Source: a virus. Taken from it: a DNA stretch of 64,000 bases. Location: positions 1-64,000 of the IMG/VR virus record IMGVR_UViG_3300025112_000005; one strand, given 5' to 3'. The notes beneath the pieces are model-generated. The model worked only from the letters and a program-made list of their open reading frames with translations, was not told where the DNA came from and made no database searches. The translations under genes and the position numbers were made by a program. How positions within the stretch are numbered: the stretch's first letter is position 1; each line of letters starts with the position of its first letter. Below, in pieces: positions 1 through 64,000 of this stretch.

Positions 1-121
1 GGCGGGAGGCGGTGGATTACTCGTCGGTGCCCTTGCCGGGGTCCTGCTGGTCGTCGTCGCGCTCGACTGACGGAATCATCTGGCTTGTCGGTTGCATCCT
101 TCCGCGCTCCCGCCGCCGGAA

Positions 122-904
122 TCATCTGGCGTGCTCGAATGTGAGTACGTCTTCCACCCTTACCCCCGTACCAGATTTGGCGTTGTAGCGTGCCCACAGA
201 GAGGGAGGCGGCGACCACCCCGTTCTCGACACGATTCTCCAGCCCGCTTCTTGCGCAGTTAGGATGGTGTCAAGATCCAACCGGAGTTCTACTCCGAGGC
301 GCGTCCAGTTCTTAGTGACCGTCGTCATTACCGTACCGCGGGAGAGTAGGTGGACGAAGATTCTTCGTAGGGCATTCCGGTAGATCAAAATTCCGTTTAC
401 ACCCGATGGATCCCCCACAAAGTTATGGATGCGGCCGTCTGCTCCATACCCGGTACGATAACCCACTGCTCTTCCACGCTTTTTGTCGTTGTGGGCCGCC
501 TGCTTGCAACGATCTGTGCGCGGGTAGTACGGCGGCGAAAATATGAGGTGCTCCCTCTCCCATGAGAGCGAGCCGGCATCGGAGAACGAGACCTCACACC
601 CCCTATCCCGCGACAGCGCCAACAAGGGATCCCGCCACCTTGGATCGATGTCGTTCAGCGCAATAGGCAGTCCCGTTTCTTCTGCGATTCTCCCTGTGCC
701 CGCCATCGGATCGCCGACGTTGTCCGTGCCGGCCAAGTCAATGAGGGCTGTGGGCAACCCAGGTGCGTATTTCGCAGGATGCTTGCTAGGCACGAGCCCG
801 CAAGCGGGACGCACAATCAGGTCGTCAAAGTGCTCTCTAAAACGAGGCGGGATTGTGGCGGTTTCGTCATAGGTCCGAAGGTGCTTTGGTACGGGGGAAG
901 CCAT
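122..904 (-). CDS. Putative amino-(N4C/N6A) DNA methyltransferase
   Basis: SAM-binding-like DPMAGTG followed by catalytic-like FSPPYY; region is visibly lower in GC than its neighbours. Confidence 0.65.
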   Translation of the reverse strand: MASPVPKHLRTYDETATIPPRFREHFDDLIVRPACGLVPSKHPAKYAPGLPTALIDLAGTDNVGDPMAGTGRIAEETGLPIALNDIDPRWRDPLLALSRDRGCEVSFSDAGSLSWEREHLIFSPPYYPRTDRCKQAAHNDKKRGRAVGYRTGYGADGRIHNFVGDPSGVNGILIYRNALRRIFVHLLSRGTVMTTVTKNWTRLGVELRLDLDTILTAQEAGWRIVSRTGWSPPPSLWARYNAKSGTGVRVEDVLTFEHAR

Positions 905-1035
905 TCTACTCTCCGTTCTGACTTCGTGTCGCTTCGTTCAGCTTCACGCGACCGTGCAGGACCGTTCGGTCGCTTCGATCCGGTCGGCCAGCGCGAGGAG
1001 CTGGGCCGCCGTTGCGCGCAGCTCTTTTGCGGTGC

Positions 1036-1383
1036 TCACGTGCGTGGGTCCGTAGACGCCCGATCGAACAACTCCCGGGCGAGCCGGGCGGTCTCGGGGG
1101 CGGCGCCCGTGCGTGCGCTCACGTCGTCCAACAGCATGTCCGCGTCGGGCTGCTCCGCCTTGAGCCAGGGCGAGGGACCGTGTACAGAGCTGGCCAGCCG
1201 CACCCGCACGTCACGCAGGAACATCGGGCAGCGCCCGGGGACGGTGGCACAGCGCCGAATGTGGATCGGGAAGCCTTCGCCCAGCGTGCACCGGGGCTCC
1301 TCCTCCTCTACACCAGCCACAAACGGGCAGGTGTCGCAACTCTCGACGAGCACGTTCTCAATCTCCAGGCTCTTCTTCACCAT
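1036..1383 (-). CDS. Small Cys-rich (CxxCPF...C...CP) hypothetical protein
   Basis: CDTCPF...RCTLG...RCP; same Cys pattern as ORF 3628..3855. Confidence 0.55.
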   Translation of the reverse strand: MVKKSLEIENVLVESCDTCPFVAGVEEEEPRCTLGEGFPIHIRRCATVPGRCPMFLRDVRVRLASSVHGPSPWLKAEQPDADMLLDDVSARTGAAPETARLARELFDRASTDPRT

Positions 1384-1784
1384 CTCAGCTCCCTTCGGTA
1401 CTTGCGGGCGTTCGGGATTCGGCTGTCCCGCGCGCTCATTCCCTCCGGCGAGGGCACGATGCGCAGGACCAGCCCGCGGTCGCCCCCGCTCACGCGGCGG
1501 GCTTGCACGCGCTCCACGGTCACGTCGCCGCGGGTCACGGTGATGCGCGTCGTCTCCGCGCGGTACTGGTAGCTCATGGGGACGGCGCCCCCGTCGACCA
1601 CGGCGCGCGCCTCACCCGTGCGCCCCAGGCGCCGGGCGTGCATCGCAGCCTCGCGGTAGAGCGCAATCGCGTGTGTCACGTCGTCGCGGGTGCAGAGGCG
1701 TTCGCGGTGCCCCTCCTGCACCACGACCAGCTCGTTGCAGGCGTTGTTGATCAGGGTCGTGGTCAGCCGGCGCGGCGCGCTCAT
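1377..1784 (-). CDS. Hypothetical protein
   Basis: Plausible ATG at 1784 (MSAPRRLTT...); abuts the downstream gene. Confidence 0.5.
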   Translation of the reverse strand: MSAPRRLTTTLINNACNELVVVQEGHRERLCTRDDVTHAIALYREAAMHARRLGRTGEARAVVDGGAVPMSYQYRAETTRITVTRGDVTVERVQARRVSGGDRGLVLRIVPSPEGMSARDSRIPNARKYRRELRW

Positions 1785-2940
1785 CGGCGGGTTTGCCGGA
1801 TCATCGGTCCCTCCGCGGCGCGGCCATGATGTGGCCGCCCGTGTCCAGCAGGTAGTCGAGCGCGCGCACCACGCGGGTCGCCTCGGGGCGGACGCGCAGC
1901 AGCTCGCGAAGCTGGCGGAGCGTGACCTGTCCACCTTGCCCGGGGTCCCAGCCCAGCACGTGCTCCGCGCCCTCTTCAATCGCCTCAATCTCGCGGCGGG
2001 CCTCTTCGGGGGTCCAGTGGCTCACGTCCCCTCCAGTGCCAAGGCCAGTGCTTCCTCACGGCAGGCGTGCTCCGAAAGCACGGCCACTAGGCGCTCCCCT
2101 AGATCGCGCGCTTCGTCGTCAGTCACGGATTCTCCGGTGGTTGCACCCAGAAACCCCGCCGCGACCGAAGCCAGGGCGGGGTGGGTGGGCGCGCGGCGGC
2201 GCGGGCTGCTACCGGGGCACATCAGCAGCGCAAGGGCTATTTGTAGCCTGGGGAGCATTCATCCTGAGATTCGATCTTCCGCAGTTGACGCAGCACCACA
2301 GCCTTGCTCCAGAGGGAAACTCGACAGGCTCGAAGACGTTTCCTCTGGGGCTCTCAGCCGCAGCCCTGCCGGGCTGACAGCTGAAGCACCGGCCGCGCCG
2401 GGTTTTTTGCGACAGGAGGATGCCGCCACTCTCTACCGTTACAAGCATCTGTCGTTTCCTCCGTTGCTACCGCAGCTCCTCCGCGCCAATCGCTCGGAGC
2501 CATGCGCGGTCGAATTCCGCCCGCGCCATGCGCGTCTCTGCGCCGGTCTCGCCTTTGATGTCGTCCCGTTCCGCGTTCGCCGCGAACGCTCGGCGACCGA
2601 GCGCGACCGCCCGCGCCTTTCGCCGCGCTTTCGCCGCGTCGTTCCCGGTCGTCGTATCCGAAAGCCTACTCATCCCAATCCTCGGCCTGCTCCTGCTCGC
2701 GAGCCTCGAACCACCCCAGCGACCAGTCGCTGTGCTCCCAGGAATCGGCCGGGAACGGGTTGGTGACCATTAGCCGGCTCACGCGCGTGCCTCGCTGGTA
2801 GGCGCTCTTGCCTCGCTGGTAGGCGTCCGATGCGCGGCCGATGTTCGGGTACTTCATTTGTCCTCCGTTGCTGCTTCTGGCGCCCCGTTTTGAGCGCCCA
2901 CAGAGGTTGTCCCACAACACCGCGCCCCTATGCAACATTT

Positions 2941-2952
2941 TATTTGGTCAAG
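2941..2952 (-). promoter_or_regulatory. TTGACCAnnTA motif (putative phage promoter/operator), copy 1
   Basis: CTTGACCAAATA on the minus strand in an intergenic gap; flank resembles 13403-13414 (shared ...TTGCATAGGG...TGTGGGACA). Confidence 0.6.
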
Positions 2953-3018
2953 CTGCGCGGAGCACCGCAAACCCCCGCCGCGCGGGTGTGTGCGCGGTGC
3001 GTCAACCGGGCGCTTACG

Positions 3019-3609
3019 CTACGGGTCGACGACCTGTGAATCGCAGATCCAGCTCAGCGTCGTGAGCCGCGTCTGGAGCTTCGGGCTCTTGGTCCAGAAG
3101 AACCACGCGTAGTCGGCGGAGTCGGACCCCTTGCCGGTGAAGCTGGGGCGCTTCGCCAGCGTGACGACGGCGCGGGGCGTGTTGGCTACCCAGAACGGCA
3201 TACGCGCTTGCGAGCCCATGAACCCCAGGCGCAGGAGCGCCAGCACGCTGTCCGCTTCCTCCACCCCCTTCACGACCCACTCCAGCGCATCGCGGTATGG
3301 CGGGTTCATCAGGACGTGTTCCCCGCGCCAGCCCAGCGCCAGCCCGTCGCCTTGGTTGAGGCGCAGCGGGACCGTGCGCGACGCGGGCGCGTTCGCCGCG
3401 CGCACCAGCTCGGGGTCCAGCTCCACGCCGCGGATCTGGTTCGGCACGGGGCACGCGCGCATCAGCGCCCCGTCCCCCCCGCAGGGGTCGAGGGTCGGGT
3501 GGGGCAGTCCCGGGTGCGTTCGGTACAGCTCGCGCACGCACCACTCGGGGGTGCGGTAGAAGTCGCGCGCGTCGCGCTGGGGGTCGCTCGTCCCTCTAGT
3601 GCTGCTCAT
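3019..3609 (-). CDS. DNA adenine methyltransferase (N6A, NPPY type)
   Basis: DFYRTP, LDPCGGDG (motif I), GVELD, NPPY (motif IV), C-terminal YAWFFW typical of small phage MTases. Confidence 0.85.
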   Translation of the reverse strand: MSSTRGTSDPQRDARDFYRTPEWCVRELYRTHPGLPHPTLDPCGGDGALMRACPVPNQIRGVELDPELVRAANAPASRTVPLRLNQGDGLALGWRGEHVLMNPPYRDALEWVVKGVEEADSVLALLRLGFMGSQARMPFWVANTPRAVVTLAKRPSFTGKGSDSADYAWFFWTKSPKLQTRLTTLSWICDSQVVDP

Positions 3610-3627
3610 CTCGTCGTCTCCTCCGGT

Positions 3628-3855
3628 TCATCGGGCCTCCTTCTTGAGTTGCACGATCCGGGTCTCCCGCCGCAACGGGCAGTGTGGCGGCAGCTCGGGT
3701 CCCACGGGCTCGCCCAGCAGGTTGCACTCCAGCCCGCGCGCGATGGCGTTGCCGTCCAGGCGCGGAGCACCGAAGGGGCAGTCGCCGCAGCACGTCACCT
3801 CGGAGACGGCCACGGACACGCCGGGCGGGGCGGGCAGCGGGGGGCGGTCGCTCAC
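3628..3855 (-). CDS. Small Cys-rich hypothetical protein
   Basis: CGDCPF...ECNLLG...HCPL; start overlaps the polymerase stop. Confidence 0.55.
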   Translation of the reverse strand: MSDRPPLPAPPGVSVAVSEVTCCGDCPFGAPRLDGNAIARGLECNLLGEPVGPELPPHCPLRRETRIVQLKKEAR

Positions 3856-5672
3856 CCGGCGACCATCAGGCGCCCGTGCTCGTTGCGAATCGTCTTCGCG
3901 CCCTTCTGCCAGCGCCGCATCAAGTACGGATCCGCATCGTGCTTCACGTCGGGGGCCACCACGCTCATCTCCTGCACCATCACCTGCGCCAGCTCGTCGG
4001 CAGCCTCGGGGGCTTGCTCCTCCGGCCCCTCGGCCACCAGCTCATCGTGCACGTACACGTTGAGCCGGGTCCCGTACAGCGCGCTGGAGCGGTCGAGGAG
4101 TTGCCGGCGCGTCACCTCGTACAGCGCGCGCTTCCCGCCGTCGGCGGTGAGCCCCTGAAACAGCGTGTTGCAGCCGTCCGTGTAGCCCGTGCGCCCGCGC
4201 AAGCGGCCAGAGTAGGGCTGCACGAACGTCGTAGGACCGTTGGAGACCTTGCGCGAGACCCAGGAAAAGTACCCGCGCATGGATGGGAAGGTGTCGAGCC
4301 ACATCCGGCGCAGCTCTTTGCTCCGCTGCACGCTCAGCGAAACGCCGTAGCCTTCGGCGTAGCCTACGAACGTTTCCGCGCCCAAACCACCCGGAAAACC
4401 GAAGTTCTGGGCCTTCGCGAGCTGGCGCATTTCCTTCATCTGCGCGTCGCCTGCGTCGTATCGCGCCTTGGCAGTCTCGTAGCCCACGTTGATCACGCGG
4501 CCACCCGTGAGCACGTGCAAGTCCTGCCCAGCGTTCAGCGCGGTGCGCATCTCGTTGGGGCCGAAGATGTTGTAAAGCACCTGCGCGAGCGAGCGCAGCT
4601 CCGCGATGCTGTAGTCGGCGCCGAAGAAGACGTTTCCATCGCGCGGGACCACGCACTCACGCACGCCCGACCGGCGCGGGAGCTGCTGGGCGTTCGGCCC
4701 GCGGCAGCTCGTGCGGCCGGAGCGCACGAGCACGTTCCAGTAGGGGCAGACGGGCAGCCCCGTGCGCGCGGCTTCCAGCAGCATCGGCAGGAACGCGGCC
4801 AGCTCCTTTTCGTTCTTCGCGATGCTGGCGAGCTTCCGCAGCACGGGGTCGCCGCTGTCTTCGAGCACTTCCTCCGCCGTCTTCACCTGCCCCATCGGGA
4901 AGCGCTCGGACGGGTCGGTCATGGGCGGGTGCCCGTCGTACGCGCGGGTGATCAGCGCCTTGAGCAGCTCGGTGTCCTTGGTCCCGTTGGGTCGGTAGAT
5001 CCCCAACTTGGCCAGCTCGGCGCGGACTACCTCCACGGGCGGACGCAGCCGGGCGTCCAACGCGTGCACGCGGGGGGCGTCGACACGGAAGCCCCAGCAG
5101 CGCATGACGTGCAGCGCCCAGGCGGCCCGCATCTGGGCATCCAGGTCGGGCACCTGCCATTCCTGCTGAGCCACGAACACGTCGCGGCTGGTGAGCGCGT
5201 CCGTGACCGGATACTCCCGGGCTCGCGCGGGCCAGTTGGCGACGGGGGTCCCGATCAGCTTGCGGTAGTGGAAGCGCCACGCGTCGCCGCGCTTCTTGCC
5301 GTCGAGCTTCTGCCCCAGCCACATCTCGCTCATCACGTCGAGCCCGTGCTGGGGGCGCGTCTGCTTGCCGGCGATGTAATGGAGTTGGGAGAGCACCTGG
5401 GTGCAGCCGATGCGGCCCGCGTCGAGCGCAGTGAAGATGTGCGGGAGGATGCGGGGGTCATGCTGGACGAGCACGCCCAGATCGTAGACGACGTTTGAGC
5501 CCACCACGTAGGTGTCGGGGTCCTTGAACGCGTCGCGTATGCGGCGCCAGCCCACGTCAGGGTCGTCTATACCGGCCTGTTTGGGGTTCGCCCAGGTCAG
5601 GCACGCCATCGGGGGCGCTTGCCTCCCGGGGGCGGTCAGGGCCGTCTCAGTGTCGAATGCGAGGAGCTTCAT
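3852..5672 (-). CDS. polA: DNA polymerase family A with 3'-5' exonuclease
   Basis: ExoI AFDTET; SGRTSC..PNAQQLPR; motif A ADYSIAELR; motif B RQLAKAQNFG; motif C VHDE; likely start ATG 5672 (MKLLAF). Confidence 0.95.
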   Translation of the reverse strand: MKLLAFDTETALTAPGRQAPPMACLTWANPKQAGIDDPDVGWRRIRDAFKDPDTYVVGSNVVYDLGVLVQHDPRILPHIFTALDAGRIGCTQVLSQLHYIAGKQTRPQHGLDVMSEMWLGQKLDGKKRGDAWRFHYRKLIGTPVANWPARAREYPVTDALTSRDVFVAQQEWQVPDLDAQMRAAWALHVMRCWGFRVDAPRVHALDARLRPPVEVVRAELAKLGIYRPNGTKDTELLKALITRAYDGHPPMTDPSERFPMGQVKTAEEVLEDSGDPVLRKLASIAKNEKELAAFLPMLLEAARTGLPVCPYWNVLVRSGRTSCRGPNAQQLPRRSGVRECVVPRDGNVFFGADYSIAELRSLAQVLYNIFGPNEMRTALNAGQDLHVLTGGRVINVGYETAKARYDAGDAQMKEMRQLAKAQNFGFPGGLGAETFVGYAEGYGVSLSVQRSKELRRMWLDTFPSMRGYFSWVSRKVSNGPTTFVQPYSGRLRGRTGYTDGCNTLFQGLTADGGKRALYEVTRRQLLDRSSALYGTRLNVYVHDELVAEGPEEQAPEAADELAQVMVQEMSVVAPDVKHDADPYLMRRWQKGAKTIRNEHGRLMVAG

Positions 5673-6019
5673 GGTCCCACGTCCCACTGCTAGTTCACGG
5701 GTTGTCATCAGGCCTCGCCTTGTAGGCCGCGTCCTCAGCAGCCTCCTTTGCTGCACGCACGGTGTGCGCTGTCGAGTCGCTGCGCGTTCCGTCTGCCGCG
5801 TCAGCAGACCAATCCCACGACCACTCGCCCCAGCACACCACGAGGTCGATGTCCTGGTGCCTAGCCTCAAAGCGCGTACCTCTCACTGTCTCGTATCGCG
5901 CCCACTCAATCACGTCGTTCAAAACGGCTCCTCGTCTTCTGGAAGCTGGGGACCGACGACGCGCCCGACCGGGTGTCCCGGGGTCGAGCGCGCCGACGGT
6001 CGAGCTATGCCGCGTCGAG

Positions 6020-6478
6020 CTATGCCGTCGGCGGTGGCGCGAACGTGTTCACGCGGATGGAACCGCCCGTCAGCTCACCCGTGGGCGTCTTCTGGTCCTT
6101 GTCGTAGACGACCGAGAACACCGCGCAACCCTTCGCGGGCTGGTCGTCTTCGCACATCGCCTCCACCATCGGCCCGTTGATGTCGTCGGGCGCCTCTCCG
6201 TCCGTCAAGGCGTTGGCCAATGACTTGATGTCGCGGTCGTAGTAGTGCGAGCCGCGGGTGGCCATGAAGCACACACGGGGGGCGGCACCCTCCGGCCCGC
6301 TGAGCACCGCGAAGTCGGCCGCGAAGCACGCCACCTTGGCGCGGGTCAAGAACCCACGCAGCTCCAGCACCTCCAGCATGTAGTCACCGGGGGGCTGCTG
6401 GTTCAGGAAGGGGTAGCGGTCGTGGCCGGGCAGGTCAGCGTCGCCCACGTCATCGAATTGGCCGGGAACGTATCCCAT
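6020..6478 (-). CDS. Possible ssDNA-binding/annealing protein
   Basis: About 152 aa acidic, beta-rich protein (PPGDYMLEV) between helicase and polymerase; function inferred from position. Confidence 0.4.
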   Translation of the reverse strand: MGYVPGQFDDVGDADLPGHDRYPFLNQQPPGDYMLEVLELRGFLTRAKVACFAADFAVLSGPEGAAPRVCFMATRGSHYYDRDIKSLANALTDGEAPDDINGPMVEAMCEDDQPAKGCAVFSVVYDKDQKTPTGELTGGSIRVNTFAPPPTA

Positions 6479-6525
6479 TGGTCTATCTCCAGGTCTCTTG
6501 TTGCGTGTCTCTTGTTGCGTGTACT

Positions 6526-8364
6526 TTAGTCTATGTCGGCGTAACAGAGCTTCTGGGTCGCCCCGGTCGTCTGTTCGAGCATTCGGGCATTCGTCCGCGC
6601 CCCCCGAAACGCCTCGCTCATCACGGCGCAGTGTGTGTAAACGTCGGCGGTCACCTCCTCCACATCGCGTGTCTTCCCGGGCGGGGGCGGCCGATGTGTC
6701 CGCCCCAGCAGTTGCTCCCACATCTCACCGGATGAGGGGCACTCGATGATCAGGTTACTTGACCAGTTAGTCAAGTTCAAACCGACAGTGTGCGAAAGCA
6801 CACTGAGCGCCACGGACTGGTCGCCTTCCAGGGGCGGGTCGTCGCCCGCTCGAACCACGGTGCAGCCCAGCGTTTCGAGCGCGTCGGCGACCGCGCGCGA
6901 CTCGTACCAGAGCAGCCGCCCGCGACCGCCCGCGAGCCACGCCGCGGCGTCGCGCATCAGGAAGTCGGACACCCAGACGGGGACCGTGGGGGGTGGGTCT
7001 GGTCGTCGCAGTCGTTGTTCGCGCCACTCGACCAGCGCGCGCCCCATCTCCCCCGTGCGCTCGCCGCGGGCCATGCGCCGGTCCAGCTCGTTGGTCACCA
7101 ACAACGCGGAATCGTAGTGCTCGCGGCTATTGGTGCGCAGCTCGGCGCGCAGCTGGCGGTGCCACTCGCGCCGGGCGTCCATCCACTCCAGGTCCGGCCC
7201 CTCTTCGCCCCAATCCCAGCGGTACCAGAAGCCGCTGGCGAGCTGGCGGAGGGTCCGGCTCTCGCTCAAATCGTCTTCGAACACCTCGCCATCGGGGCGC
7301 GCGCCCAGCTCCTCGACCGTGCGCATGGCCCCCAGCACCTCGGTCGGGGGGGCGGGGTCTCGCAGGCGCCGGATTTGAAGGCTCAGGTCTAGCGCCCCCT
7401 CCGCGCTCGCCACGACACCGGGGCAGCTACGCAACCGCTCGCTGAACGCGCGCCGCGCGCGCTGCTGGGCGGGGAGCAGCGCGGCGTTGGGACCCGCGAA
7501 GTCAAGCAGCGGGCGCAGTGTGCCCCAGCTCCCCGCGTTCGGGATCCCGCGGTCGTCTATCCAGTCGCACCACGCTTGCAGGTGCGACGTGCTCCGGGGC
7601 AGGGGCGAGCGGTCGCGTAGCGCGACGGCGGACAGCGTCGCCGCGTCCTTCAGGCTTCGGCTGATCAGGGTCCCGCTGGTGACGATGTAGCGCACCCCTT
7701 TGAGCGCCTTCCAGGCGCGCAGGAACCGCTTCGTCCGCGCTGCCTCGGGGCGCTTGAGCTTGTGGGCCTCGTCCAGCACCACCAGGGCGCGCTCCGGGGG
7801 CCATCCGATCCATTCCGCCAAGGCAGCGGACGCGGTGGGCTGCGACAGCTCGCTGTAGCTGCGCACGGTGATGTTGGGCGGCAGCTCCCAATGGGCGGCC
7901 ATCTCGATCACGGCGCGGCGCGTCTGGTTCACGCACCCCGCGTTAGTGAGGTAGAGCACGCGGTCCACGGGGCGGCTGTGCGGTACCTCGACGGGCCACG
8001 CGCTCGCGGGCAGGCTCAGCGCCTTGCCAGCGAGGAGCCCGATCAGGGTCTTGCCGTGGCCCACCCCGATCGGGGCCACGAGCCCGCCCGCATCGCGCAG
8101 CGCGTACAACGCGGCGGATTGGAGCGGGCGCAGCGCCATCTGCCCGTCCGGGGCCTTGAGCATGTCGGTCAGGTCGACCCCGGTGTAGTCGGTGCGGGGG
8201 AGCTGGGCGATGCGCTGCGTCTCGGGCGGCGGTGCCTTGCGTACGCGCGTCCGCGCCAGCAGCTCGTTCAAGGGCGGCCCGGGGTGATCGGGCGGCGTCT
8301 GCGCGCGGAGCTGGGTATCGCGCCGGGCGCGGAGCCGGGCGCGGAGCTGAGCGGCGGTCGTCAT
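6526..8364 (-). CDS. SF2 (SNF2-like) helicase
   Basis: LRPLQ Q-motif, GVGHGKT Walker A, DEAH, TSGT motif III, GLNL motif V, EQLLGRTHR motif VI. Confidence 0.88.
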   Translation of the reverse strand: MTTAAQLRARLRARRDTQLRAQTPPDHPGPPLNELLARTRVRKAPPPETQRIAQLPRTDYTGVDLTDMLKAPDGQMALRPLQSAALYALRDAGGLVAPIGVGHGKTLIGLLAGKALSLPASAWPVEVPHSRPVDRVLYLTNAGCVNQTRRAVIEMAAHWELPPNITVRSYSELSQPTASAALAEWIGWPPERALVVLDEAHKLKRPEAARTKRFLRAWKALKGVRYIVTSGTLISRSLKDAATLSAVALRDRSPLPRSTSHLQAWCDWIDDRGIPNAGSWGTLRPLLDFAGPNAALLPAQQRARRAFSERLRSCPGVVASAEGALDLSLQIRRLRDPAPPTEVLGAMRTVEELGARPDGEVFEDDLSESRTLRQLASGFWYRWDWGEEGPDLEWMDARREWHRQLRAELRTNSREHYDSALLVTNELDRRMARGERTGEMGRALVEWREQRLRRPDPPPTVPVWVSDFLMRDAAAWLAGGRGRLLWYESRAVADALETLGCTVVRAGDDPPLEGDQSVALSVLSHTVGLNLTNWSSNLIIECPSSGEMWEQLLGRTHRPPPPGKTRDVEEVTADVYTHCAVMSEAFRGARTNARMLEQTTGATQKLCYADID

Positions 8365-9241
8365 CGGAGGATCCACCACGCCACGAGGTTGCCGCACACG
8401 AGCCCCAGCGCCATCGCGCGCCACGGGAACGTCCAGGGGCGCGGGGACGGCGTCGCGTCCCGCACGCTCTCCATGATGAGGCGTTGTTCGCTGCTCACGT
8501 CCCCAGGTACTCCCAGGCGCCGGAGCCGATGCCTACGCCGTACTCCCAGGCGCCGGAGCTGATACCTACGCCGCACTCGCTGGCTAGCACTGTCGCCCAC
8601 CACAGCCCTTTACGCCGCTCAAGCGGCGGGTACGGCGCGTGCTCCCCGTCAATGCGTCGGATGCGTGCGCCGTCAGGCAGCGTATTCGCTTCATCGCGTG
8701 TGAGCACGTCGCCGGGCTTCATGTGGTCGTCTCCTCGGCGCGCTTCTCCGCCAGCTCCGCGGCCAGCTCTTTCGCCAGCGCCTTCTCGTCGCGAACTTGC
8801 ATCGAGCTGGCGGTGATTTCGGTCCACACGCGCCGGGTGCGCCCGCGCCATTCCCCGTGTGCCTTGGTGCGCACGCCCACGAGGATGATCGGGCGCTTGC
8901 GCCGGACCAGCATCCACAGCAGCCCCATGACCGCGCGCCAGCCCAGGGGGCCGAACGTGAGCGGGTGGGTCTGCGAGTGCGCTACCTCCTCGGGGCTGGG
9001 CGCGCGCTTCGCCTTCGCCGTTCCCATCAGGGGGTCTCCAGCAGGTTCAGCAGCGCGGTCAGCGTGTCGACCCAATCGGGCTGGCCCGTGTCCAGCGCCC
9101 AGGTCCAGCTCGTCTTGCCCGTCGCGTCGGTCGTGACGACGGTAACCGTGGTGGTTTTCTCTTCGTCGGAGCTGGTGACGGCTTCGACCTTGCCGCGGGG
9201 GTTGAACGCCACGCGGGCGCCGTCGGTGGTGCGGAACCGGA

Positions 9242-9553
9242 TCACGACGCCTCCTTGGCCTTGCCGCGCGCGGCGGCGTTTCGGGCGGCGATGAACGCGC
9301 GCACGGCGCAGTCCTTCGCCTCCAGCAGCTTGCGCAGCCCCGCGTTGGTCTCCTCGTAGGCGGCGGCGGGGAATGACTCCCCGTGCAGATCCACACGCAT
9401 CGCCTCGATGGCGACCCCGTACGCAAGGTGGGTGTACGGGGCGGACACCGCTTGCAGGTGCGGCATCAGGTGCGAGTGCTCGAAGAACGTCAGGACGGGG
9501 AACACGTCCGCGGCAGCAGCTCGGGCGCTGGCCCCTCCCTCGGCAGCGCTCAC
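9242..9553 (-). CDS. Small conserved helical phage protein (possibly Acb2/Tad1-hairpin-like)
   Basis: FFEHSHLMPHLQAVS...GLRKLLEAKDCAVRA pattern recognised as a widespread phage family; sponge function is inference. Confidence 0.5.
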   Translation of the reverse strand: MSAAEGGASARAAAADVFPVLTFFEHSHLMPHLQAVSAPYTHLAYGVAIEAMRVDLHGESFPAAAYEETNAGLRKLLEAKDCAVRAFIAARNAAARGKAKEAS

Positions 9554-11391
9554 GGTCGCACCACGACCGCGCAGAAGCGCGTCAGCACCCCCAGCGCCTC
9601 GCGCGCGCCGTCCAGGTTGGTGGACGCCAGGATCACGTCCGGCAGCTCCACGGCGCCGGTCTCCAGCGCCACACGCAGCTTGGCGGCGGCCTTCGCGTAG
9701 CCGGTGATGCTGAAGTCCTTGACCAGCCCGATGTGCGGCGCCCCCTCCTCCTCTTCGACGGCGGCGTAGAACGGCGCCATCACGTCGGACAGGTGCGTAT
9801 ACGGGATCGACTCGGTGGGGACCGTGCCGACCAGCACGAGCGTGCGCGCCCCGATCCAGCTCGCCACGGTGTGGTTCACCACGCTCGGCTTCACGACGCC
9901 CGCATGGCGCTGGGCGTCGCGGGTCGCGGGACCCCCGCTCCCGGCGTCCAGGGTGGGCTCGGACGCCGGGGCGGGGTCGCAGGACGGCGCGCTGTGCGCG
10001 GCGCCCTCGGCGGGGGGCTGGGCGGAGCCCTCCGCGTTCGGTGCGTCCCAGGGGCCTCGCTCCTCCAGCTTGACGCTGAGGGTGAGGCAGTCGGCCTTGT
10101 AGTCAGTCGCACATGCTCGGCCAGCGCCCACCTTGCCGTACGGCTCGGCCAGCTTCAACTTCGTCATCAGCCACGTGCGCGCCTCGGTCGCCTGCCCCTT
10201 GCGCAGCGTCGAGCACAGCCCCCCCGCGTGGGGGCACCCCTCGGGCAGCCGCACGGCGCGTCGGCTCGCGGGCGGGAGCGTAGCCGTCTGGTCCGCGGGC
10301 ACGCCGTCGGGTGGGTTCATGCCGTCGCGCAGCGGGTCGTGCTCGACCGCGGTCTGGTCCGTGCCGTTGACGGGCGCGGCGGTCAGTTCGCGCAGGTACG
10401 CCATGCGCCCGTCCGCCAGCTCGGCGGCGTCGTCGCCCACGAAGCTCTTGATGGTGCTCACCCCGTTGAGGAGCACCACGCGGTCGCCGATGGCGTAGGT
10501 GATGTCCGGCTCGGGCTGCGCGGGCGTCGCCTGGGACTTCGCGGCTTGCGCCTTCATCTTCTCGCGGAACGCCGCGACCGGATCGGGCGCCGCGGGCGTG
10601 GCCGGCTTCTTCTTGTTCAGCCGCGCCAGGAGGGGGTTGGGGGGCATGTCGGATCCTCTCTTCGTCTTCTTGGTAGCCCACGCAGGGGGCGGTCCTACCA
10701 CAGCGCAACGTCCACGGTGGGGGCATCCCCGGTAGTCGTCGCACGCGTCTGTGTTGTCGGGAATTATCGCGGCGTCGACCAGCAGGGCCAGCTTCGCCAT
10801 CACGTGTGTCTTCTCGCCCAGCTCGTCCATGCCGCGGTCGAGCTGGGCGGCGGTGAACGTGCACTCACGTTCCAGGGTGCGCACGGCGCCGCGCGTCCGT
10901 CCGTAGACGTGGCGGAAGCGCAGCCCCTCGGCCTTGAACCCGCGGTGCAGCACCCCGGCGCGTCCGTAACAGAGCGCCTGGGGGTCGTTCAGCAGCTCCT
11001 CCGGCGTGCGTGCGTACTTGAAGTTGGACGTGGTCTTGTAGTCCGTGATCCGGTTCAGCTCGGGCTCCACGGAGTCGACCACGCCCTTGAGCGGGACCGC
11101 CCAGCGGGGGACCAGGATCTTGAAGTCCCACTCCAGGCGGTCAGCGGGCACGCGCTCGGAGCCCACGTGCTCCAAGATGGCGAGCGCCACGGGGTCGGCG
11201 GGCGGCGTGCCGTCGCGGCGCGCGTCTTCGATCTGCTGGTGCACGCGCTTGCCGCGGAGGGTCGCGGGCGTGTCGGGCTGGCGGTGGCCCCGGATCTTCT
11301 CCCACCACCACTTGCGCGCACACCTGCCGTACGTCTTGAGCTGCGACGGACTGACGTGCTCCCACTGCTTGTTGCCGCTGTCGTCGGGCAT
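9550..11391 (-). CDS. Cas4/RecB-like PD-(D/E)XK exonuclease with long C-terminal extension
   Basis: SPSQLKTYGRC, GKRVHQQIE, GVVD...ITDYKT, CDDYRGCPHRGRC Cys cluster; start ATG 11391. Confidence 0.85.
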   Translation of the reverse strand: MPDDSGNKQWEHVSPSQLKTYGRCARKWWWEKIRGHRQPDTPATLRGKRVHQQIEDARRDGTPPADPVALAILEHVGSERVPADRLEWDFKILVPRWAVPLKGVVDSVEPELNRITDYKTTSNFKYARTPEELLNDPQALCYGRAGVLHRGFKAEGLRFRHVYGRTRGAVRTLERECTFTAAQLDRGMDELGEKTHVMAKLALLVDAAIIPDNTDACDDYRGCPHRGRCAVVGPPPAWATKKTKRGSDMPPNPLLARLNKKKPATPAAPDPVAAFREKMKAQAAKSQATPAQPEPDITYAIGDRVVLLNGVSTIKSFVGDDAAELADGRMAYLRELTAAPVNGTDQTAVEHDPLRDGMNPPDGVPADQTATLPPASRRAVRLPEGCPHAGGLCSTLRKGQATEARTWLMTKLKLAEPYGKVGAGRACATDYKADCLTLSVKLEERGPWDAPNAEGSAQPPAEGAAHSAPSCDPAPASEPTLDAGSGGPATRDAQRHAGVVKPSVVNHTVASWIGARTLVLVGTVPTESIPYTHLSDVMAPFYAAVEEEEGAPHIGLVKDFSITGYAKAAAKLRVALETGAVELPDVILASTNLDGAREALGVLTRFCAVVVRP

Positions 11392-12434
11392 CAGGTGCCC
11401 ACCCAGGTCAGCACGGTCTTGCGCCCGCGCCCGTCGGCGGTGCGTCCGCTGATCTTGATCAGCCCCGCGTCGTCGGCCAGTCCCATGAGCCGCTGCGCGG
11501 ACTGGTCGGGCATCCCCAGCGCCTCCAGGTCGCTGAGCTTGAACGGCTCCCCCGACGCTGCCAGCTCCTCCACCAACCGCATCCGGTCCACCGTCCGCGA
11601 CTGGACCCGACCGGGTAGAGCTGCACGCCAGCGCTCCCCCAGCACGCCCACGTCGCGCGATGTGGGCAGCGGCATCAGGTCGTCGGGGAAGTCGATGCGG
11701 AGGAGCTGGCAGGCGGCGCGGATATCCTTGATCGCCTGCGAAGCCGATCCGCGGCACTCATCCCGCGACGCGGCGCGCTTCGCGCGGAGCACCTCCAACC
11801 CCTCCTCCGCCGTGCGGAGCTGGTGCACCAGCTTCTCGACCACGCGCGCGCCTTCGTCGATCTGGCCCTCCAGCTTGGGGTCCGTCATCAGTTCCAGCGC
11901 CAGCTCGTACGTCGACCGCGCGTCAACCAGCATGGTCTCCAGGGGGTTCTCGGGCTTCTCCGGCGCCGCTGGCTGCGCGGGCGGCTGCGTCTGCGTCTTC
12001 GTTCCACGTCGCTTGCGTCCCACCTGATCCTCCTCTTCGGGCTCCTCTGACAACTGCGGACCGCACGCGAACTTCCGCGGCGGCTCGATGTCTCGCACCG
12101 TGTACACCTGGGGCTCGCCCAGCCCCGGCAACGGTTTTGTGATCACGGTCTTCACTTCGCCCGTGTCAGGGTCGGTGATCACGATGTCCGCGTTGGGCGG
12201 CATCGCGTGCGCTTGGCTCTCGATCAGCGCTTGGTTGATCTTGCGAATGTTCTCGTATCCCAGGCGGCGGCCGTGCCCCCTGCCGGGCGTCTGCGTCCGC
12301 GCGCCGCTGGGGTGCTTCCACAACAACCCGTGCTTCGTGCGCCGGCTCGTGAACCCGAAGCGGCGCAGCATGTTCTCCGCGTCCCCAGGCGTCACGTTGG
12401 ACGACTTCTCAGGCAGTACCTTTGCGGCGCTCAC
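11391..12434 (-). CDS. HicA-like N-terminal domain fused to coiled coil and C-terminal wHTH-like region
   Basis: MLRRFGFTSRRTKHGLLWKHPSGARTQTP..H..LGYENIRKI resembles the HicA pattern. Confidence 0.5.
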   Translation of the reverse strand: MSAAKVLPEKSSNVTPGDAENMLRRFGFTSRRTKHGLLWKHPSGARTQTPGRGHGRRLGYENIRKINQALIESQAHAMPPNADIVITDPDTGEVKTVITKPLPGLGEPQVYTVRDIEPPRKFACGPQLSEEPEEEDQVGRKRRGTKTQTQPPAQPAAPEKPENPLETMLVDARSTYELALELMTDPKLEGQIDEGARVVEKLVHQLRTAEEGLEVLRAKRAASRDECRGSASQAIKDIRAACQLLRIDFPDDLMPLPTSRDVGVLGERWRAALPGRVQSRTVDRMRLVEELAASGEPFKLSDLEALGMPDQSAQRLMGLADDAGLIKISGRTADGRGRKTVLTWVGT

Positions 12435-12874
12435 GGTTCAATTCCCTCCAGCTCCTCCGTGGGGAGCGAGTCCAGGTGGTCAGGAGCCACGCCCAGCACG
12501 AGCGCCAACGCGTCGCGGTACGCCATCAGGCGCCGCGCGTGTTCCTCCAACCCGTCCATGTCCCCGGGGGTGCCGAACATCTTGAGCACGTCGTCCCACA
12601 GGTCGAACACGTCGGGCTCCAGGTTGTGCGCCTCCAACACAGACGCCAGCACGGCGTCCGCGTACGTGGGCAGCTCGGGCGTGAGCGTGTACGTGTTGGA
12701 CAGCAGCCGGCCCGTGCGGGCGTCGGCTTCCACCGTCTCCACGTACCGCTCGATTTCGAGCAGGTCGTCCGCCGCCAGCTTCAGCCCCTCGCGGTCGTAC
12801 GCGATGGCGGTCTGCCGCAGCCAGTCCGCTAGGCTGTGGAAGTCCGTCAAGGCGGTGGGAAGCGTGTGCTTCAT
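12431..12874 (-). CDS. Hypothetical protein
   Basis: 147 aa ORF with overlapping start/stop junctions on both sides. Confidence 0.6.
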   Translation of the reverse strand: MKHTLPTALTDFHSLADWLRQTAIAYDREGLKLAADDLLEIERYVETVEADARTGRLLSNTYTLTPELPTYADAVLASVLEAHNLEPDVFDLWDDVLKMFGTPGDMDGLEEHARRLMAYRDALALVLGVAPDHLDSLPTEELEGIEP

Positions 12875-13126
12875 GGGAGAGCCAGCTCAACCCATCGCAC
12901 TGCCATCGTATCCCCGGCGACGTTTCTAACTACAACTTCGTCCGGGTTCCCCGCGGCGTAAGGGCCGACAACCTTAAGGTCCCCGCCCCACTTATCCGCC
13001 AGCTGAGGGTACCACCCAAGGATCCTTTGCCCTAGACGTACGGGCCCTAGACGTACGGTCAATCCGGTGCGGCTATCAATGGTCATGTTTTCCTCCGTCC
13101 GTCGGCGAGCGTGTCGCGCAGCTGCA

Positions 13127-13339
13127 TCAGCGCGCGGAGGCGACGTCGCCGCGCCGCTCCAGTTCGAGGTCGATCTCCTCTTCGTCGACGCCGTGCTTCG
13201 CCTCGATGGCGGCGTACAAGGCTCGCCGCGCCTTGTCGTAAGCCGGGAAGTCCCGGGCGCGGAGCGCCTGGGACTTGGCGGAGAACAGCCGGTGGCTGAC
13301 GGCGTCTAGGTCGGCCACGAGCAGGTCCCAGTCGGTCAT
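13127..13339 (-). CDS. Hypothetical protein
   Basis: ATG 13339 with GGAGG RBS, downstream of a TTGACCAAATA motif. Confidence 0.55.
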   Translation of the reverse strand: MTDWDLLVADLDAVSHRLFSAKSQALRARDFPAYDKARRALYAAIEAKHGVDEEEIDLELERRGDVASAR

Positions 13340-13402
13340 CTCGTCCTCCTTCGTTCGCTCAAGGGGGCACTGTCCCACAGCAGACACACCCTATGCAACG
13401 TT

Positions 13403-13414
13403 TATTTGGTCAAG
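13403..13414 (-). promoter_or_regulatory. TTGACCAnnTA motif, copy 3
   Basis: CTTGACCAAATA on the minus strand, intergenic, matches 2941-2952. Confidence 0.6.
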
Positions 13415-13440
13415 TTGTCGGGGACCGCGCCGCGTCTTGC

Positions 13441-13530
13441 GCTGCGGTCCCCGACACTCGGCGCTTAGGCCGCTTGACGTAGCCCGCTGCGGTCCCCGAC
13501 ACTCGGCGCTTAGGCCGCTTGACGTAGCCC
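13441..13530. repeat. Perfect 45-bp tandem duplication
   Basis: gctgcggtccccgacactcggcgcttaggccgcttgacgtagccc x2, covering the DUF932 stop codon. Confidence 0.95.
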
Positions 13531-14250
13531 TGCCTCGGCCAGCAGGAAGCGGTGCACCTTGGCGTAGCGGGCCAGCTCCATCTCCCCGTGCTTGAGCCCC
13601 TGGGTGAACGCGTTGTAGAGCGCCCAGCCGTTGCGCGTCTGGTGCGCCTCGTGGCGGGGCTCGCGCCACGCGCGCATCGCCTCGTTGGTCTGGGTCGGGG
13701 TGGTGATGCGGTGGCCCAGCGCGCGGCCCATGACCCCGTAGCCGTCGTCCAGGCTGCACGCCTTCGCGGTCAGCGCGGCCACGTCGCGGTCGAGCGCGGC
13801 GGCTTCCACGCGGCTCTTGGCCAGCGCCTTGGCGACGCGCTCGCCGAATTCCACCAGCGCGTTGCCGGTGTGGCGGCGCATGAAGGTGGCGTCTCGCCCG
13901 CTGAACATCATGTTAGAGCACACCATGACGGTCTGCCCGGTCGCGATGCCGATGCTGGTGCTCTTGTCGTAGCTGTTGCGGAAGCCCAGCGTGATCACGC
14001 GCCCCTCCACGGTGTGGATGTACCGGGCGGTTCCGAACATGCGCCGGCCATTCTTGGCCAGGATCAGGCCCACGAACTCGTCGTCCGCGGGCCTGAGCCC
14101 GGCGCAACGGGCGCGGTTGAGCACCACGTCCAGCACGTCGGTATGTGCGACGGGGGTGTAGGTCGCGGTGCGGGGCGGGGCGGGGTATTTCACCAGCTCC
14201 GCGGGGGAGACCATCCGGTCGTCGTGGTCGTGGCTCATCGGATCGCTCAT
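13510..14250 (-). CDS. DUF932-family protein
   Basis: TYTPVAH, RMFG, GFRNSYDKS, VMVCSNMMF, RRHTG, NGWALYNAFT. Confidence 0.8.
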   Translation of the reverse strand: MSDPMSHDHDDRMVSPAELVKYPAPPRTATYTPVAHTDVLDVVLNRARCAGLRPADDEFVGLILAKNGRRMFGTARYIHTVEGRVITLGFRNSYDKSTSIGIATGQTVMVCSNMMFSGRDATFMRRHTGNALVEFGERVAKALAKSRVEAAALDRDVAALTAKACSLDDGYGVMGRALGHRITTPTQTNEAMRAWREPRHEAHQTRNGWALYNAFTQGLKHGEMELARYAKVHRFLLAEAGLRQAA

Positions 14251-15664
14251 CTTCTCGTCTCCTTGGGCTCGCAGCCCGTTGCAAATTTCACCAGCTCGAA
14301 GGCACCGGATCGGGGGCCAAGGCCCACGGTCCACTCAGTCACCAGCCACGCACCCGCGGGGGTCACGCGGATGATCCTCGTAGGGACACCAAAGCCGGCG
14401 CGTAGGGCACGGCGTCGGGCGTCTTCATTCATCGCGGCGTGAACCGTCCGCCGCCGCTGTGCTGCCACTCGGCCAGCTTCCAGCAGCGCGCGCAGATGTC
14501 CTTGCGCCGTGCACTCGTCGTCGCACCCGCCAGTCGGCTCGGAACCTGCCCGCATGGCGCTGGGACGGGTCCGCAGTCACCGGGAATGCCGTGTACGTGG
14601 TACTTGCGTCCCTTCAGGGTCTTCAGCAGCACGCGCACGGGCTCGATGTCCGGTTCATGTCCGTCGATGTCCGGTTCATGTCCGCCCGTCCGCGCGGGCG
14701 CGGGTGGCGGCTGTGTGGGCTTAGGGTCGGTGGCGGTGAACCGGGCGGTGCGCCCGGCCAGGAGCAGCGAGCGGTCCCCCACGACCCGGATCTGGAGCTT
14801 CACGTCACCGTGGAGCAGCAGATCGGCCAGCAGCCGGCGCGCAGCGTCGCGGTTGTCGTACTCCAGCTCGCAGATCGTCTGTGCATCCACGCCCTGGTAC
14901 TCCTCGGGCACGTCCAGCACCGCGACCCCGATCAGGTGCAGCTCCACAGGCGCTCGTCCCAGCTTGCTCACAGCTCGCCCCACGCGGGGTGCCGCAGCAG
15001 CTCCATGTAGAGCCGGCCGCGCGTGTGGCGGGGCGCCTGGGCCAGCTCGCGCAGCGCGTCGAGCGCTGCGGCACAGTCGTCTGCTCGGCGATCGTGCGCG
15101 AGAAGGCGTCCGCACGCGGTGACCCCCAGCTCACACGCCTGCTCCAACAGGTCGAGCACCGCGGCGAAATCCACCATGTTGGCCTTGCCCATATCGCGAA
15201 TGACCGCGAGCCCGTGCACAACCTCCTCGGGCGTGCCCGAAGCTTCAAACAGCTCGTCCAGCGTCGTCATCGTCGGCGCACCTTTCGTTCGCGCGCCTCG
15301 CGGCGCTTGCGTGCCCACAGGGGCTCAAAATCGTCTTCGTCGGCGCAGGCACAACACCCGCCGTCCGACGGGTGGTAGACGTGCCCACGGGGGCACCGTC
15401 GGGTGAGCGTGTGCCAGTCGTCGGGCGTGCTCATCAGCCCGGCTCCACTACGCGGAAGTCCCCGCGGTCGAGGTGGCGGCTGGCGCGGTCCCCGCACGTG
15501 CCGAACAGGGCCAGCAGCGCCCCGGGAACGCGGCGCCGGTGCCTTCGCACGTCAGCGACGGCTTCGGAGTCTCGCTCGCAGAGCTGCACCACGTAGCCGA
15601 CCCAGCCCTTGTACGCGCCCTCTATGACCACTACGGCGTCGCCCGCGCTGGGCGCGTGCGTGCT

Positions 15665-15778
15665 CTCCAGCTCCTCCAACGCGCGGTCCGCATCGGCGGA
15701 CGCCTGCTGTGCGACCAGCACCTCCAGCTCCTCCAACGCGCGGTCCGCATCGGCGGACGCCTGCTGTGCGACCAGCAC
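15665..15778. repeat. Perfect 57-bp in-frame tandem duplication
   Basis: Encodes VLVAQQASADADRALEELE twice in the minus-strand ORF ending at 15434. Confidence 0.95.
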
Positions 15779-16029
15779 TTCGTCGCGGTCGTTCGCGCAC
15801 TCGGCGTCTCGCTGCCACTCCGCCGCGTCGGCGGCGTGCTCACGGGCTTCGCGGACGAGCGCGCGGTACTCGGGGTCGTCGCGCAGCGTCCCGTGACGCG
15901 GTGTCAGGTAGGCGTCCAGCGCGTCAACCACGTCGCGGGTGCGCACGCGGGCCGCGTTGTAGCCGTCGCGCAGCGCGGCGCCTTTGAGCGCCAACACCAG
16001 CGCGTCGATCAGGTCGCGTCGTGCGTCGC

Positions 16030-16425
16030 TCACAGCAACCGCCCCTGCCCCGCGGGCTTCAGCTCCAGCGCGAAGTGCGCGCGGTCGGCGTCGGTCGGGT
16101 TGTCGGCGCGCAGCGCGATCCAGCGGCGCATGTACTCGGCGACCTTGCCGCGGTTGTCGGGCGTGATGCCCAGCTCGGCCGCCTGGGCGTGGCCCGGCTC
16201 GCCGTCGAGCATGTCGGTCAGCGCCAGCACGTCGCGGGCGGCGCGCATCGTCAGCTCCGCGTGCAGCACGCCCAGTTCGGGCTTCTCGTTGCGCAGGGCG
16301 CCAGCCATCAGGCTGGCGCGCTGCTGGGGGTGCTCGGCGCCCGTGAGCATCAGCAGCAACTCGGCGCGCGGGCGGCGCGCGAGGCGCCACGTCACCAGGG
16401 AATCAAGGGCGCTCACTGTGCCCAC
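16030..16425 (-). CDS. Hypothetical early protein
   Basis: 131 aa ORF within the leftward gene run. Confidence 0.5.
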   Translation of the reverse strand: MGTVSALDSLVTWRLARRPRAELLLMLTGAEHPQQRASLMAGALRNEKPELGVLHAELTMRAARDVLALTDMLDGEPGHAQAAELGITPDNRGKVAEYMRRWIALRADNPTDADRAHFALELKPAGQGRLL

Positions 16426-16701
16426 CCGCTCTCCGCGCGGCGGGTCACGCGGTCGGCGTAGCGGTCGAACGCCTCATCCTCGAAGTATTCGTCCGCGATG
16501 ACCGCCGCCCACTCTGGGAGGTCGTCGTAGTCGAGCGGGTCCGTCGTGCGCAGGGTCTCGTCGTAGAAGACGATGTGGACGCTGCCGTCCGCGCTCTCCA
16601 CCACGTCATCGATGCTGGTTGACGCGCGGTCGAGCCCGCCCAGTTGGCGCTCGGCGTCTTCGTTGGCGTCGGGGGTGTCTTCGTGGATCCAATCGCTCAT
16701 C

Positions 16702-16958
16702 GTGCTGCTCTTTCCGGGGCGCCGTTTTGCGACCCACGGAGACCATCCCAGACCTTGACCAAGTAACGCAACCCCTTTTCTCACAGCGGGGATTAGCTTT
16801 TAGTAAAAACGCTTGTACCACGGGGGTTTAGGCCCGTATGTTCGGGGTCGATTCCGGTTAAAGCCCGTAGCTCAAAGGGGAAAACCCAAGCCCACGGGCA
16901 CTAACCAAGGCCAGCAAGGAACGGGCGCGGGGCGAAAACGCGCTCTCAGGGAGGGACC
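16702..16958. promoter_or_regulatory. Divergent control region between leftward and rightward transcription units
   Basis: Gene orientation switches here; AT-richer; TTGACCAAGTA at 16755-16765; TTGTAC...TATGTT sigma70-like pair near 16813-16842. Confidence 0.65.
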
Positions 16959-17249
16959 TTGACGATTCAGCAGTATCTCGACGTGCGCGGCTTGTCTAAC
17001 GAGCGCCTCGGGAAACAGGTCGGCGCGACGCGGCAGACGGTCGCCCGTTGGCTACGCACGGGGGCGGTAGAGCGGCGGTGGTGGTCGTCCCTGGAAGCGC
17101 TCGGCATCACGCGGTTCGCTCGGCTCTACCGCGTCTCTCTGATCATGCCCGCGGACGTGACGCACGCGGCGACGGGGATGGACCCCGAAGAGGCGCTCCA
17201 CGTCGAGGTAGGCGGGTGGGGCCAGCTCGTGTTCGGGGGTCAGTCTTGA
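16959..17249 (+). CDS. Cro/XRE-like HTH transcriptional regulator
   Basis: YLDVRGLSNERLGKQVGATRQTVARW HTH pattern; GGAGG RBS; first gene of the rightward unit. Confidence 0.75.
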   Translation: MTIQQYLDVRGLSNERLGKQVGATRQTVARWLRTGAVERRWWSSLEALGITRFARLYRVSLIMPADVTHAATGMDPEEALHVEVGGWGQLVFGGQS

Positions 17250-19402
17250 TTCTCGGGCAGGTGTGGCCCCAGGCACGTGTGTTGGGGTGGAGCGAAGACG
17301 AGCCCGCGGGCGCAGCATACGAGACGGTGACCACGGACGCGCTCCGACGCATCTACGACACGGACGCGCACTTCGTCCCGTACTGGCTGGAGGGCGCGGC
17401 GGCGTGCCCCCGGCTGCTCAAGGACGTGGCCAAGGACCCCACGTACCCGATCCGGTTGCAGGTGATCCCGCTCGACTGCGAGCCCGAAGGCCACCCCGAC
17501 GAGCTGCCCCCGGGCTGGCGCGAGAAGTTCCGCGCCGTCGCCGACGAGCTGGGCTTCGCGTGGTACGACACCCGCGGCGGCGGGCGGATGCTCCTCGCCA
17601 CGCCGGATCCCGTCACCATCCAGCAGTTCGAGGTCATCCAGCGGCGCGCGGCGGCAATGGTCGATGCCGCGGGCTCCCGGGTCGACCCCGCAACGCTCGG
17701 CCAATGGTCCCGCTGCTACCGCCTGCCGTTCGTCAACCGCGGCGGCGAGCCCCAGCGGCTCCGCTCGGGCGGGCTCGACGCCATCCCCCGCATCGAGCTG
17801 GACGCGCTGCCCAGCGCGCTCGGGCTGGAGGGCATGTTCGACGGCATCGCGGACGCGCGGCTGCCCCTGGAAGCGCTGGGCGCACAGGGCGAAGGCCGGC
17901 GCAACGACTTTCTCGTACGCGTCGCGGGCCAGCTGCGCGGGCGCGGGCTCGGCGGCACGGCGCTGCTGGAGGAGCTGCAAACCCGGAATGAGGCGCAGTG
18001 CGATCCGCCCCTGCCACACCGCGAAGTCGCAGCCATCGCGCGCAGCGCGGAGCGCTGGGAAGCAGGCGCGCGCGCAGAGCCGGAAGCGGTGGCGGACGAC
18101 CGACCGCTGGCGCTGGGGGACCACGTCGAGGTTGCACGGCGCCTGCTGGCGGAGCTGCCCGACGACACCGTGGGCGACCGCGGGATGCTCTGGGCATACT
18201 CGGCGGCGCTGGGGCTCTACGAGTCGAGCGATGGCGAGGAGCTGGCGCGGCGCGCGGCGCGGTTCTCCGGCTTCCCCATCCGTGCCGGGGTCGACCGCGA
18301 CGGCAACGACCGATTCACCAACCTGAAGCTGCGGGACAACGACTGCAAGGGCGTCGCAGGGGTCATGCTGCGCGAACACCGGACCCCCGGCTACTTCGAC
18401 CACGAGGAGCCCGGGGTGGTCTTCGCCGACGGCTTCGTGGGCCAGGAGGGCACCCTGCGGCCCCACGACGCCGCGCACCGGGCGACGGTAGCCGTTCCCT
18501 TCGAGTTTCAGCCGGGGGCGACGCCTGGGGCCTTCCTGCGCTACCTGGGCGAAGTCTTCGAACCCCTGCCCGACGTGGGCGACATGATCCAGCTCGTGCG
18601 GGAGATCATCGGCACCTACGCGATGGGCCTCGCCACCCGCTTCCAGCAGGCGTTCATCCTGCTGGGCGGCGGGGCCAACGGGAAGTCCGTGCTGCTGGAC
18701 GTGGTGCGCTCGCTCTTCGACCGGAAGACCGTCACAGCCATCAGCCCCCAGGAGTGGGGCGACGAGTACCGGCGCGCTCGGCTGGCGGGGTCCCGGGTCA
18801 ACCTCGTGTCGGAGCTGCCCGAAGTCGAGATGATGAGCAGCGAGAAGGTCAAGGGCATCATCAGCGGGGACGTGACCGAGGCGCGTGCGATCTACGGCGC
18901 CCCGTTCGACTTCACCCCGCGCGCGGGCCACCTGTTCAGCGCTAACGCGTTGCCGGGCGTCCGCGACCATTCACACGGCTTCTGGCGCCGCTGGAAGGTG
19001 CTACCGTTCCCCCGCGTCTTCGCGGAGCACGAGCAGGACCGCACGCTGACCCAGCGGCTCATCGAGACCCAGCGCGGGCTCATCATGTCGTGGGCTGTAG
19101 AGGCGGTGCCCGGGGTGCTCGCCCGCGGGGGGTATGTGAAGCCTGGGAGCTGTGATCGCATCACCCGTGACTGGCGAAGCCGGGCAGATCAGGTCGCCTG
19201 CTTCATGGACGAAGACGACGCCGTGGCGGGTGAATCATGGCGCATCGGCGCTAGCCAGCTCTACAACCGATACGTGGAATGGGCCAAGCTGAACGGCTAC
19301 CGAAACCAGCTCTCCGGTAGGGTGTTCGGGGAGCGCGTCAAGACGATCCCAGGCGTGGGGACCAACAAGGTCAAAGGCGTGCGTTGGTATTTTGCGGTGT
19401 AA
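17246..19402 (+). CDS. Primase-helicase (AEP-like N-terminus, PriCT-1, D5/P4-type SF3 helicase)
   Basis: EGRRNDFL...CDPPLPHREV (PriCT-1); GGGANGKS Walker A; VSELPE; FSANALP; HGFWRRW; TTG start overlaps the upstream stop. Confidence 0.92.
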   Translation: MILGQVWPQARVLGWSEDEPAGAAYETVTTDALRRIYDTDAHFVPYWLEGAAACPRLLKDVAKDPTYPIRLQVIPLDCEPEGHPDELPPGWREKFRAVADELGFAWYDTRGGGRMLLATPDPVTIQQFEVIQRRAAAMVDAAGSRVDPATLGQWSRCYRLPFVNRGGEPQRLRSGGLDAIPRIELDALPSALGLEGMFDGIADARLPLEALGAQGEGRRNDFLVRVAGQLRGRGLGGTALLEELQTRNEAQCDPPLPHREVAAIARSAERWEAGARAEPEAVADDRPLALGDHVEVARRLLAELPDDTVGDRGMLWAYSAALGLYESSDGEELARRAARFSGFPIRAGVDRDGNDRFTNLKLRDNDCKGVAGVMLREHRTPGYFDHEEPGVVFADGFVGQEGTLRPHDAAHRATVAVPFEFQPGATPGAFLRYLGEVFEPLPDVGDMIQLVREIIGTYAMGLATRFQQAFILLGGGANGKSVLLDVVRSLFDRKTVTAISPQEWGDEYRRARLAGSRVNLVSELPEVEMMSSEKVKGIISGDVTEARAIYGAPFDFTPRAGHLFSANALPGVRDHSHGFWRRWKVLPFPRVFAEHEQDRTLTQRLIETQRGLIMSWAVEAVPGVLARGGYVKPGSCDRITRDWRSRADQVACFMDEDDAVAGESWRIGASQLYNRYVEWAKLNGYRNQLSGRVFGERVKTIPGVGTNKVKGVRWYFAV

Positions 19403-19454
19403 TCAATTGCTCTAGGGAGGGAAGTACACCGGCCATGTTAGAAATGTGCGTAAT

Positions 19455-19720
19455 CGGGGTAGCGGGTGGTAGCGGTTGGGTAGCGGGTAAAGCACTTTAC
19501 CCGCTACCCACTTTCTCCAATCACCGCGGGGCTTTACAGAAAAGCTGGCGGAAGTAGCGGTTGAGGCTCTGGGAGTCTATATACGCATATGTATAGGGAC
19601 TCCCAAGCGTTTTCCCGCTACTACCGCTACCCTTGTGCTATACTGCCGGAAACATGGGGTTTTTGGGACGTTTTCAGGACACCCACCCGCTACCTAGCGG
19701 GGGTTCACCCGCTACCAGGG
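19455..19720. other. Putative replication origin (iterons, palindromes, AT core)
   Basis: About 10 GTAGCGG/CCGCTAC copies in both orientations; perfect 16-bp inverted repeat 19477-19492/19495-19510; GGGAGTC-(AT-rich)-GACTCCC at about 19571-19604; directly after the primase gene. Confidence 0.7.
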
Positions 19721-19731
19721 AGGTTAAAGCC

Positions 19732-20184
19732 GTGAAAGCCACGCAACGCGCCGTTTTGGCGAATTTGGCGAATTCTTGCGCTGGGGCGCTCTTTGACAAG
19801 GGGCGCGCTGCGCTCTTGTGGCGTGATGCGGAGGGGTTCCTTAACTCAGCGCGGATCGTCCCCTGCGGCTTCGGCGCGGTGCGCCTGACGGTCAACTACT
19901 GGACCCCGGCGCTGTCGTGTCGGCGGTTGGGCGCGTTGGGGTTCGACGTGGACGATCAACACTTGTTGGCAGCGTCGGGTGATCTGGCAAGACACAGTGA
20001 CCCCCGGCTGAAGCTGGAGCTATCCATGCAGCCCGCGGAGGTCCCCCAGCTCGTGCCCGGGTGGTTCTGGGCGTGGGTGGAGGCGCGGTGTGACCGGGGC
20101 GAGATGCCCCCGCCCCCATTCCCGGTGACTGCGGACCTGTCCGAAAGCTACGTCTGGTCAACGGCGGCGGATTCTTCGTGCTGA
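19732..20184 (+). CDS. Hypothetical protein
   Basis: GGGAGG RBS upstream of GTG 19732. Confidence 0.5.
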   Translation: MKATQRAVLANLANSCAGALFDKGRAALLWRDAEGFLNSARIVPCGFGAVRLTVNYWTPALSCRRLGALGFDVDDQHLLAASGDLARHSDPRLKLELSMQPAEVPQLVPGWFWAWVEARCDRGEMPPPPFPVTADLSESYVWSTAADSSC

Positions 20185-20645
20185 GCGAGCACTCAGAGCA
20201 GAGCGAGCTGGTGCGGCGAGCGCGCAGGGCGGGGTTGCTGATCGCGTCGGTGCCCAACGGGGCATCGTTGGCAGGCAACAAGCGCGACCGTGCGCGGCAG
20301 ATGGCGAAGCTGAAGCGGGAGGGGTTAGCCATCGGCGTGCCCGACCTGCTGGTGTTCAGCCAGCCGACGGATCTGGACGTGGCGAGCGACTTCGAGCAGG
20401 AGCTGGTCGAGGCGCTGCGGGCGCTGTCGCCGGAGGCACGGGCACGCGTGGCGGCGCTGGCCGGAGTCGGCCCCGGCGCGGGGCTGGAGATGAAGCGGAG
20501 CGACGGCGGCAAGGACCCCGATGGCTCGCCAGCACAGCAGCGCTGGGGCGGGTGGTTGGCGGGACGCGGCTGGCGCTGGGGCGTGGCGCACGGGTGGCGG
20601 CAGGGGCTTGACCAATTACGGGCGTGGGGCTACAGTGTCCGGTGA
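20178..20645 (+). CDS. VRR-NUC family nuclease (putative resolvase)
   Basis: SEHSEQ, SVPNG, KLKREG..IGVPDL, LEMKR, S..Q..W. Confidence 0.8.
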   Translation: MLSEHSEQSELVRRARRAGLLIASVPNGASLAGNKRDRARQMAKLKREGLAIGVPDLLVFSQPTDLDVASDFEQELVEALRALSPEARARVAALAGVGPGAGLEMKRSDGGKDPDGSPAQQRWGGWLAGRGWRWGVAHGWRQGLDQLRAWGYSVR

Positions 20646-20889
20646 ATGACCAAGTACGAACGAGCCCGGGAAGCCTACGAGCGGTGGTGTGCTGCGAGCG
20701 TGCAGCCCGACCACTCCCGGGCGTGGTACGTGTTGAGCGACGATGAAAAACGGCGCTGGTACGCCGTGGTGGGAGAAGAATGGTGCTTGAAGGCGAGATG
20801 ACGACCCTGGAGCAGCGGGTGTTTGCGGCGGCGTTTGCCGCGTCCCACGTGGCGCATTCGCACGGGATGGTCACGAAGCCCGTGGAGCG

Positions 20890-21318
20890 GTGATCATCGC
20901 GTTCCTACTCGCCCAGATCTTCGCCCCGTGCTCTCCAGCGGTCGCAAGACTGCGGGCGGAGCACGTGCGCGGCGCGGAGCTGGTGAGCCGGACGGTGGTC
21001 TGCGTGGACGTGGTGCTGGCGGCGCGTGCCCGCGGGGTCGACCCCCGGCTGGCTGTGTCGGTGGCGTGGCACGAGTCGCGAATGGCGCCCAACGACGAAA
21101 GCAGCGCGGGGGCGGTCGGCCCGATGCAGGTTGTGCCGCGCTGGTGGTGTCCAGAAGGCCGCCGAGCGGGCTGCGACGTGGTGGATGCCGGGATGGAGGC
21201 GTTGGCGACCTACACGGGGCGCTACGGGCTCCGCGAGGGGCTGGCGCGCTACAATGCCGGCAACGACCCCGGGCCACGTGCCTGGGAGTACGCGGACGGG
21301 GTGCTGGAGTGGCTGTGA
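20890..21318 (+). CDS. Lytic transglycosylase (SLT domain), possible endolysin
   Basis: VAWHES catalytic Glu, SSAGAVGPMQV, LARYNAG; hydrophobic N-terminus. Confidence 0.88.
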   Translation: MIIAFLLAQIFAPCSPAVARLRAEHVRGAELVSRTVVCVDVVLAARARGVDPRLAVSVAWHESRMAPNDESSAGAVGPMQVVPRWWCPEGRRAGCDVVDAGMEALATYTGRYGLREGLARYNAGNDPGPRAWEYADGVLEWL

Positions 21319-22124
21319 GGCGGGAAGACCGAGGCTGGCCCCCCGTCGGTGGCGTGTGGCACCGAGGCACGCAGCAACGCGAGGTGCTGGAGCACGACTG
21401 CGGCGGTGGCCGCGTGCGCTACAAGAGCCTGCACCGGACACGTTGGTGCAAGCTGGGCACGTGGTGGAAATGGGCCGAGAAAGCGGTCGTGGGCGAGGTG
21501 CCTCTGGCACCTGATGAGCCCGTGTTGCTGCGGGACTTGGGGCATGAGCACCGGGGCTTGAGCGGCATCCTTGCGCCCCCCAAACCTCCAGGCCATCCAG
21601 GCGTTGCGCGTCTGGATGGGGCGGCGTTCGACCGTTGGCGGTCCGTGGTTGGTGAGTGCCTTGTGCGTGGCGTGCCCGTTGCGGAAGTGGCGGCGGCGAC
21701 GGGGCTCACGGTGGCGCAGGTCGTCAAGGCCACCAAGGCGCTACGGAAGGCGTTCACGGCGCTGGGGCACGGCGCGCTGGCGCTGCGGCGTGAGGCGCTG
21801 TGGTGGGACGCGGTGCGGCTGGAGGCCACGCTCACGGACCACTTGCTGGCGTGCGTGCCCGGCGAGACGGACGCGCGCGAGGTCGCGGCGCTGGCGAAGG
21901 CACTGCTGGAGGCGCAGAAGCACCGGGCCACGCTCTGCGGGGCGACGGACGCGCCGACGACCCAGGTCAACGTCAACGTGGGCGTGGTCGACCCCGTGCA
22001 GATCGCCGTGCAACGGTTCGGGCTCGACCCCGATCAGCTCGGAGCGCTGGGGGACGGGCTGGCTGGCCAGCTCACAGACCGGGCGCGGGTGGTGCTGGAA
22101 GCTGATTTCGAGGAGGCGGGGTGA
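21315..22124 (+). CDS. HTH protein, possible terminase small subunit
   Basis: GVPVAEVAAATGLTVAQV HTH, helical middle, TQVNVNV beta-strand near the C-terminus. Confidence 0.45.
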   Translation: MRREDRGWPPVGGVWHRGTQQREVLEHDCGGGRVRYKSLHRTRWCKLGTWWKWAEKAVVGEVPLAPDEPVLLRDLGHEHRGLSGILAPPKPPGHPGVARLDGAAFDRWRSVVGECLVRGVPVAEVAAATGLTVAQVVKATKALRKAFTALGHGALALRREALWWDAVRLEATLTDHLLACVPGETDAREVAALAKALLEAQKHRATLCGATDAPTTQVNVNVGVVDPVQIAVQRFGLDPDQLGALGDGLAGQLTDRARVVLEADFEEAG

Positions 22125-22175
22125 TGGGGGACGTAGAGGAGCGCGCGGAGTGCAACGGGTGCGGCGCGGACCTGA

Positions 22176-22213
22176 CCTTCTGCATCTGCATCTTGGCTTC
22201 TTCCATCGCCTTG
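22176..22213. repeat. 38-bp inverted repeat, arm 1 (partner at 28026-28063)
   Basis: Reverse complement matches 28026-28063 at 37/38 positions. Confidence 0.9.
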
Positions 22214-23556
22214 GTGTGCGACAACTGCGCCCGCTGCTGGTGCGATGAAGAAGGGTGCCGGGAGGCGTCGGGGCTGGCGGACGGGGACGTGGTGTGCTCG
22301 CCGTGCTTCGATGAGGCGATGGGGAAAGGCTGATGTTTCGGATCAACCGATCGGCGCTGAGGGAAGGGGGCGTGAGAAGTGAGCACCATGTCCACGAAGC
22401 TGCGCAGTGAGCGTGCGCGTGCTGAAGGCCGCGCGCGGGAGCTGGACCGGCTGAAGTCGCTTACGGGCGTGTCACGGTGGGACCAGATACATGGGCGCGT
22501 CGCGGAGCTGTTGGCGCCCGCGGTCGAGGTACTGCCCGACGGTGCGCGGTTCACGGGGGCCGATGGCGAGGAGTGGCGTATTCGGTGGTGCGCTGAGCAC
22601 GGCGACTTGAGCTTGCGGGGTGGCATGAAGGTGAGCGCGACGCGACGCGGTGAGCCCGTGTCGTTGTCGGGGGCGTTGTATATGTGGACGCGGGTGGTGA
22701 ACTGAGTGGACGCGGGTGGTGAACTGAGCAGCAGGCGAATGGCGGTGGCGCGTGGCGCGGTGCACTTGACGCGGCCCGAGGGCGGGGCGCCGTCGGGGTA
22801 TTGCGGCGCGGGCGAGGGCATGTGGACCGACGACCCGCACGAGTGCACGTGCGACGGGTGTCTCTGGTTGTGGTCGAGCAAGAACCCCCCGCAAGAGGTG
22901 GCGAGAGGGCAGCGCGAAGGTGGCGAAGAGGCGGGGTAAACGCCCCGGGCGAACGGGCTGCCCTGAGTGCCGGACGGGTGTGCTGTGCGACGACGCACGG
23001 CGGATGTTGCGCGAGCTGGTCGTAGAGGAGGCGGCGCTGGTCGAGCGGGGTCTGATGACGCCGTTTCGAGCGGGCCGGATCCCTGCGCGCCTGGAAGCGC
23101 TGGAGGGCGACGATGCTGCGCGACTTGCTGACGATCTACACGACCCCGAACCCAGCGCTGGCGTCGGATCTGGCGCTGGAGCTGGTGGCGCGGTGGGAGG
23201 ACTCGCTCGCGGGGCGGGTGCTGTGGCGCCTCTTGCACCCGGCGTTTCCGTCCGACGAACCAGACCCACGCGCCGTCGACCTGTTCGGGTGGGACCTGGG
23301 GACGATGTGCCGTGATCCGTGGGCACGGTACTCGATGCGGTTGCACGACGCGGCGCACGTGGCGCTGGGGTACGCACCGACGCCGGAGGGCGAGGCGGAG
23401 CTGGCCGCGTATCTGCTGGCCAATGGCGTGTTTGACCCCGCTTACCTGGGCGTTCTCCCGTACGCTGTTCAGCACGGCGTGAGCCCGCGGCGAATGCTGC
23501 GCGCGGCGCGGCGCGGTTGGCGTGAGCCTAGTGTGATCGGGCGGGTGCTGTAGGAC

Positions 23557-24102
23557 TTGATCTACTTGCTGGAGTACCTGCTGGCGGGGCGCGTGGTCCG
23601 GCTGGGGAGGTTGGGCGTGTTCCGGTTCCAAGGAGGCCAGCTCCAGCGGCGTGCGCTGATTCTTAACCCGGACGCCGCGGGCGTGTGGGTCTCTGCGGAG
23701 ACGCTCCCGATGGTGGCGTTCCTTCGAGCGCTGGAGACGCGGCGCCAGCCCGGGGGCGAGCCCGAGCAGCGCAGGCGGCGGGTGATCGTGGAGACGCCGT
23801 ACAGGGGCGATGTGGCGCGGAACATGCGTTATCTGCGAGACGCGCAGCGTGATTGTATCGGGCGTGGAGAAGCCCCGTTTGCGAGCCACCGGATGTACAC
23901 CGACGCGCTGGACGACGACGACCCCGTGGAACGCGACCTGGGCGTGGCGCTGGGGTTCGAGTGGGGGCTGGTGGCCCACGCCACGGTCGCGTACACGGAC
24001 CTGGGCATCAGCACGGGCATGGGCTTGGGTATCGCGCACGCGAGGATGGCGGGGCGACCCGTGGAACTGCGTTCCTTGCCGGGCTGGGCGAGTGACGCGT
24101 AA
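23557..24102 (+). CDS. Nucleoside 2-deoxyribosyltransferase-like (DUF4406/DUF7768-like) protein
   Basis: VIVETPYRGD...EAPFASH..YT..LDD..P.ER...YTDLGISTGM. Confidence 0.7.
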   Translation: MIYLLEYLLAGRVVRLGRLGVFRFQGGQLQRRALILNPDAAGVWVSAETLPMVAFLRALETRRQPGGEPEQRRRRVIVETPYRGDVARNMRYLRDAQRDCIGRGEAPFASHRMYTDALDDDDPVERDLGVALGFEWGLVAHATVAYTDLGISTGMGLGIAHARMAGRPVELRSLPGWASDA

Positions 24103-24129
24103 CCTGGGTCGAATCGGCGGAGGACCAGC

Positions 24130-27100
24130 ATGTTGACGATGGCGAGCGTGGCGCGGTTGGCGAAGGCGAAGGGCAAGGACTACCGCGAGCGCGAAGCGGC
24201 GGGCCAAACGACCCTCTTCGGCGGCGGCGCCAGTGACGCGGACAGCGGTCACAGGCCCCGACGGCGTCGTCCCCGGGGGCCGGGCGCTGAGGCGGAACGC
24301 AATCACGCACTTCGCTCGCAGCATCACCGGAAGAGGGCGGAGGATCACCAGCATCGACGCACGCCGGGGGCGCCGGGGGCGCAGGAGCACGCACAGGCGA
24401 TCATGGCGCACAACAACGCGGCGGACGCACACAACGCGGCGCGGACGGCGCACGCGGAGGGCCGACCCGGGGCAGAAGCAGCCGCGGAGCGAGCGAACGA
24501 CCGGACACGAGACGCGGAAGCCGCATCTATCAGGGCGAGGAGCAAGGAAACCCCTCGCCACACGGGGCGCCACGGTGAGGAGGGGGGCCGAGGTAGTGGC
24601 CGGATCCGCGACGCGCTGGACCCCGGCGGGCGAGCGCCTGCCCCGCGTGATCCGGTGTCTGACCACCAGATCGGACGCAGGGCCGCGCACCACGCAGACG
24701 CAGCAGCCGCACACCGCGCCGTGGCAGCAGGACGCCCGTCCGACGCGAAGCAACACCGCGCCGCGGCAGACGCGCACGAGAACGCGTCTGTGCTACATGC
24801 GGCAGGGCACGCCGACGCAGGCCGGGCGAGCGTTGAAGCGCTGGCGGCCAGCGATGCCGTTGCGGGTGGACGCGGTGCCACGAGCAGCGGCGATGATGCC
24901 CGGGACCGGCGCGAGGGGGAGGCCCGCGGGCGCGTCGCCCAGGCGAAGGCGAAGCTGGACGCGGCGAAGAAGAAGGCCGGCGACAAGCCCCCGAGCGGCT
25001 ACTACCCCGCGAAGCGCTCCAAGAAGGGCGGCTTTACGGACGGCAAGGGCAACTACTGGTACCCCGGCAAGGGCGCGAAGCCCGCGGGGGCTCACGACGG
25101 CGAGCACGGCAAGGACGCGGCGCTGGCGCACCACGACGAGCGCCGGGCGCACCACGACGAGATGGCGCTGGAGCACAAGAAGGCGGCGGCTGATCCCTAC
25201 CGGACGATGGAGAGCCGGGGGAAGCACGCGGACGCAGAGCGCAAGCACCACCACGCAGCGGTACACCACGGCGCGGCGCACGCAGACATCCGCGCGGGGC
25301 GCGTGGAGCCGAGCGACCCCAAGAGACACGACACCCTGGCGGGGACCACATCCGAGTGGGCCGACGACCACGACCGGGCGCAGTGGAACGACGAAGATGC
25401 GCACCACCACGACGAAGCGGCGCGGCACCGGGCGAAGGCGGCCGAGCTGGGCGGCCACGGGCCGGAGACCCGGGCGCATCTGAACGCGGCGGACGCGCAC
25501 GAAGAGGCGCACCGGCACGGGCGGGGCAGCATCGACACCCGAGCCCGCGACGTGTTCAGCGAGCGGGCCAACAAGGCGGGGGAGAAGGCCACGGCCGCGA
25601 GCAAGGCGGCGCGCAAGAAGGCCACGAGCAAGCCCCATACGCGTCACTCGTTCAATGAGGCGTTGAAGGGGCGAGACCGCAAGGGGCGCGCGGAGCTGTG
25701 GCACGAAGTGCTGGAGGGCGCGGGACTGACGGGGAGCGACCAGCCCAACTGGAACAGCCTCGGCAGCATCGAGACGCTACGTGCGACCCTCGCCCGGCGC
25801 GAGGGCTGGGAGGAGGGCCGCAAGAAGATGGCGGCGCTGGACGCGGAGCTGAAGAAGCGCGGGATGTTGCCCCTCACCGACGACGAGATGATGGACCGCG
25901 AAGCAGCGCGCATGGACGCGGAGGGCGTGCCCCACCCGCGTGACGCCCTGGACGCGCACACGGCGTACAAGAAGACCAAGGGTGCACTGGGTACGGATCT
26001 GGTCGAGTACCTGGAGATGAACGCATACAAGGTGCCCCCCGGGGCGCACGACCTGACGTCGTTGACGGACAAGGAACTGCGCAAGCTCAAGGGGCAGGTG
26101 TGGAACGCGCTGAACGCCCCTGGACACGGCCATGCGTCGGTTCGCACACGGCGGCAGGCGCGGAAGGCGGCGAGCGCCCTGAGCGCGGAGGCGGATCGGC
26201 GTCTCAACGAGGGACACAAGGACAAGGCGGATCGGCGCAAGACCGGCGGCTTCGGCTCCCAGGCCGAGGTAGACGCGGCGTTTGAGGGCGGCGACCCGAT
26301 GGGGCTGGACCCCAACGCGGCGGCCAGTGCGTCCATGAAGCAGAAGCCCGGCGCGGTGAAGCAGGCTGCGGCGGCGAGCGTCAGCGCGCGGACGGAGAAG
26401 GACACGCCGAAGCCGGGGAGCCACGCTGCATTGGTCGCGGCGGGGAAGGCGGCTCTGGAGCGTGCGGACCACCCGCAACACAAGGTGCCGAAGGCCCTGC
26501 TGAACCGGGGCGGGCGCCTGGGACGTGAGCGGGGCATCAAGGAGGCGGCGGAGAGCTGGTACAAGCACCCGGGCCACAGCGGGATGCCGGCGCGGCACGA
26601 GGTGATCAAGCAGGTGCAGAAGGACCGGCAGCGGTGGCACGAGGACGGCGGTGGCAAGGGGTCGAGTAAGGTCGCGGACTTGGCGCCGAGCTACCTGCAC
26701 GAGTACGCGAAGCACGCGGCGTCTCAGTACGGGGACACGCCGCAGGCGGCCCCCGACCCCCAGGAACACGGGCTGTCGGGTGGGGAGGCGGCGGATCTGG
26801 TCAGCCGCTTCACGAAGCTCATGGGCACGCCCGAGGAGCCCACGAGCTGGTCCGGCGACCACGGAGGTGCGCAGATGCCCGCTGAGCACGGGCACGGCGA
26901 GGACTTCCACAGGCGGCTGATGACCGAGGCGCGCACAAACGCGGCGTCGTCCCGTTCGGGTATCCACAACAGCGCCCACCTGCACCGCATCGTCCAGCAG
27001 GCGGACCAGCACGTGGCCGACTTCGCGGAGAGCAAGAGCAGTCACCGTAGCGGCGGTGCTGTGGCGACGTACCACCCCGACGAAGAGCAGCACTGGGGCA

Positions 27101-27225
27101 CGGCGATGGCTGCGCTCCAGAACGCGCACGGCGATACGCACCGCTTCGAGGCGAAGCGCCGCAAGACGGACAACCAGATGGTGATTCGGGCTCACCGGAA
27201 GTCGGGGAAGAGCCCAAAAGCGTAG
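24130..27225 (+). CDS. Giant His/Ala-rich modular protein 1 (putative virion internal protein)
   Basis: GGAGG RBS; N-terminal LAKA, YREREAAGQTTLFG; PPSGYYPAKRSKKGGFTDGKGNYWYPG tag; HxxAADAH repeats. Confidence 0.8.
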   Translation: MLTMASVARLAKAKGKDYREREAAGQTTLFGGGASDADSGHRPRRRRPRGPGAEAERNHALRSQHHRKRAEDHQHRRTPGAPGAQEHAQAIMAHNNAADAHNAARTAHAEGRPGAEAAAERANDRTRDAEAASIRARSKETPRHTGRHGEEGGRGSGRIRDALDPGGRAPAPRDPVSDHQIGRRAAHHADAAAAHRAVAAGRPSDAKQHRAAADAHENASVLHAAGHADAGRASVEALAASDAVAGGRGATSSGDDARDRREGEARGRVAQAKAKLDAAKKKAGDKPPSGYYPAKRSKKGGFTDGKGNYWYPGKGAKPAGAHDGEHGKDAALAHHDERRAHHDEMALEHKKAAADPYRTMESRGKHADAERKHHHAAVHHGAAHADIRAGRVEPSDPKRHDTLAGTTSEWADDHDRAQWNDEDAHHHDEAARHRAKAAELGGHGPETRAHLNAADAHEEAHRHGRGSIDTRARDVFSERANKAGEKATAASKAARKKATSKPHTRHSFNEALKGRDRKGRAELWHEVLEGAGLTGSDQPNWNSLGSIETLRATLARREGWEEGRKKMAALDAELKKRGMLPLTDDEMMDREAARMDAEGVPHPRDALDAHTAYKKTKGALGTDLVEYLEMNAYKVPPGAHDLTSLTDKELRKLKGQVWNALNAPGHGHASVRTRRQARKAASALSAEADRRLNEGHKDKADRRKTGGFGSQAEVDAAFEGGDPMGLDPNAAASASMKQKPGAVKQAAAASVSARTEKDTPKPGSHAALVAAGKAALERADHPQHKVPKALLNRGGRLGRERGIKEAAESWYKHPGHSGMPARHEVIKQVQKDRQRWHEDGGGKGSSKVADLAPSYLHEYAKHAASQYGDTPQAAPDPQEHGLSGGEAADLVSRFTKLMGTPEEPTSWSGDHGGAQMPAEHGHGEDFHRRLMTEARTNAASSRSGIHNSAHLHRIVQQADQHVADFAESKSSHRSGGAVATYHPDEEQHWGTAMAALQNAHGDTHRFEAKRRKTDNQMVIRAHRKSGKSPKA

Positions 27226-27610
27226 CCCCGGCGAGCACCGGGGACCACGTCGAGACCGTGCAGGCGGCATTCAAGGCGCACCGGGTCAACCGTTCGCAGG
27301 CGTCGCGTCTCCTCGCGTTCTTGCACGGAGAGGCCAGCATCGGCGAGGGCGAAGGGGACGCGACTGTGCGCGCGTTGAAAAGCCGCGGGCTGATTGAGAA
27401 CACGGCATGGAGACAGGAGCCGGGGGAGTACGGCTACCAGCACGCACAGCTCACGGCCAAGGGGCGCGAGCTGGCGCGCGCGTTGGCCCACGCAGGCGTT
27501 TCGGATGCGGGCGCGGCTGAGCTGTTGAGCGCGCGAGTAGTGCAGGGACGCCCCGCACCTCCGACACGCCGCTGGCGCGAGGGGCTGGAGAAAGACAGAA
27601 AGCGGAAGCC

Positions 27611-27838
27611 ATGAGCGACGACGGTGAGCACAAGACGGTCAGCATGAAACTGGCGATGTCCGTCCTGACCACGCTACTGGCGGTCATTGGCGGGCTGACC
27701 ACGGTCACGCTGGACAAGGCCACCCAGGCGGCCGAGGCCCGCGCGGAGAACGCCGTGATGACCACCCAGGTGAAGGCGTGCGGTGACGTAATGTCCCGCT
27801 CGGAGAAGCTGCTGGCGGCATTGGAGGCGAGCCGATGA
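27611..27838 (+). CDS. Small single-TM membrane protein (lysis accessory?)
   Basis: Hydrophobic LAMSVLTTLLAVIGGL followed by a coiled coil. Confidence 0.4.
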   Translation: MSDDGEHKTVSMKLAMSVLTTLLAVIGGLTTVTLDKATQAAEARAENAVMTTQVKACGDVMSRSEKLLAALEASR

Positions 27839-28080
27839 ACACCCCGATCATTTTGGTGGCGGCGGCGGCGTTGACTGCGCTCGTGTTCCTGGCCGCCCCT
27901 GACGGCGCGGTGCCCGATGCAGGCAAAGACGCCGGCAAGGACGCAGGCGCCCCTGTGGCGGACGCGCACGCCCCAGCGCCCCCGACACCCCCCGAGGCGG
28001 TGCAGAAGGCGGCTGAGGAGCTACGCAAGGCGATGGAAGAGGCCAAGATGCAGATGCAGAAGGCCGGGCCGAAGCGCTAG
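27835..28080 (+). CDS. Small membrane-anchored protein
   Basis: N-terminal hydrophobic helix, DAGK repeats, helical C-terminus. Confidence 0.5.
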   Translation: MNTPIILVAAAALTALVFLAAPDGAVPDAGKDAGKDAGAPVADAHAPAPPTPPEAVQKAAEELRKAMEEAKMQMQKAGPKR

Positions 28081-28323
28081 ACTCCCGAGCACCCCGGGCG
28101 CAGAACGTCGACCAGGAGCAGCACCCGACGTGAGCAGGGGTGATCCGGGTCGGCGCGTGCGGCGGCTTCCACGCCGTCGAGGTACCAGCACTGGACGGGG
28201 TACCCAGCGCGCGCCATCCTACGCAGCCCCGCGGCGACTTGCCGTAAATCGAACCCTTGAGCGTTGCCCGTGCCCATGCGCAGAGCGTACCCCTCGCGTG
28301 ACCCATTCGCCGAGTGGCTGGCG

Positions 28324-28510
28324 ATGTCTACATGCTCGTTTGACCATGTAGACATTTCCCGCCACCCTCGTGGGGCTGCGTGCTCGTGCGCCCCGGCGCC
28401 CGTGGTTCGATTCCACGGGCTGGCTCCTCCGCTTAGTTCGGAGCTGCCCCCGTCCCGGGGTACCGGAGGCGGGGAACGCGGGCACGCAGCGTCAACACCT
28501 TGACCATGTA
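28324..28510 (+). promoter_or_regulatory. Putative late promoter/operator region upstream of the terminase unit
   Basis: TTGACCATGTA at 28340-28350 and 28500-28510; 11-bp inverted repeat atgtctacatg/catgtagacat at 28324-28355. Confidence 0.55.
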
Positions 28511-28616
28511 GCGGCAACCGGGCAGGATCAGGCCCTGCCGGCTTTATCCGCTCGCGCGAGCCCGCGTCAATCAACGGACGCTGGTAGGGTGGGCGGCTCA
28601 ACCACCGGAGGCTTAT

Positions 28617-28895
28617 ATGCCCGTCCGACACCTGAAGATCCGCAACTCCAAGCTCTACGGCACCCGCGTGTTCAACGTGGATGCCGAAGGTCGTGTGACC
28701 GCGGAGGACGGGAGCAACCCGACCCCCGTGGAGGCGGCGCGGTTCGCCACGATGGCCAATTACCACGTGACCCCCGACGACGCGGATGCGGCGGTAGAGC
28801 CGCACGCGACCAAGGCGCCCGAGCCCGAGCCCCCGAAGGCGAAGGCGAAAGACGCCCAGGCGCGTCCCCCGCGGCGGCGCAAGCGCAGCAAGTGA
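28617..28895 (+). CDS. Small hypothetical (virion-associated?) protein
   Basis: GGAGG RBS; stop overlaps the terminase start. Confidence 0.65.
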   Translation: MPVRHLKIRNSKLYGTRVFNVDAEGRVTAEDGSNPTPVEAARFATMANYHVTPDDADAAVEPHATKAPEPEPPKAKAKDAQARPPRRRKRSK

Positions 28896-30613
28896 GCATC
28901 GCGGCTCAGCTCCTCGCGACCCCCGAGGGGCGCCGAGGGCTGGCCGCGGGGTCCCCCGCTTTCTTCGACACGCTTTATTGCGGGATGCGGCAGGCGGCGC
29001 ACCGACGGCGCTGGCTGGACGTGGTCGAAGAGACGATGGTCACCGCGCGGCGGACCCGTCGGAAGGGGCGGCTGCTGCTGTTGGCCCCGCGTGACCACGG
29101 CAAGACCGAGCTGGCGATCAGCCTTGCGCTGCGGCAGGTGTGTTTGAACCGCGACGTGCGGATCTTGTGGATCAGCGAAGCGGCGGGCGTGGCAGAGAAG
29201 CGCGTGCGGCGCCTACGGTCGTTGCTTACGTCGGACAAGGTCGCGGAGGATTGGTGCAGCGCCCCGGAGGCGGGGCTGGGACCTTTCCGAGCGAACGACG
29301 AGAAATGGACAAACACCCAGCTCTACGTCACCCGCAAGCTGGCCAGCGTGGACCCCACGATCGAGGCGGTCGGCAGCGGCGGCGCAATCACGGGCGGTCA
29401 CTTTGATCTGATTCTGTGCGACGACCTGGAAGACGACCGGACGACGTACACGGAGGGCCAGCGCGAGAAGACGCGCACGTGGTGGGCGGGCACCGTGCTT
29501 CCAATGCTCAACCGCGGCGGAACGCTGGCGGTGATCGGGACGCGCAAGCACGCCGACGACCTATATGCCCGGCTGCGGAAGTCGCCATTGTGGCGCGTGA
29601 TCGAGGACCCCGCGATCCTGAAGTGGCCCGACGCGCACGAGGTTGAGACGGAGCCCGACCCGAAGACCGGGCAGGAGCTTGTCACCCGGATCCGCGTCGA
29701 GGGCGATTCTGAAGTGCTGTGGCCCGAGGAGCGCCCCATCGAGTACCTGCTGGGCGAGCGCTACGGCATGGGCTCGCTGTTCTTCGCCCGCGAGTTTCAG
29801 CACCAAGTGCAGGACGACAGCGCGGCGGCGTTCAAGTGGGAGTGGTTGGAGCTGGCGAAGAAGCGCGGGCGCGGGCTGCACCTGGGCCAGCTCCCGCCCG
29901 TGGAGGACCTTCTGCTGGTGCAGGGCTGGGACCTTGCGCTGGTGACCGACGAGGATCGAGCGCGCGCCCAGGACAGCGACTACGTGGTGGGCATCGGCTG
30001 GGGCAAGGACCCGAAGACGGGTGACCGCTACCTCGTGAGCGGGCTACGCAAGCGCGGCATGTCCCCCGGGCGCATCCGGGGCGAGGTCATGGGCGAATTC
30101 GAGGCGCTGGGCGGGCTGCGCAAGGTGCGTGCGGTTGGCGTCGAGCGGAACGCGTTCGGGGAGCTGCACTACATGGGGCTCAAGCGGACGACGGACCTAC
30201 CGATCAAGCCCCACATGACGACGGGGCCGAAGAAGGCCGACCCGTGGGAGGGCGTGCCCGCGCTGGCCACGCTCTTCGAGAACGGAAAGGTGGTGCTGCC
30301 CTACCACCCCGACGACCCCGAGGGGCGGGCGTTCGTGGACGTGCTGTGCGCGGAGCTGTGGGGGCTGGGGCGCGAGGCGCACGACGACACCGTCATGGCG
30401 CTGTGGATCGCGGAGTGCGTGCTGCGCGGCGCCGGCTTCCAATACCGCGTGGCGACGGGCGACGCGATCCACGAGATGGCGGGGACCGTGTACGACGAGC
30501 CCCCGATCAAGGCAGACGACAGGCGGTCCCAAGAGCTGTGGGACGGCATCGCGGGGATGTTCCCCGGAGCGGATTTCGGAGACGATGATGACGACGACGA
30601 AGCTGATCCGTAA
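28892..30613 (+). CDS. terL: Terminase large subunit
   Basis: APRDHGKT Walker A, ITGGHFDLILCDD Walker B, GTRKH, GWDLA RNase H-like nuclease, VERNAF, HDDTVMA; GTG start 28892. Confidence 0.95.
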   Translation: MSIAAQLLATPEGRRGLAAGSPAFFDTLYCGMRQAAHRRRWLDVVEETMVTARRTRRKGRLLLLAPRDHGKTELAISLALRQVCLNRDVRILWISEAAGVAEKRVRRLRSLLTSDKVAEDWCSAPEAGLGPFRANDEKWTNTQLYVTRKLASVDPTIEAVGSGGAITGGHFDLILCDDLEDDRTTYTEGQREKTRTWWAGTVLPMLNRGGTLAVIGTRKHADDLYARLRKSPLWRVIEDPAILKWPDAHEVETEPDPKTGQELVTRIRVEGDSEVLWPEERPIEYLLGERYGMGSLFFAREFQHQVQDDSAAAFKWEWLELAKKRGRGLHLGQLPPVEDLLLVQGWDLALVTDEDRARAQDSDYVVGIGWGKDPKTGDRYLVSGLRKRGMSPGRIRGEVMGEFEALGGLRKVRAVGVERNAFGELHYMGLKRTTDLPIKPHMTTGPKKADPWEGVPALATLFENGKVVLPYHPDDPEGRAFVDVLCAELWGLGREAHDDTVMALWIAECVLRGAGFQYRVATGDAIHEMAGTVYDEPPIKADDRRSQELWDGIAGMFPGADFGDDDDDDEADP

Positions 30614-30827
30614 CCGCGGGCTGGGGCCGACTCAACGCAAGGTGTTGGAGGCGCTGCGTTCCGAGGCGGTGTCATGGACCCGCGCGGAGCTGGAAGAGAT
30701 CACGGGGTGTACGATCCCGCAAGTACGCAGCGCGCTGAACGGGCTGCTACGCCGGGAGCTGGTGGCGCGCGCTCGCGACGGCGACCACAAGACAGCCCCT
30801 TGGGTCTGGTGGGCGCTCAGCGAGTAG
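30585..30827 (+). CDS. Small winged-helix DNA-binding protein
   Basis: TQRKVLEAL...TRAELEEITGCTIPQVRSALNGLLRRELV. Confidence 0.7.
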   Translation: MMTTTKLIRNRGLGPTQRKVLEALRSEAVSWTRAELEEITGCTIPQVRSALNGLLRRELVARARDGDHKTAPWVWWALSE

Positions 30828-30848
30828 CCGTGTAGGATGGGCGGCGGA

Positions 30849-33800
30849 ATGCTGACCTATGCCGAGCTGATCAAGGCGCACGCGGCGACCTACCATGGCA
30901 AGGGGCGCCGTACGGGTGTGCCGGGGCACTACAGCTACGACTACGACGAGCCCGCGCGGCGGGGCAGTGGGCGCGGCCAGCGCAAGCGGGAGGCGCTGGA
31001 GGCGGCGGGCCAGCTCTCGTTGCTGGGTCCAATGCAGCCAAGCGCGGCGCCCCCCGCCGCCCGTGAGGAGCCGAAGCCCGAGCGCCCCCAGCTCGCGCAC
31101 GACCACCCCGCGGTGAGTGAGCCCAGCGCGCGCATCACCCGGTACGACCTGAAGCAAGCGGCTGGCGTGCGCGCCGAGCTGGCGAAGATCGCGGACGAGC
31201 TGGAGAAGCTGCCCAACGGCGCAGACTGGCGACATGGCCGAGCGCGCGAGCTGGTTCGCGAAGTGGGCCGCGCCAGCACAAACGTCTTGCGGTGGGCGAT
31301 GAAGCTGGAGCTGTGGGACAAACCCGACCACGAGGGCGGGCTGGACGCATTGATGAGCGGGCTCAACCGCAGCAGCGTGCTGGAGGGCGGCCCCCAGGCG
31401 ACCGCGCGGCGCCTTCGGCGCATTCACAGAAAGCTGGCCGCGTCGGCGAAGCGTGGGACTGAGGACGTGTCCCACGAGGAGCGGCTGGAGACGCAGCAGG
31501 TGGGCGCCGTCCAGCTACAGGTCAGCAGGCACGAGGCAACGCCGGAGATGGCCCGTTCGCTCGCTCACGATCTGCGCGAAGCGCAGGGGCGCATGAAGCG
31601 CGCGGGGTTCCACGAGGCGTACAAAGGCGGGCGGGTCACCCTCAAGAAGCACGCGCGGGAGCACGAGGCGCGATACATGCGAAACGGCCGGTCAGCGGAC
31701 ACGGTCGAGTGGAACACCAATTCGCTGGGTACGCTGGGGGAGCACGAGGAGACAGTGGCGTCCATCGTCCACGAATTCGGACACCGGCACTACTACCGCA
31801 ACCTGCCCAGCCGCGCCGTTGAAGGGTGGGACGCCGAGTCTGCGCGCATGGTCAACGTGGCGCGCGAGGACGTGGACAAGCTGGCCGACTACACGGCGCG
31901 CTTCGCCAGCGACGCGCAGCGCGACGGGGCCACTTACAGCGAGAGGCTGGGGACGGAAAGCGCGTTCTCCGAACGGGTGCGTGCCCACATCACCAATGAC
32001 CCTGACCTGGACCCGGAGACCCGCGCGCTTTACACGGCGATGGTGGGGGTCGTGGGGGAAGACCTGGAAAGCAGGCTGACGACCACCTGGGCGCACCCCG
32101 GCGACCGCCAGCACGGGCTTGACGATGTGCGGAAAGAGATGCGCGAGAAGCTGGTGGGTGCGCATGTGCCCGTTCACTGGACAACGCAGTACGGGAGCAC
32201 CAAGCCAGAGGAGGCATACGCGGAGGCGTTCAAGCTCTACGTGATGCGAGGCCCCCGAGCCCTGGGTGAGCGCACCCGAAAGTTCTTCGAGCACATTAGC
32301 AGCCTGCGCAAGGCGCAAGGCGCGTTCTCAGCACCGCTGGACACCGTGATGGAGCACCGGAAACAGCTCCGCGCGGGGCGGTTGGTAGACGCGATGGATA
32401 AGGCGCTGGGGGTTTTCCGATGCAGGCGTGGCACGCCGAGGGGCTGGCGCTGCTTTGCGGATCTGGTGAAGGCATACACTGCGTATCGCGGGAAGGGCAC
32501 GCGCCACGGCTCCCCGGGGAGCTACACCTACACCTACGACGATGAGCCCAAGGCGAAGGCGAAGAAGAAGGGGCGCCACACGGTGCTCCCCACGTGGGAC
32601 GCCCCCGAGCGCATCGACCTGACTCTGGTGGGGTGCAGCAAGTCGAAGGTGGACCACGACGACCCCGTGGCCGTGCGGGACCTGTACCGCAAAGACCTGT
32701 GGAACAAGCGGCGGGGGTTCGCGGAGGCGCGCTCGCGCCACGGCACCCCCTGGGCGGTGGTCAGCGCCGGCTTGGGCATTGTGGACCCCGACACCCAGGC
32801 GACGCGCTACGACACCCAGGTAAAGGATTTGAAGGGCGACGCGCGGAGCGAGTGGGTGCGCAACACGCGCGAGAGCCTGCGGCAGAAGCTACCCCGCGGC
32901 GGGCGCCTGGAAGTGATCGCCGGGCGTGACTACGTGGCGATGCTGCGGGAGGCGGTCGAGGGGCTGGGCATCGAGCTGGTTAACCCGCTCAAGAGCGTGG
33001 GCACAGGCGACGGGAAGCACTGGCTGGCGGCGCAGACGGATCTGCTGAACAACAAGCCCGCGCCCCGGGAGCCTGAGCAGCTGCGCCCCGCGCAGCAGCA
33101 GCTCTCCCTGTTCGGCCCCGACGACTGGCCCAAGAAGCGCGCGGCGCCCACGCTCTCCGCGTACGCCGAACTGCGCCCCCTGCGAAAGAAGCACGCGGCG
33201 GCAGAGGGTGCGTGGAAGAGGGTGCTGGGGGCAGCGGAGCGGCTGCTGGTGGCGACGGACTACGCGGAGCCCCACACGGTCGAGACGACCCGAGGGACCT
33301 ACAAGTACAAGGGGGGCACCCATCGACCCCCCCAGGCGAGCGGGGGGCGGCTGGCGCCCGAGGTGACCCACCAGTTTGCAGGCGTGCTCCCGCAGGGGCG
33401 GCTTACGCCGGAGAAGCTACATGCGGGGAGGCTGGCGGCGGCGGAGACGATGGCGCGGACGATGAGCCTGGACGAGACCCCCGCGGGTGTTCCGCGCTGG
33501 TGGAAGGCCGAGCGGAAGAGGTTCGTGGACGCTGTGGCGGAGCTGCGCGGTGCGCGTGACACGTACACGTCGATCACGCGACTGTTCCCGGGGAAGCGCT
33601 TCGAGACCCCGAAGGTAGGCCGCGCCCTGGAGAAGATGGCCCTGGAACGCCGAGGGCTGGAGCGCGAGGCGGACGAACTAGACATCCCCCTGCGGCGGTA
33701 CTTCGCCAGCGGGTCCAACAACGCGGGGGAGATTCGCGGGTTTGCTGCGCTGGGCATGAACGTGGGCGTGGCGGTGGACCAGATCAACAGCGCGTCCCTG

Positions 33801-34799
33801 GAAGCGATCCGAGAGCTGCGTGGCAACGGAACCCAGGTGTTCGTGGACTCCGGCGCGTTCGGAGAGGTCAAGTTCAACGTGCCGAACAAGAAAGGCAAGC
33901 TGCCAAAGCCGGACCTGCCCATCGGCCCGTACACGGTGCGCCCCATCACACACGAGGACTGGACCACCCGACTGGCGCTCTACGACCGCATCGTGGACGC
34001 GGCGGGTGCCCAGGCGCACGTCGTCGCGCCGGACAAGATCGCCGACCAAGCGACGACGCTGGAGCGAATGCGGAAGTACGCGCCGGAGATGCAGGCGCTC
34101 CGCGAGAAGGGCGCCAACGTGCTCGCCCCGTTGCAGGGCGGCGGCGCTCTGACGCTGGCGCAGTTTGAGGACAAGGTGACCGAGGCGCTAGGCTTTGACG
34201 ACTACGTGCGGGCGATCCCGATGAAATCGAACGCCACGAGCCCCGAGGTCTTGGAGGCGTTTCTGGAGGAGCGACGCCCGAAGCGCATCCACCTGCTGGG
34301 CCTGGGGCCGAGCAGCGACGCGTTCCCCGCGATCAGGGAGATGATCCAGCGGGTCAGCCCCCATACGTCCGTTACGCTGGACAGCGTGGCAATCACGGCG
34401 GCCGTGGGTCGCCCCAAATCAAAGAAGACTGGGGAGCTGCTGGAGCCGCGCAAGCTGTCCCGGGCGACCGATTGGGTGAGACGAGAGATGAGCCCGCAAT
34501 ACGACAGAGACGCCGATTACACGGACCTGATTGGCGCCCCGAGCGAGTGGATGCCGCTGGCCCAACAGCAGCGCGTTGCGCGCGACCTGGATGCGATGGG
34601 GCACGACGGGGCTGCGTTCTTGCGCGACCCTGACGGGTGGCTCCAAGAGGACGAGGGGGACGGTGCCCCGCCGAACTACGAGCTGCCGGAGGTGGCGCAC
34701 CTAATGGATCAGGTGTGGGGCAACTGGTGGGAGGACCGGGACGAGCACACGGCGGCCGTCAAGCGCGCGGCCGTGATGGAAGCGTGGGCGGCATCGTGA
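30849..34799 (+). CDS. Giant modular protein 2: zincin peptidase + DUF6884-like + TGT/DpdA-like domain
   Basis: HEFGH...YG.T.PEEAYAEAF; LVGCSKSK...DLY...VVSAGLG...YD; FVDSGAF...APDKI...PLQGG...IHLLGLG...LDS; LIKA and LVKA each followed by a KGxRxGxPGxYxYxYD tag. Confidence 0.8.
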   Translation: MLTYAELIKAHAATYHGKGRRTGVPGHYSYDYDEPARRGSGRGQRKREALEAAGQLSLLGPMQPSAAPPAAREEPKPERPQLAHDHPAVSEPSARITRYDLKQAAGVRAELAKIADELEKLPNGADWRHGRARELVREVGRASTNVLRWAMKLELWDKPDHEGGLDALMSGLNRSSVLEGGPQATARRLRRIHRKLAASAKRGTEDVSHEERLETQQVGAVQLQVSRHEATPEMARSLAHDLREAQGRMKRAGFHEAYKGGRVTLKKHAREHEARYMRNGRSADTVEWNTNSLGTLGEHEETVASIVHEFGHRHYYRNLPSRAVEGWDAESARMVNVAREDVDKLADYTARFASDAQRDGATYSERLGTESAFSERVRAHITNDPDLDPETRALYTAMVGVVGEDLESRLTTTWAHPGDRQHGLDDVRKEMREKLVGAHVPVHWTTQYGSTKPEEAYAEAFKLYVMRGPRALGERTRKFFEHISSLRKAQGAFSAPLDTVMEHRKQLRAGRLVDAMDKALGVFRCRRGTPRGWRCFADLVKAYTAYRGKGTRHGSPGSYTYTYDDEPKAKAKKKGRHTVLPTWDAPERIDLTLVGCSKSKVDHDDPVAVRDLYRKDLWNKRRGFAEARSRHGTPWAVVSAGLGIVDPDTQATRYDTQVKDLKGDARSEWVRNTRESLRQKLPRGGRLEVIAGRDYVAMLREAVEGLGIELVNPLKSVGTGDGKHWLAAQTDLLNNKPAPREPEQLRPAQQQLSLFGPDDWPKKRAAPTLSAYAELRPLRKKHAAAEGAWKRVLGAAERLLVATDYAEPHTVETTRGTYKYKGGTHRPPQASGGRLAPEVTHQFAGVLPQGRLTPEKLHAGRLAAAETMARTMSLDETPAGVPRWWKAERKRFVDAVAELRGARDTYTSITRLFPGKRFETPKVGRALEKMALERRGLEREADELDIPLRRYFASGSNNAGEIRGFAALGMNVGVAVDQINSASLEAIRELRGNGTQVFVDSGAFGEVKFNVPNKKGKLPKPDLPIGPYTVRPITHEDWTTRLALYDRIVDAAGAQAHVVAPDKIADQATTLERMRKYAPEMQALREKGANVLAPLQGGGALTLAQFEDKVTEALGFDDYVRAIPMKSNATSPEVLEAFLEERRPKRIHLLGLGPSSDAFPAIREMIQRVSPHTSVTLDSVAITAAVGRPKSKKTGELLEPRKLSRATDWVRREMSPQYDRDADYTDLIGAPSEWMPLAQQQRVARDLDAMGHDGAAFLRDPDGWLQEDEGDGAPPNYELPEVAHLMDQVWGNWWEDRDEHTAAVKRAAVMEAWAAS

Positions 34800-35314
34800 A
34801 CGCCCTGGTGCCCCCGCAGGCGTGGCACGCCGAGGGGCTGGCGCTGCACGAGCGCATGAAGCTGATGCGCTATGAGCTGGCGCAGTGTGGCTGGCGCATC
34901 TGGAAGCGCCCGAAGTGGAGCACGCACGCGTTCAAGGGCACGTCTATGACGTTCCACCCGCTGCGGCTGATGGTGACCCGTGTGGGGGTCGACCTGGAAG
35001 ACGACGCCACCCCGCTCTCCGAGGCAACGCTGTTCGCGCACGAGATGGCGCACGTGCTCCAGGGCGCGGGCTCGCGCGTGCTCTGGACGCTTCGCTACCT
35101 GCTGTTCCCCGGCTTCCGGCGCGCGGTCGAAGAGGAGGCGTTCGCGCACGGGATGGCGCTCGCGCTTGCTGCGGGGCACACGGGCTGGCACTACAAGGAT
35201 CCGGCTGTGTTGCGGCCCCTGTACCTGTTGAAGCGTGACGAAAGCACCGCGGAGCGTGTACACCGTCGGGCGAGGGATCTGGTAGCATCCGGCGCAGGAG
35301 GTAGCACCCCATGA
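34796..35314 (+). CDS. Small HExxH zinc metallopeptidase-like protein
   Basis: LFAHEMAHVLQ...VEEEAF. Confidence 0.65.
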   Translation: MNALVPPQAWHAEGLALHERMKLMRYELAQCGWRIWKRPKWSTHAFKGTSMTFHPLRLMVTRVGVDLEDDATPLSEATLFAHEMAHVLQGAGSRVLWTLRYLLFPGFRRAVEEEAFAHGMALALAAGHTGWHYKDPAVLRPLYLLKRDESTAERVHRRARDLVASGAGGSTP

Positions 35315-35646
35315 GCACGTTCACGACCCGCAGCAAAGCTGCGGCCAACGTCGTCCCGCCCAACGCCGATGTGGTGGTGATGGGGAAGGCGGACCTGGGC
35401 TACCGCCCCGCGGACATGAACGCCTATTTTCAGATCCACGTCCGAGGACTGGACGCCGGGACGTATGATCTGGCGCTGTCGCTTGCCGACGACCTGGACA
35501 ACTTCCGCGACCACCAGACCAACGCAACCGAGAACGACTCCGTGATCGTGGACGGGCCGTTGGTCGAGGCGTTCCGGTTCACGTTCACCGGGCTGGGCGC
35601 GGGGGCGGCCCCGATCTGCTACGTGAAGGGCCAGCGGAAGGTCTAG
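35311..35646 (+). CDS. Small beta-rich virion structural protein (putative)
   Basis: GGAGG RBS, beta-sandwich-like composition, precedes fibre genes. Confidence 0.5.
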   Translation: MSTFTTRSKAAANVVPPNADVVVMGKADLGYRPADMNAYFQIHVRGLDAGTYDLALSLADDLDNFRDHQTNATENDSVIVDGPLVEAFRFTFTGLGAGAAPICYVKGQRKV

Positions 35647-35649
35647 CGG

Positions 35650-36051
35650 GTGGCCACCCTACGCGGCGAAGTAACCGGATCCGCGAACGCCAACAACGCG
35701 GCGCGGCTGGCCACGATCTGGGGGGACGGGGTTCTTGTCTACGACACGGACGATGACCGGCTCTACGTCGGCGACGGGGAGACCGCAGGCGGTAATCCGC
35801 TCGCTGAGGGCGGGACTACGCCCATCCCCGGGCACCCGCATTTGTTTCAAGGAGATGGGGCCACGACCGTTTTCACGCTACCGTGGACCCCGTTGACGGC
35901 TTCGGCCCGTGTGTGCCGAAACGGCTTGCAGATCGAGCGAAGCCCGACGCCTGGGGATAAGGACGAATTCCTGATCGCCGGTAACAAAATCACTTTCGGG
36001 GCTCCCCCCGGTACGCTGGACCGTCTTTCGGTCTCGGCGTGGACCCGCTAG
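35650..36051 (+). CDS. Fibre/decoration-associated protein
   Basis: GVLVYDTDDDRLYVGDGETAGG (Mtd-N/hyaluronidase-N-like motif) and GDGATTVFTLP...RNGL domain. Confidence 0.6.
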   Translation: MATLRGEVTGSANANNAARLATIWGDGVLVYDTDDDRLYVGDGETAGGNPLAEGGTTPIPGHPHLFQGDGATTVFTLPWTPLTASARVCRNGLQIERSPTPGDKDEFLIAGNKITFGAPPGTLDRLSVSAWTR

Positions 36052-36071
36052 AGCGAGAGGGAAAGCAGCAC

Positions 36072-38147
36072 ATGGCCATCAAGATCGCCAGCGACCAGAT
36101 TCAGGACAACGCCGTCCTGACTGCCGCGATCACCGACACCGCGGTCACCGCGGCGAAGCTCGCCAGCGGCGCCGCCGTCGCCAACGTCGGCACGGGCGGC
36201 ATCAGCTCCACGGAGCTGGGGTCCGACTCCGTGACGCAGGCCAAGATGGCCGACGACTCAGTGGGCACCGCGGAGATGATCGACGCCAACGTGACCGCCG
36301 CCAAGCTGGCGTCGGGCGCTGCCGTGTCCAACATCGGCGCGGGTGGCATCACCAGCAACGAGATGGGCTCCACGGCCAAGAACAGCGCGCTCGCGTCGAA
36401 GGCGTGGATGGAGGAGGTGGTCAGCGCCGACGAGTCGAACCCGTCCGCGTCGTCCGTCGACATCAAAACTTCGCTGAGCTTCGGCACCACCACGGGAGTG
36501 GGCGGCGCCACCATCGGCGCCACCGCGGGCATCCCGGTGCTGATCGAAGAGACGGGTGGCGCCGACTCCGGCGACTGGAACAACACGGACTCCCGCCCCG
36601 CTGCCATCGGCGGCGACGCGAAGCTCTACCGCTGCGAAGTCTTCAGCACCGCGGGTGAGGAGATCGTGGACGCGAACGAAAAGCGCGTCTGGGCGGTGAT
36701 CACGTGTGACGGCACCCGCCTGACCACCGACGCCTACACCCTGCGCTTCATGTCCGGCGAGTACGGATCCGGCAACGAGGGGGCGTACACGATGGCACAA
36801 GCGTTCTTCATCGTGTACCCCCAGGTGACCGACCTGTCGAACATGACCCTGGGCTCCAACCGCCTGGGCATCGTCTCGATCAGCAAGGAAGCCGCGGGCA
36901 TCGCCACCGGCCAGATCGGGACGGGGGAGCTGGCCCTCGACGCCGTGACCCAGGCGAAGATGGCCGACGACTCAGTGGGCACCGCGGAGATCCTGAACGC
37001 GAACGTGACCGCCGCCAAGCTGGCGTCGGGCGCGGCCGTCTCCAACATCGGCGCGGGTGGCATCACCAGCAACGAGCTGGGCACGGGCTCAGTGATCGCG
37101 GGCAAGATCGCGACGGGCGGCGTTTCGGCGGCGGCTCAGCTCGCCGCAAACGTGGTCGAGACCGCGAAGATCCTCGACGCCAACGTCACGGCGGCGAAGC
37201 TCGCCAGCGGCGCGGCCGTCTCCAACGTCGGCGCGGGCGGCATCACTAGCAACGAGCTGGCCACGGGTTCGGTGATCGCGGGCAAGATCGCGACGGGTGG
37301 CGTTTCGGCCGCGGCTCAGCTCGCCGCAAACGTGGTCGAGACCGCGAAGATCCTCGACGCCAACGTCACGGCGGCGAAGCTCGCCAGCGGCGCGGCCGTC
37401 TCCAACGTCGGCGCGGGCGGCATCACCAGCAACGAGCTGGCCGCGGGTTCGGTGACCGAGGCGAAGATGGGCAGCTTGCTGCTGTCCCAGATCCGCAACA
37501 CCGAGTCGGTTGGCCCGCTGGAGACCAAGCTCGGTGGCATTCTAGGCAGCGGCGCGGCGTCCCTCGCCGCGGAGACTGCGCTGGCCGTCTCCGAGAAGGC
37601 CGCGCCGGACATGAGCGTGGACGTGGCCGCGGGCACGTCGTTCAACGAGAACGGCGACCGCTTCGTGCTGACCACCCTCCAGAACGTCTCGGTGAGCGCG
37701 GCGCCCACGGCCGGCAACAGCCGGTACGACGTGGTGGTCATGTACGGTGACGAGCTGGTTACGATCCGTGCGGGCACCCCCGCCGCCACGGGCTCGCACA
37801 CCGAGCCGACCCTGACCACGGGCGACGTGAAGCTGGCCGTGGTCGACGTGGAGAACGGCGACACGACGATCGTGGATGCCAACATCTACGACCACCGTCG
37901 TCGTGCCAACTGCACCCGCGTGGCGGAGAAGTTCGCCCCGTCGGGCTCGGACGTGACACTGGCTTTCCGCACCCGCCGCGGCGACCCCCAGGTCTTCCGC
38001 AACGGTCTGCGCGGTGAGCAGGTCGCGGCGGCTGCGACCGATGCTGACCAGTACACCGTCGACCAGCTCCCCGAGCAGGACGCGACCATGATCACGTTCG
38101 GCGCGTCGGTCAGCGGGGACACCATCCTCGTGGACTACGAGGGCTGA
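36072..38147 (+). CDS. Fibre protein with VTAAKLA repeats
   Basis: Many NVTAAKLASGAAVSN repeats, including about 180-bp tandem units near 36985-37470; C-terminal MSVDVAAG...NSRYDVVV domain. Confidence 0.8.
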   Translation: MAIKIASDQIQDNAVLTAAITDTAVTAAKLASGAAVANVGTGGISSTELGSDSVTQAKMADDSVGTAEMIDANVTAAKLASGAAVSNIGAGGITSNEMGSTAKNSALASKAWMEEVVSADESNPSASSVDIKTSLSFGTTTGVGGATIGATAGIPVLIEETGGADSGDWNNTDSRPAAIGGDAKLYRCEVFSTAGEEIVDANEKRVWAVITCDGTRLTTDAYTLRFMSGEYGSGNEGAYTMAQAFFIVYPQVTDLSNMTLGSNRLGIVSISKEAAGIATGQIGTGELALDAVTQAKMADDSVGTAEILNANVTAAKLASGAAVSNIGAGGITSNELGTGSVIAGKIATGGVSAAAQLAANVVETAKILDANVTAAKLASGAAVSNVGAGGITSNELATGSVIAGKIATGGVSAAAQLAANVVETAKILDANVTAAKLASGAAVSNVGAGGITSNELAAGSVTEAKMGSLLLSQIRNTESVGPLETKLGGILGSGAASLAAETALAVSEKAAPDMSVDVAAGTSFNENGDRFVLTTLQNVSVSAAPTAGNSRYDVVVMYGDELVTIRAGTPAATGSHTEPTLTTGDVKLAVVDVENGDTTIVDANIYDHRRRANCTRVAEKFAPSGSDVTLAFRTRRGDPQVFRNGLRGEQVAAAATDADQYTVDQLPEQDATMITFGASVSGDTILVDYEG

Positions 38148-38207
38148 TCCGGGTCACCATCACCACGACCGGGGCTCGCCCCCCGGCACCAGCCTGGGGT
38201 CGAGTAA

Positions 38208-41200
38208 ATGAGTGGTGGCCGTGTCTATCGCGAGCGGGAGGCGGAGGGGCAGCTCGGCTTGTTTGGCCAGATGGTCCAGCAGGCGAAGCAGAAGAAGCCC
38301 CCCGCGCCCCGACCCCCCTCCCCCAAGCCGTCGGCCCCCCGCCCCCCTGCGGGCTACCACCCTGCGCCCCGGAGCCGTAAGAGCGGCTGGACGGACGGGC
38401 ACGGGCACTACTGGTACGCGACCGGGCAGCACAACCACGCGAGCGGCGGCGAGGAGCACCCCGAAGCCGAGGAGATGGAGAACGACCGGGCGATCGACCT
38501 GCACGACGACCAGATCCACGAGGAGCTGAACAACGGGCGTAGCTCGCAGCTCCGGCGCCGGAAGCTGAACCGGGAGAAGCGCCTACGCGCGAGCGCCGAG
38601 GAGCGCAGGCAGGCGGCGGAGAAGCCGAAGATCGGGCGCGTCGAGCACCCGAAGCCCGAGGAGCCCAAGCGCGGACGCGACGAGCTGGTGGAGGATGTGG
38701 ACGTTCAGTCCTACCCACACAAGCGCGGAGCAAAGCACTATGTGCGCGGAGCGTCGCGAGATGCGGTGCTGGTGAGGCTCCGCGAGATGGGGGCTTCGGA
38801 GGGTCAAATCGAGTGGGGGCGGGAGGGCACACGGGAAGGGGCGTACCTGGGGCGGTACGTAGGAGAGTGGAACGAGCTGACGCCGAAGCCCGAGGAGCCC
38901 AAGCGCGGACGCGACGAGCTGGTGGAGACGGCCGAGGAGCCCCAGCCCGAGCCCCCCGAGGCGCCCGGTGAGCCCCCGCCCCAGGTAGAGCCGCCCGAGC
39001 CCGAGAAGGAGGGCGAGAGCGGGTGGGAGGAGTGGCGAAAGAAGCACCCGGAGCACACCGACGCGGAGCGGTTCCACCGAGCTGAAGCACAGCGCACCGG
39101 CAGCGCCACGCACGAACAGGCGGCGCACGCTCACCAGACGGCCCGCCGAATCGGGGGCTACCACAAGGCCCGCGCGTGGGACATGTCCCGGCTGGCGTTC
39201 GACGAGAAGCCGAAGCCGCTGGTGGAGGAGCCGCCCGAGCCGGAGGCGCCCAAGGCCGAAGACGCGGACCTGACGCACGCAAAGCAGCTCATGCGAGACC
39301 ACATGACGCGTGCCGAGGAGTACCGGAAGCACGACGGCGCCGAGGAGGTTGTGCGCGCGCACAGCGCGGCGGCTGTGCTCTGGTCGCGCGTCGCCATCGG
39401 GGATGCCGACCGCGGCGATGCCATCGACGCGACCGCGGCGGCAGGCAAGGCGGAGCTGGCGTACACGGCTACCCCCCCCGCGGGGCCGGTGGAACCCCCT
39501 CGCGAGGAACCACCGGCCCCGCTCCCCCCGCCCAAAGGTATGCCCTTGCCTGATCCCTATCGTATCCGCACGGCGGGGGAGTATGCCCGGCTCCCTGTTG
39601 GGAGTGTGGTGGAGAAGAAGGGGGGCGGCGTGTATGTGAAGACGCCCCAGGGGGGATGGGTGCATCAGCACCCAGACACCGGCCTGCACGACAGCGGCGG
39701 CGGTCCGGGGGGTGAAACGAAGGTGCTCGACGAAAAAGAGGGGTTGCTCTCGCTCGTATCTCACGCCCAGGTGTTGCCCGATGTGGTTCATATCCCGGTG
39801 CCGGGGAAGACGTCTGAAGACGCCCACCGGGTGGGCGCGTTCCTGTTGAGCGAGGAGGGTCGCGAGGCGCTGGCCTCTCGCGGCGTTCGTGCCTCTGGCA
39901 TGTCGCTTGGTCCCGGCAATTCAATGATCTTCGTACACCGGACCCACGAAAAGCGCCCCGCCGACCCCCCCAGCGGTGTCGACACGCACGCGGGCGCGGT
40001 CAAGGCCGCGCGCTACGCGGACGGCGCGTTGCGCATCCCGATTCCGGCGCACGAGGGGGGGGCGAAGGCGGGCGCGAAGGCGCTGGGGATGTGGCTGATG
40101 GGGGCGGAGGGGCGCGCGGCGTTGGTGGCGCAAGCCGACCAGCTCGACGTGGTGCCCAACCTGCGCAAGATCCGCATCCAGAACGGGGAGATGGCGATCC
40201 TCGCGCGCCCGCTCACGGAGGCGGAGCTGAAGCAGCGGCGCGACGCGGCCAAGAAGCGCACACGGGGGCCGACGACGGGGGGCGGCGCGGCCCGCGGCAT
40301 CGACCGGACGCGCGAGGCGGCGCTGGCCGCCCGCGGGCAGGACGGCAAGACCGTGGCCGCCCAGGTCGAGAAGGATGAGCGTGATTGGGGCGAGAAGATC
40401 GGCGGTGCGGCAAAGGACCGCTGGGACGCCGTGCACAGCCGCAACCTGGGCGCGATGGAAGAGGAGGAGGGCGCGGAGTTCGCCCACAAGCACGTGACCA
40501 AGGCGCGCGTGCTGGGCTCCCATGACCCCGAGCACGACAAGGCGCTGGGGTCGACCCCGGGCGCGAGCCTCATCAAGCGCGAGCTGTTCAAGAAGGTGGC
40601 CCCGCGGCCCGAGAACAGCCCCGGGCACCGGAGCAACTACGTCGCCGGCTGCGATTGGCTGGCGAAGATGATGGACGTGCTGCACCACGAGGACGATGTG
40701 GCGTCGTTCTTGGAGGACTGGAAGACCGTCGCGGTTGAGGGGACCGAGCGGGACGTAGACGCGAAGACGTTCGCGGATCTGCGCGAGACGCTGGGCATTG
40801 TTCTTTGGAATAGGATGCACGTCATAGACCATCACGCCGCCCCCGGTCGCTGGAGGAAGTTTAGCGCGCAGGGCCAATGGTGGGCGCTGCCTGCTACGGA
40901 GGCCCCCGGGGGCAGCTTCAAAGTGCTGCACCACGAAGGCGAATTTACGCCGCGCGAACAGGCGGAGTGGTTGGTTGCCGAGCCCAAGCGCCGGGACGAG
41001 CTGCGCGCGCTGAAGAAATCGCGCGGGTCGTGGGCGCTCCATCGTCGGACGCAGGACACGGAGCGGCTACAGCGGTACGCACGGGCGTTGGGCGGGTCGT
41101 TCAACACCCAGCTCACCAACAGCACATCGGGAAACAAGGATTCGGCGCTGTGGGTGCGGGTGAAGCAGGCACGGGCGGGTAGCACGGCTTGGGAGGATCT

Positions 41201-42383
41201 GGGCGTCGGCGTCGACAAGGAGAAGAAGAAGCGCGACAAGAAGGGCAACGCGCCCCGCAGCTCCCACAAGTGGAAGGGCAGCGTGGAGGGCGCGGAGCGC
41301 AAGGGCGGCCCGGCTGTCCCCGCAGTGATCACCGAGGAGAAGCTGGCGGCCGACTTCGGCATCAAGCGCGGCGAGTACGGGCGCAGCATCGGGAGCACGG
41401 GGGAGCTGCACCTGCGCAAGTGCTACGAGGCGTTCACGGATCTGGCGGACCTGCTGGGGCTCGACGCGCCCCAGATGGGGAACGGCGGCGAGCTGGCGAT
41501 GGCGTTCGGCGCACGCGGGCGCGGCGGAGCCCGAGCGCACTACGAGACGGTGCGGAAGGTGATCAACATCACCAAGATGGCGGCGGGGTCGTTGGCTCAC
41601 GAGTGGGGGCATTACCTGGACGACCTGATGGGGGGGGCGGGGCTGACCGAGGTGAAGGGGCGGACGCAAGCGCAGTTCGCCAGCCACGGCCCCGAGCAGT
41701 ACGCCGAGGCGCTGGACCCGAAGCTCAAAGAGGCGATGATGGCGGTGCGCGCGGCCATTTTGAGCAAGGACCCGGAGGCGTCGCGACTTCGTGACAAGGC
41801 GCTGGAAAAGGCCCGGGGGCTGCACAGAGAAGCGCGCGAAGCATTCGACCAGCTCCGTGCGCTGTCGTACGGGGAGAAGCAAGGGGAGAAGGGTAGGGCG
41901 TTAGGACTGAAGCGCGAAGAGCTTCGGGTGCAGGCGGCGGCGGCGGACAGGGTGGCGGCGCAGCTCAAGGAGAAGGCGGAGAAGCCGAGCAAGTACGCGG
42001 CGGACGCCAAGAAGCTGGGCGGCTATTGGGAGCGCCCGCACGAGATGTTCGCGCGCGCGTTCGAGTCGTTCATTGAGGATTCGCTGGTCGAGCGCGGGCG
42101 TGTGTCCGACTACCTCGTGCAAGGGACCAAGCCGCTGCGCGACCTGTGGAAGAAGACCAAGGAGAAGGAAGGCCCGTTGTGGGACCGCACCGAGGTGGAG
42201 AAGAAGCACGAGGCGCTGGAGCCGTATCCGCAAGGGGATGAGCGGACGCGGATCAACACGGCGATGCGCGAGCTGGTGGAGGCGCTGAAGGGCTCGGATC
42301 ACTTGCGCAAAGGCTTGACCAGCTACGTCTATGGAAGCATCTTCGGCCAGATGGTGGCTGACCGACTGCTGGGGGTTACGTGA
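38208..42383 (+). CDS. Giant modular protein 3: LPD5/LPD1 large polyvalent protein with zincin motif
   Basis: DWGEKIGGAAKD; AFTDLADLLG...LAMAFGARG.G.ARAHYE...INITK..AGSLAHEWGHYLD; YW.RPHEMFARAFE; PYPQGDER. Confidence 0.85.
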   Translation: MSGGRVYREREAEGQLGLFGQMVQQAKQKKPPAPRPPSPKPSAPRPPAGYHPAPRSRKSGWTDGHGHYWYATGQHNHASGGEEHPEAEEMENDRAIDLHDDQIHEELNNGRSSQLRRRKLNREKRLRASAEERRQAAEKPKIGRVEHPKPEEPKRGRDELVEDVDVQSYPHKRGAKHYVRGASRDAVLVRLREMGASEGQIEWGREGTREGAYLGRYVGEWNELTPKPEEPKRGRDELVETAEEPQPEPPEAPGEPPPQVEPPEPEKEGESGWEEWRKKHPEHTDAERFHRAEAQRTGSATHEQAAHAHQTARRIGGYHKARAWDMSRLAFDEKPKPLVEEPPEPEAPKAEDADLTHAKQLMRDHMTRAEEYRKHDGAEEVVRAHSAAAVLWSRVAIGDADRGDAIDATAAAGKAELAYTATPPAGPVEPPREEPPAPLPPPKGMPLPDPYRIRTAGEYARLPVGSVVEKKGGGVYVKTPQGGWVHQHPDTGLHDSGGGPGGETKVLDEKEGLLSLVSHAQVLPDVVHIPVPGKTSEDAHRVGAFLLSEEGREALASRGVRASGMSLGPGNSMIFVHRTHEKRPADPPSGVDTHAGAVKAARYADGALRIPIPAHEGGAKAGAKALGMWLMGAEGRAALVAQADQLDVVPNLRKIRIQNGEMAILARPLTEAELKQRRDAAKKRTRGPTTGGGAARGIDRTREAALAARGQDGKTVAAQVEKDERDWGEKIGGAAKDRWDAVHSRNLGAMEEEEGAEFAHKHVTKARVLGSHDPEHDKALGSTPGASLIKRELFKKVAPRPENSPGHRSNYVAGCDWLAKMMDVLHHEDDVASFLEDWKTVAVEGTERDVDAKTFADLRETLGIVLWNRMHVIDHHAAPGRWRKFSAQGQWWALPATEAPGGSFKVLHHEGEFTPREQAEWLVAEPKRRDELRALKKSRGSWALHRRTQDTERLQRYARALGGSFNTQLTNSTSGNKDSALWVRVKQARAGSTAWEDLGVGVDKEKKKRDKKGNAPRSSHKWKGSVEGAERKGGPAVPAVITEEKLAADFGIKRGEYGRSIGSTGELHLRKCYEAFTDLADLLGLDAPQMGNGGELAMAFGARGRGGARAHYETVRKVINITKMAAGSLAHEWGHYLDDLMGGAGLTEVKGRTQAQFASHGPEQYAEALDPKLKEAMMAVRAAILSKDPEASRLRDKALEKARGLHREAREAFDQLRALSYGEKQGEKGRALGLKREELRVQAAAADRVAAQLKEKAEKPSKYAADAKKLGGYWERPHEMFARAFESFIEDSLVERGRVSDYLVQGTKPLRDLWKKTKEKEGPLWDRTEVEKKHEALEPYPQGDERTRINTAMRELVEALKGSDHLRKGLTSYVYGSIFGQMVADRLLGVT
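38649..38927. repeat. 45-bp direct repeats flanking a 189-bp in-frame insert
   Basis: ccgaagcccgaggagcccaagcgcggacgcgacgagctggtggag at 38649-38693 and 38883-38927. Confidence 0.95.
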
Positions 42384-44119
42384 GCTGGTGGGACCGCCTA
42401 CGGGGGCGTGAGCCGGCGCCCTTGGTGGGCAGCGAGGCGTTCACGGACGCGATGGTGGCGATGGCGGTTGACGCGCTGGCAAAGGCGCAGTCGTTGGAGC
42501 CCAAGGGGAAGGCCCCCGAGCCCCAGGCGCACGATATCGACCCGTGGGACGTGTACGCCGCGGTGGGCGATGAGGGGATGCTGGGCCAGCAGCACCTTGG
42601 CACCGCGGGGCTGGACTACACCACGCTCATGTCGATGGCGCGGGTGCCCACGATCGCGGGCATCATCCAAACGCGGGTGAACCAGATCGGGGAATTCGCG
42701 TGGCCCGCGTACGAGGAGGGCTCGCTGGGCTTCCAGATGCGGCTCCGCGACCGGGAGAAGACCCCGACCAAGGCACAGCAGAAGCGCATCCACGAGCTGA
42801 CGGATTGGATGGTGAGCTGCGGCGACGAGCGTATCGGCTTCGAGCTGAACATGGAGAGTTTCCTACGGATGCTCATGCGCGACTCGCTGACCTACGATCA
42901 GGCGACGTTCGAGGTGGTGCGCACGAAGGGCAAGGACGTGGCGGGGTTCGTGCTCGTGGACGCGTCCACGGTGCGCCGTGCGATCCCGACCGAGGAGGAG
43001 CGCGACGCGGGGATCCGGCGCAAGGACGACCAGATCGCGTTTGTGCAGATCTTGGGCGACGAGGTGGTGGCCGAGTGGACGGCGCGGGACCTTGCCTTCT
43101 GCGTGCGGCGCCCGCGGTCGGCAATCGCGATCCAGGGGTACGGCTACCCCGAGCTGGAAGACCTGATCCGGGTGATCACCAGCATCCTGCACGGCGAGAC
43201 CTACAACGCGAACAACTTCACGCACGGGATGCACACGGCGGGGATTCTGGCTCTCAAGAGCAAGATGAACCCGAAGATGTTCCGAGCGTTCCGGCGCGAG
43301 TTCTATGCGCTGATGAGCGGTGCGTACAACGCCAAGAAGACGCCAATCGTACAGCTCGACCCGGACGCGAAAGAGGAGCTGCAAGCTATCAACTTGAGCC
43401 AGTCCAACCGGGATATGGAATTCAAGGAGTGGATGGCATACCTCCAGAAAGTCGCGTGCTCGATCTACCAGATCGACCCCGCCGAGCTGGGCTTCGTCCA
43501 CGGGGCGGAGAACCAGACCGGCGCGCTCTCCCAAGGCGGCCCCGAAGCGCGCATCACTGCGTCGAAAGAGAAGGGGCTGCGCCCGCTGTTGCGTGGCGCC
43601 CAGGTGTGGCTCAACCGCTGGGTCGTGTCCCAGGTAGACCCGGACTTCGAGCTGGTTTTCGTCGGGCTCGACAAGGCCCGGCAAGATGCGCAGTTCGAGG
43701 CGGACCTGAAGCGGCTCAAGGGTTTTATGACGCCCAACGAAATTCGCGCGCGCTACGACCTGAAGCCCATTCCGCCCGAAGTCGACGGCGGCGCGGCCGA
43801 CATGATTCTGGATTCGTCGTACATGAACACGGCGATGCAGCTCCGCCAGATGGCCCAGATGGACGAGGAGGGCGGCGAGGAGCCCGGGGGCGGCGGGGGC
43901 GAGGAGCAGGGCGACGAGTCACAGGGCGAGGAGCCCGGCGAAGAGACCGATGCGTCGCAGGGCTGGGACATGGACGACGACGACGTGGACCTGGACGCGC
44001 TGTTCGGTGGACCCCAAGGCGATGAGCCCGACGACGACGACGACGACGACGAGGACGAGGACGAGGACGACGACGACGACGACGAGGACAAGGTGAAGAA
44101 GGCGCTGGTGGAGGTCTAG
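42380..44119 (+). CDS. Portal protein
   Basis: IIQTRVNQI, RDSLTYDQ, GYGYPELE, DMEFKEW, YQIDPAELGF, SKEKGLRPLL, TPNEIR; very acidic tail. Confidence 0.93.
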   Translation: MSWWDRLRGREPAPLVGSEAFTDAMVAMAVDALAKAQSLEPKGKAPEPQAHDIDPWDVYAAVGDEGMLGQQHLGTAGLDYTTLMSMARVPTIAGIIQTRVNQIGEFAWPAYEEGSLGFQMRLRDREKTPTKAQQKRIHELTDWMVSCGDERIGFELNMESFLRMLMRDSLTYDQATFEVVRTKGKDVAGFVLVDASTVRRAIPTEEERDAGIRRKDDQIAFVQILGDEVVAEWTARDLAFCVRRPRSAIAIQGYGYPELEDLIRVITSILHGETYNANNFTHGMHTAGILALKSKMNPKMFRAFRREFYALMSGAYNAKKTPIVQLDPDAKEELQAINLSQSNRDMEFKEWMAYLQKVACSIYQIDPAELGFVHGAENQTGALSQGGPEARITASKEKGLRPLLRGAQVWLNRWVVSQVDPDFELVFVGLDKARQDAQFEADLKRLKGFMTPNEIRARYDLKPIPPEVDGGAADMILDSSYMNTAMQLRQMAQMDEEGGEEPGGGGGEEQGDESQGEEPGEETDASQGWDMDDDDVDLDALFGGPQGDEPDDDDDDDEDEDEDDDDDDEDKVKKALVEV

Positions 44120-46593
44120 TGCTCGACCGCATCCTGGGAGAGCTGGAGAACCACGAGCGGTGGGCGCGGTGGCACGAGGGCACGCGCCGGGGCGACTGGC
44201 ACCAGCGGCAGATCCAACGCATCACCGAGCGACTGGCCAAGTGCGAACGGCGCCCCGTAACCGGCGCCCCCTTCCACGACATGCTCGCCAAGGCGCGAGC
44301 GCACAAGTACATCCGGCGCGTGCCCAAGCCGGGCGGGGGCTACCGCTACTTCTACGACGTGGCGGGGGCTCGCGGGCTCGCGCACAATGATGAGCTGGTC
44401 GAGGGCGCGAAGTTCAAGCACGAGGGCGGGCACATCGAGGTTGTCGCCCAGCACGGTGACCGGGTGCAGATCCGGCACGACGAGTCGGGCGAGACCCTGA
44501 CCGTTGACCGGGAGGAGCTGCGCCAGAAGCTCCACGAGTACCACGCGGAGAGCATCGCCGAGCACAAAGAGAAGACGCGGCGCAGCCTGGAGGAGACGGG
44601 CCGCCACGGGAGCGAACGGCAGAAGGCCCGCGAGGAGAAGAGGGCCGCCCGGTACGCGTATTGGGATGCTCCCGCGGTGCGGGCGCTGCTGTACCCCAAG
44701 CCCGCGGGGCTGGAGCATGAGCCCGCGCGCTCCAAGCCCGTTCACGTCGTCCCGTACAGCCAGATTGACCGCACCTGGGAGCGTGATATCCCCGCGCTGG
44801 CGAAGGCGGGGCTGAAGACGTACGACGACCTGCACAAAGCCGGGCCGGACAAGATCGCCGCGGTGCTGGGGCGGGGGCGGCGAGACGCCGCGCAGCAGCT
44901 TTGGCGCACGGCGGACATGCGCAGCGGGTCGAGCAAGGCGCGCGCGAAGAAGCTGCACGAGACCGACCACCCCGATTGGGTGCCGGATCTGAGTCAGTAC
45001 GACGTGATTCTGGTGAACACGTCCGGGGGCAAAGACTCCCAGGCGATGATGGACCGGACGCTGGAGCTGGTCGATTCGCAGGGCATCGACCGAGCCAAGG
45101 TGGTCGCCGTACACGCCGACCTGGGGCGCGTCGAGTGGGAGGGCACCAAAGAGCTGGCCCAGGCGCAGAGCGACCACTACGGCATTCGCATGGAAGTGGT
45201 GAAGCGCCAGAAGAACGACCTGCTTCAGCACATCGAGCAGCGGTACTACCAGCTCACGAACCGGATCGCGGACACCAAGGCGCTGGGCGGGCTGGAGACC
45301 TGGGGCGACCTGTACGACATGCTCCCCGAGCCGAAGGGGAAAGGCGCCGCGGAGGAGCGGCGTTGGAAGGCGGAGAAGGCGGCACTGGCAGAGCAGATCG
45401 CCGCGCGGCTCCCCGATGCGCACACCGATTTTTGGCCGCCCGACTTCGAGGGCAACCCGAGCCTGCACCACACCGTCGACAAGCTGATCCGTGCGAAGTA
45501 CATCGTGGACAGCGCGGTGAGGAATCGGAACGCGGCTACCAAGTGGGCGGCCAAGAGCGAGAAGGCCAAGGCGAAGGACAAGCGGCCGAAGCTGGCGGGG
45601 GATTCGCTGGATTGGGGGATGCCGAACCCCTGGCCGGACAGCGGGGCGCGGTTCTGCACTAGCGAGCACAAGCGCGCCAGCATCCGAGCGCTGATCACGA
45701 ATCTGGTGACGGCGCACAAGAAGGCCAACCCCGGCACGGGCAAGCCGCGCATCCTCAACACGATGGGGTTGCGTGCGCAGGAGTCGAGCGAGCGCGCAAA
45801 TAAGCTGCTGTTCGAGCACGACAAGGACACCAGCTCCGGCGCGCGGTCGGTGGACACGTACTTGCCGATCAGTGGGTGGTCCGAAGAGGAGGTGTGGGAC
45901 CGAATCCGTGAATCGGGCGTTCCGCACCACGTCGCCTATGAGCTGGGGATGCGGCGGCTGTCGTGCGTGTTCTGCGTGTTCGCGGACGGGCACGACCTGC
46001 TGACCGCGGCGGCCAACAACCCCAACCTGTTCAAGCAATACGTGGAGCTGGAGAGGCGCTCCGGGTTCACGTACCAGCAAGGCAAGTTCGCCAAGGAAGA
46101 CGCGGCGAAGATGGCGGAGTCACACCCCGCGTACGCGTCGTTGGCGGGGAAGCCCAAGAGCTTCGCGGCGGTCGACGAGGCGCTGAAGACGTTCGCGGCG
46201 GAGAACCCCGAGGGGTTCCGCGTGATGCAGCAGATCGCCGAAAAGAAGAAGGAACAGCACGCGGTGCTGGGGCTGGTCGCCAGCGACGACCTACGGGCGC
46301 TTCTGAAGGCGCTGGGCGTCGATGACGACGACGGTACGCACACCCTGCTGTCGGCGCTGCACCACAACCTCGCGCAGCTCCGCAAGGCGGGGATGAAGGT
46401 GCACGCGGTGCAGTACGATTACCGCCCCAGCGGCGCGGTGGTGCAGCTCGACACGGAGCACGACTCGTTCTTCTGCGGCTCGCTCCCCTACCCAGAAGCC
46501 TACGCAGGAAGCACCGCAGCGGCTATCATGGCGCGGGCCGCGGGACTCGACTACGAGGAGCACGGTAGCCCCGATCAGCAGGAGGCGGTGTGA
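44119..46593 (+). CDS. Giant modular protein 4: PAPS-reductase-like (PP-loop) domain
   Basis: SGGKDS, HADLG..EW, WP...RFCTSEHK, GLRAQES..R, LPI..W.E.EVW, RLSCVFC; N-terminal LAKA + KYIRRVPKPGGGYRYFY tag. Confidence 0.88.
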   Translation: MLDRILGELENHERWARWHEGTRRGDWHQRQIQRITERLAKCERRPVTGAPFHDMLAKARAHKYIRRVPKPGGGYRYFYDVAGARGLAHNDELVEGAKFKHEGGHIEVVAQHGDRVQIRHDESGETLTVDREELRQKLHEYHAESIAEHKEKTRRSLEETGRHGSERQKAREEKRAARYAYWDAPAVRALLYPKPAGLEHEPARSKPVHVVPYSQIDRTWERDIPALAKAGLKTYDDLHKAGPDKIAAVLGRGRRDAAQQLWRTADMRSGSSKARAKKLHETDHPDWVPDLSQYDVILVNTSGGKDSQAMMDRTLELVDSQGIDRAKVVAVHADLGRVEWEGTKELAQAQSDHYGIRMEVVKRQKNDLLQHIEQRYYQLTNRIADTKALGGLETWGDLYDMLPEPKGKGAAEERRWKAEKAALAEQIAARLPDAHTDFWPPDFEGNPSLHHTVDKLIRAKYIVDSAVRNRNAATKWAAKSEKAKAKDKRPKLAGDSLDWGMPNPWPDSGARFCTSEHKRASIRALITNLVTAHKKANPGTGKPRILNTMGLRAQESSERANKLLFEHDKDTSSGARSVDTYLPISGWSEEEVWDRIRESGVPHHVAYELGMRRLSCVFCVFADGHDLLTAAANNPNLFKQYVELERRSGFTYQQGKFAKEDAAKMAESHPAYASLAGKPKSFAAVDEALKTFAAENPEGFRVMQQIAEKKKEQHAVLGLVASDDLRALLKALGVDDDDGTHTLLSALHHNLAQLRKAGMKVHAVQYDYRPSGAVVQLDTEHDSFFCGSLPYPEAYAGSTAAAIMARAAGLDYEEHGSPDQQEAV

Positions 46594-49500
46594 GCCAGCT
46601 CGGACTCTTCAGCCACGTGGTCCAACAGGCGACGGCGAAGCCGAAGCCGAAGCCGAAGCCGAAGCCCGGGGGACACCACCACCCGCCCCCCGGCTACCAC
46701 CCCGCGCCCCGGAGCCGTAAGGGCGGCTGGACGGACGGCAAAAACTACTGGTACCCCGGCGATCCGCACCCGAAGCCCCGGGCGGCGGCAGCCGAGCCCG
46801 AGCCCACTCCGACACCGCACCCGGAGCCCGTGGCGCCTACGACACCCCCGGAGCAGGCCACCGTGTTCGGGGGCGAGCACAGCAGCGTCACGCAGGAGCC
46901 CGAGGAGACACCCGCGCCGACGGAGCCGACCCCCGCGGTGGTGGTTGAGCCCGCGGCCGAGCCCGAGCACGCCAAGCCTGACGAGCTGTGGGCAGACGAA
47001 GACGACGATTTTGACGACCCCGACGGCGACGGCTTCGATCTGTGGGACCTGATGGCCGAGGAGGGCGTGGCAGCGCCCGAGGAGCACGAGGCGGAGCTAC
47101 TACACCCCGACTGGTCGGCGGAGCCGAGCGAGCGCCCCCAGGGGCAGGCGGAGCTGGTGGGCGAGGAGGAGGAGCCCGCGGAGGAGCCCGCGGAGGAGCC
47201 CGCGGAGGAGCCGGGGACCGAGCAGGAGACTGAAGCCGACGACATGGCGCGTCGGATGCAGGAGCGGTTGAAGGAACGCGCGGCGCAAGAAGGCGCGGAG
47301 CGCGAAGCCCGTGTGGCGGCGGAAGAAGCGCAGCTCGCCGAAGAGCTGCGGCTGGCGTCCTTCGCGTATGGCTACGAGGTGCCCCAGCACGCGGTGCTGC
47401 CCCGGGAGCTGGACGAGAAGGCCCGTTACCGGCTGTGGGTGAAGGACGGCGACGCGTGGACGCGTGTCGATGAGCCGGAGGGGGTGTTTCGGCACAAAGG
47501 GGGGATGTTCCGAGGCGCTTGGGTGCGTCCCGTATGGGACCGGACGCTTGAGGCGTACGAAGGGCAGTCCCCCGTCTTCATGCCCAGCGACCGCGTTCCG
47601 GCGTCGGAGGCGTTGGGCGCGCTGATCAAGATCGGGGAGCACGAGGTCAGTCCCGACCGACCGCCGAATTTCCTGGGGTTGATCCCCGAGAAGCTGGTGC
47701 GTCGGCGCCTTGTCACGGTGGAAGACGAGGACGGGAAGCCCGTACGGGACGAAGATGGCCGGTTGGTCCAGAAAGAGGGCGCGCTGGCGGGCGCGGGTGC
47801 GTCCCGGCAATACCGGGATTACTACAGCGGCAACCTCGTTTGGGCGCACGACAACATCCAGTCCCAGGATTGCACGGACACGTGGCTGATCGAGTCGGGG
47901 TTCTACGACGCGGTGCAGGGTCCGGCGACGGGGACCGACCGGCATGGCGAGCCGATCAGCCTGTCCGACCAGCAGCGCGACCGGCGGCTGGCGGTGCTGC
48001 ACAGCAACGTCCAGGGCATCGACTGGCTGAAGCTGCGGGAGCAGAAGCACGTCAAGATCTGGGAGAAGACGCAGCGCGATTTGACGGCGTGGTGGACCAA
48101 CATCACCAACGAGCAGCGCGAGCACTTCTGGACGAACTACTGCCACCGGGACAAGCAGAACACGCTGGCGAAGACTGCGGATCCGCGCCATGAGCTGGCG
48201 GAGTTCGCCGTGCCGAAGGGCATGGAGAAGATGTCGGCGCTGCGGGGTCCCTACTGGCGGGAAGACGCCACGACCTGGGCAGACGCAGAGCACACGATCC
48301 CGTGGCACGACCGGGACCCCGACAACCCCAAGCACGGCAAGCCGTGGGACTTCCACGTCTACCAGAAGAAGGCGGCCAACTTCGTCGTGGACCATGCGCC
48401 GCGTTCCATCCTCGCGATGGAGATGGGGCTGGGCAAGACCCTAACCGCGCTGGGCGCGTTCCACGAGCTGAAGCAGCGCGGCGAAATCGACCAGATGATC
48501 GTAAGCGCCCCGGTGAGCGCGATGGGGAGCTGGGAAGAGCACTTCGGGGATCTGTCCGACGCGCGGGTGGGCATCGCGAACGGATCCAAGAAGCAGAAAG
48601 AGCGGGTCGTCCAGCAGTTCGAGCGCGGCGAGCTGGACGTGTTGGTGGTGACCACGGACGCAATCGCCATCGACATGAAGAAGGCGAAGGAGCTGGACGA
48701 GGTTCCCAAGGGCGCCAACAAGGTGACCCTCAAGATGAAGGGGAGCTATCGAGGCGCGACCTGGGAGACTTCGTTTCTCCACCGACGGACGGACGGGGAG
48801 GGTTTCTCGATATTCCCTGATACGCGCAAGCTGGCGGGGTGGGATGACATGCGTATAAGCCTGGGCAATCCGCTGGGCTACCAGAAGCACGCGCATGACG
48901 AGGAGCGAAGGCGACAGAGCGGCGGTAAGAGCTACAGCAATGCTATGGCGGAGGCCCGTCGCGCGATCTTAGAGGAAGCGCCCGAAGGGGCCACTATGCA
49001 GACGTACGACGGCTACCTGCGCAAGATGGCTGACGGCACGTGGGCCGCACCGCGCGAAGATCGGGGCGGGTGGAAGGCCGGGAGGCGTACGTCTGATTCG
49101 ATCTGTGGGCGGGGGGATCTGACGGTCTGCTCTGCCCGACACTTGTCCGGCGAGGTGAAGCGCATTCAGCTGGATGCGGGGGATGTCAAGCTCGCGTACG
49201 AGAATCCCGAATCCAACAAGGCGCGTCTCCAGGCGATGATGGAGGCCAAGGGGAAGCGGACGCTGCGCGTTGCCGACGAGCTGCACAAGTTCAAGAACCC
49301 CAACAGCAACCGCGCCCGTGGCTTCTTTGACGTGTTCACCGAGCCCGAGGGGCGGGTGATCGGAATGACCGGCACGCCCAAGCCCAACGGGATGCAGGAC
49401 TTTTACACCATCATGGACCACGTGGCACCCGGCAGCCTGGGCGACACCTACGCCGATTTCTCGGAGCGGTACAGCTACCGTTACCGGGCGTTCGGGGCGG

Positions 49501-50555
49501 ACAAGGTGGCGGGGCTCCGGCCCGAGCAGTTGCCGAAGCTGTACGAGGACAGCGCGCACGTGATGTTCGTGCGGACCACCAACGACCCGGACAGCAAGAT
49601 CATCTTGCCCAAGCGCCGCGACCTGTCCCCGTCGATCCCCCTGTCCGATTTTCAGGAGAAGGTCACGACGGCCTTTGGCGAGTGGGTCGCGGTGAAGCGC
49701 GTGATCCAGATCCTCGGCAACCGGGAGAACCCCGGGCCGGAGTACGAGGCGGCCGTGGAGAAGCTGGCGGCGGCTGAGCGCGGAGACATGGGGAGCGTTG
49801 CCCAGGTGGCCGCGTCGGGGGCGCATACGGACGCGCAGGTAATGCTGATGCGTGCTCAGCAGCTTGCGATCAGCCCGTCGTTGCTGTCCCCCGCCTGGGG
49901 CGAGGCAAACCCGGGGTATGAGTCGCCGAAGACGAAGCTGGTGGCCGATTCGTTTCAAGAGCACATGAGCCAGCAGCCCAGCACGGGCGGCGTGATCTTC
50001 TGCACGTTCAACGACGGAATCGCGGAGATGCAGCGGGCGTTGGTCCGGCGCGGGTTCCGTGAAGACCAGATCGCCGTCTACAAAGGCGGCGTGACGCCCA
50101 AGAAGCGCGCGGAGATCCAGAAGAAGCTGAACAGCGGCGAGCTGAAGGTGGTGCTGGGCAACTCGGCGTCCCTACAGACCGGCGCAAACATGCAGAAACG
50201 CGCCAATTTTGTGGCGCACCTGTCGACCCCGTGGGCTCCCGACGCACTCACGCAGAGCACGGCGCGCGTGTACCGGCAGGGGCAGCAGAACGTCACCACG
50301 ATCCTGCGCCCCGTGGGGTCCGACGCGGAGGCGCTGGTGGAGCGGGTGGTCAGTCGCAAGCTAATGGAGGCGGGGCAGGCGACCGGCAAGACGATGGCGG
50401 CGGACAAGGCGGTGGCGGAGACTGTCCGCGGGGCCAAGCTGGACGCCGCATCAATCGCGAAGGTGCTGGGCATCGACCCCGCGAACTTCGGCAGCGAAGA
50501 GCTGACCGACGCGCTTCGTGAGGAGCTGGGCATGGAGCTTCCCGAGGAGGATTGA
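46590..50555 (+). CDS. Giant modular protein 5: SNF2-family helicase (DarB-like role)
   Basis: YQKKA, EMGLGKT, DELHKFKN, MTGTP, SPK, TGANMQ, PW.P, QSTARVYRQGQ; N-terminal QLGLF and GYHPAPRSRKGGWTDGKNYWY tag. Confidence 0.9.
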   Translation: MSQLGLFSHVVQQATAKPKPKPKPKPGGHHHPPPGYHPAPRSRKGGWTDGKNYWYPGDPHPKPRAAAAEPEPTPTPHPEPVAPTTPPEQATVFGGEHSSVTQEPEETPAPTEPTPAVVVEPAAEPEHAKPDELWADEDDDFDDPDGDGFDLWDLMAEEGVAAPEEHEAELLHPDWSAEPSERPQGQAELVGEEEEPAEEPAEEPAEEPGTEQETEADDMARRMQERLKERAAQEGAEREARVAAEEAQLAEELRLASFAYGYEVPQHAVLPRELDEKARYRLWVKDGDAWTRVDEPEGVFRHKGGMFRGAWVRPVWDRTLEAYEGQSPVFMPSDRVPASEALGALIKIGEHEVSPDRPPNFLGLIPEKLVRRRLVTVEDEDGKPVRDEDGRLVQKEGALAGAGASRQYRDYYSGNLVWAHDNIQSQDCTDTWLIESGFYDAVQGPATGTDRHGEPISLSDQQRDRRLAVLHSNVQGIDWLKLREQKHVKIWEKTQRDLTAWWTNITNEQREHFWTNYCHRDKQNTLAKTADPRHELAEFAVPKGMEKMSALRGPYWREDATTWADAEHTIPWHDRDPDNPKHGKPWDFHVYQKKAANFVVDHAPRSILAMEMGLGKTLTALGAFHELKQRGEIDQMIVSAPVSAMGSWEEHFGDLSDARVGIANGSKKQKERVVQQFERGELDVLVVTTDAIAIDMKKAKELDEVPKGANKVTLKMKGSYRGATWETSFLHRRTDGEGFSIFPDTRKLAGWDDMRISLGNPLGYQKHAHDEERRRQSGGKSYSNAMAEARRAILEEAPEGATMQTYDGYLRKMADGTWAAPREDRGGWKAGRRTSDSICGRGDLTVCSARHLSGEVKRIQLDAGDVKLAYENPESNKARLQAMMEAKGKRTLRVADELHKFKNPNSNRARGFFDVFTEPEGRVIGMTGTPKPNGMQDFYTIMDHVAPGSLGDTYADFSERYSYRYRAFGADKVAGLRPEQLPKLYEDSAHVMFVRTTNDPDSKIILPKRRDLSPSIPLSDFQEKVTTAFGEWVAVKRVIQILGNRENPGPEYEAAVEKLAAAERGDMGSVAQVAASGAHTDAQVMLMRAQQLAISPSLLSPAWGEANPGYESPKTKLVADSFQEHMSQQPSTGGVIFCTFNDGIAEMQRALVRRGFREDQIAVYKGGVTPKKRAEIQKKLNSGELKVVLGNSASLQTGANMQKRANFVAHLSTPWAPDALTQSTARVYRQGQQNVTTILRPVGSDAEALVERVVSRKLMEAGQATGKTMAADKAVAETVRGAKLDAASIAKVLGIDPANFGSEELTDALREELGMELPEED

Positions 50556-50556
50556 C

Positions 50557-50760
50557 ATGGACACAGATCTGACCCCCCAAGAGGCTACGGAGCTGCTTCG
50601 GATGCTCTGCCCCGTCGGCGGGATGAACCCCGCGGAGCCGGAGCCCGTGGAGCGCGCGCGGTTGTGCCGGCGCCTCTACGACCACATCAAGGCGGACAAC
50701 GGGCTGGTGCCCAACTGGCTCAAGCACGACGTGTCCAACATCGTCGGCCCCGCTGCGTGA
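50557..50760 (+). CDS. Small hypothetical protein
   Basis: GGAGG RBS; stop overlaps the next start. Confidence 0.55.
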   Translation: MDTDLTPQEATELLRMLCPVGGMNPAEPEPVERARLCRRLYDHIKADNGLVPNWLKHDVSNIVGPAA

Positions 50761-53700
50761 GCAGCGGACCCTTCATCGGCCCCCGGGGCGGGAAGTGGGC
50801 AGACGCCCAGCACACCGTCCCGTGGCATAGCTCCGAGGGGCGCGACCGGAGGCAGACCAGCCTGCTGGGCGCGGACGACGAGGGCACCAAGCGAAAGAAG
50901 CCCCTGCAACGACTGCGTGAGGGGGAGGTGATGGCGTTCCTCCAATCGCACGGGCACCGAGCGGGGAGCCATGCGGAACCGGGCGGTCACGGAGAGAGCG
51001 GGGTCCACACGCGCCAGCACTCCCGGCAGCAGGTCGAGGTGCGGCACGTCGAGTCACACCACCGGGACCACACGGGGCGCATCCAGCTCCCGGGGGGGGA
51101 GCACGAGGCTCTGAAGAAGCACGAGGCCCGCCAGCACGCCAAGGTGGTGGAGAAGCTGAAGGCTGCGGGGTATCACGTGCGCACGGACGCCGTGGGGCGG
51201 ACGCTGGTCGGTCGGCGAGGGGGAGCGCCCGAGCACGGCCCCCAGCGTGTGCAGGCGGCGAGGCCGAAGAAGAAGCTGGAGCTGGTGGTGGACAACACGC
51301 AGCCGGGGCTGTTCAAGTCGATGGTGGTCCGAGCGCTGTGCAAGGCGCAGGGAGGCCCTTTCATCGGCCCCCGCGGCGGCAAGTGGGCGAACGCCCAGCA
51401 CACGGTCCCGTGGAAGCCCAGCGGCGGGGTGTTGCGGGTGGACGCGGCCCTTGTCCGTGAGACTGTGGACGGGTGGTTTTCTGACTTGCGAGCGATGCCG
51501 GGACAATCCCGGTCGTCCATGATCGAGTACACCCAGGCGGACGGGGCAAAGCGTCGCGCGGTGGCACAGATCGTTGTAGAGGCGAGCACGGGCGATCCGC
51601 GAGGCGTGAAGGGCATCCACCATTACCGGACCACGGGGCAGGGGGGGATGCACAAGGTCGTTGTGCACATCAGTATGCGAAAGCTGGCGGGGAAGATTGA
51701 TACAGCCAAGGAGGCGGTGCGTTCCGTTCTTGCGCACGAGCTGACACACGCGGCCGACGTAGGGCTCCAGAAACGCGCAGAGCGACGCGCACGTGCTCAT
51801 TTCTCAGGGGACAGTAAGGGCGCCGAGCGTCTGAGGGCGAGGGACCATAGCGACGGGTCGGCCAACTACTTCAACCAACCGCATGAAGTCACAGCGAAGA
51901 TGCAGCAGATTCAGCGGGAGTTGTTGGACCCGGGTGTGGGGGGCGCGCTGGTCGAGGATGCAAAAAACCACGCGGACGACCCAGACAACCCGCCGCCGAT
52001 GACGCCCGCGCAACTGCTTGAGTGGGAGAGCCCCTCCTGGGGTGAGGTGAAAGAGCACTATACCCCCGAGAACAAGAAGCGTGTGCTGCGTATGGTGGCG
52101 AAAACCCATGCAGCGCTTTTGTCGGGAGAACTGGAGCCTGTGAAGAAGGCGGGGCCGTTCTCCTACATGGTGCTGGACGCGCTGGCGAAGGCCGCGAAGG
52201 GCGAGAGGCGGCAGGGCGCGAAGTACATTCGGCGCGTGCCCAAGCCCGGGGGCGGCTACCGCTACTACTACGCGGAAAGCAGCGCGGCGCGGTCGGCGAC
52301 CGAGGGCGAGGACGTGCGGCTGGGCGACAAGCTGACCCGGGTCCACAAGGTCCATGCGCACGGTATTGAGATCGAAGACGAGAAGGGCAAGCGCACAGTC
52401 TCGCACGACGAGTGGTCCCACATGCTGCACGAGCATTACGGCTCGCGCTTCTACGAGTGGGCAGAGAAGCGCGCGCGGCAGTACGCGGGCGCGGTGCTCA
52501 AGCACGTTCCCGCGGAGCTGTTCAACGAGCTGAAGGGCGAGACCGACGCCGAGCGCATGGCGGACCTGAAAACCCGGCTGCCCGACGTGCACGCGAAGCT
52601 GGAGAAGGCGTTTTCGCGCGCGGGCGTCAGTCCCGAGGATGCGCACCGCGCTATCTCGCACGTGCTGGAGCGCAAGGGGTGGACGGGCGGCGCCCGGCAA
52701 ACGCTCCTGGGGTCGATGCTCAACCGCGAGACGGCGTGGACCGTTCGGCACTACCGGAGGCTGAGCAAGGCCGCGGAGAACTTGGCGAAGGCCGACGGCG
52801 CGGAGCTGGTCGACCAGAAGCATGTTGCGGCGGCCATCGCGTTGCCGCGCACGGCGACGGCGATGGACCGCGTGGTCAACCGCGCGACGGCGGAGATGCA
52901 CCACATTCGCGCGGTGCTGAAGCTCCAGCTAACCCCGGGGGAGAAGAAGGAGGAGCAGGGCGCGCTGGCGCTGGACACGAAGATGTCCGCTGAGGCGCTG
53001 GCAAAAGTGCGCGCGGCGCACATGATCGGCCAGCTCTCTGTGATGGCTCAAGCGTTCCCGGGGCTGGCGTCGGATCCGGCCATGCAGCAGCTTCGTGTGC
53101 TGCTGGGCAGCCTTCAGTCCGTGGCTCCGCGCACGGAGCCGACGGCGAAGGGCGCGCAGACCACGGTGTACGTCGCGGGCGAATTCGGTTCCCCCGAGCC
53201 CATGACCGCGGAGTACGCGCTGGTCGACGCGGCCGAACTGACTGCGAGCCACGACCCCGTGACGTTCGCGCAGAACGAGGCGCACGACATCGGCAACGAG
53301 CGCGCGTATCACCGCGACAAGGCCGAGCGGGCGAAGGTGATCAAGAACGCCGAAGACCTGAAGCCGGATCTGGTGATCAACACCAACCCGGACGCGACCA
53401 ACGGCGCCCCCATCGTGGACGAAAACGGGGTGGTGTTGGGGGGCAACTCGCGCACCATGTCCATGCAGCGCGTTTACCGGATGGGAGGCGCCCAGGCGGC
53501 GGACCTGAAGGGGTACCTGAAGGGACAGGCGCGACAGTTCGGGTTCAAGCCCGGCGACGTGGAGGCGATGGCCCAGCCGATCCTCGTGCGGAAGGTCCAG
53601 CCCCACGACGACGACCACAAGCGGCTTCTGGTGCGCCAGCTCAACGAGACGTTCATGCAGGCGATGGATCCGCGCACGATGGCGGTCGCGCAGGCGGCGC

Positions 53701-55166
53701 GGCTGGACGACAAGGCGCTGGAGGCGCTGGCCACCGACATGGGGCCGGACAAGACGCTGGCGGCGTTCCTGGGGGCGAAGGCATCTGACGGGTTCGTGAA
53801 CCAGCTCAAGCGCGCGGGCGTGATCAGCGCCCAGAACCAGAACGCGTACATTCGCAAAAACGGGCGGCTCAACGAGAACGGCCGGCAGCTCGTGGAGAAC
53901 GTGCTGGTGGGGAAGGTCGTCGGCGACGCGGACCTGCTGGTGGACCTGCCCCAGCCGCTTGTTGGGGCGCTCGCGCGTGCCGTGCCGTACATGGTGCAGG
54001 CGGAAGGGGCAGGGGCGGCGTACAACATCCGTAGTGAGCTGAAGCACGCGCTGGAGGCGTACACCGACATCAAGAACCGGCCTGAGTTCGGCATCCCGAA
54101 GAGCAAGAAGGAAGCAGCGGCGGTGCTGGAGTCGTGGAAGCGACTCGGCGGAGGGCTCTTTGAGGGTCACGAGGTGTTCAAGAACCCGCGCAGCATGGCG
54201 ATCCTGAACACCCTGTTCACGCAAGCCGGCCCGCGGCAGATGGCCGCCGTGTTCCGCAAGTACGCGGAGGCGGCGGGGCATCAAGAGGCGGGTGGCGGCG
54301 AGGGGCTGGGCTTCTACGAGAAGAAGACCCCCGACGACGTGTTCGGAGAAGCGTTCGGCCGGGCGGAGGACGAAGAGGCGGCGCAGGAGAAGGCCAAGGC
54401 CGCGCGTGAGAAGCACGTGGAGGAGACCAAAGCAGAGGCCAAGAAGAAGGCCAAGGCGAAGGCGGAGCGCGAGGCCCAGAAGGAAGGGCCGCGAAAACTG
54501 TCTGACCTGCCCCACGTGAGAGACGACCCGTGGGACGATGGGACGACGGTTGTTTTTCGACAAAGCCCGTTCCCCAAAGGGGACAAGCCCGCTATTTCAA
54601 GCAAGCTGATCAGCTCCGCGAAGGTCGAAAGCGTGAAGCTGGCGGACCTTCAGGGCTCACAGACCGAGATCACAGAGGTCGGGGTAGAGAAGCACGCGAA
54701 GGCCCCCGACGCGACCACACCGACAAGCGAGCTACCCGTGGTTATTCGTACAGCGGACGGGAAGCACATTATTCAGGACGGGCACCACCGGCTTGCGGCG
54801 GCTGTTTTGCGGGGAGATAAAGACGCCCGTGTGCGCGTGGCGGTCGAGCCCGGTGCCAAAGAAGCGCCCGCGCCGAAGGTTGAGCCCGAGGCGCCCGCGG
54901 TCGATCACGCGGCCAAGGCCGAGGAGCACGACATCGCGGCGGAGAACATGCCCGGCAAGTACCCCGGGCACGCGTGGACGAGCACGAAGGAAGCGGCCCA
55001 GGACGCGCACACCGCGGCGGAGAAGGCGCACCAGAAGGCGCACGCGAGCCCGACCGCGGAGAACAAAGCAGCAGCAGCGGCGGCGACCAAGAAGGCCGAG
55101 GAAGCGGACGCGGCTTCGGAGAAGGAAGAGGCGGACGCGGCAGCGTCGCAGGGCGGGTTGTTCTGA
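50757..55166 (+). CDS. Giant modular protein 6: zincin + DdrB-like ParB + second ParB/Srx domain
   Basis: AHELTH...YFNQPHE; YALVDA.EL.ASHD...ER.Y...NGAPIVD..GVVLGGNSRTM; LPVV...IQDGHHR; GTG start 50757; C-terminal QGGLF. Confidence 0.85.
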   Translation: MSSGPFIGPRGGKWADAQHTVPWHSSEGRDRRQTSLLGADDEGTKRKKPLQRLREGEVMAFLQSHGHRAGSHAEPGGHGESGVHTRQHSRQQVEVRHVESHHRDHTGRIQLPGGEHEALKKHEARQHAKVVEKLKAAGYHVRTDAVGRTLVGRRGGAPEHGPQRVQAARPKKKLELVVDNTQPGLFKSMVVRALCKAQGGPFIGPRGGKWANAQHTVPWKPSGGVLRVDAALVRETVDGWFSDLRAMPGQSRSSMIEYTQADGAKRRAVAQIVVEASTGDPRGVKGIHHYRTTGQGGMHKVVVHISMRKLAGKIDTAKEAVRSVLAHELTHAADVGLQKRAERRARAHFSGDSKGAERLRARDHSDGSANYFNQPHEVTAKMQQIQRELLDPGVGGALVEDAKNHADDPDNPPPMTPAQLLEWESPSWGEVKEHYTPENKKRVLRMVAKTHAALLSGELEPVKKAGPFSYMVLDALAKAAKGERRQGAKYIRRVPKPGGGYRYYYAESSAARSATEGEDVRLGDKLTRVHKVHAHGIEIEDEKGKRTVSHDEWSHMLHEHYGSRFYEWAEKRARQYAGAVLKHVPAELFNELKGETDAERMADLKTRLPDVHAKLEKAFSRAGVSPEDAHRAISHVLERKGWTGGARQTLLGSMLNRETAWTVRHYRRLSKAAENLAKADGAELVDQKHVAAAIALPRTATAMDRVVNRATAEMHHIRAVLKLQLTPGEKKEEQGALALDTKMSAEALAKVRAAHMIGQLSVMAQAFPGLASDPAMQQLRVLLGSLQSVAPRTEPTAKGAQTTVYVAGEFGSPEPMTAEYALVDAAELTASHDPVTFAQNEAHDIGNERAYHRDKAERAKVIKNAEDLKPDLVINTNPDATNGAPIVDENGVVLGGNSRTMSMQRVYRMGGAQAADLKGYLKGQARQFGFKPGDVEAMAQPILVRKVQPHDDDHKRLLVRQLNETFMQAMDPRTMAVAQAARLDDKALEALATDMGPDKTLAAFLGAKASDGFVNQLKRAGVISAQNQNAYIRKNGRLNENGRQLVENVLVGKVVGDADLLVDLPQPLVGALARAVPYMVQAEGAGAAYNIRSELKHALEAYTDIKNRPEFGIPKSKKEAAAVLESWKRLGGGLFEGHEVFKNPRSMAILNTLFTQAGPRQMAAVFRKYAEAAGHQEAGGGEGLGFYEKKTPDDVFGEAFGRAEDEEAAQEKAKAAREKHVEETKAEAKKKAKAKAEREAQKEGPRKLSDLPHVRDDPWDDGTTVVFRQSPFPKGDKPAISSKLISSAKVESVKLADLQGSQTEITEVGVEKHAKAPDATTPTSELPVVIRTADGKHIIQDGHHRLAAAVLRGDKDARVRVAVEPGAKEAPAPKVEPEAPAVDHAAKAEEHDIAAENMPGKYPGHAWTSTKEAAQDAHTAAEKAHQKAHASPTAENKAAAAAATKKAEEADAASEKEEADAAASQGGLF

Positions 55167-55501
55167 TGCGGGTGGGACTGAGTGAGAGCTACCCCGGGGA
55201 GTTGGAGGAGCTGGGACCGCTGGGGGTCATGCAGAAGGCCGAGGCGGGGCTCCATGCAGCGCTGCGCGACCTGGGGCACCCCGAAGCCGCTGCTGCGCTG
55301 GCGGGGCGTCTGGATGCACTTCTCGACGCTGAGCGGGCGCTGACCGACGTGTACGAGGCGGGGGAGCTGCGAAAGGCGCTCCCACCGCGCGGGGGCGAGC
55401 TGGACGTGGTGCAGATGCTCGCCGACCGGATGGGGGGCGCGTACGACGCGATGGCCGCGCGCTTGGAGAAGCGGCTACGGGAAGCGGTCGACCGTGGCTG
55501 A
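55166..55501 (+). CDS. Small head-module protein
   Basis: ATG overlaps the upstream stop; contains MQKA and LRKA. Confidence 0.6.
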   Translation: MRVGLSESYPGELEELGPLGVMQKAEAGLHAALRDLGHPEAAAALAGRLDALLDAERALTDVYEAGELRKALPPRGGELDVVQMLADRMGGAYDAMAARLEKRLREAVDRG

Positions 55502-56534
55502 TGACACGTTGTCCCGCGTCGTGGCGGACCTGATCCGCGAGCATCACGAGGCGTTTCTGGTGGCGCTGCTGGGGCGGGACGCAAGCACCGTCCCCCCCGA
55601 GCGCATCGAGGAGCTGCTGGCGTCCGGCGCGCTCGACCCGCACGCCATCGGCCGCGTGCACGTGGCTGTGGGGGACGAGCACTTGAACCCCTACGAGTAC
55701 ATGCGGCTGGTCTCGCGGGCGTACGCCAAGCTGGGCGACGACGACGCGGTGGCGGCGCGGACGTGGGGTTTCTCCGATTGGGAGCCACACGTGATCCGCG
55801 AGCTGGAGAGCGCGCGGGCGGAAGACGTTCGCCCCGCCGAGGCGCGCGCGCACGTGACCGCGGCGCGTCCCGAGCCCCCCGACCTGGAAGCCGGCGCGGT
55901 TGAGCCCAAGGCGCCTGGGTGGATGACGCCCCAGGAGCGCGCCAGCCACCGTGAGGCGCTGCTCCGTGCCGGGTCGTATGCGCGTGGGCTGGGCAACGTC
56001 TACGCTGCGGACTTGAGCACGAAGGCGGAGACCTGGACGGGCGAGCAGATCGAGCAGGAAGCGAACGCACCGCAGCGCGCGCAGATGCAGCAGGTGATTC
56101 GGGAGCACGTGGCCGAGGCCATCGCGACCCACCGCGACCAGGAGAAGCTGGCCCGGGATCTGGCTGAAGCGACGGGGTTCTATTCGCACAACTGGCGGCG
56201 GATCGCGTCCACTGAGCTGCAAGGCGCCCACAACCTGGGCATGGTGGAGGCGGCGATCGACGCGCACGGCGAGGCGGGCCGCGTGGCACGCATCACCGAG
56301 TCGGGCGCGTGTGAGCACTGTCTGCGGTTGTTTCGAGACGCCGAGGGCAAGCCGCGAGTGTTCGAGGTTCGCGAACTATTGGAGAACGGGACCAACGTGG
56401 GGCGCAAGGCAGCTGCGTGGCTCCCGACGGCGTGGCCGGTGCATCCAAACTGCCGCTGTGACACGCGGATTGTACCGCCTGGGCGAACAGTCACCGCTGA
56501 TGGTAGGATCCGACGCGAGGAGACCGCGGCATGA
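55494..56534 (+). CDS. Minor head protein (MuF/SPP1 gp7 family)
   Basis: WRRIASTE, ACEHC, PVHPNCRC. Confidence 0.88.
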   Translation: MADDTLSRVVADLIREHHEAFLVALLGRDASTVPPERIEELLASGALDPHAIGRVHVAVGDEHLNPYEYMRLVSRAYAKLGDDDAVAARTWGFSDWEPHVIRELESARAEDVRPAEARAHVTAARPEPPDLEAGAVEPKAPGWMTPQERASHREALLRAGSYARGLGNVYAADLSTKAETWTGEQIEQEANAPQRAQMQQVIREHVAEAIATHRDQEKLARDLAEATGFYSHNWRRIASTELQGAHNLGMVEAAIDAHGEAGRVARITESGACEHCLRLFRDAEGKPRVFEVRELLENGTNVGRKAAAWLPTAWPVHPNCRCDTRIVPPGRTVTADGRIRREETAA

Positions 56535-57214
56535 GCTACGACACCCCCGACGACCTGGGCGACTTCCGCTTCTGGTCCCCCCTGCTGGTCAAGGCCGACA
56601 ACCCCAACGGCGGGTTTGGTGAGGTGGCGCTGGGGAAGATCGGCGGCGTGATCAGCTCCGACACCGTAGACTTTCAGGGCGAGACGCTGGACCAAGACGG
56701 CGTGGATTGGTCGTACTTCGAGGCTCACGGGCTCTTGAACTACAACCACACGGCGCTGATCCTGGGCGAGCCGACCGCGGTGATTCGCAAGGGCGGCCGA
56801 ACGCTGATGGAAGGCGTGCTGTACCTGCACCAGCCCAAGGCGCGCGAGGTCTACCAGACCGCCGTTGCGATGCGCAAAAGCGGTGCCCGGCGCAGCTACG
56901 GCTTCAGCGTCGAGGGCAAGGTGTTGGAGCGCGAGCAGGGGAACCCCACGAACGTCCGCCGCGCCCGGGTGATGAACGTGAGCGTGTGCGAGCACCCCGT
57001 GAATCCCGACGCGCGTATGACCTTGCGCAAGGCGCTGAGTGTGGGCTACCAGACCGCAGCAGGCATGGACGGCGGTTTCTCCCCGCTCGTGCCTCAGAGC
57101 TTGGAGGGCAGCGTGGCGCTGTCCACGTTCAAGCGGGAGCTGTTGGGTCAGTTTCCCCGCCTGACTGATGATGAATGTGACGCTGTGGCACGGCGAGTGC
57201 TTCACTTGCCTTGA
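56531..57214 (+). CDS. Prohead protease (HK97/U9 fold)
   Basis: GVISSDTVDFQGE, NYNH, GFSVEG, VSVCEHPVNP. Confidence 0.88.
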   Translation: MSYDTPDDLGDFRFWSPLLVKADNPNGGFGEVALGKIGGVISSDTVDFQGETLDQDGVDWSYFEAHGLLNYNHTALILGEPTAVIRKGGRTLMEGVLYLHQPKAREVYQTAVAMRKSGARRSYGFSVEGKVLEREQGNPTNVRRARVMNVSVCEHPVNPDARMTLRKALSVGYQTAAGMDGGFSPLVPQSLEGSVALSTFKRELLGQFPRLTDDECDAVARRVLHLP

Positions 57215-57276
57215 CCGCGGATCGCGACCCGGTGAGAATACCGACGTGGGGTGACCCCCCCGAGGAGACGACGAAG

Positions 57277-57909
57277 ATGCAGACGCGAGACCAGATCATC
57301 GCGGCGCTCCGTACCGCGGGGGCCGACGAAGAGACAATCAGCAAGGCGCTGGCCGAGCTGGAGCCGACCACCCCCGAGAACGACGCGCTGGGCAAGAGCC
57401 TGGGCGACCTGCGTGCCGCGTTCGACCGCGAGCACGCCGGACGCGACGAGGATCTGGCCAAGAGCCTGGACGAAGCCGCCGATCTGGTGGACGCCGTTAC
57501 GAAGGGCTCCGACCTGATCCTGGCCGAATTCCGCGCGCAGAACGACGCGCTGGCCAAAGGGATGGTGGCGCTCATCAACACGTCCCGCGACGAGCGCGCC
57601 GAACTGCGTTCGCTGATCGAAGAGGTCCGCGAGCTTCGGCAGGATCGCGAGGAGCAGGACGAGCGCATCGCCAAGGCGCTCTCCGTCCCCCAGGAGCCCC
57701 GTGGGCTCTCCGGGGCCACGCCCGTCCCCACGCCGTCCGAGCGCGTCCTTGGAGGCGCCCCGGAGGCGGGCGACCTGATCAACAAGGCGCTGACCGAGCT
57801 TCAGAGCGCCGACGAGCCCCGCAAGCGGGAGCTTTCGACGGCGATTTCGCGCCTTAACTCCGGCTTCGCTGCGCACGCGGTGGCCCAGGAGTTTGGGTTG
57901 AGCGCCTGA
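57277..57909 (+). CDS. Capsid scaffolding protein
   Basis: Acidic coiled coil between protease and capsid genes; seven [LIV]xK[ASG] sites. Confidence 0.8.
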   Translation: MQTRDQIIAALRTAGADEETISKALAELEPTTPENDALGKSLGDLRAAFDREHAGRDEDLAKSLDEAADLVDAVTKGSDLILAEFRAQNDALAKGMVALINTSRDERAELRSLIEEVRELRQDREEQDERIAKALSVPQEPRGLSGATPVPTPSERVLGGAPEAGDLINKALTELQSADEPRKRELSTAISRLNSGFAAHAVAQEFGLSA

Positions 57910-57954
57910 CACGCGTCGGGTCGCCCCGCGCTGACTGAATAAGGAGATTCCAGA

Positions 57955-59397
57955 GTGCAGTTCCCGAATATGAACCAGGACATGCCCGTCGCGGATCTGG
58001 TCAAGCTCAACAACGCGCTGCGTAAGGCGGCGAGTGTGGGCTACCAAACCGCAGCGGGGACCACGGGCGCCGACGCAGGGACGTTCTCCCCGCTCGTGCC
58101 GCAGAGCATCGAATCAGTGCTGGCTTCGGCCACGTACACGATGCAACACCTTTCGCTGTGGCGTGACATCCCTAAGCGGGACGTGACGCAGACCCTCCAC
58201 GAGTACGCGGTGGTCAACGAACACGGCGCGGACTTGGATCCGTTCTTCGCGGAAGGTTCTGTCCCGGCGACGAACCGTTCTGAATACGAGCGGAAGAGCC
58301 TCAAGATCAAGTACCTTGCCGAGCGGCGCGAGATCACCGACGTGGCCAGCATGGTGGGCCTGATCGGGGTCAACAAGAACGCGCTGGCCGAGGAGACCGA
58401 GAAGGGCACCATCCGGCTGCTCCAGCGCACTGAGCGCGCGTTGTTCCACGCGGACAGCGACATCAACCCGCTGGCCTTCGACGGCATCTTCAAGCAGATC
58501 GAAGACGGCGCGTCACAGAACGTCACCGACATGGACGGCGCCGCGCCGACCCCCGACCTGCTGGGCGAGATGCTGGGCGAGCTGTACGCCGCACCCAACT
58601 ACGGGATCGCGGACTGCATCTACGTCGAGCCGCGCATCCACCAAGAGCTGATCCGGCAAGCGCAGGCGCACGGGCGTCACGACCAGCTCAGCATTCAGGA
58701 CAGCACCAAGCTGACCTGGGGCGCCAAGGAGCTGTGCATCATGTCCCCGTACGGGCCGGTGCCGATCCGCAACGCGCCGTTCCTGTACAACAAGTGGCCC
58801 GTCCCGATGAACGTGGACAAGCAGGCGATCCGTGTCGCGGGCATCGGCGACGTGATCCCCGACACCCCGCAACTGGACGCAGGTCCGGCATCCCCCCCAG
58901 ACGGCGCGTCGAAGTTCACCGCGGCCGACGCGGGCGACTACGAGTATTACATCGAGGCAGTCGGGGCGAAGGGCGTAAGTGCCGTCTTCTTCGCTGGCGC
59001 CGCCGCGGTGGCCGTGGTCGCAGGCGACAAGGTGACGTTCACCATCAAGGGCGACGGACTCACCAACGCCCCCGCCTACTACCGGATCTTTCGATCGGCC
59101 AAGGACGGGGGCTACAAGACCGCCCAGCTCCTCACCGAGCTGGCGTACACCGCGGGTATGGATACGGCGTTCGAGGACTACAACGCGGAGAAGCCCGGCA
59201 CGTCCAAGATCCTCGCGGTCAAGCACGATCCGGGGATCATCGAGTGGGTGAAGCTCCTCGACTTCCTGCGGCGCCCGCTGGCCGAGGTGGAGACCACCAA
59301 GCCCTTCCTCCTGATGCTGTTCGGTGCGCCCATCATCAAGGTTCCGACCAAGACCTGGGTGCTCAAGAACTGCGGCGTCAACACGGCGGGCCTGTAA
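57955..59397 (+). CDS. Major capsid protein (Herelleviridae-like)
   Basis: AAGGAG RBS; ALRKA-SVGY..., PQSIE, LWRDIPK, HEY, FFAEG, ERALFHADS, AFDG; Ig-like insertion. Confidence 0.92.
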   Translation: MQFPNMNQDMPVADLVKLNNALRKAASVGYQTAAGTTGADAGTFSPLVPQSIESVLASATYTMQHLSLWRDIPKRDVTQTLHEYAVVNEHGADLDPFFAEGSVPATNRSEYERKSLKIKYLAERREITDVASMVGLIGVNKNALAEETEKGTIRLLQRTERALFHADSDINPLAFDGIFKQIEDGASQNVTDMDGAAPTPDLLGEMLGELYAAPNYGIADCIYVEPRIHQELIRQAQAHGRHDQLSIQDSTKLTWGAKELCIMSPYGPVPIRNAPFLYNKWPVPMNVDKQAIRVAGIGDVIPDTPQLDAGPASPPDGASKFTAADAGDYEYYIEAVGAKGVSAVFFAGAAAVAVVAGDKVTFTIKGDGLTNAPAYYRIFRSAKDGGYKTAQLLTELAYTAGMDTAFEDYNAEKPGTSKILAVKHDPGIIEWVKLLDFLRRPLAEVETTKPFLLMLFGAPIIKVPTKTWVLKNCGVNTAGL

Positions 59398-59419
59398 GGG
59401 CTGGCAGAGGAGCTGACCG

Positions 59420-59788
59420 ATGGGACTCACCCTGAACGCGCTCGTAGAGCGCAACGAGGCGGCCAACCACAACCTAAAGGCGCTGGGCCTGGGTCGCCGG
59501 CTCCGCAACGCCGGCAAGGCCACCATCGTCGCAGCGGCGAGCGAGGTCACGGTGACCTTGCCCGTCGAAATGCTCGATGGCGACTACTACCCCCAGGCGA
59601 CCCTCGTGGACGATGCGGGCCTTGCGGCGTCGATGACCGGCAGCCCCGGTCACGTGTGCGTCGAGGTGATCGACGGCGCCAGCTTCAAGATCAAGCTGGT
59701 GAGCGTTCTAGGTGCCGCTGTGCCCGTTGCCGCCGCGCCCGCGAAGGTCGACGTGATGTGGAGCGTCTCCGGGGGCCGCGTCAAGTAA
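59420..59788 (+). CDS. Putative head decoration protein
   Basis: Small beta-rich protein directly after the major capsid gene. Confidence 0.5.
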   Translation: MGLTLNALVERNEAANHNLKALGLGRRLRNAGKATIVAAASEVTVTLPVEMLDGDYYPQATLVDDAGLAASMTGSPGHVCVEVIDGASFKIKLVSVLGAAVPVAAAPAKVDVMWSVSGGRVK

Positions 59789-59836
59789 CCCCCGGGCGCG
59801 TTCTACGCGTCCACCTACCTACCCCGGGGGGCTCCC

Positions 59837-60814
59837 GTGCCTGAGTGCAGGGTCACAGAAATTCTGACGACCCAGCGTCTCAAGGACACCACGCTACTCG
59901 GCGTGGACCTGACGCTGGACGACGGGACCGCCTACCCCGATGCTCAATTCGCCCAGGCAATCGACCACGCCATCGCGACGGTTCAAAACGAGCTGGGGCT
60001 GACCCTCGACCAGTTCACGGTCGAGGAGGAACGGCACGACATCTACGCGCCCGACCGAGCGGCGTGGTGGCCTTTTCGGATGGACGACCGCCCCGTGCGC
60101 AAGATCACGGGGATGCGGCTTCGCTACGGGTCGTTCCCGGCTGTCGAGTTTCCGCTGAGCTGGATCCAGCTCATCGCGCCCATGTACGGGCAGCTCCACA
60201 TCATGCCCAGCGAAGAGGCGCTCGGTAGTTACATCATCCGTGCCGGCATCCCGATGATCGCCGGGGACGTGCTCCAGACCAACGACTACATCCCGGGGTA
60301 CTTCGCGTTCGACTACGAATGCGGCTTCACGTGCTTCACGGGGACGTTGTCGATCCCCGACGGGGCGACGGAGGCCACGTTCACGTTTCCGGCCGACACG
60401 CCCATGACCGACCGCTACCGTGTGGATCTGGCGCTGACGGACGCGCAGGGGGCCGCGGGGCTCCGGCTCAAGAAGCGCTCGCTGAAGGCGTTCACCGTCG
60501 AGGTGTCCACGGCCCCCGCGGGGGCGGCGGCCACCGTGACGTTCACGGCGGACAGCATCCCCGACGACATCAAGCAACTGGTCTTGATCATCGCCGCGAT
60601 GATGCCGCTGGCGGTCGCGGGTGACCTGATCGTGGGCGCCGGCATCGCGTCGATCAGTACGTCGATGGACGGGCTGTCGCAGAACATCAACACCACGGCC
60701 AGCGCTACGAACAGCGGTTACGGCGCTCGGATCTTGGAGCTGCGGAAGCAAGCCGACGCGCTGCTGCCAGCGCTGCGCGCGCGGTACCGGATGCCCAGCA
60801 CTGCGATGATCTGA
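59837..60814 (+). CDS. Head-tail adaptor (neck) protein
   Basis: LLGVDL, E.HD, DYECGF, GAGIASISTSMDGLSQ...SATNSGYGARI. Confidence 0.75.
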   Translation: MPECRVTEILTTQRLKDTTLLGVDLTLDDGTAYPDAQFAQAIDHAIATVQNELGLTLDQFTVEEERHDIYAPDRAAWWPFRMDDRPVRKITGMRLRYGSFPAVEFPLSWIQLIAPMYGQLHIMPSEEALGSYIIRAGIPMIAGDVLQTNDYIPGYFAFDYECGFTCFTGTLSIPDGATEATFTFPADTPMTDRYRVDLALTDAQGAAGLRLKKRSLKAFTVEVSTAPAGAAATVTFTADSIPDDIKQLVLIIAAMMPLAVAGDLIVGAGIASISTSMDGLSQNINTTASATNSGYGARILELRKQADALLPALRARYRMPSTAMI

Positions 60815-61653
60815 TGCCGGTCCTTCCCTCATTCTTCCCCGTCAAGCTGGTGCCCCGCGCCGACATGCTGGGGAAGCACTTCCGCAAGATGATCGCGCAG
60901 AAGGGGCTGCACCTGTCGTGGGAGCACGCGACGGAGTGCCCCTGCGAGCGGCGGACGGTCGACATGGGGCTGGCGCTGGACGCCGGCATGGGCGGCAACG
61001 TGGGGAGCACCCGGCAAGCTCGCGTGGACTGCCCGACGTGCGGCGGGCGGGGGTACCGCTATCACAGCACGCAGAACATCCGAGGAGTGGTTACGAGCGC
61101 GGCGCAGAACCCCGAGCGCTTCCGCTCGTATGGGGAGATGGCCCGGGGCATGATCAGCCTCACGGTCAACGCTGAGCACCGGCTGAACCTGGGCGACCGG
61201 CTGACGCTGCGCGACGACCCCGACCTACCCGAGACCGAGGCGCCCGTGCAGCTCTACCGGGAGACGCACGTGTACGGGGGCGAGGACCCCAGCAGCACGC
61301 GCTACCCCATCCACACGCGTACGCTGAAGCTCGCAGGGGGCGACGCCACGCACAACGTCATGGACCTGTACGTGACCGACGCCGCGGGCATCGCCCAGGC
61401 GGGCGGTGAGAAGACCGTGGGGGTCGACTTCACGGTGGACAACGGGCTCGTGGACTGGATCAACCCGCCCGCGGTCGGCGCGCGCTGGTCGATCAGCTAC
61501 TACGGGCGGCCCGTTTATCTGGTGACGGACCTACCACACCCGTTTCGCGATACGCTGATCAAGACGAAGCTGCCCACGGTGACGTTCGAGTCGCTTCCGA
61601 TCAACGCCATGTGCGCGCTGGAGTTTCTGGTGCCTGGGAAGGTGACCGGATGA
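60814..61653 (+). CDS. Head closure/neck protein with Zn-binding Cys motifs
   Basis: WEHATECPC...CPTCGGRGY; position in the neck module. Confidence 0.7.
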   Translation: MPVLPSFFPVKLVPRADMLGKHFRKMIAQKGLHLSWEHATECPCERRTVDMGLALDAGMGGNVGSTRQARVDCPTCGGRGYRYHSTQNIRGVVTSAAQNPERFRSYGEMARGMISLTVNAEHRLNLGDRLTLRDDPDLPETEAPVQLYRETHVYGGEDPSSTRYPIHTRTLKLAGGDATHNVMDLYVTDAAGIAQAGGEKTVGVDFTVDNGLVDWINPPAVGARWSISYYGRPVYLVTDLPHPFRDTLIKTKLPTVTFESLPINAMCALEFLVPGKVTG

Positions 61654-62399
61654 CGTTCGAGGATCTGCTGAAGGGCGCAACGCGCGAGAAGATGCAGGCG
61701 CTTGCCCAGGTCATTGCGGCTGAGTGGGCGGCGGAGGCGCGCGGGCAGCTCCGGCGCACGGCCGGCTCCTACCTCAAGAGCATCGGCATCCGTGAGGTGA
61801 CCGCGGATCGTCTGGTGGTGGCGCTCCCCGGGCCGGGCGTGGAGGGCAAGGTGGCCACCCAGGCGCGGATCGTGGAGTTCGGCATGGGGCCGGGCGGCAT
61901 CGGTACGCAGGGATCCTACGACGTGCGGAAGTTCCTGCTGCGTGCACCAACGGACGGCAGGCGCTCCGCTCTCCGGTGGGGCAAGAACGGCCCCTATATG
62001 AACGTGCCGTTCACGCGGCGCGGCGCCACGTCAGAGACCCCGGGACCGCTCGAAATCGAGCGGCTCGGAGGGCGGCGGGCGCTGGCGGCGGCTCGGAAGC
62101 TGGGCGCACGAGTCACGGACCCCGCGACGAAGAAGCTGCTGCAAGGCGGCGGGCGGCTGGGTGCCGGCATGGCGCCGAAGATGCGCGCACACCACGTGTC
62201 CGACCCCCTGGCCGGGCTGGTGCGCGAGGCGAGTACGTACAGCGGGGGCAAGTGGCAGACGAGCGGCTACAAGGTGTGGCGCCGGGCGAGCTGGGCCAAC
62301 CGGCACCCGCTGGCGTGGCTGTCGAGCGGGGGAAAGGCCCGGCACATCGCGCGCCGCGTCCGCGGGAAGCTCCCCGACCTGATCCGCGAGGTGTTCTAG
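61650..62399 (+). CDS. Neck/tail completion protein
   Basis: A...L..T...Y..SI, RIVEFG, YDVR..LL, G.YMNVPF. Confidence 0.65.
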   Translation: MTFEDLLKGATREKMQALAQVIAAEWAAEARGQLRRTAGSYLKSIGIREVTADRLVVALPGPGVEGKVATQARIVEFGMGPGGIGTQGSYDVRKFLLRAPTDGRRSALRWGKNGPYMNVPFTRRGATSETPGPLEIERLGGRRALAAARKLGARVTDPATKKLLQGGGRLGAGMAPKMRAHHVSDPLAGLVREASTYSGGKWQTSGYKVWRRASWANRHPLAWLSSGGKARHIARRVRGKLPDLIREVF

Positions 62400-63062
62400 G
62401 TGCTGCTGGACATGCACATGGTCCACGCGGTCCTGAACGGGTGGACGGTCTACCGCGACTCGTTGGTGGCCTTCCGCGGGCTGTTCCCCACGTTGGGGGA
62501 CGCCGTGACGTTGCGCTGGCACACGCTGCTGGTCGATGAACCCCCTGCGGTTCGCTCCGCGTTCGCGCCCGGGACCCCCGAGGGGTTGCCGCTGGTGACG
62601 ATCGAGCTGACCGGGGAGAGCGTCGAGAACCGCGCGATGAGCAACCGGCTGGGGACGACCAGCACCCCCCAGCATGAGCTGGGCTTTGGCGTCCGGCAGA
62701 CGACCGAAGTCACCATCATGTCCAAGCGCGACGAGACGCTGCGCGCGCTGGCAGTGATCGTGCGCGCGGTGCTGCTCCGAGCGGTTCCTAGCTTTCAACG
62801 CTCGGACTACGAGGATCTGCGCTACGAGGGGATGGGCGAGCTGTCTCTAGACGAGATGCTGGTCGCCGAGGAACTGGGCGTGTCGGTCATTCGGCTGCGC
62901 TACTCCGCGCAGAGCAGCGTGGTTGTGCTGGATCCGCCAACCGGCGCACTCACGAGCAAGCCGTGGTTCGTCCAGCTCGATGACGTGGTAGAAGCCCCAG
63001 GAGACCCCGCACCCGCGACGGGGGCAGGCACCCCGGGCGGCGTGACCCCGGACAACGATTGA
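62400..63062 (+). CDS. Tail terminator-like protein
   Basis: LPLVTIEL..E motif; lies directly before the sheath gene. Confidence 0.55.
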   Translation: MLLDMHMVHAVLNGWTVYRDSLVAFRGLFPTLGDAVTLRWHTLLVDEPPAVRSAFAPGTPEGLPLVTIELTGESVENRAMSNRLGTTSTPQHELGFGVRQTTEVTIMSKRDETLRALAVIVRAVLLRAVPSFQRSDYEDLRYEGMGELSLDEMLVAEELGVSVIRLRYSAQSSVVVLDPPTGALTSKPWFVQLDDVVEAPGDPAPATGAGTPGGVTPDND

Positions 63063-63094
63063 GGTACTCTCACCGCGTACACGGAGTGTAGCGA

Positions 63095-64000
63095 ATGCCC
63101 AGCAGCTTCAAGCTCAACGGTCGCACCATCTACCGCCCCGGTGTCTACGGCAACGTGGACGTGTCGGCGTTGGGGGGGAAGGGCACGGCCACCGGCAACG
63201 TCGCACTGGTGGCGGATCTGCCCGGCTTCAAGAAGGCCACCCCGCTGTCGTTCAATGGACAGCGCGGGTTTACAGGCTACGACCCCGCCGACGACGAGCT
63301 GGCGCTGTTGGCGTCACTCGCGTTCAACCCCGCCGCGGACGACGCGATCCCGGGCGGCGCCAACACCCTGACCATCGTGTCCGCCAACGACCCCACCCAG
63401 GCGTTCGTCAACGTGGACGACGTGGGCGCGGCCGTGGCGATGACGATCAAGAGCAAGGTGTGGGGCAAGGCCGGTAACCGGGTCAACTACGATCTGCTCA
63501 AGGCCGCGGACGTGCACACGTTCCAGTTCGTGCGCGACGGCATCAGCGAGGAGTTCGTGATGACGATCCCCAAGATGGGGACGATCATCTACGACGGCGG
63601 CGTGTTGACCACGGCCGTGGTCGAGCGCACGCCTTCACAGCTCCGGTACGAGTGGACGCGCAACCTGGGCGCGGTGCACCCCATCGCAGAGGCGACGGAT
63701 TGGGACCACGCGCCGACCGAAGGCGTCGTGACCGTGACCATCGACCAGCTTCCCGCAATGGGGATGACCCTCACGGTCACCACCACGGGGACGGACTTGG
63801 CGGGGGCCGCTCAGAACGAAGCGCTGGCGTTCACCGACGGTGATCCGCTGACAAAGACCACGACCGCCAGCTTCGGGTCCATCACCAAGGTGGCCAGCTT
63901 GCTGGACGGGGGCGCGGCGAACCCGAACGTCACCGTGGGCTGCAACAGCGGCAAGATCATCAGCAACACCGGCCGAAAGCTGTCCGGCGTGCTGACCGAG
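63095..64000 (+). CDS. Contractile tail sheath protein (5' part, runs off the window)
   Basis: MPSSFKLNGRTIYRPGVY...SALG; KSKVWGKAGNRV; frame open to the window end. Confidence 0.85.
   Translation, partial: MPSSFKLNGRTIYRPGVYGNVDVSALGGKGTATGNVALVADLPGFKKATPLSFNGQRGFTGYDPADDELALLASLAFNPAADDAIPGGANTLTIVSANDPTQAFVNVDDVGAAVAMTIKSKVWGKAGNRVNYDLLKAADVHTFQFVRDGISEEFVMTIPKMGTIIYDGGVLTTAVVERTPSQLRYEWTRNLGAVHPIAEATDWDHAPTEGVVTVTIDQLPAMGMTLTVTTTGTDLAGAAQNEALAFTDGDPLTKTTTASFGSITKVASLLDGGAANPNVTVGCNSGKIISNTGRKLSGVLTE

Follow-up and report, generated by a model that had tools for sequence, protein, structure and literature searches.

The window, that is, the whole 64 kb stretch of DNA analysed here, belongs to an 80,205-bp high-GC phage genome, and no relative of it was found at the DNA level. 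Six giant ORFs of 824-1469 aa (giants A to F), together about 22 kb, all lie on the + strand, where they are interspersed with the genes for TerL, portal, MuF, protease, scaffold and MCP. Six large ORFs around terL, portal and MuF had been described in an earlier note on this DNA, and both their coordinates and the neighbouring head genes were recovered. The features are as follows.

24130..27225, +, giant A, 1031 aa, His/charged-rich
24157-24168, +, giant A LAKA
24205-24219, +, giant A QTTLF
about 24988-25068, +, giant A tag1
28370..30613, +, TerL, phrog_38 match over aa 166-683
30837/30849..34799, +, giant B, 1320 aa
30867-30950, +, giant B LIKA plus tag4
31011-31025, +, giant B QLSLL
31770-31784, +, giant B HEFGH
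32304-32315, +, giant B LRKA
32463-32549, +, giant B LVKA plus tag4
32622-33029, +, giant B DUF6884
33099-33113, +, giant B QLSLF, then a C-terminal domain without family match
36039..38147, +, 702-aa protein between giants B and C, tail-fibre or virion-structural PHROG matches
38208..42383, +, giant C, 1391 aa
38250-38264, +, giant C N-terminal QLGLF
about 38343-38420, +, giant C tag1
41598-41612, +, giant C HEWGH
42003-42290, +, giant C LPD1
42380..44119, +, portal (Phage_portal), 37-40% identical to SPO1-like portals
44119..46593, +, giant D, 824 aa
44284-44295, +, giant D LAKA
44302-44355, +, giant D tag2, heading a module of ~135 aa that runs to about 44688
about 44998-46095, +, giant D PAPS-reductase/PP-loop domain
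46590..50555, +, giant E, 1321 aa
46596-46610, +, giant E QLGLF
about 46683-46760, +, giant E tag1
48246-48305, +, giant E degenerate tag3, preceding the SNF2 core
about 48357-50282, +, giant E SNF2/Helicase_C
50757..55166, +, giant F, 1469 aa
50766-50831, +, giant F N-terminal tag3
51309-51320, +, giant F LFKS
51336-51347, +, giant F LCKA
51348-51422, +, giant F second tag3
51735-51749, +, giant F HELTH
52182-52193, +, giant F LAKA
52218-52271, +, giant F tag2, heading its module
53202-53597, +, giant F ddrB-ParB
54777, +, giant F DGHHR
55494..56534, +, MuF-like head protein, weak Pfam match (homologues in related loci score strongly)
56531..57214, +, prohead protease, S78-like, 34-41% identity to Herelleviridae proteases
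57211..57909, +, scaffold-like protein, seven [LIV]xK[ASG] sites
57955..59397, +, MCP, 22-27% identity to SPO1/Herelleviridae-like MCPs
58018-58029, +, MCP putative maturation site LRK/A (slash, putative cut)

The head module is of the SPO1/Herelleviridae type: portal, protease and MCP are homologous to their counterparts there, and the C-terminus of the protease repeats the N-arm segment of the MCP after a lysine site (LRKA, 57023-57034). The window shares this feature with 14 related loci, Listeria phage P100 and Pseudomonas phage Touem01: in each, the segment following L-x-K-[AS] is common to the N-terminal region of the MCP and the C-terminal region of the protease. The MCP of A511 and P100 has reportedly been found by experiment to be cut after Lys. 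The scaffold contains 7 [LIV]xK[ASG] sites where 0.46 are expected (15-fold), and the protease, which matches Peptidase_S78 weakly, contains 3 where 0.42 are expected. The N-terminal 165 residues of TerL are Arg-rich and unmatched, and the portal has a poly-acidic C-terminal tail that ends in VKKA.

The giants have the hallmarks of polyvalent proteins, a class marked by at least two unrelated conflict-type domains on one polypeptide, signature families such as LPD, ddrB-ParB, zincin MPTase and SNF2 included, and by a place amid portal-terminase head genes. Pfam recognises LPD1 in C, ddrB-ParB in F, SNF2/Helicase_C in E, PAPS_reduct in D and DUF6884 in B, but neither a domain nor a family in A. 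HExxH motifs occur in B (HEFGH), C (HEWGH) and F (HELTH), with no credible zincin motif in A, D or E. The C-terminal part of the E helicase matches the DarB-like phrog_10089 (1e-18) only over aa 1145-1236, and comparison with the DarB-type helicase/methylase found no methylase domain. A PDB sequence search with the C-terminal part of B, and with F and C, returned nothing useful.

Giants with unrelated domains share near-identical aromatic/Gly tags, as the earlier note had observed, and four can be distinguished: tag1 (GY.PA.RS.KGGWTDG.G.YWY) in A, C and E; tag2 (HKYIRRVPKPGGGYRY) in D and F; tag3 (GPFIGPRGGKWA..HT.PW) in two copies in F and one degenerate copy in E; and tag4 (Y.GKG.R.G.PG.Y.Y.YD.EP) in two copies in B. 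Ten tag regions matched no Pfam family at E up to 10. AF2 predicts no secondary structure for tag3 by itself. The model of the tag2 module shows helices and a small SH3/Tudor-like barrel; with this model Foldseek found nothing at E <= 0.001, and fold relatives suggested by VIA-align were rejected (Z <= 5.9, within noise). GC3 in this genome is near 0.9, which makes nucleotide comparison between tag copies uninformative.

The tags head different payloads. Fusions of tag2 and tag3 span more than 20 different Pfam families; the ~135-aa tag2 module alone is joined to PAPS reductase, InPase, LPD1, ddrB-ParB and helicases, and the payloads of tag3 proteins are classic polyvalent domains. In an F orthologue a single unit is missing, precisely from one punctuation mark to the next. 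This cassette indel and the range of fused families bear out the proposal that the payloads are swappable.

We further searched for the tags across phage genomes, as the earlier note had suggested, and a co-occurrence with the head-module type was found. In 72 IMG/VR contigs other than the window, tag3 occurs 155 times (GC 0.32-0.71, up to 5 copies per ORF), and a homologue of the SPO1/Herelle-like head module of the window is present in 72/72 of these loci. The module accompanies tag2 in 29/36 loci, the other 7/36 having no head gene within the flanks. This co-occurrence may come partly from the shared ancestry of one phage clade. TerL-portal-MuF-protease-MCP synteny of tagged loci is conserved over at least 31 portal lineages, and in many related loci MuF domains are fused into the tagged giants themselves. 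A tag3 profile search retrieved 803 representative proteins (protein clusters), and there was no tag2 or tag3 match among 50,697 cultured-phage records.

The earlier note had also placed [LIV]xK[ASG] sites at the domain borders of the giants. A general enrichment was rejected, as counts in the giants (2-8) are at shuffle expectation (2.1-5.1). The motif does, however, stand directly ahead of each copy of tag2, tag3 and tag4 that is not at a natural N-terminus, and it is absent ahead of tag1 in A, C and E of this genome. Tag-adjacent sites are kept between F orthologues, whereas most other sites are not.

In the wider family the site-before-tag arrangement is far beyond chance. Among the 72 other viral contigs, h-x-K-[AGS] lies at most 13 residues upstream in 115/123 distinct tag3 contexts, against a background of 7%. 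Leu occupies P3 in 80/117 sites, P1' is A, G or S, P2 is free, and the spacer from K to tag3 varies between 4 and 9 residues. A second K[SAG], 3-16 aa further upstream, is present in 68/119 tag3 contexts (background 26%). At a distance of 3-4 residues ahead of the tag2 module, L-x-K-[GAS] has an invariant L and an invariant K, and in the best 147 of 803 tag3 proteins the site is found at 288/314 tags. A, B and D of the window, and 41 cases elsewhere, have an N-terminal leader 3-25 aa long that ends in h-x-K-[AGS], and K[AG] is retained even behind leaders of three residues (MKKG, MNKA).

QLxLF-type motifs form a further shared element, found in the N-terminal regions of A, B, C and E and also internally in B (QLGLF twice, QLSLF, QLSLL and QTTLF in the window). 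In tagged proteins QLxLF exceeds shuffle expectation 15- to 24-fold and lies in linkers rich in Pro and Lys. The bacterial beta-clamp-binding pentapeptide is QL[SD]LF, and QLGLF, QLSLF and QLDLF in disordered termini or linkers are like it. The presence of shared QxxL[FL] motifs noted earlier is upheld, while their reading as clamp motifs is a consensus match only; QLxLF resembles such a motif and no more. Because it often abuts the K[AG] site and tag3, it may belong to a packaging or cleavage grammar instead. The phage carries a family-A polymerase, and in its scanned genes no sliding clamp was recognised.

Taken together, these patterns point to the giants being virion cargo polyproteins that are cut at LxK/[AGS] by the prohead protease, a reading to which we assign a probability of roughly 55%. 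The giants would each string together anti-defence or takeover enzymes, be co-expressed with the head genes and enter the procapsid. Each unit would begin with a short leader, polar or hydrophobic for the most part, whose last residues are h-x-K; A, G or S would come next, followed by one of the interchangeable tags 1-4 and a payload. Cutting after Lys in L-x-K/[AS], the prohead protease would act on the MCP propeptide, the scaffold and its own C-terminal anchor, and on the giants at the same motif, freeing from them enzymes of 150-600 aa with the tag at the new N-terminus. These would exit the head with the DNA. QLxLF in disordered linkers may serve to anchor such fragments to the beta sliding clamp of the host. 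Cleavage by the head protease is supported by the identity of the tag-site motif with the L-x-K-[AS] found at the MCP propeptide border, in the C-terminal repeat of the protease and in the scaffold. A look for covariation between the P1 residues of the MCP site and the tag site found Lys at both in all lineages.

The retention of K[AG] behind leaders of merely 3-4 residues suggests that it could be part of the tag and not a scissile bond. The site and tag would then be one linear motif binding a conserved partner (portal/MuF, DNA or a host factor), with the giants packaged and injected, or acting, at full length, like the N4 virion RNA polymerase or P1 DarB. Conservation of the tag beyond that of the head proteins and the predicted lack of structure in tag3, as in a binding motif, agree with this, and N4 vRNAP is documented to be packaged, and ArdC/TraC1 to be transferred, at full length (PMC5512222). 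We nevertheless consider it unlikely, since the variable 4-9 residue spacer, the free P2 beside fixed P3, P1 and P1', and the frequent double sites look like a protease site joined to a separate motif, and since L-x-K-[AS] is also found at the border of the MCP propeptide and, above expectation, in the scaffold.

Two further explanations appear improbable to a similar, greater degree. The HExxH motifs of B, C and F could mean that embedded zincin-like metallopeptidase modules, not the prohead protease, process the giants, as was proposed for MPTases in, for example, P1 DdrB (Iyer et al., PMC5512222). However, A, D and E bear the same tags and sites, the site equals the head-protease motif of MCP, protease and scaffold, and the tags follow the head-module type. 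Alternatively, the giants may not be cargo at all but late intracellular enzymes of DNA modification, replication or takeover, recruited to DNA or the replisome of the infected cell by the tags and QLxLF. The fit of QLxLF to the beta-clamp-binding consensus, payloads that act on DNA or nucleotides (PAPS-reductase-like, DUF6884, SNF2, ParB), and the likeness of the basic, Gly-rich, aromatic tags to nucleic-acid-binding peptides would all suit this explanation. Against it stand the conserved synteny within head genes, the fused MuF domains, and the membership of LPD1 and ddrB-ParB proteins in a class predicted in virions and found there in P1 and phi24B.

Returning to packaged and cleaved polyproteins, the earlier note had proposed the same interpretation. 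The polyvalent class, head context, shared site, swappable payloads and co-occurrence of tags with the head-module type sustain it in part, whereas overall site enrichment and the tags as capsid address do not. The tags as an address are the weakest link of the packaging idea. Lying downstream of the putative cut, they would stay on the product; and since they are near-invariant while the portals of tag-bearing phages diverge (about 36% identity, range 32-53%), their partner is suggested to be something invariant, packaged DNA or a universal host factor for instance, at least as much as a capsid protein. A broader model, falling somewhat short of even odds, is that a large clade of HK97-fold phages uses a portable two-part code, in which a protease site plus one of a few near-invariant Gly/aromatic/basic handles (sometimes with a clamp-binding-like QLxLF) would load any enzyme within a polyprotein; the maturation protease would cut this into units, and the delivered units would dock by the handle on an invariant partner (DNA, host clamp). 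If true, this code would be a general, engineerable grammar for cargo delivery, and shotgun proteomics would have missed it because cleavage after Lys has a tryptic look. The packaging reading, if true, would account for the way ordinary-sized capsids take up anti-defence arsenals of megadalton scale and release them in the form of working enzymes. It would also provide a sequence rule for injected proteins in uncultured phages, with 803 clusters from one tag alone, and a short tag-plus-site cassette testable for loading foreign proteins into phage heads. A seven-year-old prediction, that polyvalent proteins are processed and packaged, becomes directly testable with a handful of constructs.

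The closest known proteins are the polyvalent proteins (Iyer, Burroughs, Anand, de Souza, Aravind 2017, PMC5512222), which are likewise giant and multi-domain, combine LPD1, ddrB-ParB, SNF2, zincin, InPase and ART, and lie beside portal-terminase genes. They have been predicted or found in virions (PMC5512222; bioRxiv 10.64898/2026.04.10.717836) and predicted to be packaged and injected, perhaps after proteolytic processing (PMC5512222). Leaders, linkers, short motifs and prohead-protease sites are unmentioned in the 2017 study, whereas the modules of the window are delimited by a conserved pairing of site and tag that goes with one head-module type. The Dar proteins of phage P1 (DarA, Hdf, DdrA, DdrB, DarB) are also large anti-restriction proteins, including a ddrB-type ParB and a DarB-like helicase; they are packaged in the head, DdrB being processed before or during packaging (PMC9024508, PMC12810830). 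P1, in contrast, loads hierarchically through DarA and Hdf, with an unrelated head module and no known tag grammar.

Among phages with protease-processed head cargo, T4 offers a parallel in IPI-III and Alt, whose short N-terminal leader ends in a head-protease cut motif and is removed by gp21. As is proposed here for the giants, T4 cargo is carried inside the head and injected along with the DNA, but it consists of small, single proteins without a conserved post-cut tag or internal signal repeats in polyproteins. The T4 site is L/I-x-E and here it is h-x-K/[AGS], with Lys at P1; the protease is of another family, matching Peptidase_S78 weakly and Herelleviridae proteases at 34-41%. In phiKZ and SPN3US, many head-internal ejection and inner-body proteins are similarly cut by the prohead protease at a simple consensus, with removal of propeptides (PMC10052503, PMC7411985). 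Both are jumbo phages whose T4-like protease recognises [AGS]-x-E, and no shared post-site tags are reported for them. A literature search on the tag strings returned nothing relevant and no paper describing a site-plus-tag grammar.

The six large ORFs that an earlier note had picked out around the head genes are real, with high GC3, and are best read as packaged cargo polyproteins that the prohead protease would cut at h-x-K|[AGS].

Features of the giant and head region, with domains of the giants from Pfam and PHROGs
24130-27225, plus strand, giant A (no domain found by either)
28370-30613, plus strand, TerL
30837/30849-34799, plus strand, giant B (DUF6884)
38208-42383, plus strand, giant C (LPD1)
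42380-44119, plus strand, portal
44119-46593, plus strand, giant D (PAPS-reductase/PP-loop)
46590-50555, plus strand, giant E (SNF2 and Helicase_C)
50757-55166, plus strand, giant F (ddrB-ParB)
55494-56534, plus strand, MuF
56531-57214, plus strand, protease
57023-57150, plus strand, segment of about 45 aa in the protease C-terminus, shared with the MCP
57211-57909, plus strand, scaffold-like protein
57955-59397, plus strand, MCP
58018-58150, plus strand, the shared segment in the MCP N-terminus

The window, with a GC content of about 0.69, takes in positions 1-64000 of one 80,205-bp contig. Genes lie on the minus strand until about 16.8 kb, including a family-A DNA polymerase, a PD-(D/E)XK nuclease and DUF932, and on the plus strand from 17 kb on, where a primase/DUF5906 helicase precedes the giant and head region and further genes follow. 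The portal, prohead protease and MCP have homologues in SPO1-like/Herelleviridae myophages (37-40% identity for portal, 34-41% for protease and 22-27% for MCP), and no cultured phage record matches the window at the DNA level. Sequences related to it derive from metagenomes and, among other sources, from MAGs with a Myxococcales label; a myxobacterial host is only a guess. The TerL ORF opens with a 165-aa Arg/Gly-rich extension without terminase homology (28370-28865), and the true start may lie further downstream than called. A 702-aa protein with tail-fibre-like repeats (36039-38147) sits between giants B and C, and the portal closes with an Asp/Glu/Gly tract of about 60 aa and then a site-like VKKA-LVEV as its extreme C-terminus (43870-44119).

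All-against-all comparison and motif scans bear out the proposal that the giants share short signals, namely four peptides (tags 1-4) and a QLxLF motif. Giants A, C and E carry tag1, D and F carry tag2, and B has two copies of tag4. F has two copies of tag3, of which E bears a weak version ahead of its helicase core. The N-terminal regions of A, B, C and E share '..REA.GQLxLFG'. Tag2 is more than a peptide, as D and F are alike over about 135 aa from the tag onward (36% identity). B, C and F each have HExxH, and F also has DGHHR close to its C-terminus. Giant A is a 1031-aa protein without a family, rich in His and charged residues. A 241-aa database protein (P0024) carries tag1 four residues after its Met, a His-rich stretch resembling that of A, and LSKG with tag3 at its end; tags of different classes thus combine within one protein.

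The earlier note also placed [LIV]xK[ASG] sites at domain borders in the giants. Their total frequency does not exceed that of shuffled sequences, but a site does lie 0-12 residues upstream of every copy of tag2, tag3 and tag4 that is not at a natural N-terminus, with a pair of them (LFKS, then LCKA) in F. Tag1 copies in the window genome have no preceding site. In a relative with 69% portal identity (L001-L003), the tags are kept in the orthologues of the giants, where no stretch of C is better conserved and few of E are. The pre-tag2 site is kept in D and F, as are LEKA and a second LAKA in F; most other sites are lost. The F orthologue (L001:17811-21038) lacks exactly one unit, tag3 plus a HELTH module (about 51309-52190 in the window), with indel borders at a QxGLF-K ('GLF-K') mark and the next LAKA. 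One database protein joins PAPS reductase, DUF6884 and InPase, which the window divides between B and D.

Tag1 is restricted to close relatives. Viral contigs contain 155 copies of tag3 at 72 distinct IMG/VR loci whose GC ranges from 0.32 to 0.71; the ORFs reach 2,664 aa and contain as many as five copies each. The tag3 profile matches 803 representative proteins among 1.84 billion at a cut-off of E <= 0.001, and 530 of them reach E <= 1e-10. An h-x-K-[AGS] site lies at most 13 residues upstream in 115 of 123 distinct contexts (background 7%), with Leu at P3 in 80/117, P2 free, A, G or S at P1' and a variable spacer of 4 to 9 residues; a second K[SAG] lies 3-16 residues further upstream in 68/119 contexts (26% background). 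Among the best 147 of the 803 proteins, the site is present at 288 of 314 tags, and N-terminal tag3 copies are preceded by leaders of 3-25 residues ending in K[AGS]. The HKYIRR of tag2 is preceded at 3-4 residues by L-x-K-[GAS] with L and K invariant, and the tag2 module is joined to PAPS reductase, InPase, LPD1, ddrB-ParB or a Sno-type helicase. Payloads in a 37-protein tag3 sample include InPase (15 proteins), Zeta toxin, LPD1, SAM lyase, SNF2, type IB topoisomerase, ART-PolyVal, ddrB-ParB and GNAT, among others, which is the polyvalent-protein repertoire. The tag3-bearing database proteins P0036-P0182 also include a eukaryotic-type topoisomerase IB, a Hint/intein with homing endonuclease and an ATLF-like metalloprotease domain.

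In the AF2 model of tag2, the peptide forms a low-confidence hairpin, after which come a confident small beta-barrel and three helices; fold searches returned only SH3/Tudor-like matches within noise. Isolated tag3 has no predicted secondary structure (pLDDT 63), in the manner of a short linear motif. Tagged ORFs of the viral loci contain 20 copies of QL.LF (1.3 expected), and the top tag3 proteins contain 34 of Q[LM].[LM]F (1.4 expected). The motif most commonly reads [EG]-Q-L-[GSD]-L-F-[GKD] and lies in Pro/Lys-rich linkers, often directly downstream of a K[AS] site or directly upstream of K[GA]-tag3. In sequence it matches the bacterial beta-clamp-binding consensus. No clamp of the phage's own was seen among the genes scanned, which include a family-A polymerase.

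The tags had been expected to co-occur with this head module, and for tag3 they do so without exception: when loci were picked via the tag alone and then scanned for head genes, 72 of 72 had at least one phmmer homologue of the window TerL, portal, MuF, protease or MCP. These homologues lie on the same strand in the same order, and MuF is fused into a tagged giant in many loci. The loci represent at least 31 portal lineages (70% identity), with only 32-53% identity to the window portal while the tag is nearly invariant. Across 185,579 species genomes, tag3 turns up at just 10 loci, each in a MAG, and 7 of these have head genes nearby; neither tag2 nor tag3 occurs in 50,697 cultured phage records. 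For tag2 the expectation holds in part, as 29 of 36 loci have a head gene but five low-GC contigs with variant tags have none in their flanks. In these five (L108-L112, GC 0.39-0.42, one of 163 kb) the variant L.K[TA]..G...GHKYIRR..G.YKY.Y heads several adjacent ORFs and the flanks hold no homologue of the window head module; they may represent a different context for tag2.

The head proteins themselves carry the same site. The segment common to the MCP N-terminus (..LRK|A ASVGYQTAAG..) and the protease C-terminus (..LRK|A LSVGYQTAAG..) begins directly after LRKA, and L-x-K-[AS] likewise precedes it in 14 related metagenomic loci. Listeria phage P100 (ALK|S.. in MCP, FMK|S.. in protease) and Pseudomonas phage Touem01 (LQK|S.., MNK|S..) have the same layout. 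This repeated duplication of the segment suggests that the protease may be held in the prohead by mimicry of the MCP N-arm and then release itself. The scaffold-like protein has seven [LIV]xK[ASG] sites (0.46 expected), as many as the Touem01 scaffold, and the protease three (0.42 expected). N-terminal sequencing of the A511 capsid protein by Loessner and Scherer in 1995 reportedly placed the mature end after the corresponding Lys. On the border sites, the site counts and the A511 result, the specificity of this protease family is very probably h-x-K|[AS]. Cargo leaders such as M-F-R-Y-S-x-F-L-D-T-L-x-K-A (window 44119-44284 and related loci L092/L102) resemble the MCP propeptide end of the same phages (..L-N-S-A-L-R-K-S).

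If the giants are cargo polyproteins, the prohead protease would cut them at h-x-K|[AGS] and the fragments would keep their tags. In three alternative readings, the giants would be uncleaved, would be processed by zincin autoprocessing, or would be unpackaged enzymes. The earlier idea that the tags address cargo to the capsid is possible; we do not favour it over the alternatives, because the tags lie downstream of the proposed cut, show far stronger conservation than any head protein and resemble nucleic-acid-binding peptides (basic, Gly-rich, aromatic). In T4, targeting peptides are removed by the protease, and the short cargo leaders, which are like the end of the MCP propeptide, correspond more closely than the tags to the T4 capsid targeting sequence.

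A prior description of the site-plus-tag grammar or of tags 1-4 was not found in the part of the literature covered. A 2017 paper described polyvalent proteins encoded in head modules and raised their packaging and processing as possibilities, without mention of leaders, linkers or head-protease sites (PMC5512222). An LPD-type giant is reported to be present in the phi24B virion (bioRxiv 10.64898/2026.04.10.717836), and processed head cargo is known from phiKZ and SPN3US (PMC10052503, PMC7411985).

Follow-up and report, generated by a model that had tools for sequence, protein, structure and literature searches.

Clamp-like Q-x-x-L-F peptides on the giant polyvalent proteins of an uncultured phage: candidate docking motifs for the host sliding clamp DnaN

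The bacterial clamp-binding motif is defined as Q-aliphatic-x-[L/M]-[F/L], in which position 2 is tolerant, position 3 is free, position 4 is L or M and F is preferred over L at position 5, and known clamp clients have acidic flanks around the motif or present it at a free C-terminus (PMC11139829). The criterion used here also admits the hexamer Q-aliphatic-x-[L/M]-x-[F/L]. Bacterial clients, with the consensus QL[S/D]LF, include E. coli Pol II, whose clamp motif is QLGLF (PMC3716654), as well as Pol III alpha (QADMF), UmuC (QLNLF), Pol IV (QLVLGL) and Hda. Mobile elements and phages also engage the clamp. The MuC protein of phage Mu has been shown experimentally to bind it through an N-terminal QHDLF and a C-terminal QPDLF, and over-production of MuC titrates the clamp (PMC12867686). 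DnaN is targeted by the staphylococcal phage proteins gp168 of S. aureus phage Twort and gp240 of phage G1 (PMC3594737), and the group II intron protein of RmInt1 is reported to be a mobile-element DnaN client (PMC6698660). Polyvalent proteins, described by Iyer, Burroughs, Anand, de Souza and Aravind in 2017, are large and multidomain, are encoded beside head-morphogenesis genes and are predicted to be delivered together with the DNA (PMC5512222). No paper describing clamp-like motifs on giant phage proteins was found in the literature.

Here, we analyzed a window of 64,000 nts (positions 1 to 64,000 of IMG/VR record IMGVR_UViG_3300025112_000005) from an uncultured high-GC phage of ~80 kb, in which six giant multi-enzyme (polyvalent) proteins are encoded among head genes, next to those for terminase, portal, a MuF-like protein, protease, scaffold and capsid. 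All six lie on the + strand. Giant protein A (24130..27225) is His/Ala/Arg-rich, carries tag A and has no Pfam domain, its homologues being the database proteins P0005, P0006 and P0009-P0011. Giant protein B (30837..34799) contains a zincin-like HEFGH module, DUF6884 (residues 596-731) and a C-terminal domain without assignment; in giant protein C (38208..42383), likewise polyvalent, LPD1 is combined with a CLCA_X-like zincin. The portal gene (+ strand, 42380..44119) puts the giant genes within the head-assembly module and is followed by giant protein D (44119..46593; PAPS-reductase/PP-loop family), giant protein E (46590..50555; SNF2-family helicase) and giant protein G (50757..55166; ddrB-ParB domain). 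The most likely start of G is the GTG at 50757, because an 80-aa ORF overlaps the 5' end and the database entry has 1469 aa; a start at 50664 was disfavoured on these grounds. Many unrelated enzymatic and LPD domains per polypeptide, the hallmark of polyvalent proteins, were found (Pfam LPD1, ddrB-ParB, SNF2-rel_dom with Helicase_C, PAPS_reduct and DUF6884), together with zincin-like HExxH modules. Short beta-hairpin tags are present on all six proteins. Gene position and membership of the polyvalent family suggest that the giant proteins are injected cargo. The phage has its own family-A polymerase. Such enzymes do not normally depend on a beta clamp, and the lack of an obvious replicative need for one counts against a clamp reading. 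A search of the phage for the clamp families PF00712, PF02767, PF02768, PF09116 and PF00705 detected none.

The first-pass annotation had reported eight pentapeptides of the form QxxL[FL] in five of the six giant proteins. All eight were found in + strand ORFs at the positions claimed, A, B, C, E and G carrying the motif and D being the sole giant protein without it. QTTLF occurs at residue 26 of A (24205..24219; KDYREREAAG-QTTLF-GGG). B carries QLSLL at residue 59 (31011..31025; REALEAAG-QLSLL-GPMQPS), where the hydrophobic fraction of the flanks is 0.05, and QLSLF at residue 755 (33099..33113), in the linker after DUF6884. QLGLF is found at residue 15 of C (38250..38264; YREREAEG-QLGLF-GQMVQQAK) and again at residues 3-7 of E (46596..46610), at the N-terminus of the SNF2 protein (MSQLGLFSHVVQQATAK), and E also contains a degenerate copy, QATVF (46854..46868), which aligns with QLSLF in the SNF2 homologue of a related phage, L003. 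The weakest candidate is QTSLL at residue 33 of G, counted from 50757 (50853..50867), which lies within a conserved block, RQTS[LI]LGxxDEG, and is QTSIL in a relative. At residue 182 of G, QPGLF (51300..51314) lies at the end of the first folded module, with KSMVVRALCKA and a tag behind it; its counterpart in L003 and P0014 is QQGLF. The last copy, QGGLF (55149..55163), is preceded by the acidic EEADAAAS and ends protein G, the stop codon lying at 55164; it is identical in L003 and QGGFF in P0014. Two matches absent from the earlier list, QTDLL at the C-terminal edge of DUF6884 in B (33033..33047, + strand) and QRELL inside a predicted helix of G (51912..51926, + strand), are probably background.

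The kinship with a QL[SD]LF-type clamp consensus that had been proposed for these peptides holds up, QLSLF being the exact Dalrymple consensus and QLGLF the Pol II motif. QLSLL, QLSLF and both copies of QLGLF fit the strict published definition; QTTLF, QTSLL, QPGLF and QGGLF fail it, deviating at the tolerant position 2 alone, where the residue is non-aliphatic. Four of the eight window copies have Leu at position 2, against a background of 7%; position 3 is taken by G, S, D or T and position 5 by F. The peptides thus show the same degeneracy as the bacterial clamp-binding motif. The PCNA PIP box (Q-x-x-[ILM]-x-x-[FY]-[FY]), which needs aromatics at positions 7 and 8, is fitted by no motif copy, and the phage has a single PIP-like match, which falls within the SNF2 domain.

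As in clamp clients, the copies occupy termini or regions that are probably disordered. Their flanks are poor in hydrophobic residues, and either the flanks are acidic or the copy sits at a free C-terminus. In an AF2 model of residues 1-520 of G, resting on a shallow alignment of three sequences, QTSLL and QPGLF are in coil with pLDDT < 50 and flank a confident domain (50-155). These observations support the earlier placement of the motifs in termini or disordered linkers.

Enrichment over shuffled sequences, which had been suggested as a check, was borne out. When the residues of the six giant proteins were shuffled 5000 times, none of the shuffles reached the observed number of Q..LF (6 vs 0.39 expected), Q..L[FL] (10 vs 1.78) or Q..LFG (3 vs 0.03). 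The strict Q-aliphatic-x-[LM]-[FL] occurs four times in these proteins against 0.73 expected (P about 0.01) and once against 2.19 in the remaining proteome, where it is hence not enriched. There is no Q..LF in the other 61 ORFs of the 80-kb phage, and the scaffold, protease, MuF-like and capsid proteins contain no motif copy. Codons differ between the copies, also synonymously, and selection therefore acts on the protein rather than on a DNA repeat.

The motif recurs in L003 (portal 69% identical), where the x residues differ, further copies are present and positions have moved. Leu occupies position 2 in five of the eight L003 copies, and the L003 homologue of C has QMRLF in alignment with QLGLF. 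The L003 homologue of E has QLDLL and QLSLF after the tag, whereas E of the window has its motif before the tag; no motif was found in the homologue of D. A profile of the neighbouring tag alone, which did not include the motif, retrieved 17 non-redundant independent database proteins, nine of which together contain 11 copies of Q..[LM]F (0.61 expected). In database proteins the motif varies as Q-x-x-[L/M/F]-F-(G), with L/M alternation at position 4 in P0010, P0011 and P0026, and tandem copies 19-28 residues apart occur in relatives. The motif is conserved among relatives beyond its own flanks, with positional turnover, as looked for in a clamp client. An N-terminal module, K-Y-R-E-R-E-A-x-G-Q-x-x-L-F-G, is common to A, C, P0007, P0019, P0024, P0026 and P0030. 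The shared block KYREREAxGQLxLFG shows common descent of one module, not independent convergence, and the independent events are therefore fewer than the copies. Other polyvalent proteins, namely a 2793-aa Stx phage protein, a 3421-aa Pseudoalteromonas phage protein and the giant ORFs of L005 and L006 (50%-GC relatives of the same portal lineage), have no motif, which is therefore lineage-specific.

Because the motif matches the bacterial clamp motif beyond the search pattern, sits in termini and linkers and is kept with turnover, the best reading takes the Q-x-x-[L/M]-F(-G) peptides for clamp-binding motifs that would dock the giant proteins on host DnaN, and we assign it a probability of roughly 0.55. 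They would act as short linear motifs inserting into the hydrophobic cleft of DnaN between domains II and III, and might tether the SNF2 helicase, the ParB-like domain, the DUF6884 module and others to DNA-loaded clamps; the tandem copies of relatives could engage both pockets of a clamp dimer. After injection, docking would localise a few molecules to clamp-marked DNA. Of the earlier proposal that the cargo docks on the host clamp after injection, either to travel on DNA or to compete with the host replisome, the docking part is favoured by the motif match, and the competition part is unlikely by stoichiometry, because few virion copies of an injected protein would face far more numerous cellular clamps. 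Late in infection, the abundant unpackaged pool may titrate clamps, as over-produced MuC does, and titration is plausible only for this late-made pool. [quoted passage not shown] With replication of the phage carried out by its own clamp-independent family-A polymerase, clamps would mark host DNA or host forks, and the injected helicase, ParB-like and other modules could gather on the host chromosome or replisome already in the first minutes of infection. If true, such targeting of injected phage effectors would be a principle not described before.

The main rival to clamp docking is a capsid-targeting or processing signal, whereby the peptide, by itself or together with the hydrophobic-x-x-A-x-K element behind it, would dock the cargo on the scaffold, the portal or the prohead interior, or would be recognised by the prohead protease, and its clamp likeness would be coincidental. 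The giant genes do lie among those from terminase to capsid, and in T4 a short peptide, the CTS, is the sole element common to otherwise unrelated head-packed internal proteins (PMC3012670). In about one third of the copies, moreover, the F of the motif is followed by x2-3-[MV]-V-x-x-A-x-K; it opens F-x-x-[MV]-V-x-x-A-x-K in C, E, G (residue 182), P0007, P0011, P0014 and P0026, an element resembling both the F-A-D-I-L-A-K-A-K segments that precede tags and the stretch ADLVK...LRKA at the N-terminus of the capsid protein. Were this element a protease site, cleavage would remove the motif from C and E as part of a peptide of 15-27 residues. However, after most copies come Gly and a Pro/Lys-rich linker instead of a cleavage-like element, one copy is at the extreme C-terminus, and the giant proteins show no enrichment of [LIVM]xK[ASG]. 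At the corresponding site the distant relative L005 keeps MSNLFSDIVKGGK but no Gln, a point in favour of this rival; on the other hand, L005 and L006 lack the motif despite their shared portal lineage, which would be strange if it served core assembly, and so do the scaffold, protease, MuF-like protein and capsid protein themselves. An unrelated signal would also have had to arrive by chance at the clamp motif's preference for Q, L/M and F, and D, tagged and presumably packaged like the others, has no motif in either phage. As a packaging signal the tags, borne by all six giant proteins, are more plausible than the motif, which D lacks in both phages, and the motif would thus be available for a function directed at the host; we regard the capsid-targeting explanation as unlikely.

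Two other explanations have lower standing. The peptide could dock on a different partner, either a host hub (as an SSB-tail-like mimic, given the acidic C-terminal ...QGGLF) or a phage factor such as a divergent clamp, and several phage ORFs indeed have no assignable function. The C-terminus EEADAAASQGGLF bears a loose likeness to acidic tails with a hydrophobic residue and Phe at their end, but the conserved Pro before the final Phe of SSB tails is missing. As the motif equals the DnaN motif position by position and none of the five Pfam clamp families is detectable in the phage, this possibility seems quite unlikely. Alternatively, the motif might have no function of its own: recombination would have spread a small N-terminal module from one giant protein to another, and the peptide would simply have been kept along with it as a passenger. 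The N-terminal copies do share about 15 conserved residues and common ancestry, and the neighbouring tags are detectable as diverged DNA repeats (families D7 and D8). Internal and C-terminal copies, however, have only the Q-x-x-[LM]-F core in common; this core persists where the flanks have fully diverged, new copies appear at new positions, and the synonymous codon differences speak for selection on the protein. A mere passenger is accordingly improbable.

Compared with known systems, the proposed DnaN-docking peptides depart from a T4-type CTS, which is strictly N-terminal with a protease site next to it, is present on every internal protein and is removed by the prohead protease: here, internal and C-terminal copies occur as well, D is without the peptide, and the sequence equals a docking motif of host proteins. 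The giant proteins resemble published polyvalent proteins in their LPD1, ddrB-ParB, SNF2, zincin and PAPS-reductase modules, and they differ from that description by the layer of clamp motifs and the short beta-hairpin tags (the word 'clamp' is absent from PMC5512222). With MuC (Mor/C family) they have in common near-consensus motifs at termini, and in the MuC family Pro is found at position 2 and L/M at position 4; unlike them, MuC is a small late-transcription activator that couples transcription to replication via the clamp. RmInt1, gp168 and gp240 are single small or unrelated proteins, not a suite of virion-associated enzymes. Cellular clamp clients are replication and repair proteins, whereas the carriers here are giant multi-enzyme phage proteins from a head gene cluster, with predicted binding, several copies per protein across a whole protein set, and a non-aliphatic residue at position 2 in half of the copies. 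They nevertheless share with bacterial clients the pentapeptide (two exact identities), its degeneracy and its location in termini and disordered linkers, and their flanks resemble those of the internal motif of E. coli DnaE (Pol III alpha; KAEAIGQADMFGVL vs REAEGQLGLFGQM and AEAAGQMSMFGQP), with Gly after the Phe and 'EA-x-G' before the Gln.

The virus record (80,205 bp, complete by CheckV) has a GC content of 69% in its first 64 kb. Its left arm codes for a family-A DNA polymerase, a helicase, a PD-(D/E)XK nuclease and a PriCT/D5-like primase-helicase, and the structural module in the right part of the window is of myovirus type (terminase, portal, MuF-like protein, protease, scaffold and SU10-like capsid protein), with tail sheath and baseplate genes lying past the window end. 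Six giant ORFs were found on the + strand among the head genes: A (24130-27225), B (30837-34799, DUF6884), C (38208-42383, LPD1), D (44119-46593, PAPS reductase family), E (46590-50555, SNF2) and G (50757-55166, ddrB-ParB). Their domain content and gene position identify them as polyvalent proteins sensu Iyer et al. 2017 (PMC5512222). The 1469-aa protein G most likely starts at the GTG at 50757 rather than at 50664; an 80-aa ORF with high GC3 (50518-50760) overlaps the 5' end of the long G ORF, and its stop overlaps this GTG. A TGT/DpdA-like identity of the C-terminal domain of B found no support in sequence comparison to PDB and NCBIfam.

Several other features of this module were observed. 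Between B and C, a 702-aa protein (36039-38147) contains five repeats of about 60 aa (DANVTAAKLASGAAVSNxGAGGITSNELG); it matches no family and is possibly a fibre or decoration protein. Within C, a perfect 45-nt direct repeat (38649-38693 and 38883-38927) encodes PKPEEPKRGRDELVE twice, and the aligned homologue from a related phage contig (L003) lacks a counterpart to most of the 234 nt that run from one copy to the other, so that C may have undergone a recent internal duplication. Long poly-Asp/Glu tails end both the portal (43870-44119) and the terminase (30560-30613), the portal finishing with ...DDDDDDEDEDEDDDDDDEDKVKKALVEV. A C-terminal segment of the protease ORF (56531-57214), TLRKALSVGYQTAAGMDGGFSPLVPQSLEGSV, is almost identical to residues 20-55 of the capsid protein (57955-59397), ALRKAASVGYQTAAG...FSPLVPQSIESV; this common segment may be a cleavage site (LRK|A) or a docking segment.

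Otherwise unrelated giant proteins have four families of short Gly/aromatic tags in common, with at least one tag in every giant protein: tag A, GYHPAxRSRKGGWTDGxGxYWY (24997-25062, 38352-38417 and 46692-46754); tag B, GPFIGPRGGKWAxAQHTVPW (50766-50825, 51354-51413 and 48246-48305); tag C, YIRRVPKPGGGYRYxY (44308-44355 and 52224-52271); and tag D, GxPGxYxYxY (30915-30944 and 32508-32537). The tag A profile also matches Kelch-type beta-propeller blades (SWTDxxGNLWLFGG), which suggests that this tag is a beta-hairpin. The actual packaging signal may be these tags.

The eight clamp-binding-like pentapeptides listed by the first-pass annotation (QTTLF at 24205, QLSLL at 31011, QLSLF at 33099, QLGLF at 38250 and 46596, QTSLL at 50853, QPGLF at 51300 and C-terminal QGGLF at 55149) were all found at these positions, and the enrichment against shuffled sequences that it had proposed as a check was borne out. 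Compared with 5000 residue shuffles of the six giant proteins, Q..LF occurs six times (0.39 expected), Q..L[FL] ten times (1.78 expected) and Q..LFG three times (0.03 expected), counts attained in none of the shuffles. The two further Q..L[FL] matches, QTDLL (33033) and QRELL (51912), look like background. Under the strict definition (Q-aliphatic-x-[L/M]-[F/L]; PMC11139829), which four of the eight copies break at position 2, the giant proteins have four matches versus 0.73 expected (P about 0.01), and a single match versus 2.19 expected falls in the remaining 61 ORFs (16,280 residues). Across the ORFs of the whole phage, no Q..LF was detected outside the giant proteins. Codons differ between copies and the copies belong to no DNA repeat family, which rules out a DNA-level repeat as their cause and indicates conservation at the protein level. 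The motif flanks contain few hydrophobic residues. In an AF2 model that covers residues 1-520 of G and is based on an alignment only three sequences deep, QTSLL (33) and QPGLF (182) are unstructured (pLDDT <50) and flank a confident domain at 50-155. A PIP-box reading of the motif was rejected.

Scans of viral contigs with C and E as single query sequences gave no matches; the portal query retrieved a 68%-GC phage (contigs L002-L004) with 69% portal identity and the same gene order. Its C homologue carries QMRLF and QLDLF, its SNF2 homologue QLDLL and QLSLF, and its ParB homologue QQGLF, QLGLF and a C-terminal QGGLF. In the alignments, the motif core is retained while linkers have diverged and additional copies are present: the motif precedes tag A in E and follows it in the homologue of E, and a decayed QATVF in the window corresponds to QLSLF in the relative. 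Such turnover is typical short-linear-motif behaviour. A reason for caution is that QTSLL belongs to a more extended conserved block and reads QTSIL in the relative.

For an independent test, a tag-only profile with the motif left out was searched against two protein collections, and 17 retrieved tag-bearing proteins were counted, excluding those near-identical to known ones. Nine of them contain 11 copies of Q..[LM]F, against 0.61 expected. Examples are YQEREAGGQLGLFS, KAEQLSLFGE, AAGQMSMFGQ, GTQTTMFGG, AGQMTMFGD, RQQGLFKAVV and a C-terminal QQGGFF, and the copies thus define a family motif Q-x-x-[L/M/F]-F, usually followed by G. The N-terminal copies have about 15 residues in common (KYREREAxGQLxLFG) and therefore derive from one module, so there are fewer independent events than copies. 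Two polyvalent proteins of a Stx phage (2793 aa) and a Pseudoalteromonas phage (3421 aa) showed no motif enrichment, and in this small sample the motif is not supported as general to polyvalent proteins.

We consider it probable, at roughly 0.55, that the giant proteins use the motif peptides to dock on the beta clamp (DnaN) of the host. A capsid-targeting or cleavage-linked signal is an unlikely alternative reading that draws on the motif surroundings: in roughly one copy out of three the motif Phe opens F-x-x-[MV]-V-x-x-A-x-K, which resembles both the pre-tag F-A-D-I-L-A-K-A-K segments and ADLVK...LRKA near the N-terminus of the capsid protein, whose LRKA-SVGYQTAAG segment is common to the protease. 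Should the protease cut at these elements, C and E would have their motifs left on short N-terminal peptides, where the T4 capsid targeting sequence likewise lies (PMC3012670). If this alternative reading is right, the peptide would represent a portable tag for capsid targeting in a new phage lineage, also useful. However, most copies are followed by Gly and then a Pro/Lys linker, one copy is C-terminal, and no copy occurs in the scaffold, protease or capsid proteins; the motif is missing from D in both phages, yet every giant protein has a putative beta-hairpin tag; and the giant proteins show no enrichment of [LIVM]xK[ASG]. Two distant relatives of 50% GC (L005 and L006) also keep the portal lineage and an LFSDIVKGGK-type element without the Gln-containing motif. 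The SNF2-type giant protein of L005 (6017-9616; 51% GC contig) begins MMSNLFSDIVKGGKEGG..., followed by a GxxxYKY tag, and so retains the LF-x-x-IV-K element and a tag without the Gln; in E, the clamp-like motif therefore seems to have been added to an N-terminal element that is older.

It is less likely still that the motif docks on another partner, which may be a very divergent phage clamp. Searches with five Pfam clamp families revealed no beta-, gp45- or PCNA-type clamp encoded by the phage, and two unassigned ORFs of 342 and 347 aa had no match in PDB sequences or the ESM Atlas. With no recognisable phage clamp, the clamp partner, if any, would be the host's. Least probable of all, the motif would be a passenger sequence.

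Should the giant proteins dock on the host clamp, this would serve as a localisation device after injection, and late in infection the abundant protein pool could also titrate clamps; both timing and consequence are inferred. The competition with the host replisome after injection suggested by the first-pass annotation is implausible stoichiometrically, as injected molecules are few. With regard to the host, the phage has no tRNAs, species-representative genomes queried with protein C and the tag profile yielded no relatives, and there is no close cultured relative (portal identity to SPO1-like phages is at most 39%); the best cultured-phage matches are 22-40% identical and their hosts are mixed. 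The genome beyond the window carries genes at 78081-78836, 78836-79087, 79095-79526 and 79789-80142, among them those for an NlpC/CHAP-like 251-aa protein, an 83-aa membrane protein and a u-spanin-like 117-aa ORF (79789-80142), in which a lipobox-like N-terminus is combined with a transmembrane segment at the C-terminus. Together with a 142-aa SLT-type transglycosylase (20890-21318), these products hint at a diderm host.

Polyvalent proteins occur widely, and we know of no account of how they find their targets inside the cell. A repeated clamp-docking peptide would give them a concrete address, namely DNA with loaded clamps. The clamp pocket is an antibacterial target, hence the interest in clamp ligands, of which these proteins would be a natural high-avidity source.

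Two of the pentapeptides are identical to known clamp-binding sequences: QLSLF equals the Dalrymple consensus, and QLGLF equals the motif of Pol II (PMC3716654). According to a review (PMC11139829), Gln is important, position 2 is tolerant with Leu best, position 3 is free, position 4 is L or M, position 5 prefers F over L, and the flanks are acidic or the C-terminus is free; by sequence, the phage copies obey each of these rules, also at positions outside the search pattern. In E. coli DnaE, the only DnaE compared, the surroundings of the internal clamp motif, KAEAIGQADMFGVL, resemble REAEGQLGLFGQM and AEAAGQMSMFGQP. The polyvalent-protein paper (PMC5512222) does not mention clamps, and our literature search found no paper connecting clamp motifs to polyvalent or injected virion proteins. 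What would be new here is the presence of clamp-motif clients, a known kind, on a suite of phage polyvalent proteins. Virion-associated effectors would then join the clamp clients beside the recently shown MuC of phage Mu, an experimental precedent with near-consensus motifs at its N-terminus (QHDLF) and C-terminus (QPDLF) and a family consensus of Qx[D/E][L/M]F (PMC12867686).

Follow-up and report, generated by a model that had tools for sequence, protein, structure and literature searches.

A basic hairpin opens a portable module that heads enzyme units in polyvalent proteins encoded among phage head genes

Tag A, a peptide present in two proteins of an uncultured phage, forms the opening hairpin of a portable, unnamed module heading enzyme or effector units in polyvalent proteins encoded among head genes. 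As the hairpin module sits just after a likely head-protease site, the tag probably marks enzymes as capsid cargo and anchors them there. That each such site is a cut-and-anchor junction for capsid cargo, with docking and cleavage both deduced from sequence, would seem about as well founded as its opposite.

The window, that is the whole stretch of DNA that was analysed, comprises 64,000 nucleotides (positions 1 to 64,000 of IMG/VR record IMGVR_UViG_3300025112_000005). The relevant features are as follows; an arrow within a motif marks a predicted cut.

42380–44119, + strand: portal protein (PF04860, E 3.2e-20)
44119–46593, + strand: cargo ORF of 824 aa, directly 3' of the portal gene, with an N-terminal leader, the tag A module and then a PAPS-reductase/PP-loop enzyme
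44269–44298, + strand: leader helix ending LAK↓A (LAKA at 44284–44295), a predicted head-protease site with an invariant Lys
44305–44355, + strand: tag A copy 1, KYIRRVPKPGGGYRYFY, a basic, Tyr-rich beta-hairpin in the 824-aa ORF
44410–44508, + strand: predicted SH3/Tudor-like small beta-barrel of module 1, carrying the invariant His105 and His120-Asp121-Glu122 (ORF numbering)
44509–44658, + strand: two basic helices closing module 1, with a conserved G-[ST]-x-K-Q turn
50664–55166, + strand: ddrB-ParB polyvalent ORF of 1500 aa (PF18763 at aa 847–978)
52182–52193, + strand: LAKA before copy 2, a predicted protease site, 11 residues from Lys to tag Tyr
52221–52271, + strand: tag A copy 2, KYIRRVPKPGGGYRYYY, in the 1500-aa ORF
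52272–52478, + strand: type-2 continuation of the module (ESSAAR..EGED.., a small beta region, LHEHYG)
53202–53597, + strand: ddrB-like ParB domain, the cargo downstream of copy 2 (PF18763, E 4.8e-21)
55494–56534, + strand: MuF-like minor head protein (phrog_115)
56531–57214, + strand: head maturation protease (phrog_1028, E 7e-31), whose C-terminus repeats the capsid N-arm after LRK↓A
57211–57909, + strand: scaffold-like protein, with seven of its nine Lys in h-x-K-[AGS]
57955–59397, + strand: major capsid protein of the SPO1 gp6.1-like lineage (phrog_752, E 4e-58; 9vel_C, E 3.3e-23)

The peptide KYIRRVPKPGGGYRY[FY]Y occurs twice in the complete 80,205-bp phage genome and nowhere else in a six-frame scan. 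A preliminary description of this DNA had placed two copies with 16/17 identity in two ORFs, one resembling PAPS reductase and one carrying ddrB-ParB downstream of the tag; the coordinates, the ORFs and both domains were borne out (PAPS_reduct, PF01507, lies at aa 548–619 of the 824-aa ORF, E 1.5e-13, together with a phrog_424 match, E 4.6e-32). The 1500-aa ORF contains tags B, B and A in addition to ddrB-ParB, and its translation probably starts at the GTG at 50757, whose overlap with the preceding stop reads GTGA. The DNA of the two copies matches at 46 of 51 bases, the differences being four synonymous changes and one F/Y change. The same codon is used at 12 of the 16 residues common to both copies, against 9.0 expected from genome codon usage (P ~0.08); there is therefore no sign of recent DNA copying between the copies, which was rejected as an explanation, and conservation is at the level of the peptide, as the preliminary description had proposed from the synonymous differences. 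What it had called loosely similar text downstream of both tags proves to be true homology, with 36% identity over 138 aa (BLASTP, E 2e-11). Its placing of the tag just after LAKA holds insofar as LAKA precedes both copies, but the spacing is unequal: the gap from Lys to tag Tyr is 5 residues in copy 1 and 11 in copy 2 (LAK-AAKGERRQGAK-Y), the longer variant occurring in relatives too. An invariant Lys upstream of tag A, matching the likely head-protease site, had been overlooked.

The wider motif built around tag A is L-x-K-[GA]-x-G-H-K-Y-[ILV]-[RK]-R-V-P, followed by a 6–14-residue loop and [YW]-R-Y-[FY]-Y, and the hairpin stands at the start of a module of ~130 residues. A module profile matches 878 protein clusters at E<=1e-3 and 658 at E<=1e-10; the proteins are as long as 3,608 residues and contain as many as four copies. 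Across 192 instances the conserved positions are Lys(-6) in 92%, His(-2) in 94%, Tyr(0) in 100%, Arg(+3) in 96% and Pro(+5) in 89%, and h-x-K-[AGST] lies exactly 5 residues upstream of the Tyr in 177/192, percentages that are inflated because the selecting profile itself includes the motif. The leader Lys is invariant across 40 aligned modules, and Lys28, His32, His75, His90-Asp91-Glu92 and His112 are invariant in alignment A4. The type-2 continuation after copy 2 is homologous to module 1 (BLASTP E 2e-11; alignment A3) but lacks the His cluster, and has relatives of its own (P0010, P0011, L015 and L022). The peptide is retained in low-GC relatives that use different codons, and the DNA flanking the two tag A copies is not conserved.

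The position of the module within proteins varies. In 82 of the 192 instances the motif begins at residue 100 or beyond, that is, away from the very start of the protein; other copies are N-terminal, their leaders just 8–13 residues long. Hairpins are also found without the barrel (at the C-terminus of P0012, in the DEDKY-type continuation and in L017–L021). Conversely, there are stand-alone modules without cargo, for example P0068 (165 aa) and P0100 (216 aa), an observation that counts against a role in anchoring cargo.

The hairpin carries a net charge of +5.9 and the whole module one of +7.3, the barrel alone being acidic; judged from sequence, this basic charge fits binding to DNA or to acidic parts of the head interior. 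The hairpin strands are nearly invariant, whereas portals and capsid proteins diverge to ~30% identity; an unchanging ligand such as DNA therefore fits better than a co-evolving capsid pocket. Near-invariant strands beside divergent heads also count against the preferred reading, as do loop lengths that vary between copies in 10 of 30 multi-copy proteins. Given that variation within proteins, the idea, also considered, that the hairpin loop co-varies with the head proteins in a genome-specific way is unsupported.

In HK97-like maturation the head protease cuts after Lys. The head protease of this phage seems to do likewise, at h-x-K↓[AGS], as judged from motif statistics. The seven scaffold Lys in this context compare with 0.4 expected, and none of 300 shuffles reached seven; four of the eight Lys of the head protease itself also lie in it. 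LRK↓A borders both the capsid N-arm and its copy at the C-terminus of the protease, in this phage (LRK24↓A25 in the capsid protein, just before the conserved N-arm) and at three further loci (L009, L014 and L003). The portal has a long acidic C-terminal tail, after which come VKK↓A and a short hydrophobic terminus, in a comparison of the tails of 10 homologues. A second, unrelated hairpin tag, GPFIGPRGGKW..HTIPW, has h-x-K-[AG] 2–4 residues upstream in 13/15 cases; this speaks for the Lys motif as a functional site common to both tags, not an element of a single fold. Papers on Felix O1 and Bc431v3 gave no usable information on the capsid cleavage site of SPO1-like heads.

The module is joined to a wide range of partners, including ddrB-ParB, LPD1, InPase, SNF2, ART-PolyVal, PAPS-reductase and sometimes MuF, and relatives carry up to four modules together with SNF2, MTase, LPD1 or ParB. 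In four proteins the domain fused to it is that of the MuF head protein. The separation from virion genes that the preliminary description had named as an argument against its packaging inference was not found: among 26 viral loci, 18 have a homologue of the portal, MuF, protease, capsid or terminase gene of this phage no more than 10 kb from the tag. In all five of the larger viral records, three to six modules share one strand, surrounding the portal gene and preceding the capsid gene. The inference itself, of a capsid- or DNA-binding packaging module, thus gains from the linkage to head genes and from the strongly basic module, but the peptide is more than a free tag.

This last point follows from structure prediction, in which AlphaFold2 confidently folds the hairpin of the main module type into a domain. 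The model consists of a beta-hairpin, an SH3/Tudor-like barrel and two helices. The leader helix at residues 21–30 has low confidence (pLDDT ~55), the hairpin strands at 36–39 and 45–48 reach pLDDT 83–91 with a deeper alignment, and the barrel of module 1 exceeds pLDDT 90. On this model the hairpin may simply be a structural strand pair of a compact domain, and its confident placement there counts against the preferred reading. In size and topology the predicted barrel with the helix after it resembles small SH3, Tudor and PWWP barrels known to bind nucleic acids or RNA polymerase, and the module as a whole is basic; no sequence family matches it. Searches with both models returned just generic small barrels and helical hairpins at Z<=6.2, the best being the BAHCC1 Tudor domain (Z 6.2, rmsd 1.9 over 53 residues), a weak match at a level common among unrelated small barrels. 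Other weak matches were to Tudor, PWWP with ssDNA, CarD, the UvrD C-terminal Tudor domain and KOW, all at Z <6.5, while Foldseek matches for the module models had E values of at least 0.16. The single significant match in BFVD is another unnamed DdrB-like protein from an uncultured phage. No protease fold appeared among the structure matches.

Sequence searches likewise place the module outside named families. No curated family for the tag or module is present in Pfam, PHROGs or NCBIfam, a set that covers LPD1-39; Pfam at E<=10 gave a chance Myosin_N match alone (E 0.2), PDB sequences gave no family (best E 0.23) and the ESM Atlas no usable match. With tblastn, in which the low-complexity filter may mask parts of the tag, there was no true match for three module versions against 50,697 records of cultured phages or for one version against 72,556 plasmids. 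A pattern scan of prokaryote genomes, one for each of 185,579 species, yielded nine pattern matches, none of them confirmed. The module is found in viral sequence only, from uncultured phages. Full-text literature searches with the sequence strings of either hairpin tag returned nothing relevant.

How the tag would mark and anchor capsid cargo can be proposed from the order of the module: an amphipathic leader helix, h-x-K↓[GA]-x-G-H-K, the basic Tyr-rich beta-hairpin, the SH3/Tudor-like barrel and two basic helices. Tagged proteins would be incorporated into the procapsid, where the head protease would cleave at h-x-K↓[AGS] just upstream of each hairpin, and cleavage there would split the giant proteins into units each headed by a hairpin module. 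The basic hairpin module may then retain each unit in the head, on the packaged DNA and/or on acidic parts of the interior, for instance the portal tail or scaffold, so that anchored units would stay in the capsid and exit with the DNA at infection. A broader form of this proposal, in which the module is a universal portable cassette of one large lineage that provides loading, release at the Lys site, anchoring to DNA and injection with the genome, is somewhat less likely than not.

How phages choose the proteins that they pack into the capsid is known for few model phages, whose signals are short and show little conservation. The motif described here is sharply conserved and is found on hundreds of different enzyme units of uncultured phages. 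Should it be the signal for loading and anchoring, virion cargo, likely consisting of anti-defence enzymes, could be predicted directly from metagenomic sequence, the division of giant polyvalent proteins into working units would be explained, and foreign proteins could be loaded into phage heads by means of a defined tag. Were the cassette proposal true, this would be a natural plug-in system delivering many different proteins into bacteria, and its sequence signal would be much better conserved than those of T4 or P1. Even if the module is just a DNA-binding domain, so large an unnamed family (878 clusters) merits its own profile.

The module might instead be a nucleic-acid- or host-factor-binding domain that acts after injection, holding its effector on the incoming DNA or on a host machine, for example RNA polymerase, in which case the hairpin would be the domain's first two strands and would have no role in capsid loading. 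Such a function, which is judged rather unlikely, would agree with the weak matches to Tudor, PWWP with ssDNA, CarD, UvrD and KOW folds, with the net charge of +7.3, with the confident placing of the hairpin in the domain model, with strands that are nearly invariant across divergent head lineages and with the occurrence of stand-alone modules. It would, however, leave unexplained both the invariant Lys motif, which lies at a fixed distance and is common to a different hairpin tag, and the hairpins that lack a barrel. The barrel is moreover acidic, and every fold match falls below Z 6.5.

Cleavage is central to two further explanations. The fixed distance between Lys and hairpin, and the presence of two different hairpin tags directly downstream of the same type of site, would both be expected of an exosite that presents the adjacent K↓[GA] bond to the head protease and serves solely for correct cutting of the polyprotein. 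The scaffold, the capsid protein and the protease nevertheless have candidate sites with no hairpin downstream, and the hairpin is therefore not required for a site to exist; cutting N-terminal copies with leaders of 8–13 residues would also bring little, which leaves an exosite with slim prospects. Slimmer still are those of a type-1 module that cuts itself at the K↓G of its N-terminus. Alignment A4 has invariant His, Asp and Glu residues, with Lys28, that could suit such an activity, yet copy 2 (type 2, 52221 onward) and its relatives keep the Lys motif and hairpin but have no His cluster, the neighbouring genes include a dedicated head protease with the motif at its own putative sites, and fold searches gave no match to a protease. 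The tag also lies at module borders of mosaic proteins with many different partners, where a DNA-level recombination joint for module swapping might be sought, with peptide conservation as its by-product. This reading is largely refuted by the codon comparison, in which identity is not above the codon-usage prediction (12/16 against 9.0 expected); with different codons in low-GC relatives and unconserved flanking DNA, hardly any likelihood is left to it.

Marking and anchoring of capsid cargo by the tag would have partial precedents. In T4, the capsid targeting sequence of the internal proteins and Alt comprises ~10 residues before a cut after Glu and is removed (PMC9024508). It resembles the arrangement described here in being a short N-terminal signal beside a head-protease site, which in T4 loads unrelated proteins into the procapsid. 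No sequence relationship between the two was found, and the tag module is not a signal at the extreme N-terminus that the head protease removes. Unlike the T4 signal, the hairpin follows the Lys site, is predicted to stay on the product and heads a folded domain, and it is often internal and repeated. Its position on the product side of the predicted cut, where the T4 signal is removed, counts against the preferred reading.

In P1, the first 30 residues of DarB suffice to target a reporter to the capsid, no consensus signal for the Dar proteins was found by the authors, and the capsid protein is cut after Glu120 (PMC9024508); DarA-Hdf lies on the inner capsid face, touching DNA (PMC12810830). 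The likeness would lie in anti-restriction cargo carried in the head, including DdrB, a relative of ddrB-ParB, and in a short N-terminal signal that suffices in P1. Unlike the Glu120 cut of the P1 capsid protein, the cut predicted here is after Lys. That the tag represents a variant of T4- or P1-type capsid targeting not previously known is a view on which our analysis comes down on neither side.

Packaging and injection have been predicted for the polyvalent proteins of phages and conjugative elements (Iyer, Burroughs, Anand, de Souza, Aravind 2017, PMC5512222). In that paper, a search of the text for short, peptide or conserved motifs gave none. The module differs from the domains described there in falling under no LPD or other Pfam model and in occurring in viral sequence, not plasmids. 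The proteins described here are like polyvalent proteins in being giant multi-domain proteins adjoining portal and MuF genes, and share their domain vocabulary of ddrB-ParB, LPD1, InPase, ART-PolyVal and SNF2. As in the phage type of polyvalent protein, several unrelated effector or enzyme domains are found per polypeptide, in a neighbourhood of portal and terminase head genes.

The window covers the first 64 kb of a single 80,205-bp virus record. The two ends of this record overlap by ~133 bp (window 1–133 is repeated at genome positions 80073–80205); it is therefore a closed phage genome, assembled as a circle. A 17-residue peptide, KYIRRVPKPGGGYRY[FY]Y (tag A), had been described as occurring twice, and both positions, 44305–44355 and 52221–52271, were confirmed; all six frames of the 80,205-bp genome contained no further copies. 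The ORFs that carry it are:

44119–46593: PAPS-reductase/PP-loop ORF, 824 aa; tag A copy 1 is residues 63–79
50664–55166: ddrB-like ParB ORF, 1500 aa; tag A copy 2 is residues 520–536, with the ParB domain downstream at 847–978

The DNA of the two copies has four synonymous differences and one F/Y position, and 12 of 16 codons are common to both, compared with 9.0 expected from codon usage (P ~0.08). This level of codon sharing indicates that the likeness is maintained at the peptide level, not by a recent DNA copy, in agreement with the preliminary description, which had suggested selection on the peptide. It also largely excludes a lesser reading in which tag A is a DNA recombination joint. 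The ‘loosely similar text’ noted past the tag proved to be a significant match between the two ORFs (36% identity over 138 residues, E 2e-11).

Homologues place the 17 residues in the middle of a more extended motif, in which L(-8) x K(-6) [GA] A G H(-2) K Y(0) [ILV] [RK] R V P and [YW] R Y [FY] Y are separated by a 6–14-residue loop; x-V-[TS]-G-G-x-G-[LV]-G-H often comes after the second strand. The consensus was drawn from 192 instances in 156 proteins. Among these, conservation is 92% for Lys(-6), 94% for His(-2) and 100% for Tyr(0), and h-x-K-[AGST] lies exactly five residues upstream of the Tyr in 177/192, all upper estimates since the proteins were chosen by a profile that itself includes the motif. 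The hairpin formed by tag A opens an unnamed module of ~130 residues, which was modelled with AlphaFold2 from 40 aligned modules (mean pLDDT 81.5; an earlier model used 16 sequences). The predicted parts are, in order:

Part 1: leader helix up to the Lys, poorly defined
Part 2: tag A, a two-stranded hairpin, pLDDT 83–91
Part 3: short linker
Part 4: five-stranded small barrel, pLDDT above 90
Part 5: two helices

Mean net charge is +5.9 for the hairpin, -1.8 for the barrel, +3.2 for the helices and +7.3 for the whole module. Fold searches gave only generic helical hairpins and weak barrel matches of the Tudor, PWWP, SH3, KOW and CarD types (Z≤6.2, Foldseek E≥0.16); the sole significant structural neighbour was another unnamed DdrB-like protein from an uncultured phage. 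The hairpin is followed by at least three kinds of continuation:

Type 1: as copy 1, with an invariant His, Asp, Glu set
Type 2: as copy 2, tied to ParB cargo, without the His set
Type 3: helical, beginning DEDKY

The hairpin is also seen without a continuation, for example at the extreme C-terminus of the homologue P0012. Given this solitary form and the varied continuations, the hairpin is the common denominator. Residues His62, His105, His120-Asp121-Glu122 and His142 of the 824-aa ORF (window 44302, 44431, 44476–44484 and 44542) are invariant in 40 type 1 modules and absent in the type 2 copy; they are candidates for a metal site that would connect the hairpin with barrel and helix.

When 1.84 billion representatives were searched with the module profile, 878 clusters were found at E≤1e-3, of which 658 also passed E≤1e-10. 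Copy number reaches four per protein and protein length 3,608 residues, and the fusion partners are ddrB-ParB, LPD1, InPase, ART-PolyVal, SNF2, Strawberry-notch-type helicase, a methyltransferase and PAPS reductase. These are the kinds of domain from which polyvalent proteins are built (PMC5512222), and the tagged proteins have the features of phage-type polyvalent proteins that were tested. The module itself is outside every named family; Pfam, PHROG and NCBIfam hold no curated family for it, and no PDB sequence covers it. Searches did not find it in 50,697 cultured-phage records, in 72,556 plasmids or among prokaryotes at one genome per species (185,579 species).

In this genome the tagged ORFs sit among head genes:

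28370–30613: terminase
42380–44119: portal
55494–56534: MuF-like protein
56531–57214: protease
57211–57909: scaffold-like protein
57955–59397: capsid protein, related to SPO1 gp6.1 (E 3.3e-23), with cultured relatives ≤27% identical

Homologues of these head genes lie within 10 kb in 18 of the 26 viral loci found with tag A. In five larger records the 3–6 modules all share a strand, where they surround the portal gene and precede the capsid gene, and four module proteins start with a MuF domain. The portal C-terminal tail (window 43850–44119) is ~90 residues long and extremely acidic, with long Asp/Glu runs, and is followed by VKK|A (the bar marks a predicted cut) and a hydrophobic end of five residues; the plan of acidic tail, h-x-K-[AS] and short hydrophobic end recurs in ten portal homologues.

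The Lys motif h-x-K-[AGS] occurs at 7/9 lysines of the scaffold, against 0.4 expected (0/300 shuffles reached 7), and at 4/8 lysines of the protease, against 0.6 expected. The giant ORFs have no overall enrichment, and its occurrences there fall at tags. In the capsid protein, LRK24|A25 stands just ahead of the conserved N-arm (..VGYQT.., ..LVPQS..). The simplest reading of these sequences is that the motif is a predicted cut site of the head protease. The protease C-terminus is a near-copy of the capsid N-arm (..SVGYQTAAG.. ..FSPLVPQS..) behind its own LRK|A (window 57000–57130 and 57955–58120), as it is in L009, L014 and L003, three of the viral loci found with tag A. This tail may be a capsid-arm mimic, docking the protease into the procapsid. 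The L014 counterpart of the scaffold has 8 h-x-K-[AGS] sites and a long acidic run.

The favoured reading, which we think has an even chance of being right, is that tag A is a cut-and-anchor junction, with loading, cutting and anchoring as inferred steps. The giant proteins would be incorporated into the procapsid, where the head protease would cut ahead of each hairpin; each released unit would retain a basic hairpin module, and this would keep it attached to DNA or to acidic components of the head interior, for example the portal tail, whose acidity is common to this phage and ten homologues. Such a scheme has precedents in the capsid targeting sequence of T4, in the N-terminal signal of P1 DarB (PMC9024508) and in P1 DarA-Hdf, which is attached to capsid and DNA alike (PMC12810830). 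By analogy, the module might be likened to a signal for capsid targeting and processing; tag A nevertheless lacks the defining features of the T4 sequence; it is often internal, on the product side of the predicted cut, and folded.

Against a cut-and-anchor junction, the type 1 hairpin appears in the AlphaFold2 model to belong to a folded domain, stand-alone modules exist, and the hairpin strands are nearly invariant while head proteins diverge. The last of these favours a constant ligand, for example DNA, over a capsid pocket. For these reasons a DNA-binding or host-factor-binding domain acting post-injection is kept as the main rival, although we regard it as rather unlikely. Lesser alternatives are that the hairpin serves as a protease exosite or that the module is a self-cutting domain.

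Further tags occur in the giant ORFs. Tag B (GPFIGPRGGKW..HTIPW), a second and unrelated hairpin tag common in relatives, has h-x-K-[AG] 2–4 residues upstream in 13/15 cases. As GPFIGPRGGKWA[DN]AQHTVPW it is present twice in the ParB ORF (window 50757–50825 and 51336–51413); this ORF probably starts at GTG 50757, which overlaps the upstream stop (GTGA), placing the first tag B copy at residue 4. The LPD1 and SNF2 giant ORFs (window 38208–38400 and 46590–46740) have two features in common: N-terminal QLGLF, which resembles a sliding-clamp-binding motif, and GYHPAPRSRK[SG]GWTDG..YWY, a third tag. In a 1320-aa ORF the sequence L[IV]KA-x(3-4)-Y-[HR]-G-K-G-..-P-G-x-Y-x-Y-x-Y-D is present twice (window 30867–30944 and 32463–32537); it has the same plan as tag A and may be a distant variant of it: Lys site, basic strand, Gly turn and Tyr-x-Tyr-x-Tyr strand.

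Follow-up and report, generated by a model that had tools for sequence, protein, structure and literature searches.

In phage T4, one enzyme (gp21) removes the capsid propeptide, breaks the scaffold core down to small peptides, processes itself and takes short N-terminal leaders off packaged proteins; cleavage follows an (L/I)-x-E code, and capsid-targeting sequences are carried by IPI-III and Alt. HK97 gp4, a serine prohead protease of MEROPS family S78, cuts gp5 at K103|S104 and is reportedly encapsidated via a terminal segment. The T4 head-protease scheme has been mentioned in two further publications (PMC9026906; PMC9024508). In the Herelleviridae (A511 Cps, phage K/phi812 capsid), maturation of the capsid protein removes its 23-24-residue propeptide by a cut after lysine, and the head genes follow the order portal, protease, acidic scaffold-like ORF, capsid. 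Giant ORFs that stand beside portal and MuF genes have been described as polyvalent proteins, and their processing by embedded metallopeptidases has been proposed (Iyer et al., 2017, PMC5512222). No published lysine consensus spanning scaffold, portal and protease has been found in the literature searched on Herelleviridae-type phages.

The window analyzed here, 64,000 nucleotides of the IMG/VR record IMGVR_UViG_3300025112_000005, contains the head module of an uncultured phage whose genome measures 80 kb; in its relatives, tail-sheath-like genes lie 3' of the head genes, suggesting a myovirus. All features given below lie on the plus strand. The head genes are arranged as in the Herelleviridae, which however lack the block of giant polyvalent cargo ORFs that separates portal and protease in the window. 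These ORFs neighbor portal and MuF as polyvalent proteins do, and share with them LPD1, DdrB-ParB, SNF2 helicase, PAPS-reductase-like and zincin modules (PMC5512222). A hydrophobic-x-K-small motif, [LIV]xK[ASG], has been proposed from this DNA as a prohead-protease consensus, and every instance listed in the original prediction for scaffold, capsid, protease, portal and giant ORFs has been found again at its position. A lysine-cutting, assemblin-fold head protease that acts on scaffold, capsid, itself, portal and cargo leaders is, in our judgment, a likely explanation of the whole pattern. In this phage and its relatives, the motif is most likely the cut mark of the phage's own head protease in scaffold, capsid, portal and the protease itself, and the enzyme probably also trims short address leaders off packaged cargo proteins at the same signal; within the giant cargo genes, most copies do not go beyond chance. 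The predicted cleavages would form a lysine-specific version of the T4 scheme of LxE sites plus capsid-targeting sequences. The proposed logic (capsid, scaffold, protease itself, cargo leaders) is the same, with lysine instead of glutamate at P1 and, unlike T4, with giant multi-domain polyvalent cargo that contains internal leader units. As in HK97 gp4, the predicted cut falls after lysine ahead of a small residue, whereas HK97 has no separate scaffold protein, the capsid delta domain serving instead.

Lysine-specific sites in the scaffold

Counted by region, the motif occurs 11 times in protease plus scaffold against 0.97 expected, 32 times in giant ORFs, portal and MuF against 26.7, 11 times in early genes against 6.7, and twice in capsid plus tail genes against 4.0. 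The enrichment over chance anticipated for head proteins has thus been confirmed for scaffold and protease only; capsid (1 site against 1.4 expected) and giant ORFs lie near expectation, and the portal (3 against 1.0) reaches p=0.08.

The scaffold protein (57277..57909) has the predicted length of 210 aa when read from ATG 57277, which is preceded by a GAGGAG Shine-Dalgarno sequence; the frame is also open from TTG 57211. Its seven sites (ISKA, LGKS, LAKS, VTKG, LAKG, IAKA, INKA, with K codons at 57343, 57394, 57460, 57502, 57556, 57673 and 57784) take up seven of the eight lysines, against 0 of 18 arginines at that position and 0.46 expected sites, and none of 200,000 shuffled sequences has reached seven (binomial probability about 1.5e-8). 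Six of the seven are kept in the relative G001. Across 49 distinct scaffold homologues (GC 35-68%), 317 sites have been counted where 50 were expected, and a scan of all 20 residues at P1 has shown K alone to be enriched (6.3-fold, z=38), with arginine at 1.07-fold, i.e., not enriched in the family. The exact register is 6.3-fold enriched, reversed or shifted versions 0.5- to 2.4-fold. Four fixed alignment columns carry the motif in 40-45 of the 49 homologues and two further columns in 17-24. Methionine is as frequent as leucine at P3 in these homologues, so that the proposed [LIV] needs widening. No covariation has been seen between P1' usage in scaffold and capsid.

Scaffold-position ORFs of distantly related phages whose capsid processing is known or annotated behave similarly: in the Staphylococcus phage Koomba-kaat_1, K|S sites are enriched in this ORF (8 motif sites vs 0.9 expected), the protease has 5 motif sites (1.1 expected), and the Pseudomonas phage Touem01 has 7 motif sites in its scaffold-like ORF, 1.0 being expected. 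A511 differs, as its gp85 shows no [LIVM]xK[ASG] excess and its capsid site reads A-L-K|S.

A pattern of this kind might also arise from capsid-binding or coiled-coil helices in which Leu-x-Lys-small is a structural repeat, with the capsid LRK kept for N-arm function and no protease site at all. The fairly regular motif spacing within a helical, Leu/Ala-rich scaffold would fit such a repeat, as would the conservation of some 40 residues around capsid K24. A structural role would tolerate arginine, though, and the strict use of lysine in window and family, even in 68% GC genomes, counts against it; furthermore, mature phi812 and A511 capsid proteins are recorded as starting at the corresponding position, and the motif is also placed at portal and protease ends and in cargo leaders, none of which are helical repeats. 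We therefore regard the repeat as very unlikely and read the scaffold sites as candidate protease sites. Cuts after each motif lysine are predicted to yield peptides of 14-40 aa via seven cuts, which would be small enough to exit the shell.

Capsid, protease and portal sites

The major capsid protein (57955..59397, 480 aa) is of the SU10/Herelleviridae type, although its Pfam SU10_MCP match (23.7 bits) falls just under the cut-off of 24.1. It shares only 22-27% identity with the capsid proteins of Herelleviridae, Thermus and Pseudomonas phages (tblastn); PDB profile searches have returned E 1.8e-48 to 3.6e-38, and homology to the Herelleviridae capsid 5lii is given at E 1.8e-38. The putative propeptide (aa 1-24, 57955..58026) ends in L22-R23-K24|A25, the position aligned with the lysine after which the Herelleviridae propeptide is removed. 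Among 38 capsid homologues (49-80% identity), L22, R23 and K24 never vary, P1' is restricted to A, S or G, and the site is directly followed by an indel hot spot. In a profile alignment, K24|A25 falls on V-V-K24|S25 of phi812, whose deposited mature chain 9row_B begins at S25 and has 439 residues (463-24). The GenBank record of A511 likewise has the mature peptide begin at residue 24, behind K23 (K23|S24). A511 had been named as the precedent, which holds for a mature N-terminus after lysine; its site with A at P3 lies outside [LIV]xK and, together with the lack of an excess in gp85, indicates that the P3 rule does not hold throughout the wider lineage. Since the motif is lysine-specific, register-specific and family-conserved, and the capsid site is homologous to these mature N-termini, it very probably marks prohead-protease sites in scaffold, capsid leader, protease flanks and portal ends, the details of the consensus requiring correction. 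The window's capsid protein would accordingly shed its 24-residue propeptide at K24|A25.

The enzyme itself is predicted to be the 227-aa protein at 56531..57214, a prohead serine protease of the assemblin/T4 gp21 fold that would be built into the procapsid. H73 and S126 (in GFSxEG) are invariant in 28 homologues. The Pfam S78 match is weak and under the cut-off of 21 (E 0.0027, 18.3 bits), unlike HK97 gp4 with its S78 membership, whereas an AF2 model (pLDDT 76) has T4 gp21 (5jbl) as its top Foldseek match with probability 1.0. Its preferred site would be [L/M/I/V]-x-K|[A/S/G], D/E being frequent at P5 and L/M at P2'. Three motif sites have been counted in the protease itself against 0.4 expected (p=0.005), including LVKA (19) and LRKA (165). 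Further copies absent from the earlier list are IRKG (85) and MRKS (114). In the AF2 model the flanking sites adjoin low-confidence linkers, and the internal copies lie within the confident core.

The N-terminal site, L-V-K21|A22 (56585..56596), closes the leader DFRFWSPLLVK; K21 is kept in at least 90% of 28 homologues, with an indel hot spot directly after, and residues 24-31 have pLDDT below 50. The C-terminal site, L-R-K167|A168 (57023..57034), lies within the low-confidence stretch 163-194 and is kept in G001. Both sites are present and flank the core as predicted, but P1 of the C-terminal one is K in 9 of 28 homologues and R in most others. Arginine at this site counts against the lysine rule, though scaffolds show no excess of it. 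A copy of the capsid cleavage site and N-arm follows (aa 165-205, 57023..57145), which shares 58% identity with capsid aa 22-66 (BLASTP, E 5e-11), the alignment beginning at LRKA in both proteins. Such a copy is also carried by the proteases of most relatives and, as in Herelleviridae, by those of Koomba-kaat_1, Touem01 and A511 (gp84), and it probably docks the enzyme inside the shell. One cut would free the N-terminal leader and the other would part the core from the N-arm copy.

The portal protein (42380..44119, 579 aa; Pfam Phage_portal, E 3.2e-20) contains LAKA (33), LDKA (430) and VKKA (572 of 579). Its terminal sites, L-A-K35|A36 (42476-42487) and V-K-K574|A575 (44093-44104, 3' of an acidic tail), are both kept in G001, the middle one is not, and the portal may thus be trimmed close to both ends. 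The N-terminal site is found in nearly all relatives with a recovered portal N-terminus and the C-terminal one in about 10 of 15; in three relatives (L026, L028, L033) the latter forms the junction to a fused extension of about 300 aa. The MuF-like head morphogenesis protein at the end of the cargo block (55494..56534; Pfam Phage_Mu_F weak, E 0.0018) has twenty homologues in relatives with 40-60% identity, and contains no motif site.

Leaders and chance copies in the giant cargo ORFs

Observed and expected motif numbers in the seven giant ORFs are 2/2.1, 1/1.1, 3/3.0, 4/3.9, 5/2.4, 3/2.7 and 8/5.1, the giant ORFs of relatives show no excess (84 vs 80.5 expected), and in comparison with G001 (60-70% identical) motif lysines are conserved to no greater degree than the remaining lysines. 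The prediction that cleavage after K defines polyprotein boundaries fails by its own test, as the cargo has no motif enrichment, and it survives for a subset in which a leader is followed by a tag. From the sites at 24157, 30867, 32304/32394/32463, 42303, 44284, 51309/51336 and 52140/52182, this candidate subset comprises 24157, 30867, 32463, 44284, 51336, 52140/52182 and the C-terminal 42303, which are supported because relatives have an ORF start or a conserved terminal peptide at the corresponding place. LEKA 52599, LSKA 52761 and IPKS 54093 are examples of sites that seem to be chance occurrences.

In the PAPS-reductase-like ORF 44119-46593, L-A-K|A (44284..44295) stands immediately 5' of a KYIRRVP tag. 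Homologues of this module form the N-termini of 22 cargo ORFs from other relatives (BLAST gives 23 hits when L001, a close relative of the window, is included); these ORFs open with a leader, roughly 11-14 residues long, that ends [LFMA]K[AG] and is followed by GH[KR]YI[KR]R; the site is kept in G001. The same leader-plus-tag unit recurs inside ORF 50664/50757-55166, between V-K-K|A and L-A-K|A (52140..52193) and ahead of the KYIRRVP tag and the DdrB-ParB module, and G001 has it at the same junction. A further internal leader of this ORF, ending L-C-K|A (51309..51347), precedes a second tag, GPFIGPRGGKW, and a zincin-like module with HELTH at about nt 51735. The G001 homologue opens with a leader ending I-A-K|A and this tag, L070 has a leader ending K|G and this tag, and G001 is without window residues 242-493, a segment between two leaders. 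In G001, the leader units hence line up with ORF starts and with the border of an indel.

The HExxH module in this ORF and the autoprocessing proposed by Iyer et al. (2017, PMC5512222) would fit a reading in which the giant cargo is processed, if at all, by embedded zincin-like metallopeptidases, the K[ASG] sites being chance or never-cut packaging signals. The missing enrichment and excess conservation in cargo would agree with this, yet many relatives have leader-type sites at conserved positions at the beginning of ORFs, K being followed in every case by A, G or S, they resemble the protease's own leader, and G001 keeps the leader units without the zincin module. Such self-processing is in our view rather unlikely, and the leader units, with the prohead-protease motif at their ends, suggest that at least some cargo junctions are processed by the head protease.

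Among relatives, 122 ORFs lie 5' of the protease gene, and 54 of them have the motif within their first 40 residues (14.7 expected), as do 28 of 169 tail ORFs (17.9 expected). A leader signature, designed after both the protease and the cargo class had been seen, has given 38 matches in 338,000 aa and 1 in shuffled sequence; all are protease leaders or cargo N-termini except three, located in an additional N-terminal domain that long proteases possess. With a position matrix derived only from the relatives' leaders, the window's leader-like stretches have not scored significantly. Polyvalent cargo of the portal-MuF block, and some further upstream, would carry short hydrophobic leaders ending K|[A/G/S], followed by aromatic or glycine tags, and these leaders, similar to that of the protease, may act like T4 capsid-targeting sequences; where a unit lies inside a giant ORF, a cut would release separate products.

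Leaders and terminal peptides could instead be retained capsid-targeting or portal-docking signals in which the lysine is a recognition surface and not the scissile bond, and the N-terminal 30-residue signal of phage P1 DarB indeed sends proteins to the head (PMC9024508). We think this quite unlikely, given that the leader ends in exactly the tetrapeptide of which the scaffold has an excess and which also occupies the capsid maturation site, and that internal copies often have a second K|A just 5' of the leader. ORF 30837-34799 has an N-terminal L-I-K|A (30867..30878) and an internal L-V-K|A (32463-32474), both with a Y-x-GKG...PG-Y-Y-Y tag after them, and G001 ORF 19094 opens with a leader ending I-L-K|A and this tag, which is suggestive of cut sites. 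For ORF 24130-27225, the N-terminal L-A-K|A (24157..24168) is suggestive only; its G001 counterpart has a leader ending L-R-K|A and then the same AAGQxxxFG motif. In ORF 38208-42383, whose LPD1 ends at residue 1361, the C-terminal L-R-K|G (42303..42383) is followed by the terminal peptide GSIFGxMVxDRL, and G001 has L-T-K|S before the same peptide despite unrelated upstream domains.

Lysine motifs in scaffold and protease genes

The head module of this record (80,205 bases; GC content of the window 68%) is located on the plus strand and comprises the portal gene (42380-44119; Pfam Phage_portal, E = 3e-20), three giant ORFs of PAPS-reductase-like (44119-46593; PAPS_reduct), SNF2-helicase (46590-50555; SNF2 with Helicase_C) and DdrB-ParB plus HExxH type (50664-55166; ddrB-ParB, E = 4.8e-21), a MuF-like protein (55494-56534), the prohead protease (56531-57214), the scaffold (57277-57909) and a major capsid protein of the SU10/Herelleviridae type (57955-59397). 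Further giant ORFs are found upstream of the portal, at 24130, 28370, 30837 (DUF6884), 36039 and 38208 (LPD1, E = 8.5e-21), and large multi-domain ORFs with LPD/conflict-type domains adjoin the portal and MuF genes, as is expected of polyvalent proteins. The position of the protease gene, after MuF/portal and before scaffold/capsid, has been kept in the relatives. For the scaffold, the ATG at 57277 is preceded by a GAGGAG Shine-Dalgarno sequence, and the resulting length of 210 residues equals that of the original prediction.

This prediction had read a prohead-protease consensus, [LIV]xK[ASG] with cleavage after the lysine (P1), from scaffold, capsid, protease, portal and cargo, and all of its motif instances have been recovered at the positions it had given. 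Expected counts have been obtained from residue shuffles that preserve the composition protein by protein. The scaffold contains 7 sites compared to 0.46 expected, a number that none of 200,000 shuffles attained (binomial probability ∼1.5e-8), with 7 of its 8 lysines and none of its 18 arginines placed in the motif. The protease has 3 sites (0.4 expected, p = 0.005), the portal 3 (1.0 expected, p = 0.08) and the capsid protein 1 (1.4 expected), and the giant ORFs are at expectation, with 2, 1, 3, 4, 5, 3 and 8 sites for 2.1, 1.1, 3.0, 3.9, 2.4, 2.7 and 5.1 expected. For regional counts, genes have been called by third-position GC and M has also been allowed at P3, which resulted in 11 observed sites for 6.7 expected in early genes, 32 for 26.7 in giant ORFs, portal and MuF, 11 for 0.97 in protease and scaffold, and 2 for 4.0 in capsid and tail. 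These counts provide the comparison of head with replication proteins that had been proposed as a check; the motif signal is limited to protease and scaffold.

Metagenomes contain more than 300 homologues of the capsid protein. Used alone as the query for close relatives, this protein gave no match in genome_contigs or viral_contigs; an alignment-based scan of viral contigs then provided 80 loci. In 55 of these loci an ORF of scaffold size is located directly upstream of the capsid gene, yielding 48 distinct sequences, or 49 including that of the window, from phages with GC contents of 35-68%. Each scaffold carries 4-11 motif copies for about one expected (317 in total, 50 expected), and in four alignment columns the motif is present in 40-45 of the 49 sequences. 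Of the 20 residues that can be placed at P1, lysine alone exceeds expectation (6.3-fold, z = 38), and arginine remains at 1.07-fold; the same 6.3-fold excess of the exact register compares with 0.5- to 2.4-fold for reversed or shifted registers. The extended consensus reads [D/E]-x-[L/M/I/V]-x-K|[G/A/S]-[L/M]. So exclusive a preference for lysine does not readily follow from a mere requirement of helix structure, particularly in a 68% GC genome in which arginine outnumbers lysine two to one, and would be the outcome expected from selection by a P1-specific protease. Scaffold P1' usage has also been compared with that of the capsid site; no co-variation has been found within the clade, and this argument has been dropped.

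Candidate cleavage sites in protease, capsid and portal

The protease matches PF04586 (Peptidase_S78) with 18.3 bits (E = 0.0027), below the curated cut-off of 21. In its AF2 model (pLDDT 76), residues 34-152 form a confident core. For this model, Foldseek has returned T4 gp21 (5jbl) as the top match (probability 1.0, TM 0.54), followed by herpesvirus assemblins, so that the modelled structure presents an assemblin/gp21 fold. H73 and S126, the latter within GFSxEG, are invariant in 28 homologues and probably represent the catalytic pair. The N-terminal site K21|A22, at least 90% conserved, closes a leader F-[S/A]-x-W-...-L-x-K and is followed by a low-confidence linker. Most relatives possess an extra domain of ∼85 residues ahead of this leader, which places the site at a domain junction. 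This domain (MPxxNEHxARQ...) occupies columns 13-100 of alignment A2 and is carried by the ∼330-residue proteases of loci L003, L006 and L010-L049; the window and a few relatives have a protease without it. Arginine as an alternative P1, suggested by the I-A-R|S form of the long proteases, is opposed by its lack of enrichment in scaffolds.

The C-terminal protease site K167|A168 is found in a low-confidence stretch, at the start of a 41-residue segment that duplicates the cleavage site and N-arm of the capsid protein (57023-57145; 58% identity, E = 5e-11). The copy is also present in the proteases of most relatives and in gp84 of Listeria phage A511, Staphylococcus phage Koomba-kaat_1 and Pseudomonas phage Touem01, and is thus an old feature of the capsid lineage; it probably serves in docking of the protease at the binding position of the capsid N-arm. 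Since most relatives have arginine at the C-terminal site, the case for cutting there everywhere is weaker. Two further motif copies, IRKG 85 and MRKS 114, have been considered as autolysis sites and, being inside the confident model core, are taken as structural or chance occurrences.

Cutting of the capsid protein after lysine is already known for A511, phage K/phi812 and HK97. In 38 homologues of the window capsid protein (49-80% identity) L22, R23 and K24 are invariant, P1' is restricted to A, S or G, and a hot spot of insertions and deletions follows directly. In a profile search against solved structures, K24|A25 is aligned with V-V-K24|S25 of the phi812 precursor (5lii_P, 463 residues), and the deposited phi812 chain 9row_B comprises 439 residues, i.e., 463 minus 24, with S25 as its first residue. 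For A511, the GenBank record has the mature capsid peptide begin at codon 24, behind A-L-K23, in agreement with the maturation site that had been ascribed to this phage; the P3 residue of the A511 site is alanine, unlike the [LIV] of the motif. By homology, K24|A25 corresponds to the A511 mature-peptide site, and removal of the propeptide is predicted for the window phage. The relationship of the capsid proteins is seen in PDB profile matches to SPO1 gp6.1 (E = 1.8e-48) and phi812 (E = 1.8e-38), in 160 phage records matched by tblastn, and in a Pfam SU10_MCP score of 23.7 bits (cut-off 24.1). Among the comparators, an unnamed Koomba-kaat_1 ORF between protease and capsid genes contains 8 [V/I]-x-K|S sites for 0.9 expected, the protease of this phage 5 for 1.1 expected, and a Touem01 ORF in the corresponding position 7 for 1.0 expected; in A511 gp85 the strict motif is not in excess, though several K|S dipeptides are present.

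Both terminal sites of the portal are conserved in G001, a complete relative of 77.9 kb with direct terminal repeats, and the middle site is not. Nearly all relatives with a recovered portal N-terminus have [I/L]-x-K-A at residues 20-35, and in about 10 of 15 relatives the motif directly follows the acidic C-terminal tail and is succeeded by 5-11 residues ending in V-x-V-E-[L/I]. Three loci have a portal that continues into a fused extension of ∼300 residues (L026:1175-3802, L028:1684-4281, L033:248-2896); motif copies are placed exactly where the two parts join and at two additional internal positions.

Leaders of cargo proteins and the predicted maturation scheme

The original prediction had further proposed that cleavage after lysine defines the polyprotein boundaries of the giant ORFs. 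A cut at every motif copy is contradicted by the lack of enrichment, both in the window (32 versus 26.7 expected) and in cargo-class ORFs of relatives (84 versus 80.5), and by the lack of preferential conservation: compared with G001, 7 of 17 motif lysines in three cargo ORFs are conserved versus 89 of 228 other lysines (per ORF 2/5, 1/4 and 4/8 versus 24/53, 17/71 and 48/104). For a subset of the cargo sites, comparative anatomy does provide support. Residues 52-178 of ORF 44119-46593 match the starts of 22 cargo ORFs from other relatives (23 BLAST matches less that of the close relative L001), with several such ORFs in a phage. At their N-termini these ORFs carry a leader of ∼11-14 residues, which ends in [L/F/M/A]-K-[A/G] and has G-H-[K/R]-Y-I-[K/R]-R immediately behind it; in the window, this leader-plus-tag unit is found at 44284. 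ORF 50664-55166 contains L-C-K|A at 51336, followed by the aromatic/glycine tag GPFIGPRGGKW, and an internal copy of the unit of 44284, at 52182, with a second K|A just ahead, at 52140. Its G001 homologue begins with a leader ending in I-A-K|A and the same GPFIGPRGGKW tag, and is devoid of residues 242-493, which in the window form a zincin-like module between two leaders. Similar leader-plus-tag starts at 24157 and 30867 and an internal repeat at 32463 have matching G001 counterparts. At its C-terminus, the ORF upstream of the portal carries L-R-K|G (42303) and then the peptide GSIFGxMVxDRL (42315-42383), which also ends the ORF just before the portal in G001, after L-T-K|S, with unrelated domains preceding it.

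Among 122 ORFs that precede the protease in the loci, 54 have the motif within their first 40 residues (14.7 expected); for tail ORFs this number is 28 of 169 (17.9 expected). As in the T4-type capsid-targeting sequence (CTS) system, non-structural cargo proteins carry a short N-terminal leader that ends in the protease consensus. A leader signature, written after both classes (protease and cargo) had been seen, has given 38 matches in 338,000 residues compared to 1 in shuffled sequence; all but three belong to the protease leader or to the N-termini of cargo proteins, and the three exceptions to the additional N-terminal domain that long proteases have. A matrix derived from the cargo leaders of relatives yielded no significant match when scanned over the window, and the leader likeness at 24157, 30867 and 51336 consequently rests on anatomy, not on statistics.

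An alternative would be that the cargo is processed by its embedded metallopeptidases instead of the head protease, as Iyer et al. (2017; PMC5512222) have proposed metallopeptidase autoprocessing for polyvalent proteins. The zincin-like module of ∼250 residues (51339-52142) has its HExxH motif, HELTH, at about 51735. Most likely, we consider the system to follow the T4 scheme with specificity for lysine, and cleavage is a prediction. The capsid propeptide would be removed by one protease of assemblin fold, which would also cut the scaffold into peptides of 14-40 residues, trim both itself and the portal, and take off short address leaders from packaged proteins. Some giant ORFs would be true polyproteins by virtue of their internal leader units. 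A wider reading, which we advance tentatively and with somewhat less than even confidence, is that a shared, short hydrophobic leader of the type F-S-x-W...L-x-K|[A/S/G] addresses both the protease and the polyvalent cargo enzymes to the procapsid and is cut off afterwards, that its internal copies yield polyproteins split by the head protease, that packaging is programmable in this way, and that the lysine code extends to the Herelleviridae-like capsid lineage while being invisible to tryptic proteomics. Maturation cuts after lysine would mimic tryptic cuts and for this reason be missed by standard virion proteomics.

The head-protease motif of T4 is L-x-E and differs in this respect from the predicted lysine specificity. 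A literature search of limited range has found only L-x-E (T4) and A-x-E (phiKZ/SPN3US) described as prohead-protease motifs; the capsid protein of phage P1 is cut at E120|S121, the papers on JBD30, Pa193, 7-7-1 and D3 gave no lysine consensus, and one spanning scaffold, portal, protease and cargo leaders has not been found in the limited literature searchable. If the code holds, it would predict the termini that each head protein has after maturation in a large clade of uncultured phages, to which the more than 300 capsid homologues belong, and it probably also applies in the lineage that includes the therapeutic Staphylococcus and Listeria phages. It would further provide concrete candidate signals for the loading of enzymes into capsids and their release, concerning DNA-modifying, helicase, ParB-like and metallopeptidase modules, and make packaging and processing of polyvalent proteins directly testable.

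Tags and short motifs of the giant ORFs

Within this single 68% GC genome, lysine accounts for ∼5.6% of residues in the giant ORFs (24130-55166) versus ∼2.7% in early-region genes (1-24000). An ORF of ∼67 amino acids (50557-50759) overlaps via GTGA a GTG at 50757. The latter is therefore the probable start of the giant ORF otherwise given from 50664, and this would place a GPFIGPRGGKW tag at its very N-terminus, without a leader. Four kinds of short aromatic/glycine tags have been distinguished, KYIRRVPKPGGGYRY, GPFIGPRGGKW, Y-x-GKG..PG.Y.Y.Y and GYHP..RSRKGGWTDG..YWY, and the same kinds are carried by relatives. They follow the leader K|A or ORF starts at 30880-30953, 32475-32549, 38340-38420, 44305-44355, 46690-46760, 50766-50830, 51345-51410 and 52221-52271; a binding role towards DNA or the inside of the capsid is conceivable. 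Q-x-x-L-F(G) motifs, candidates for a clamp-binding-like function, recur near the leaders and at termini of the giant ORFs (24190-24220, 38230-38265, 46596-46615, 51290-51315 and 55140-55166) and of their G001 homologues.
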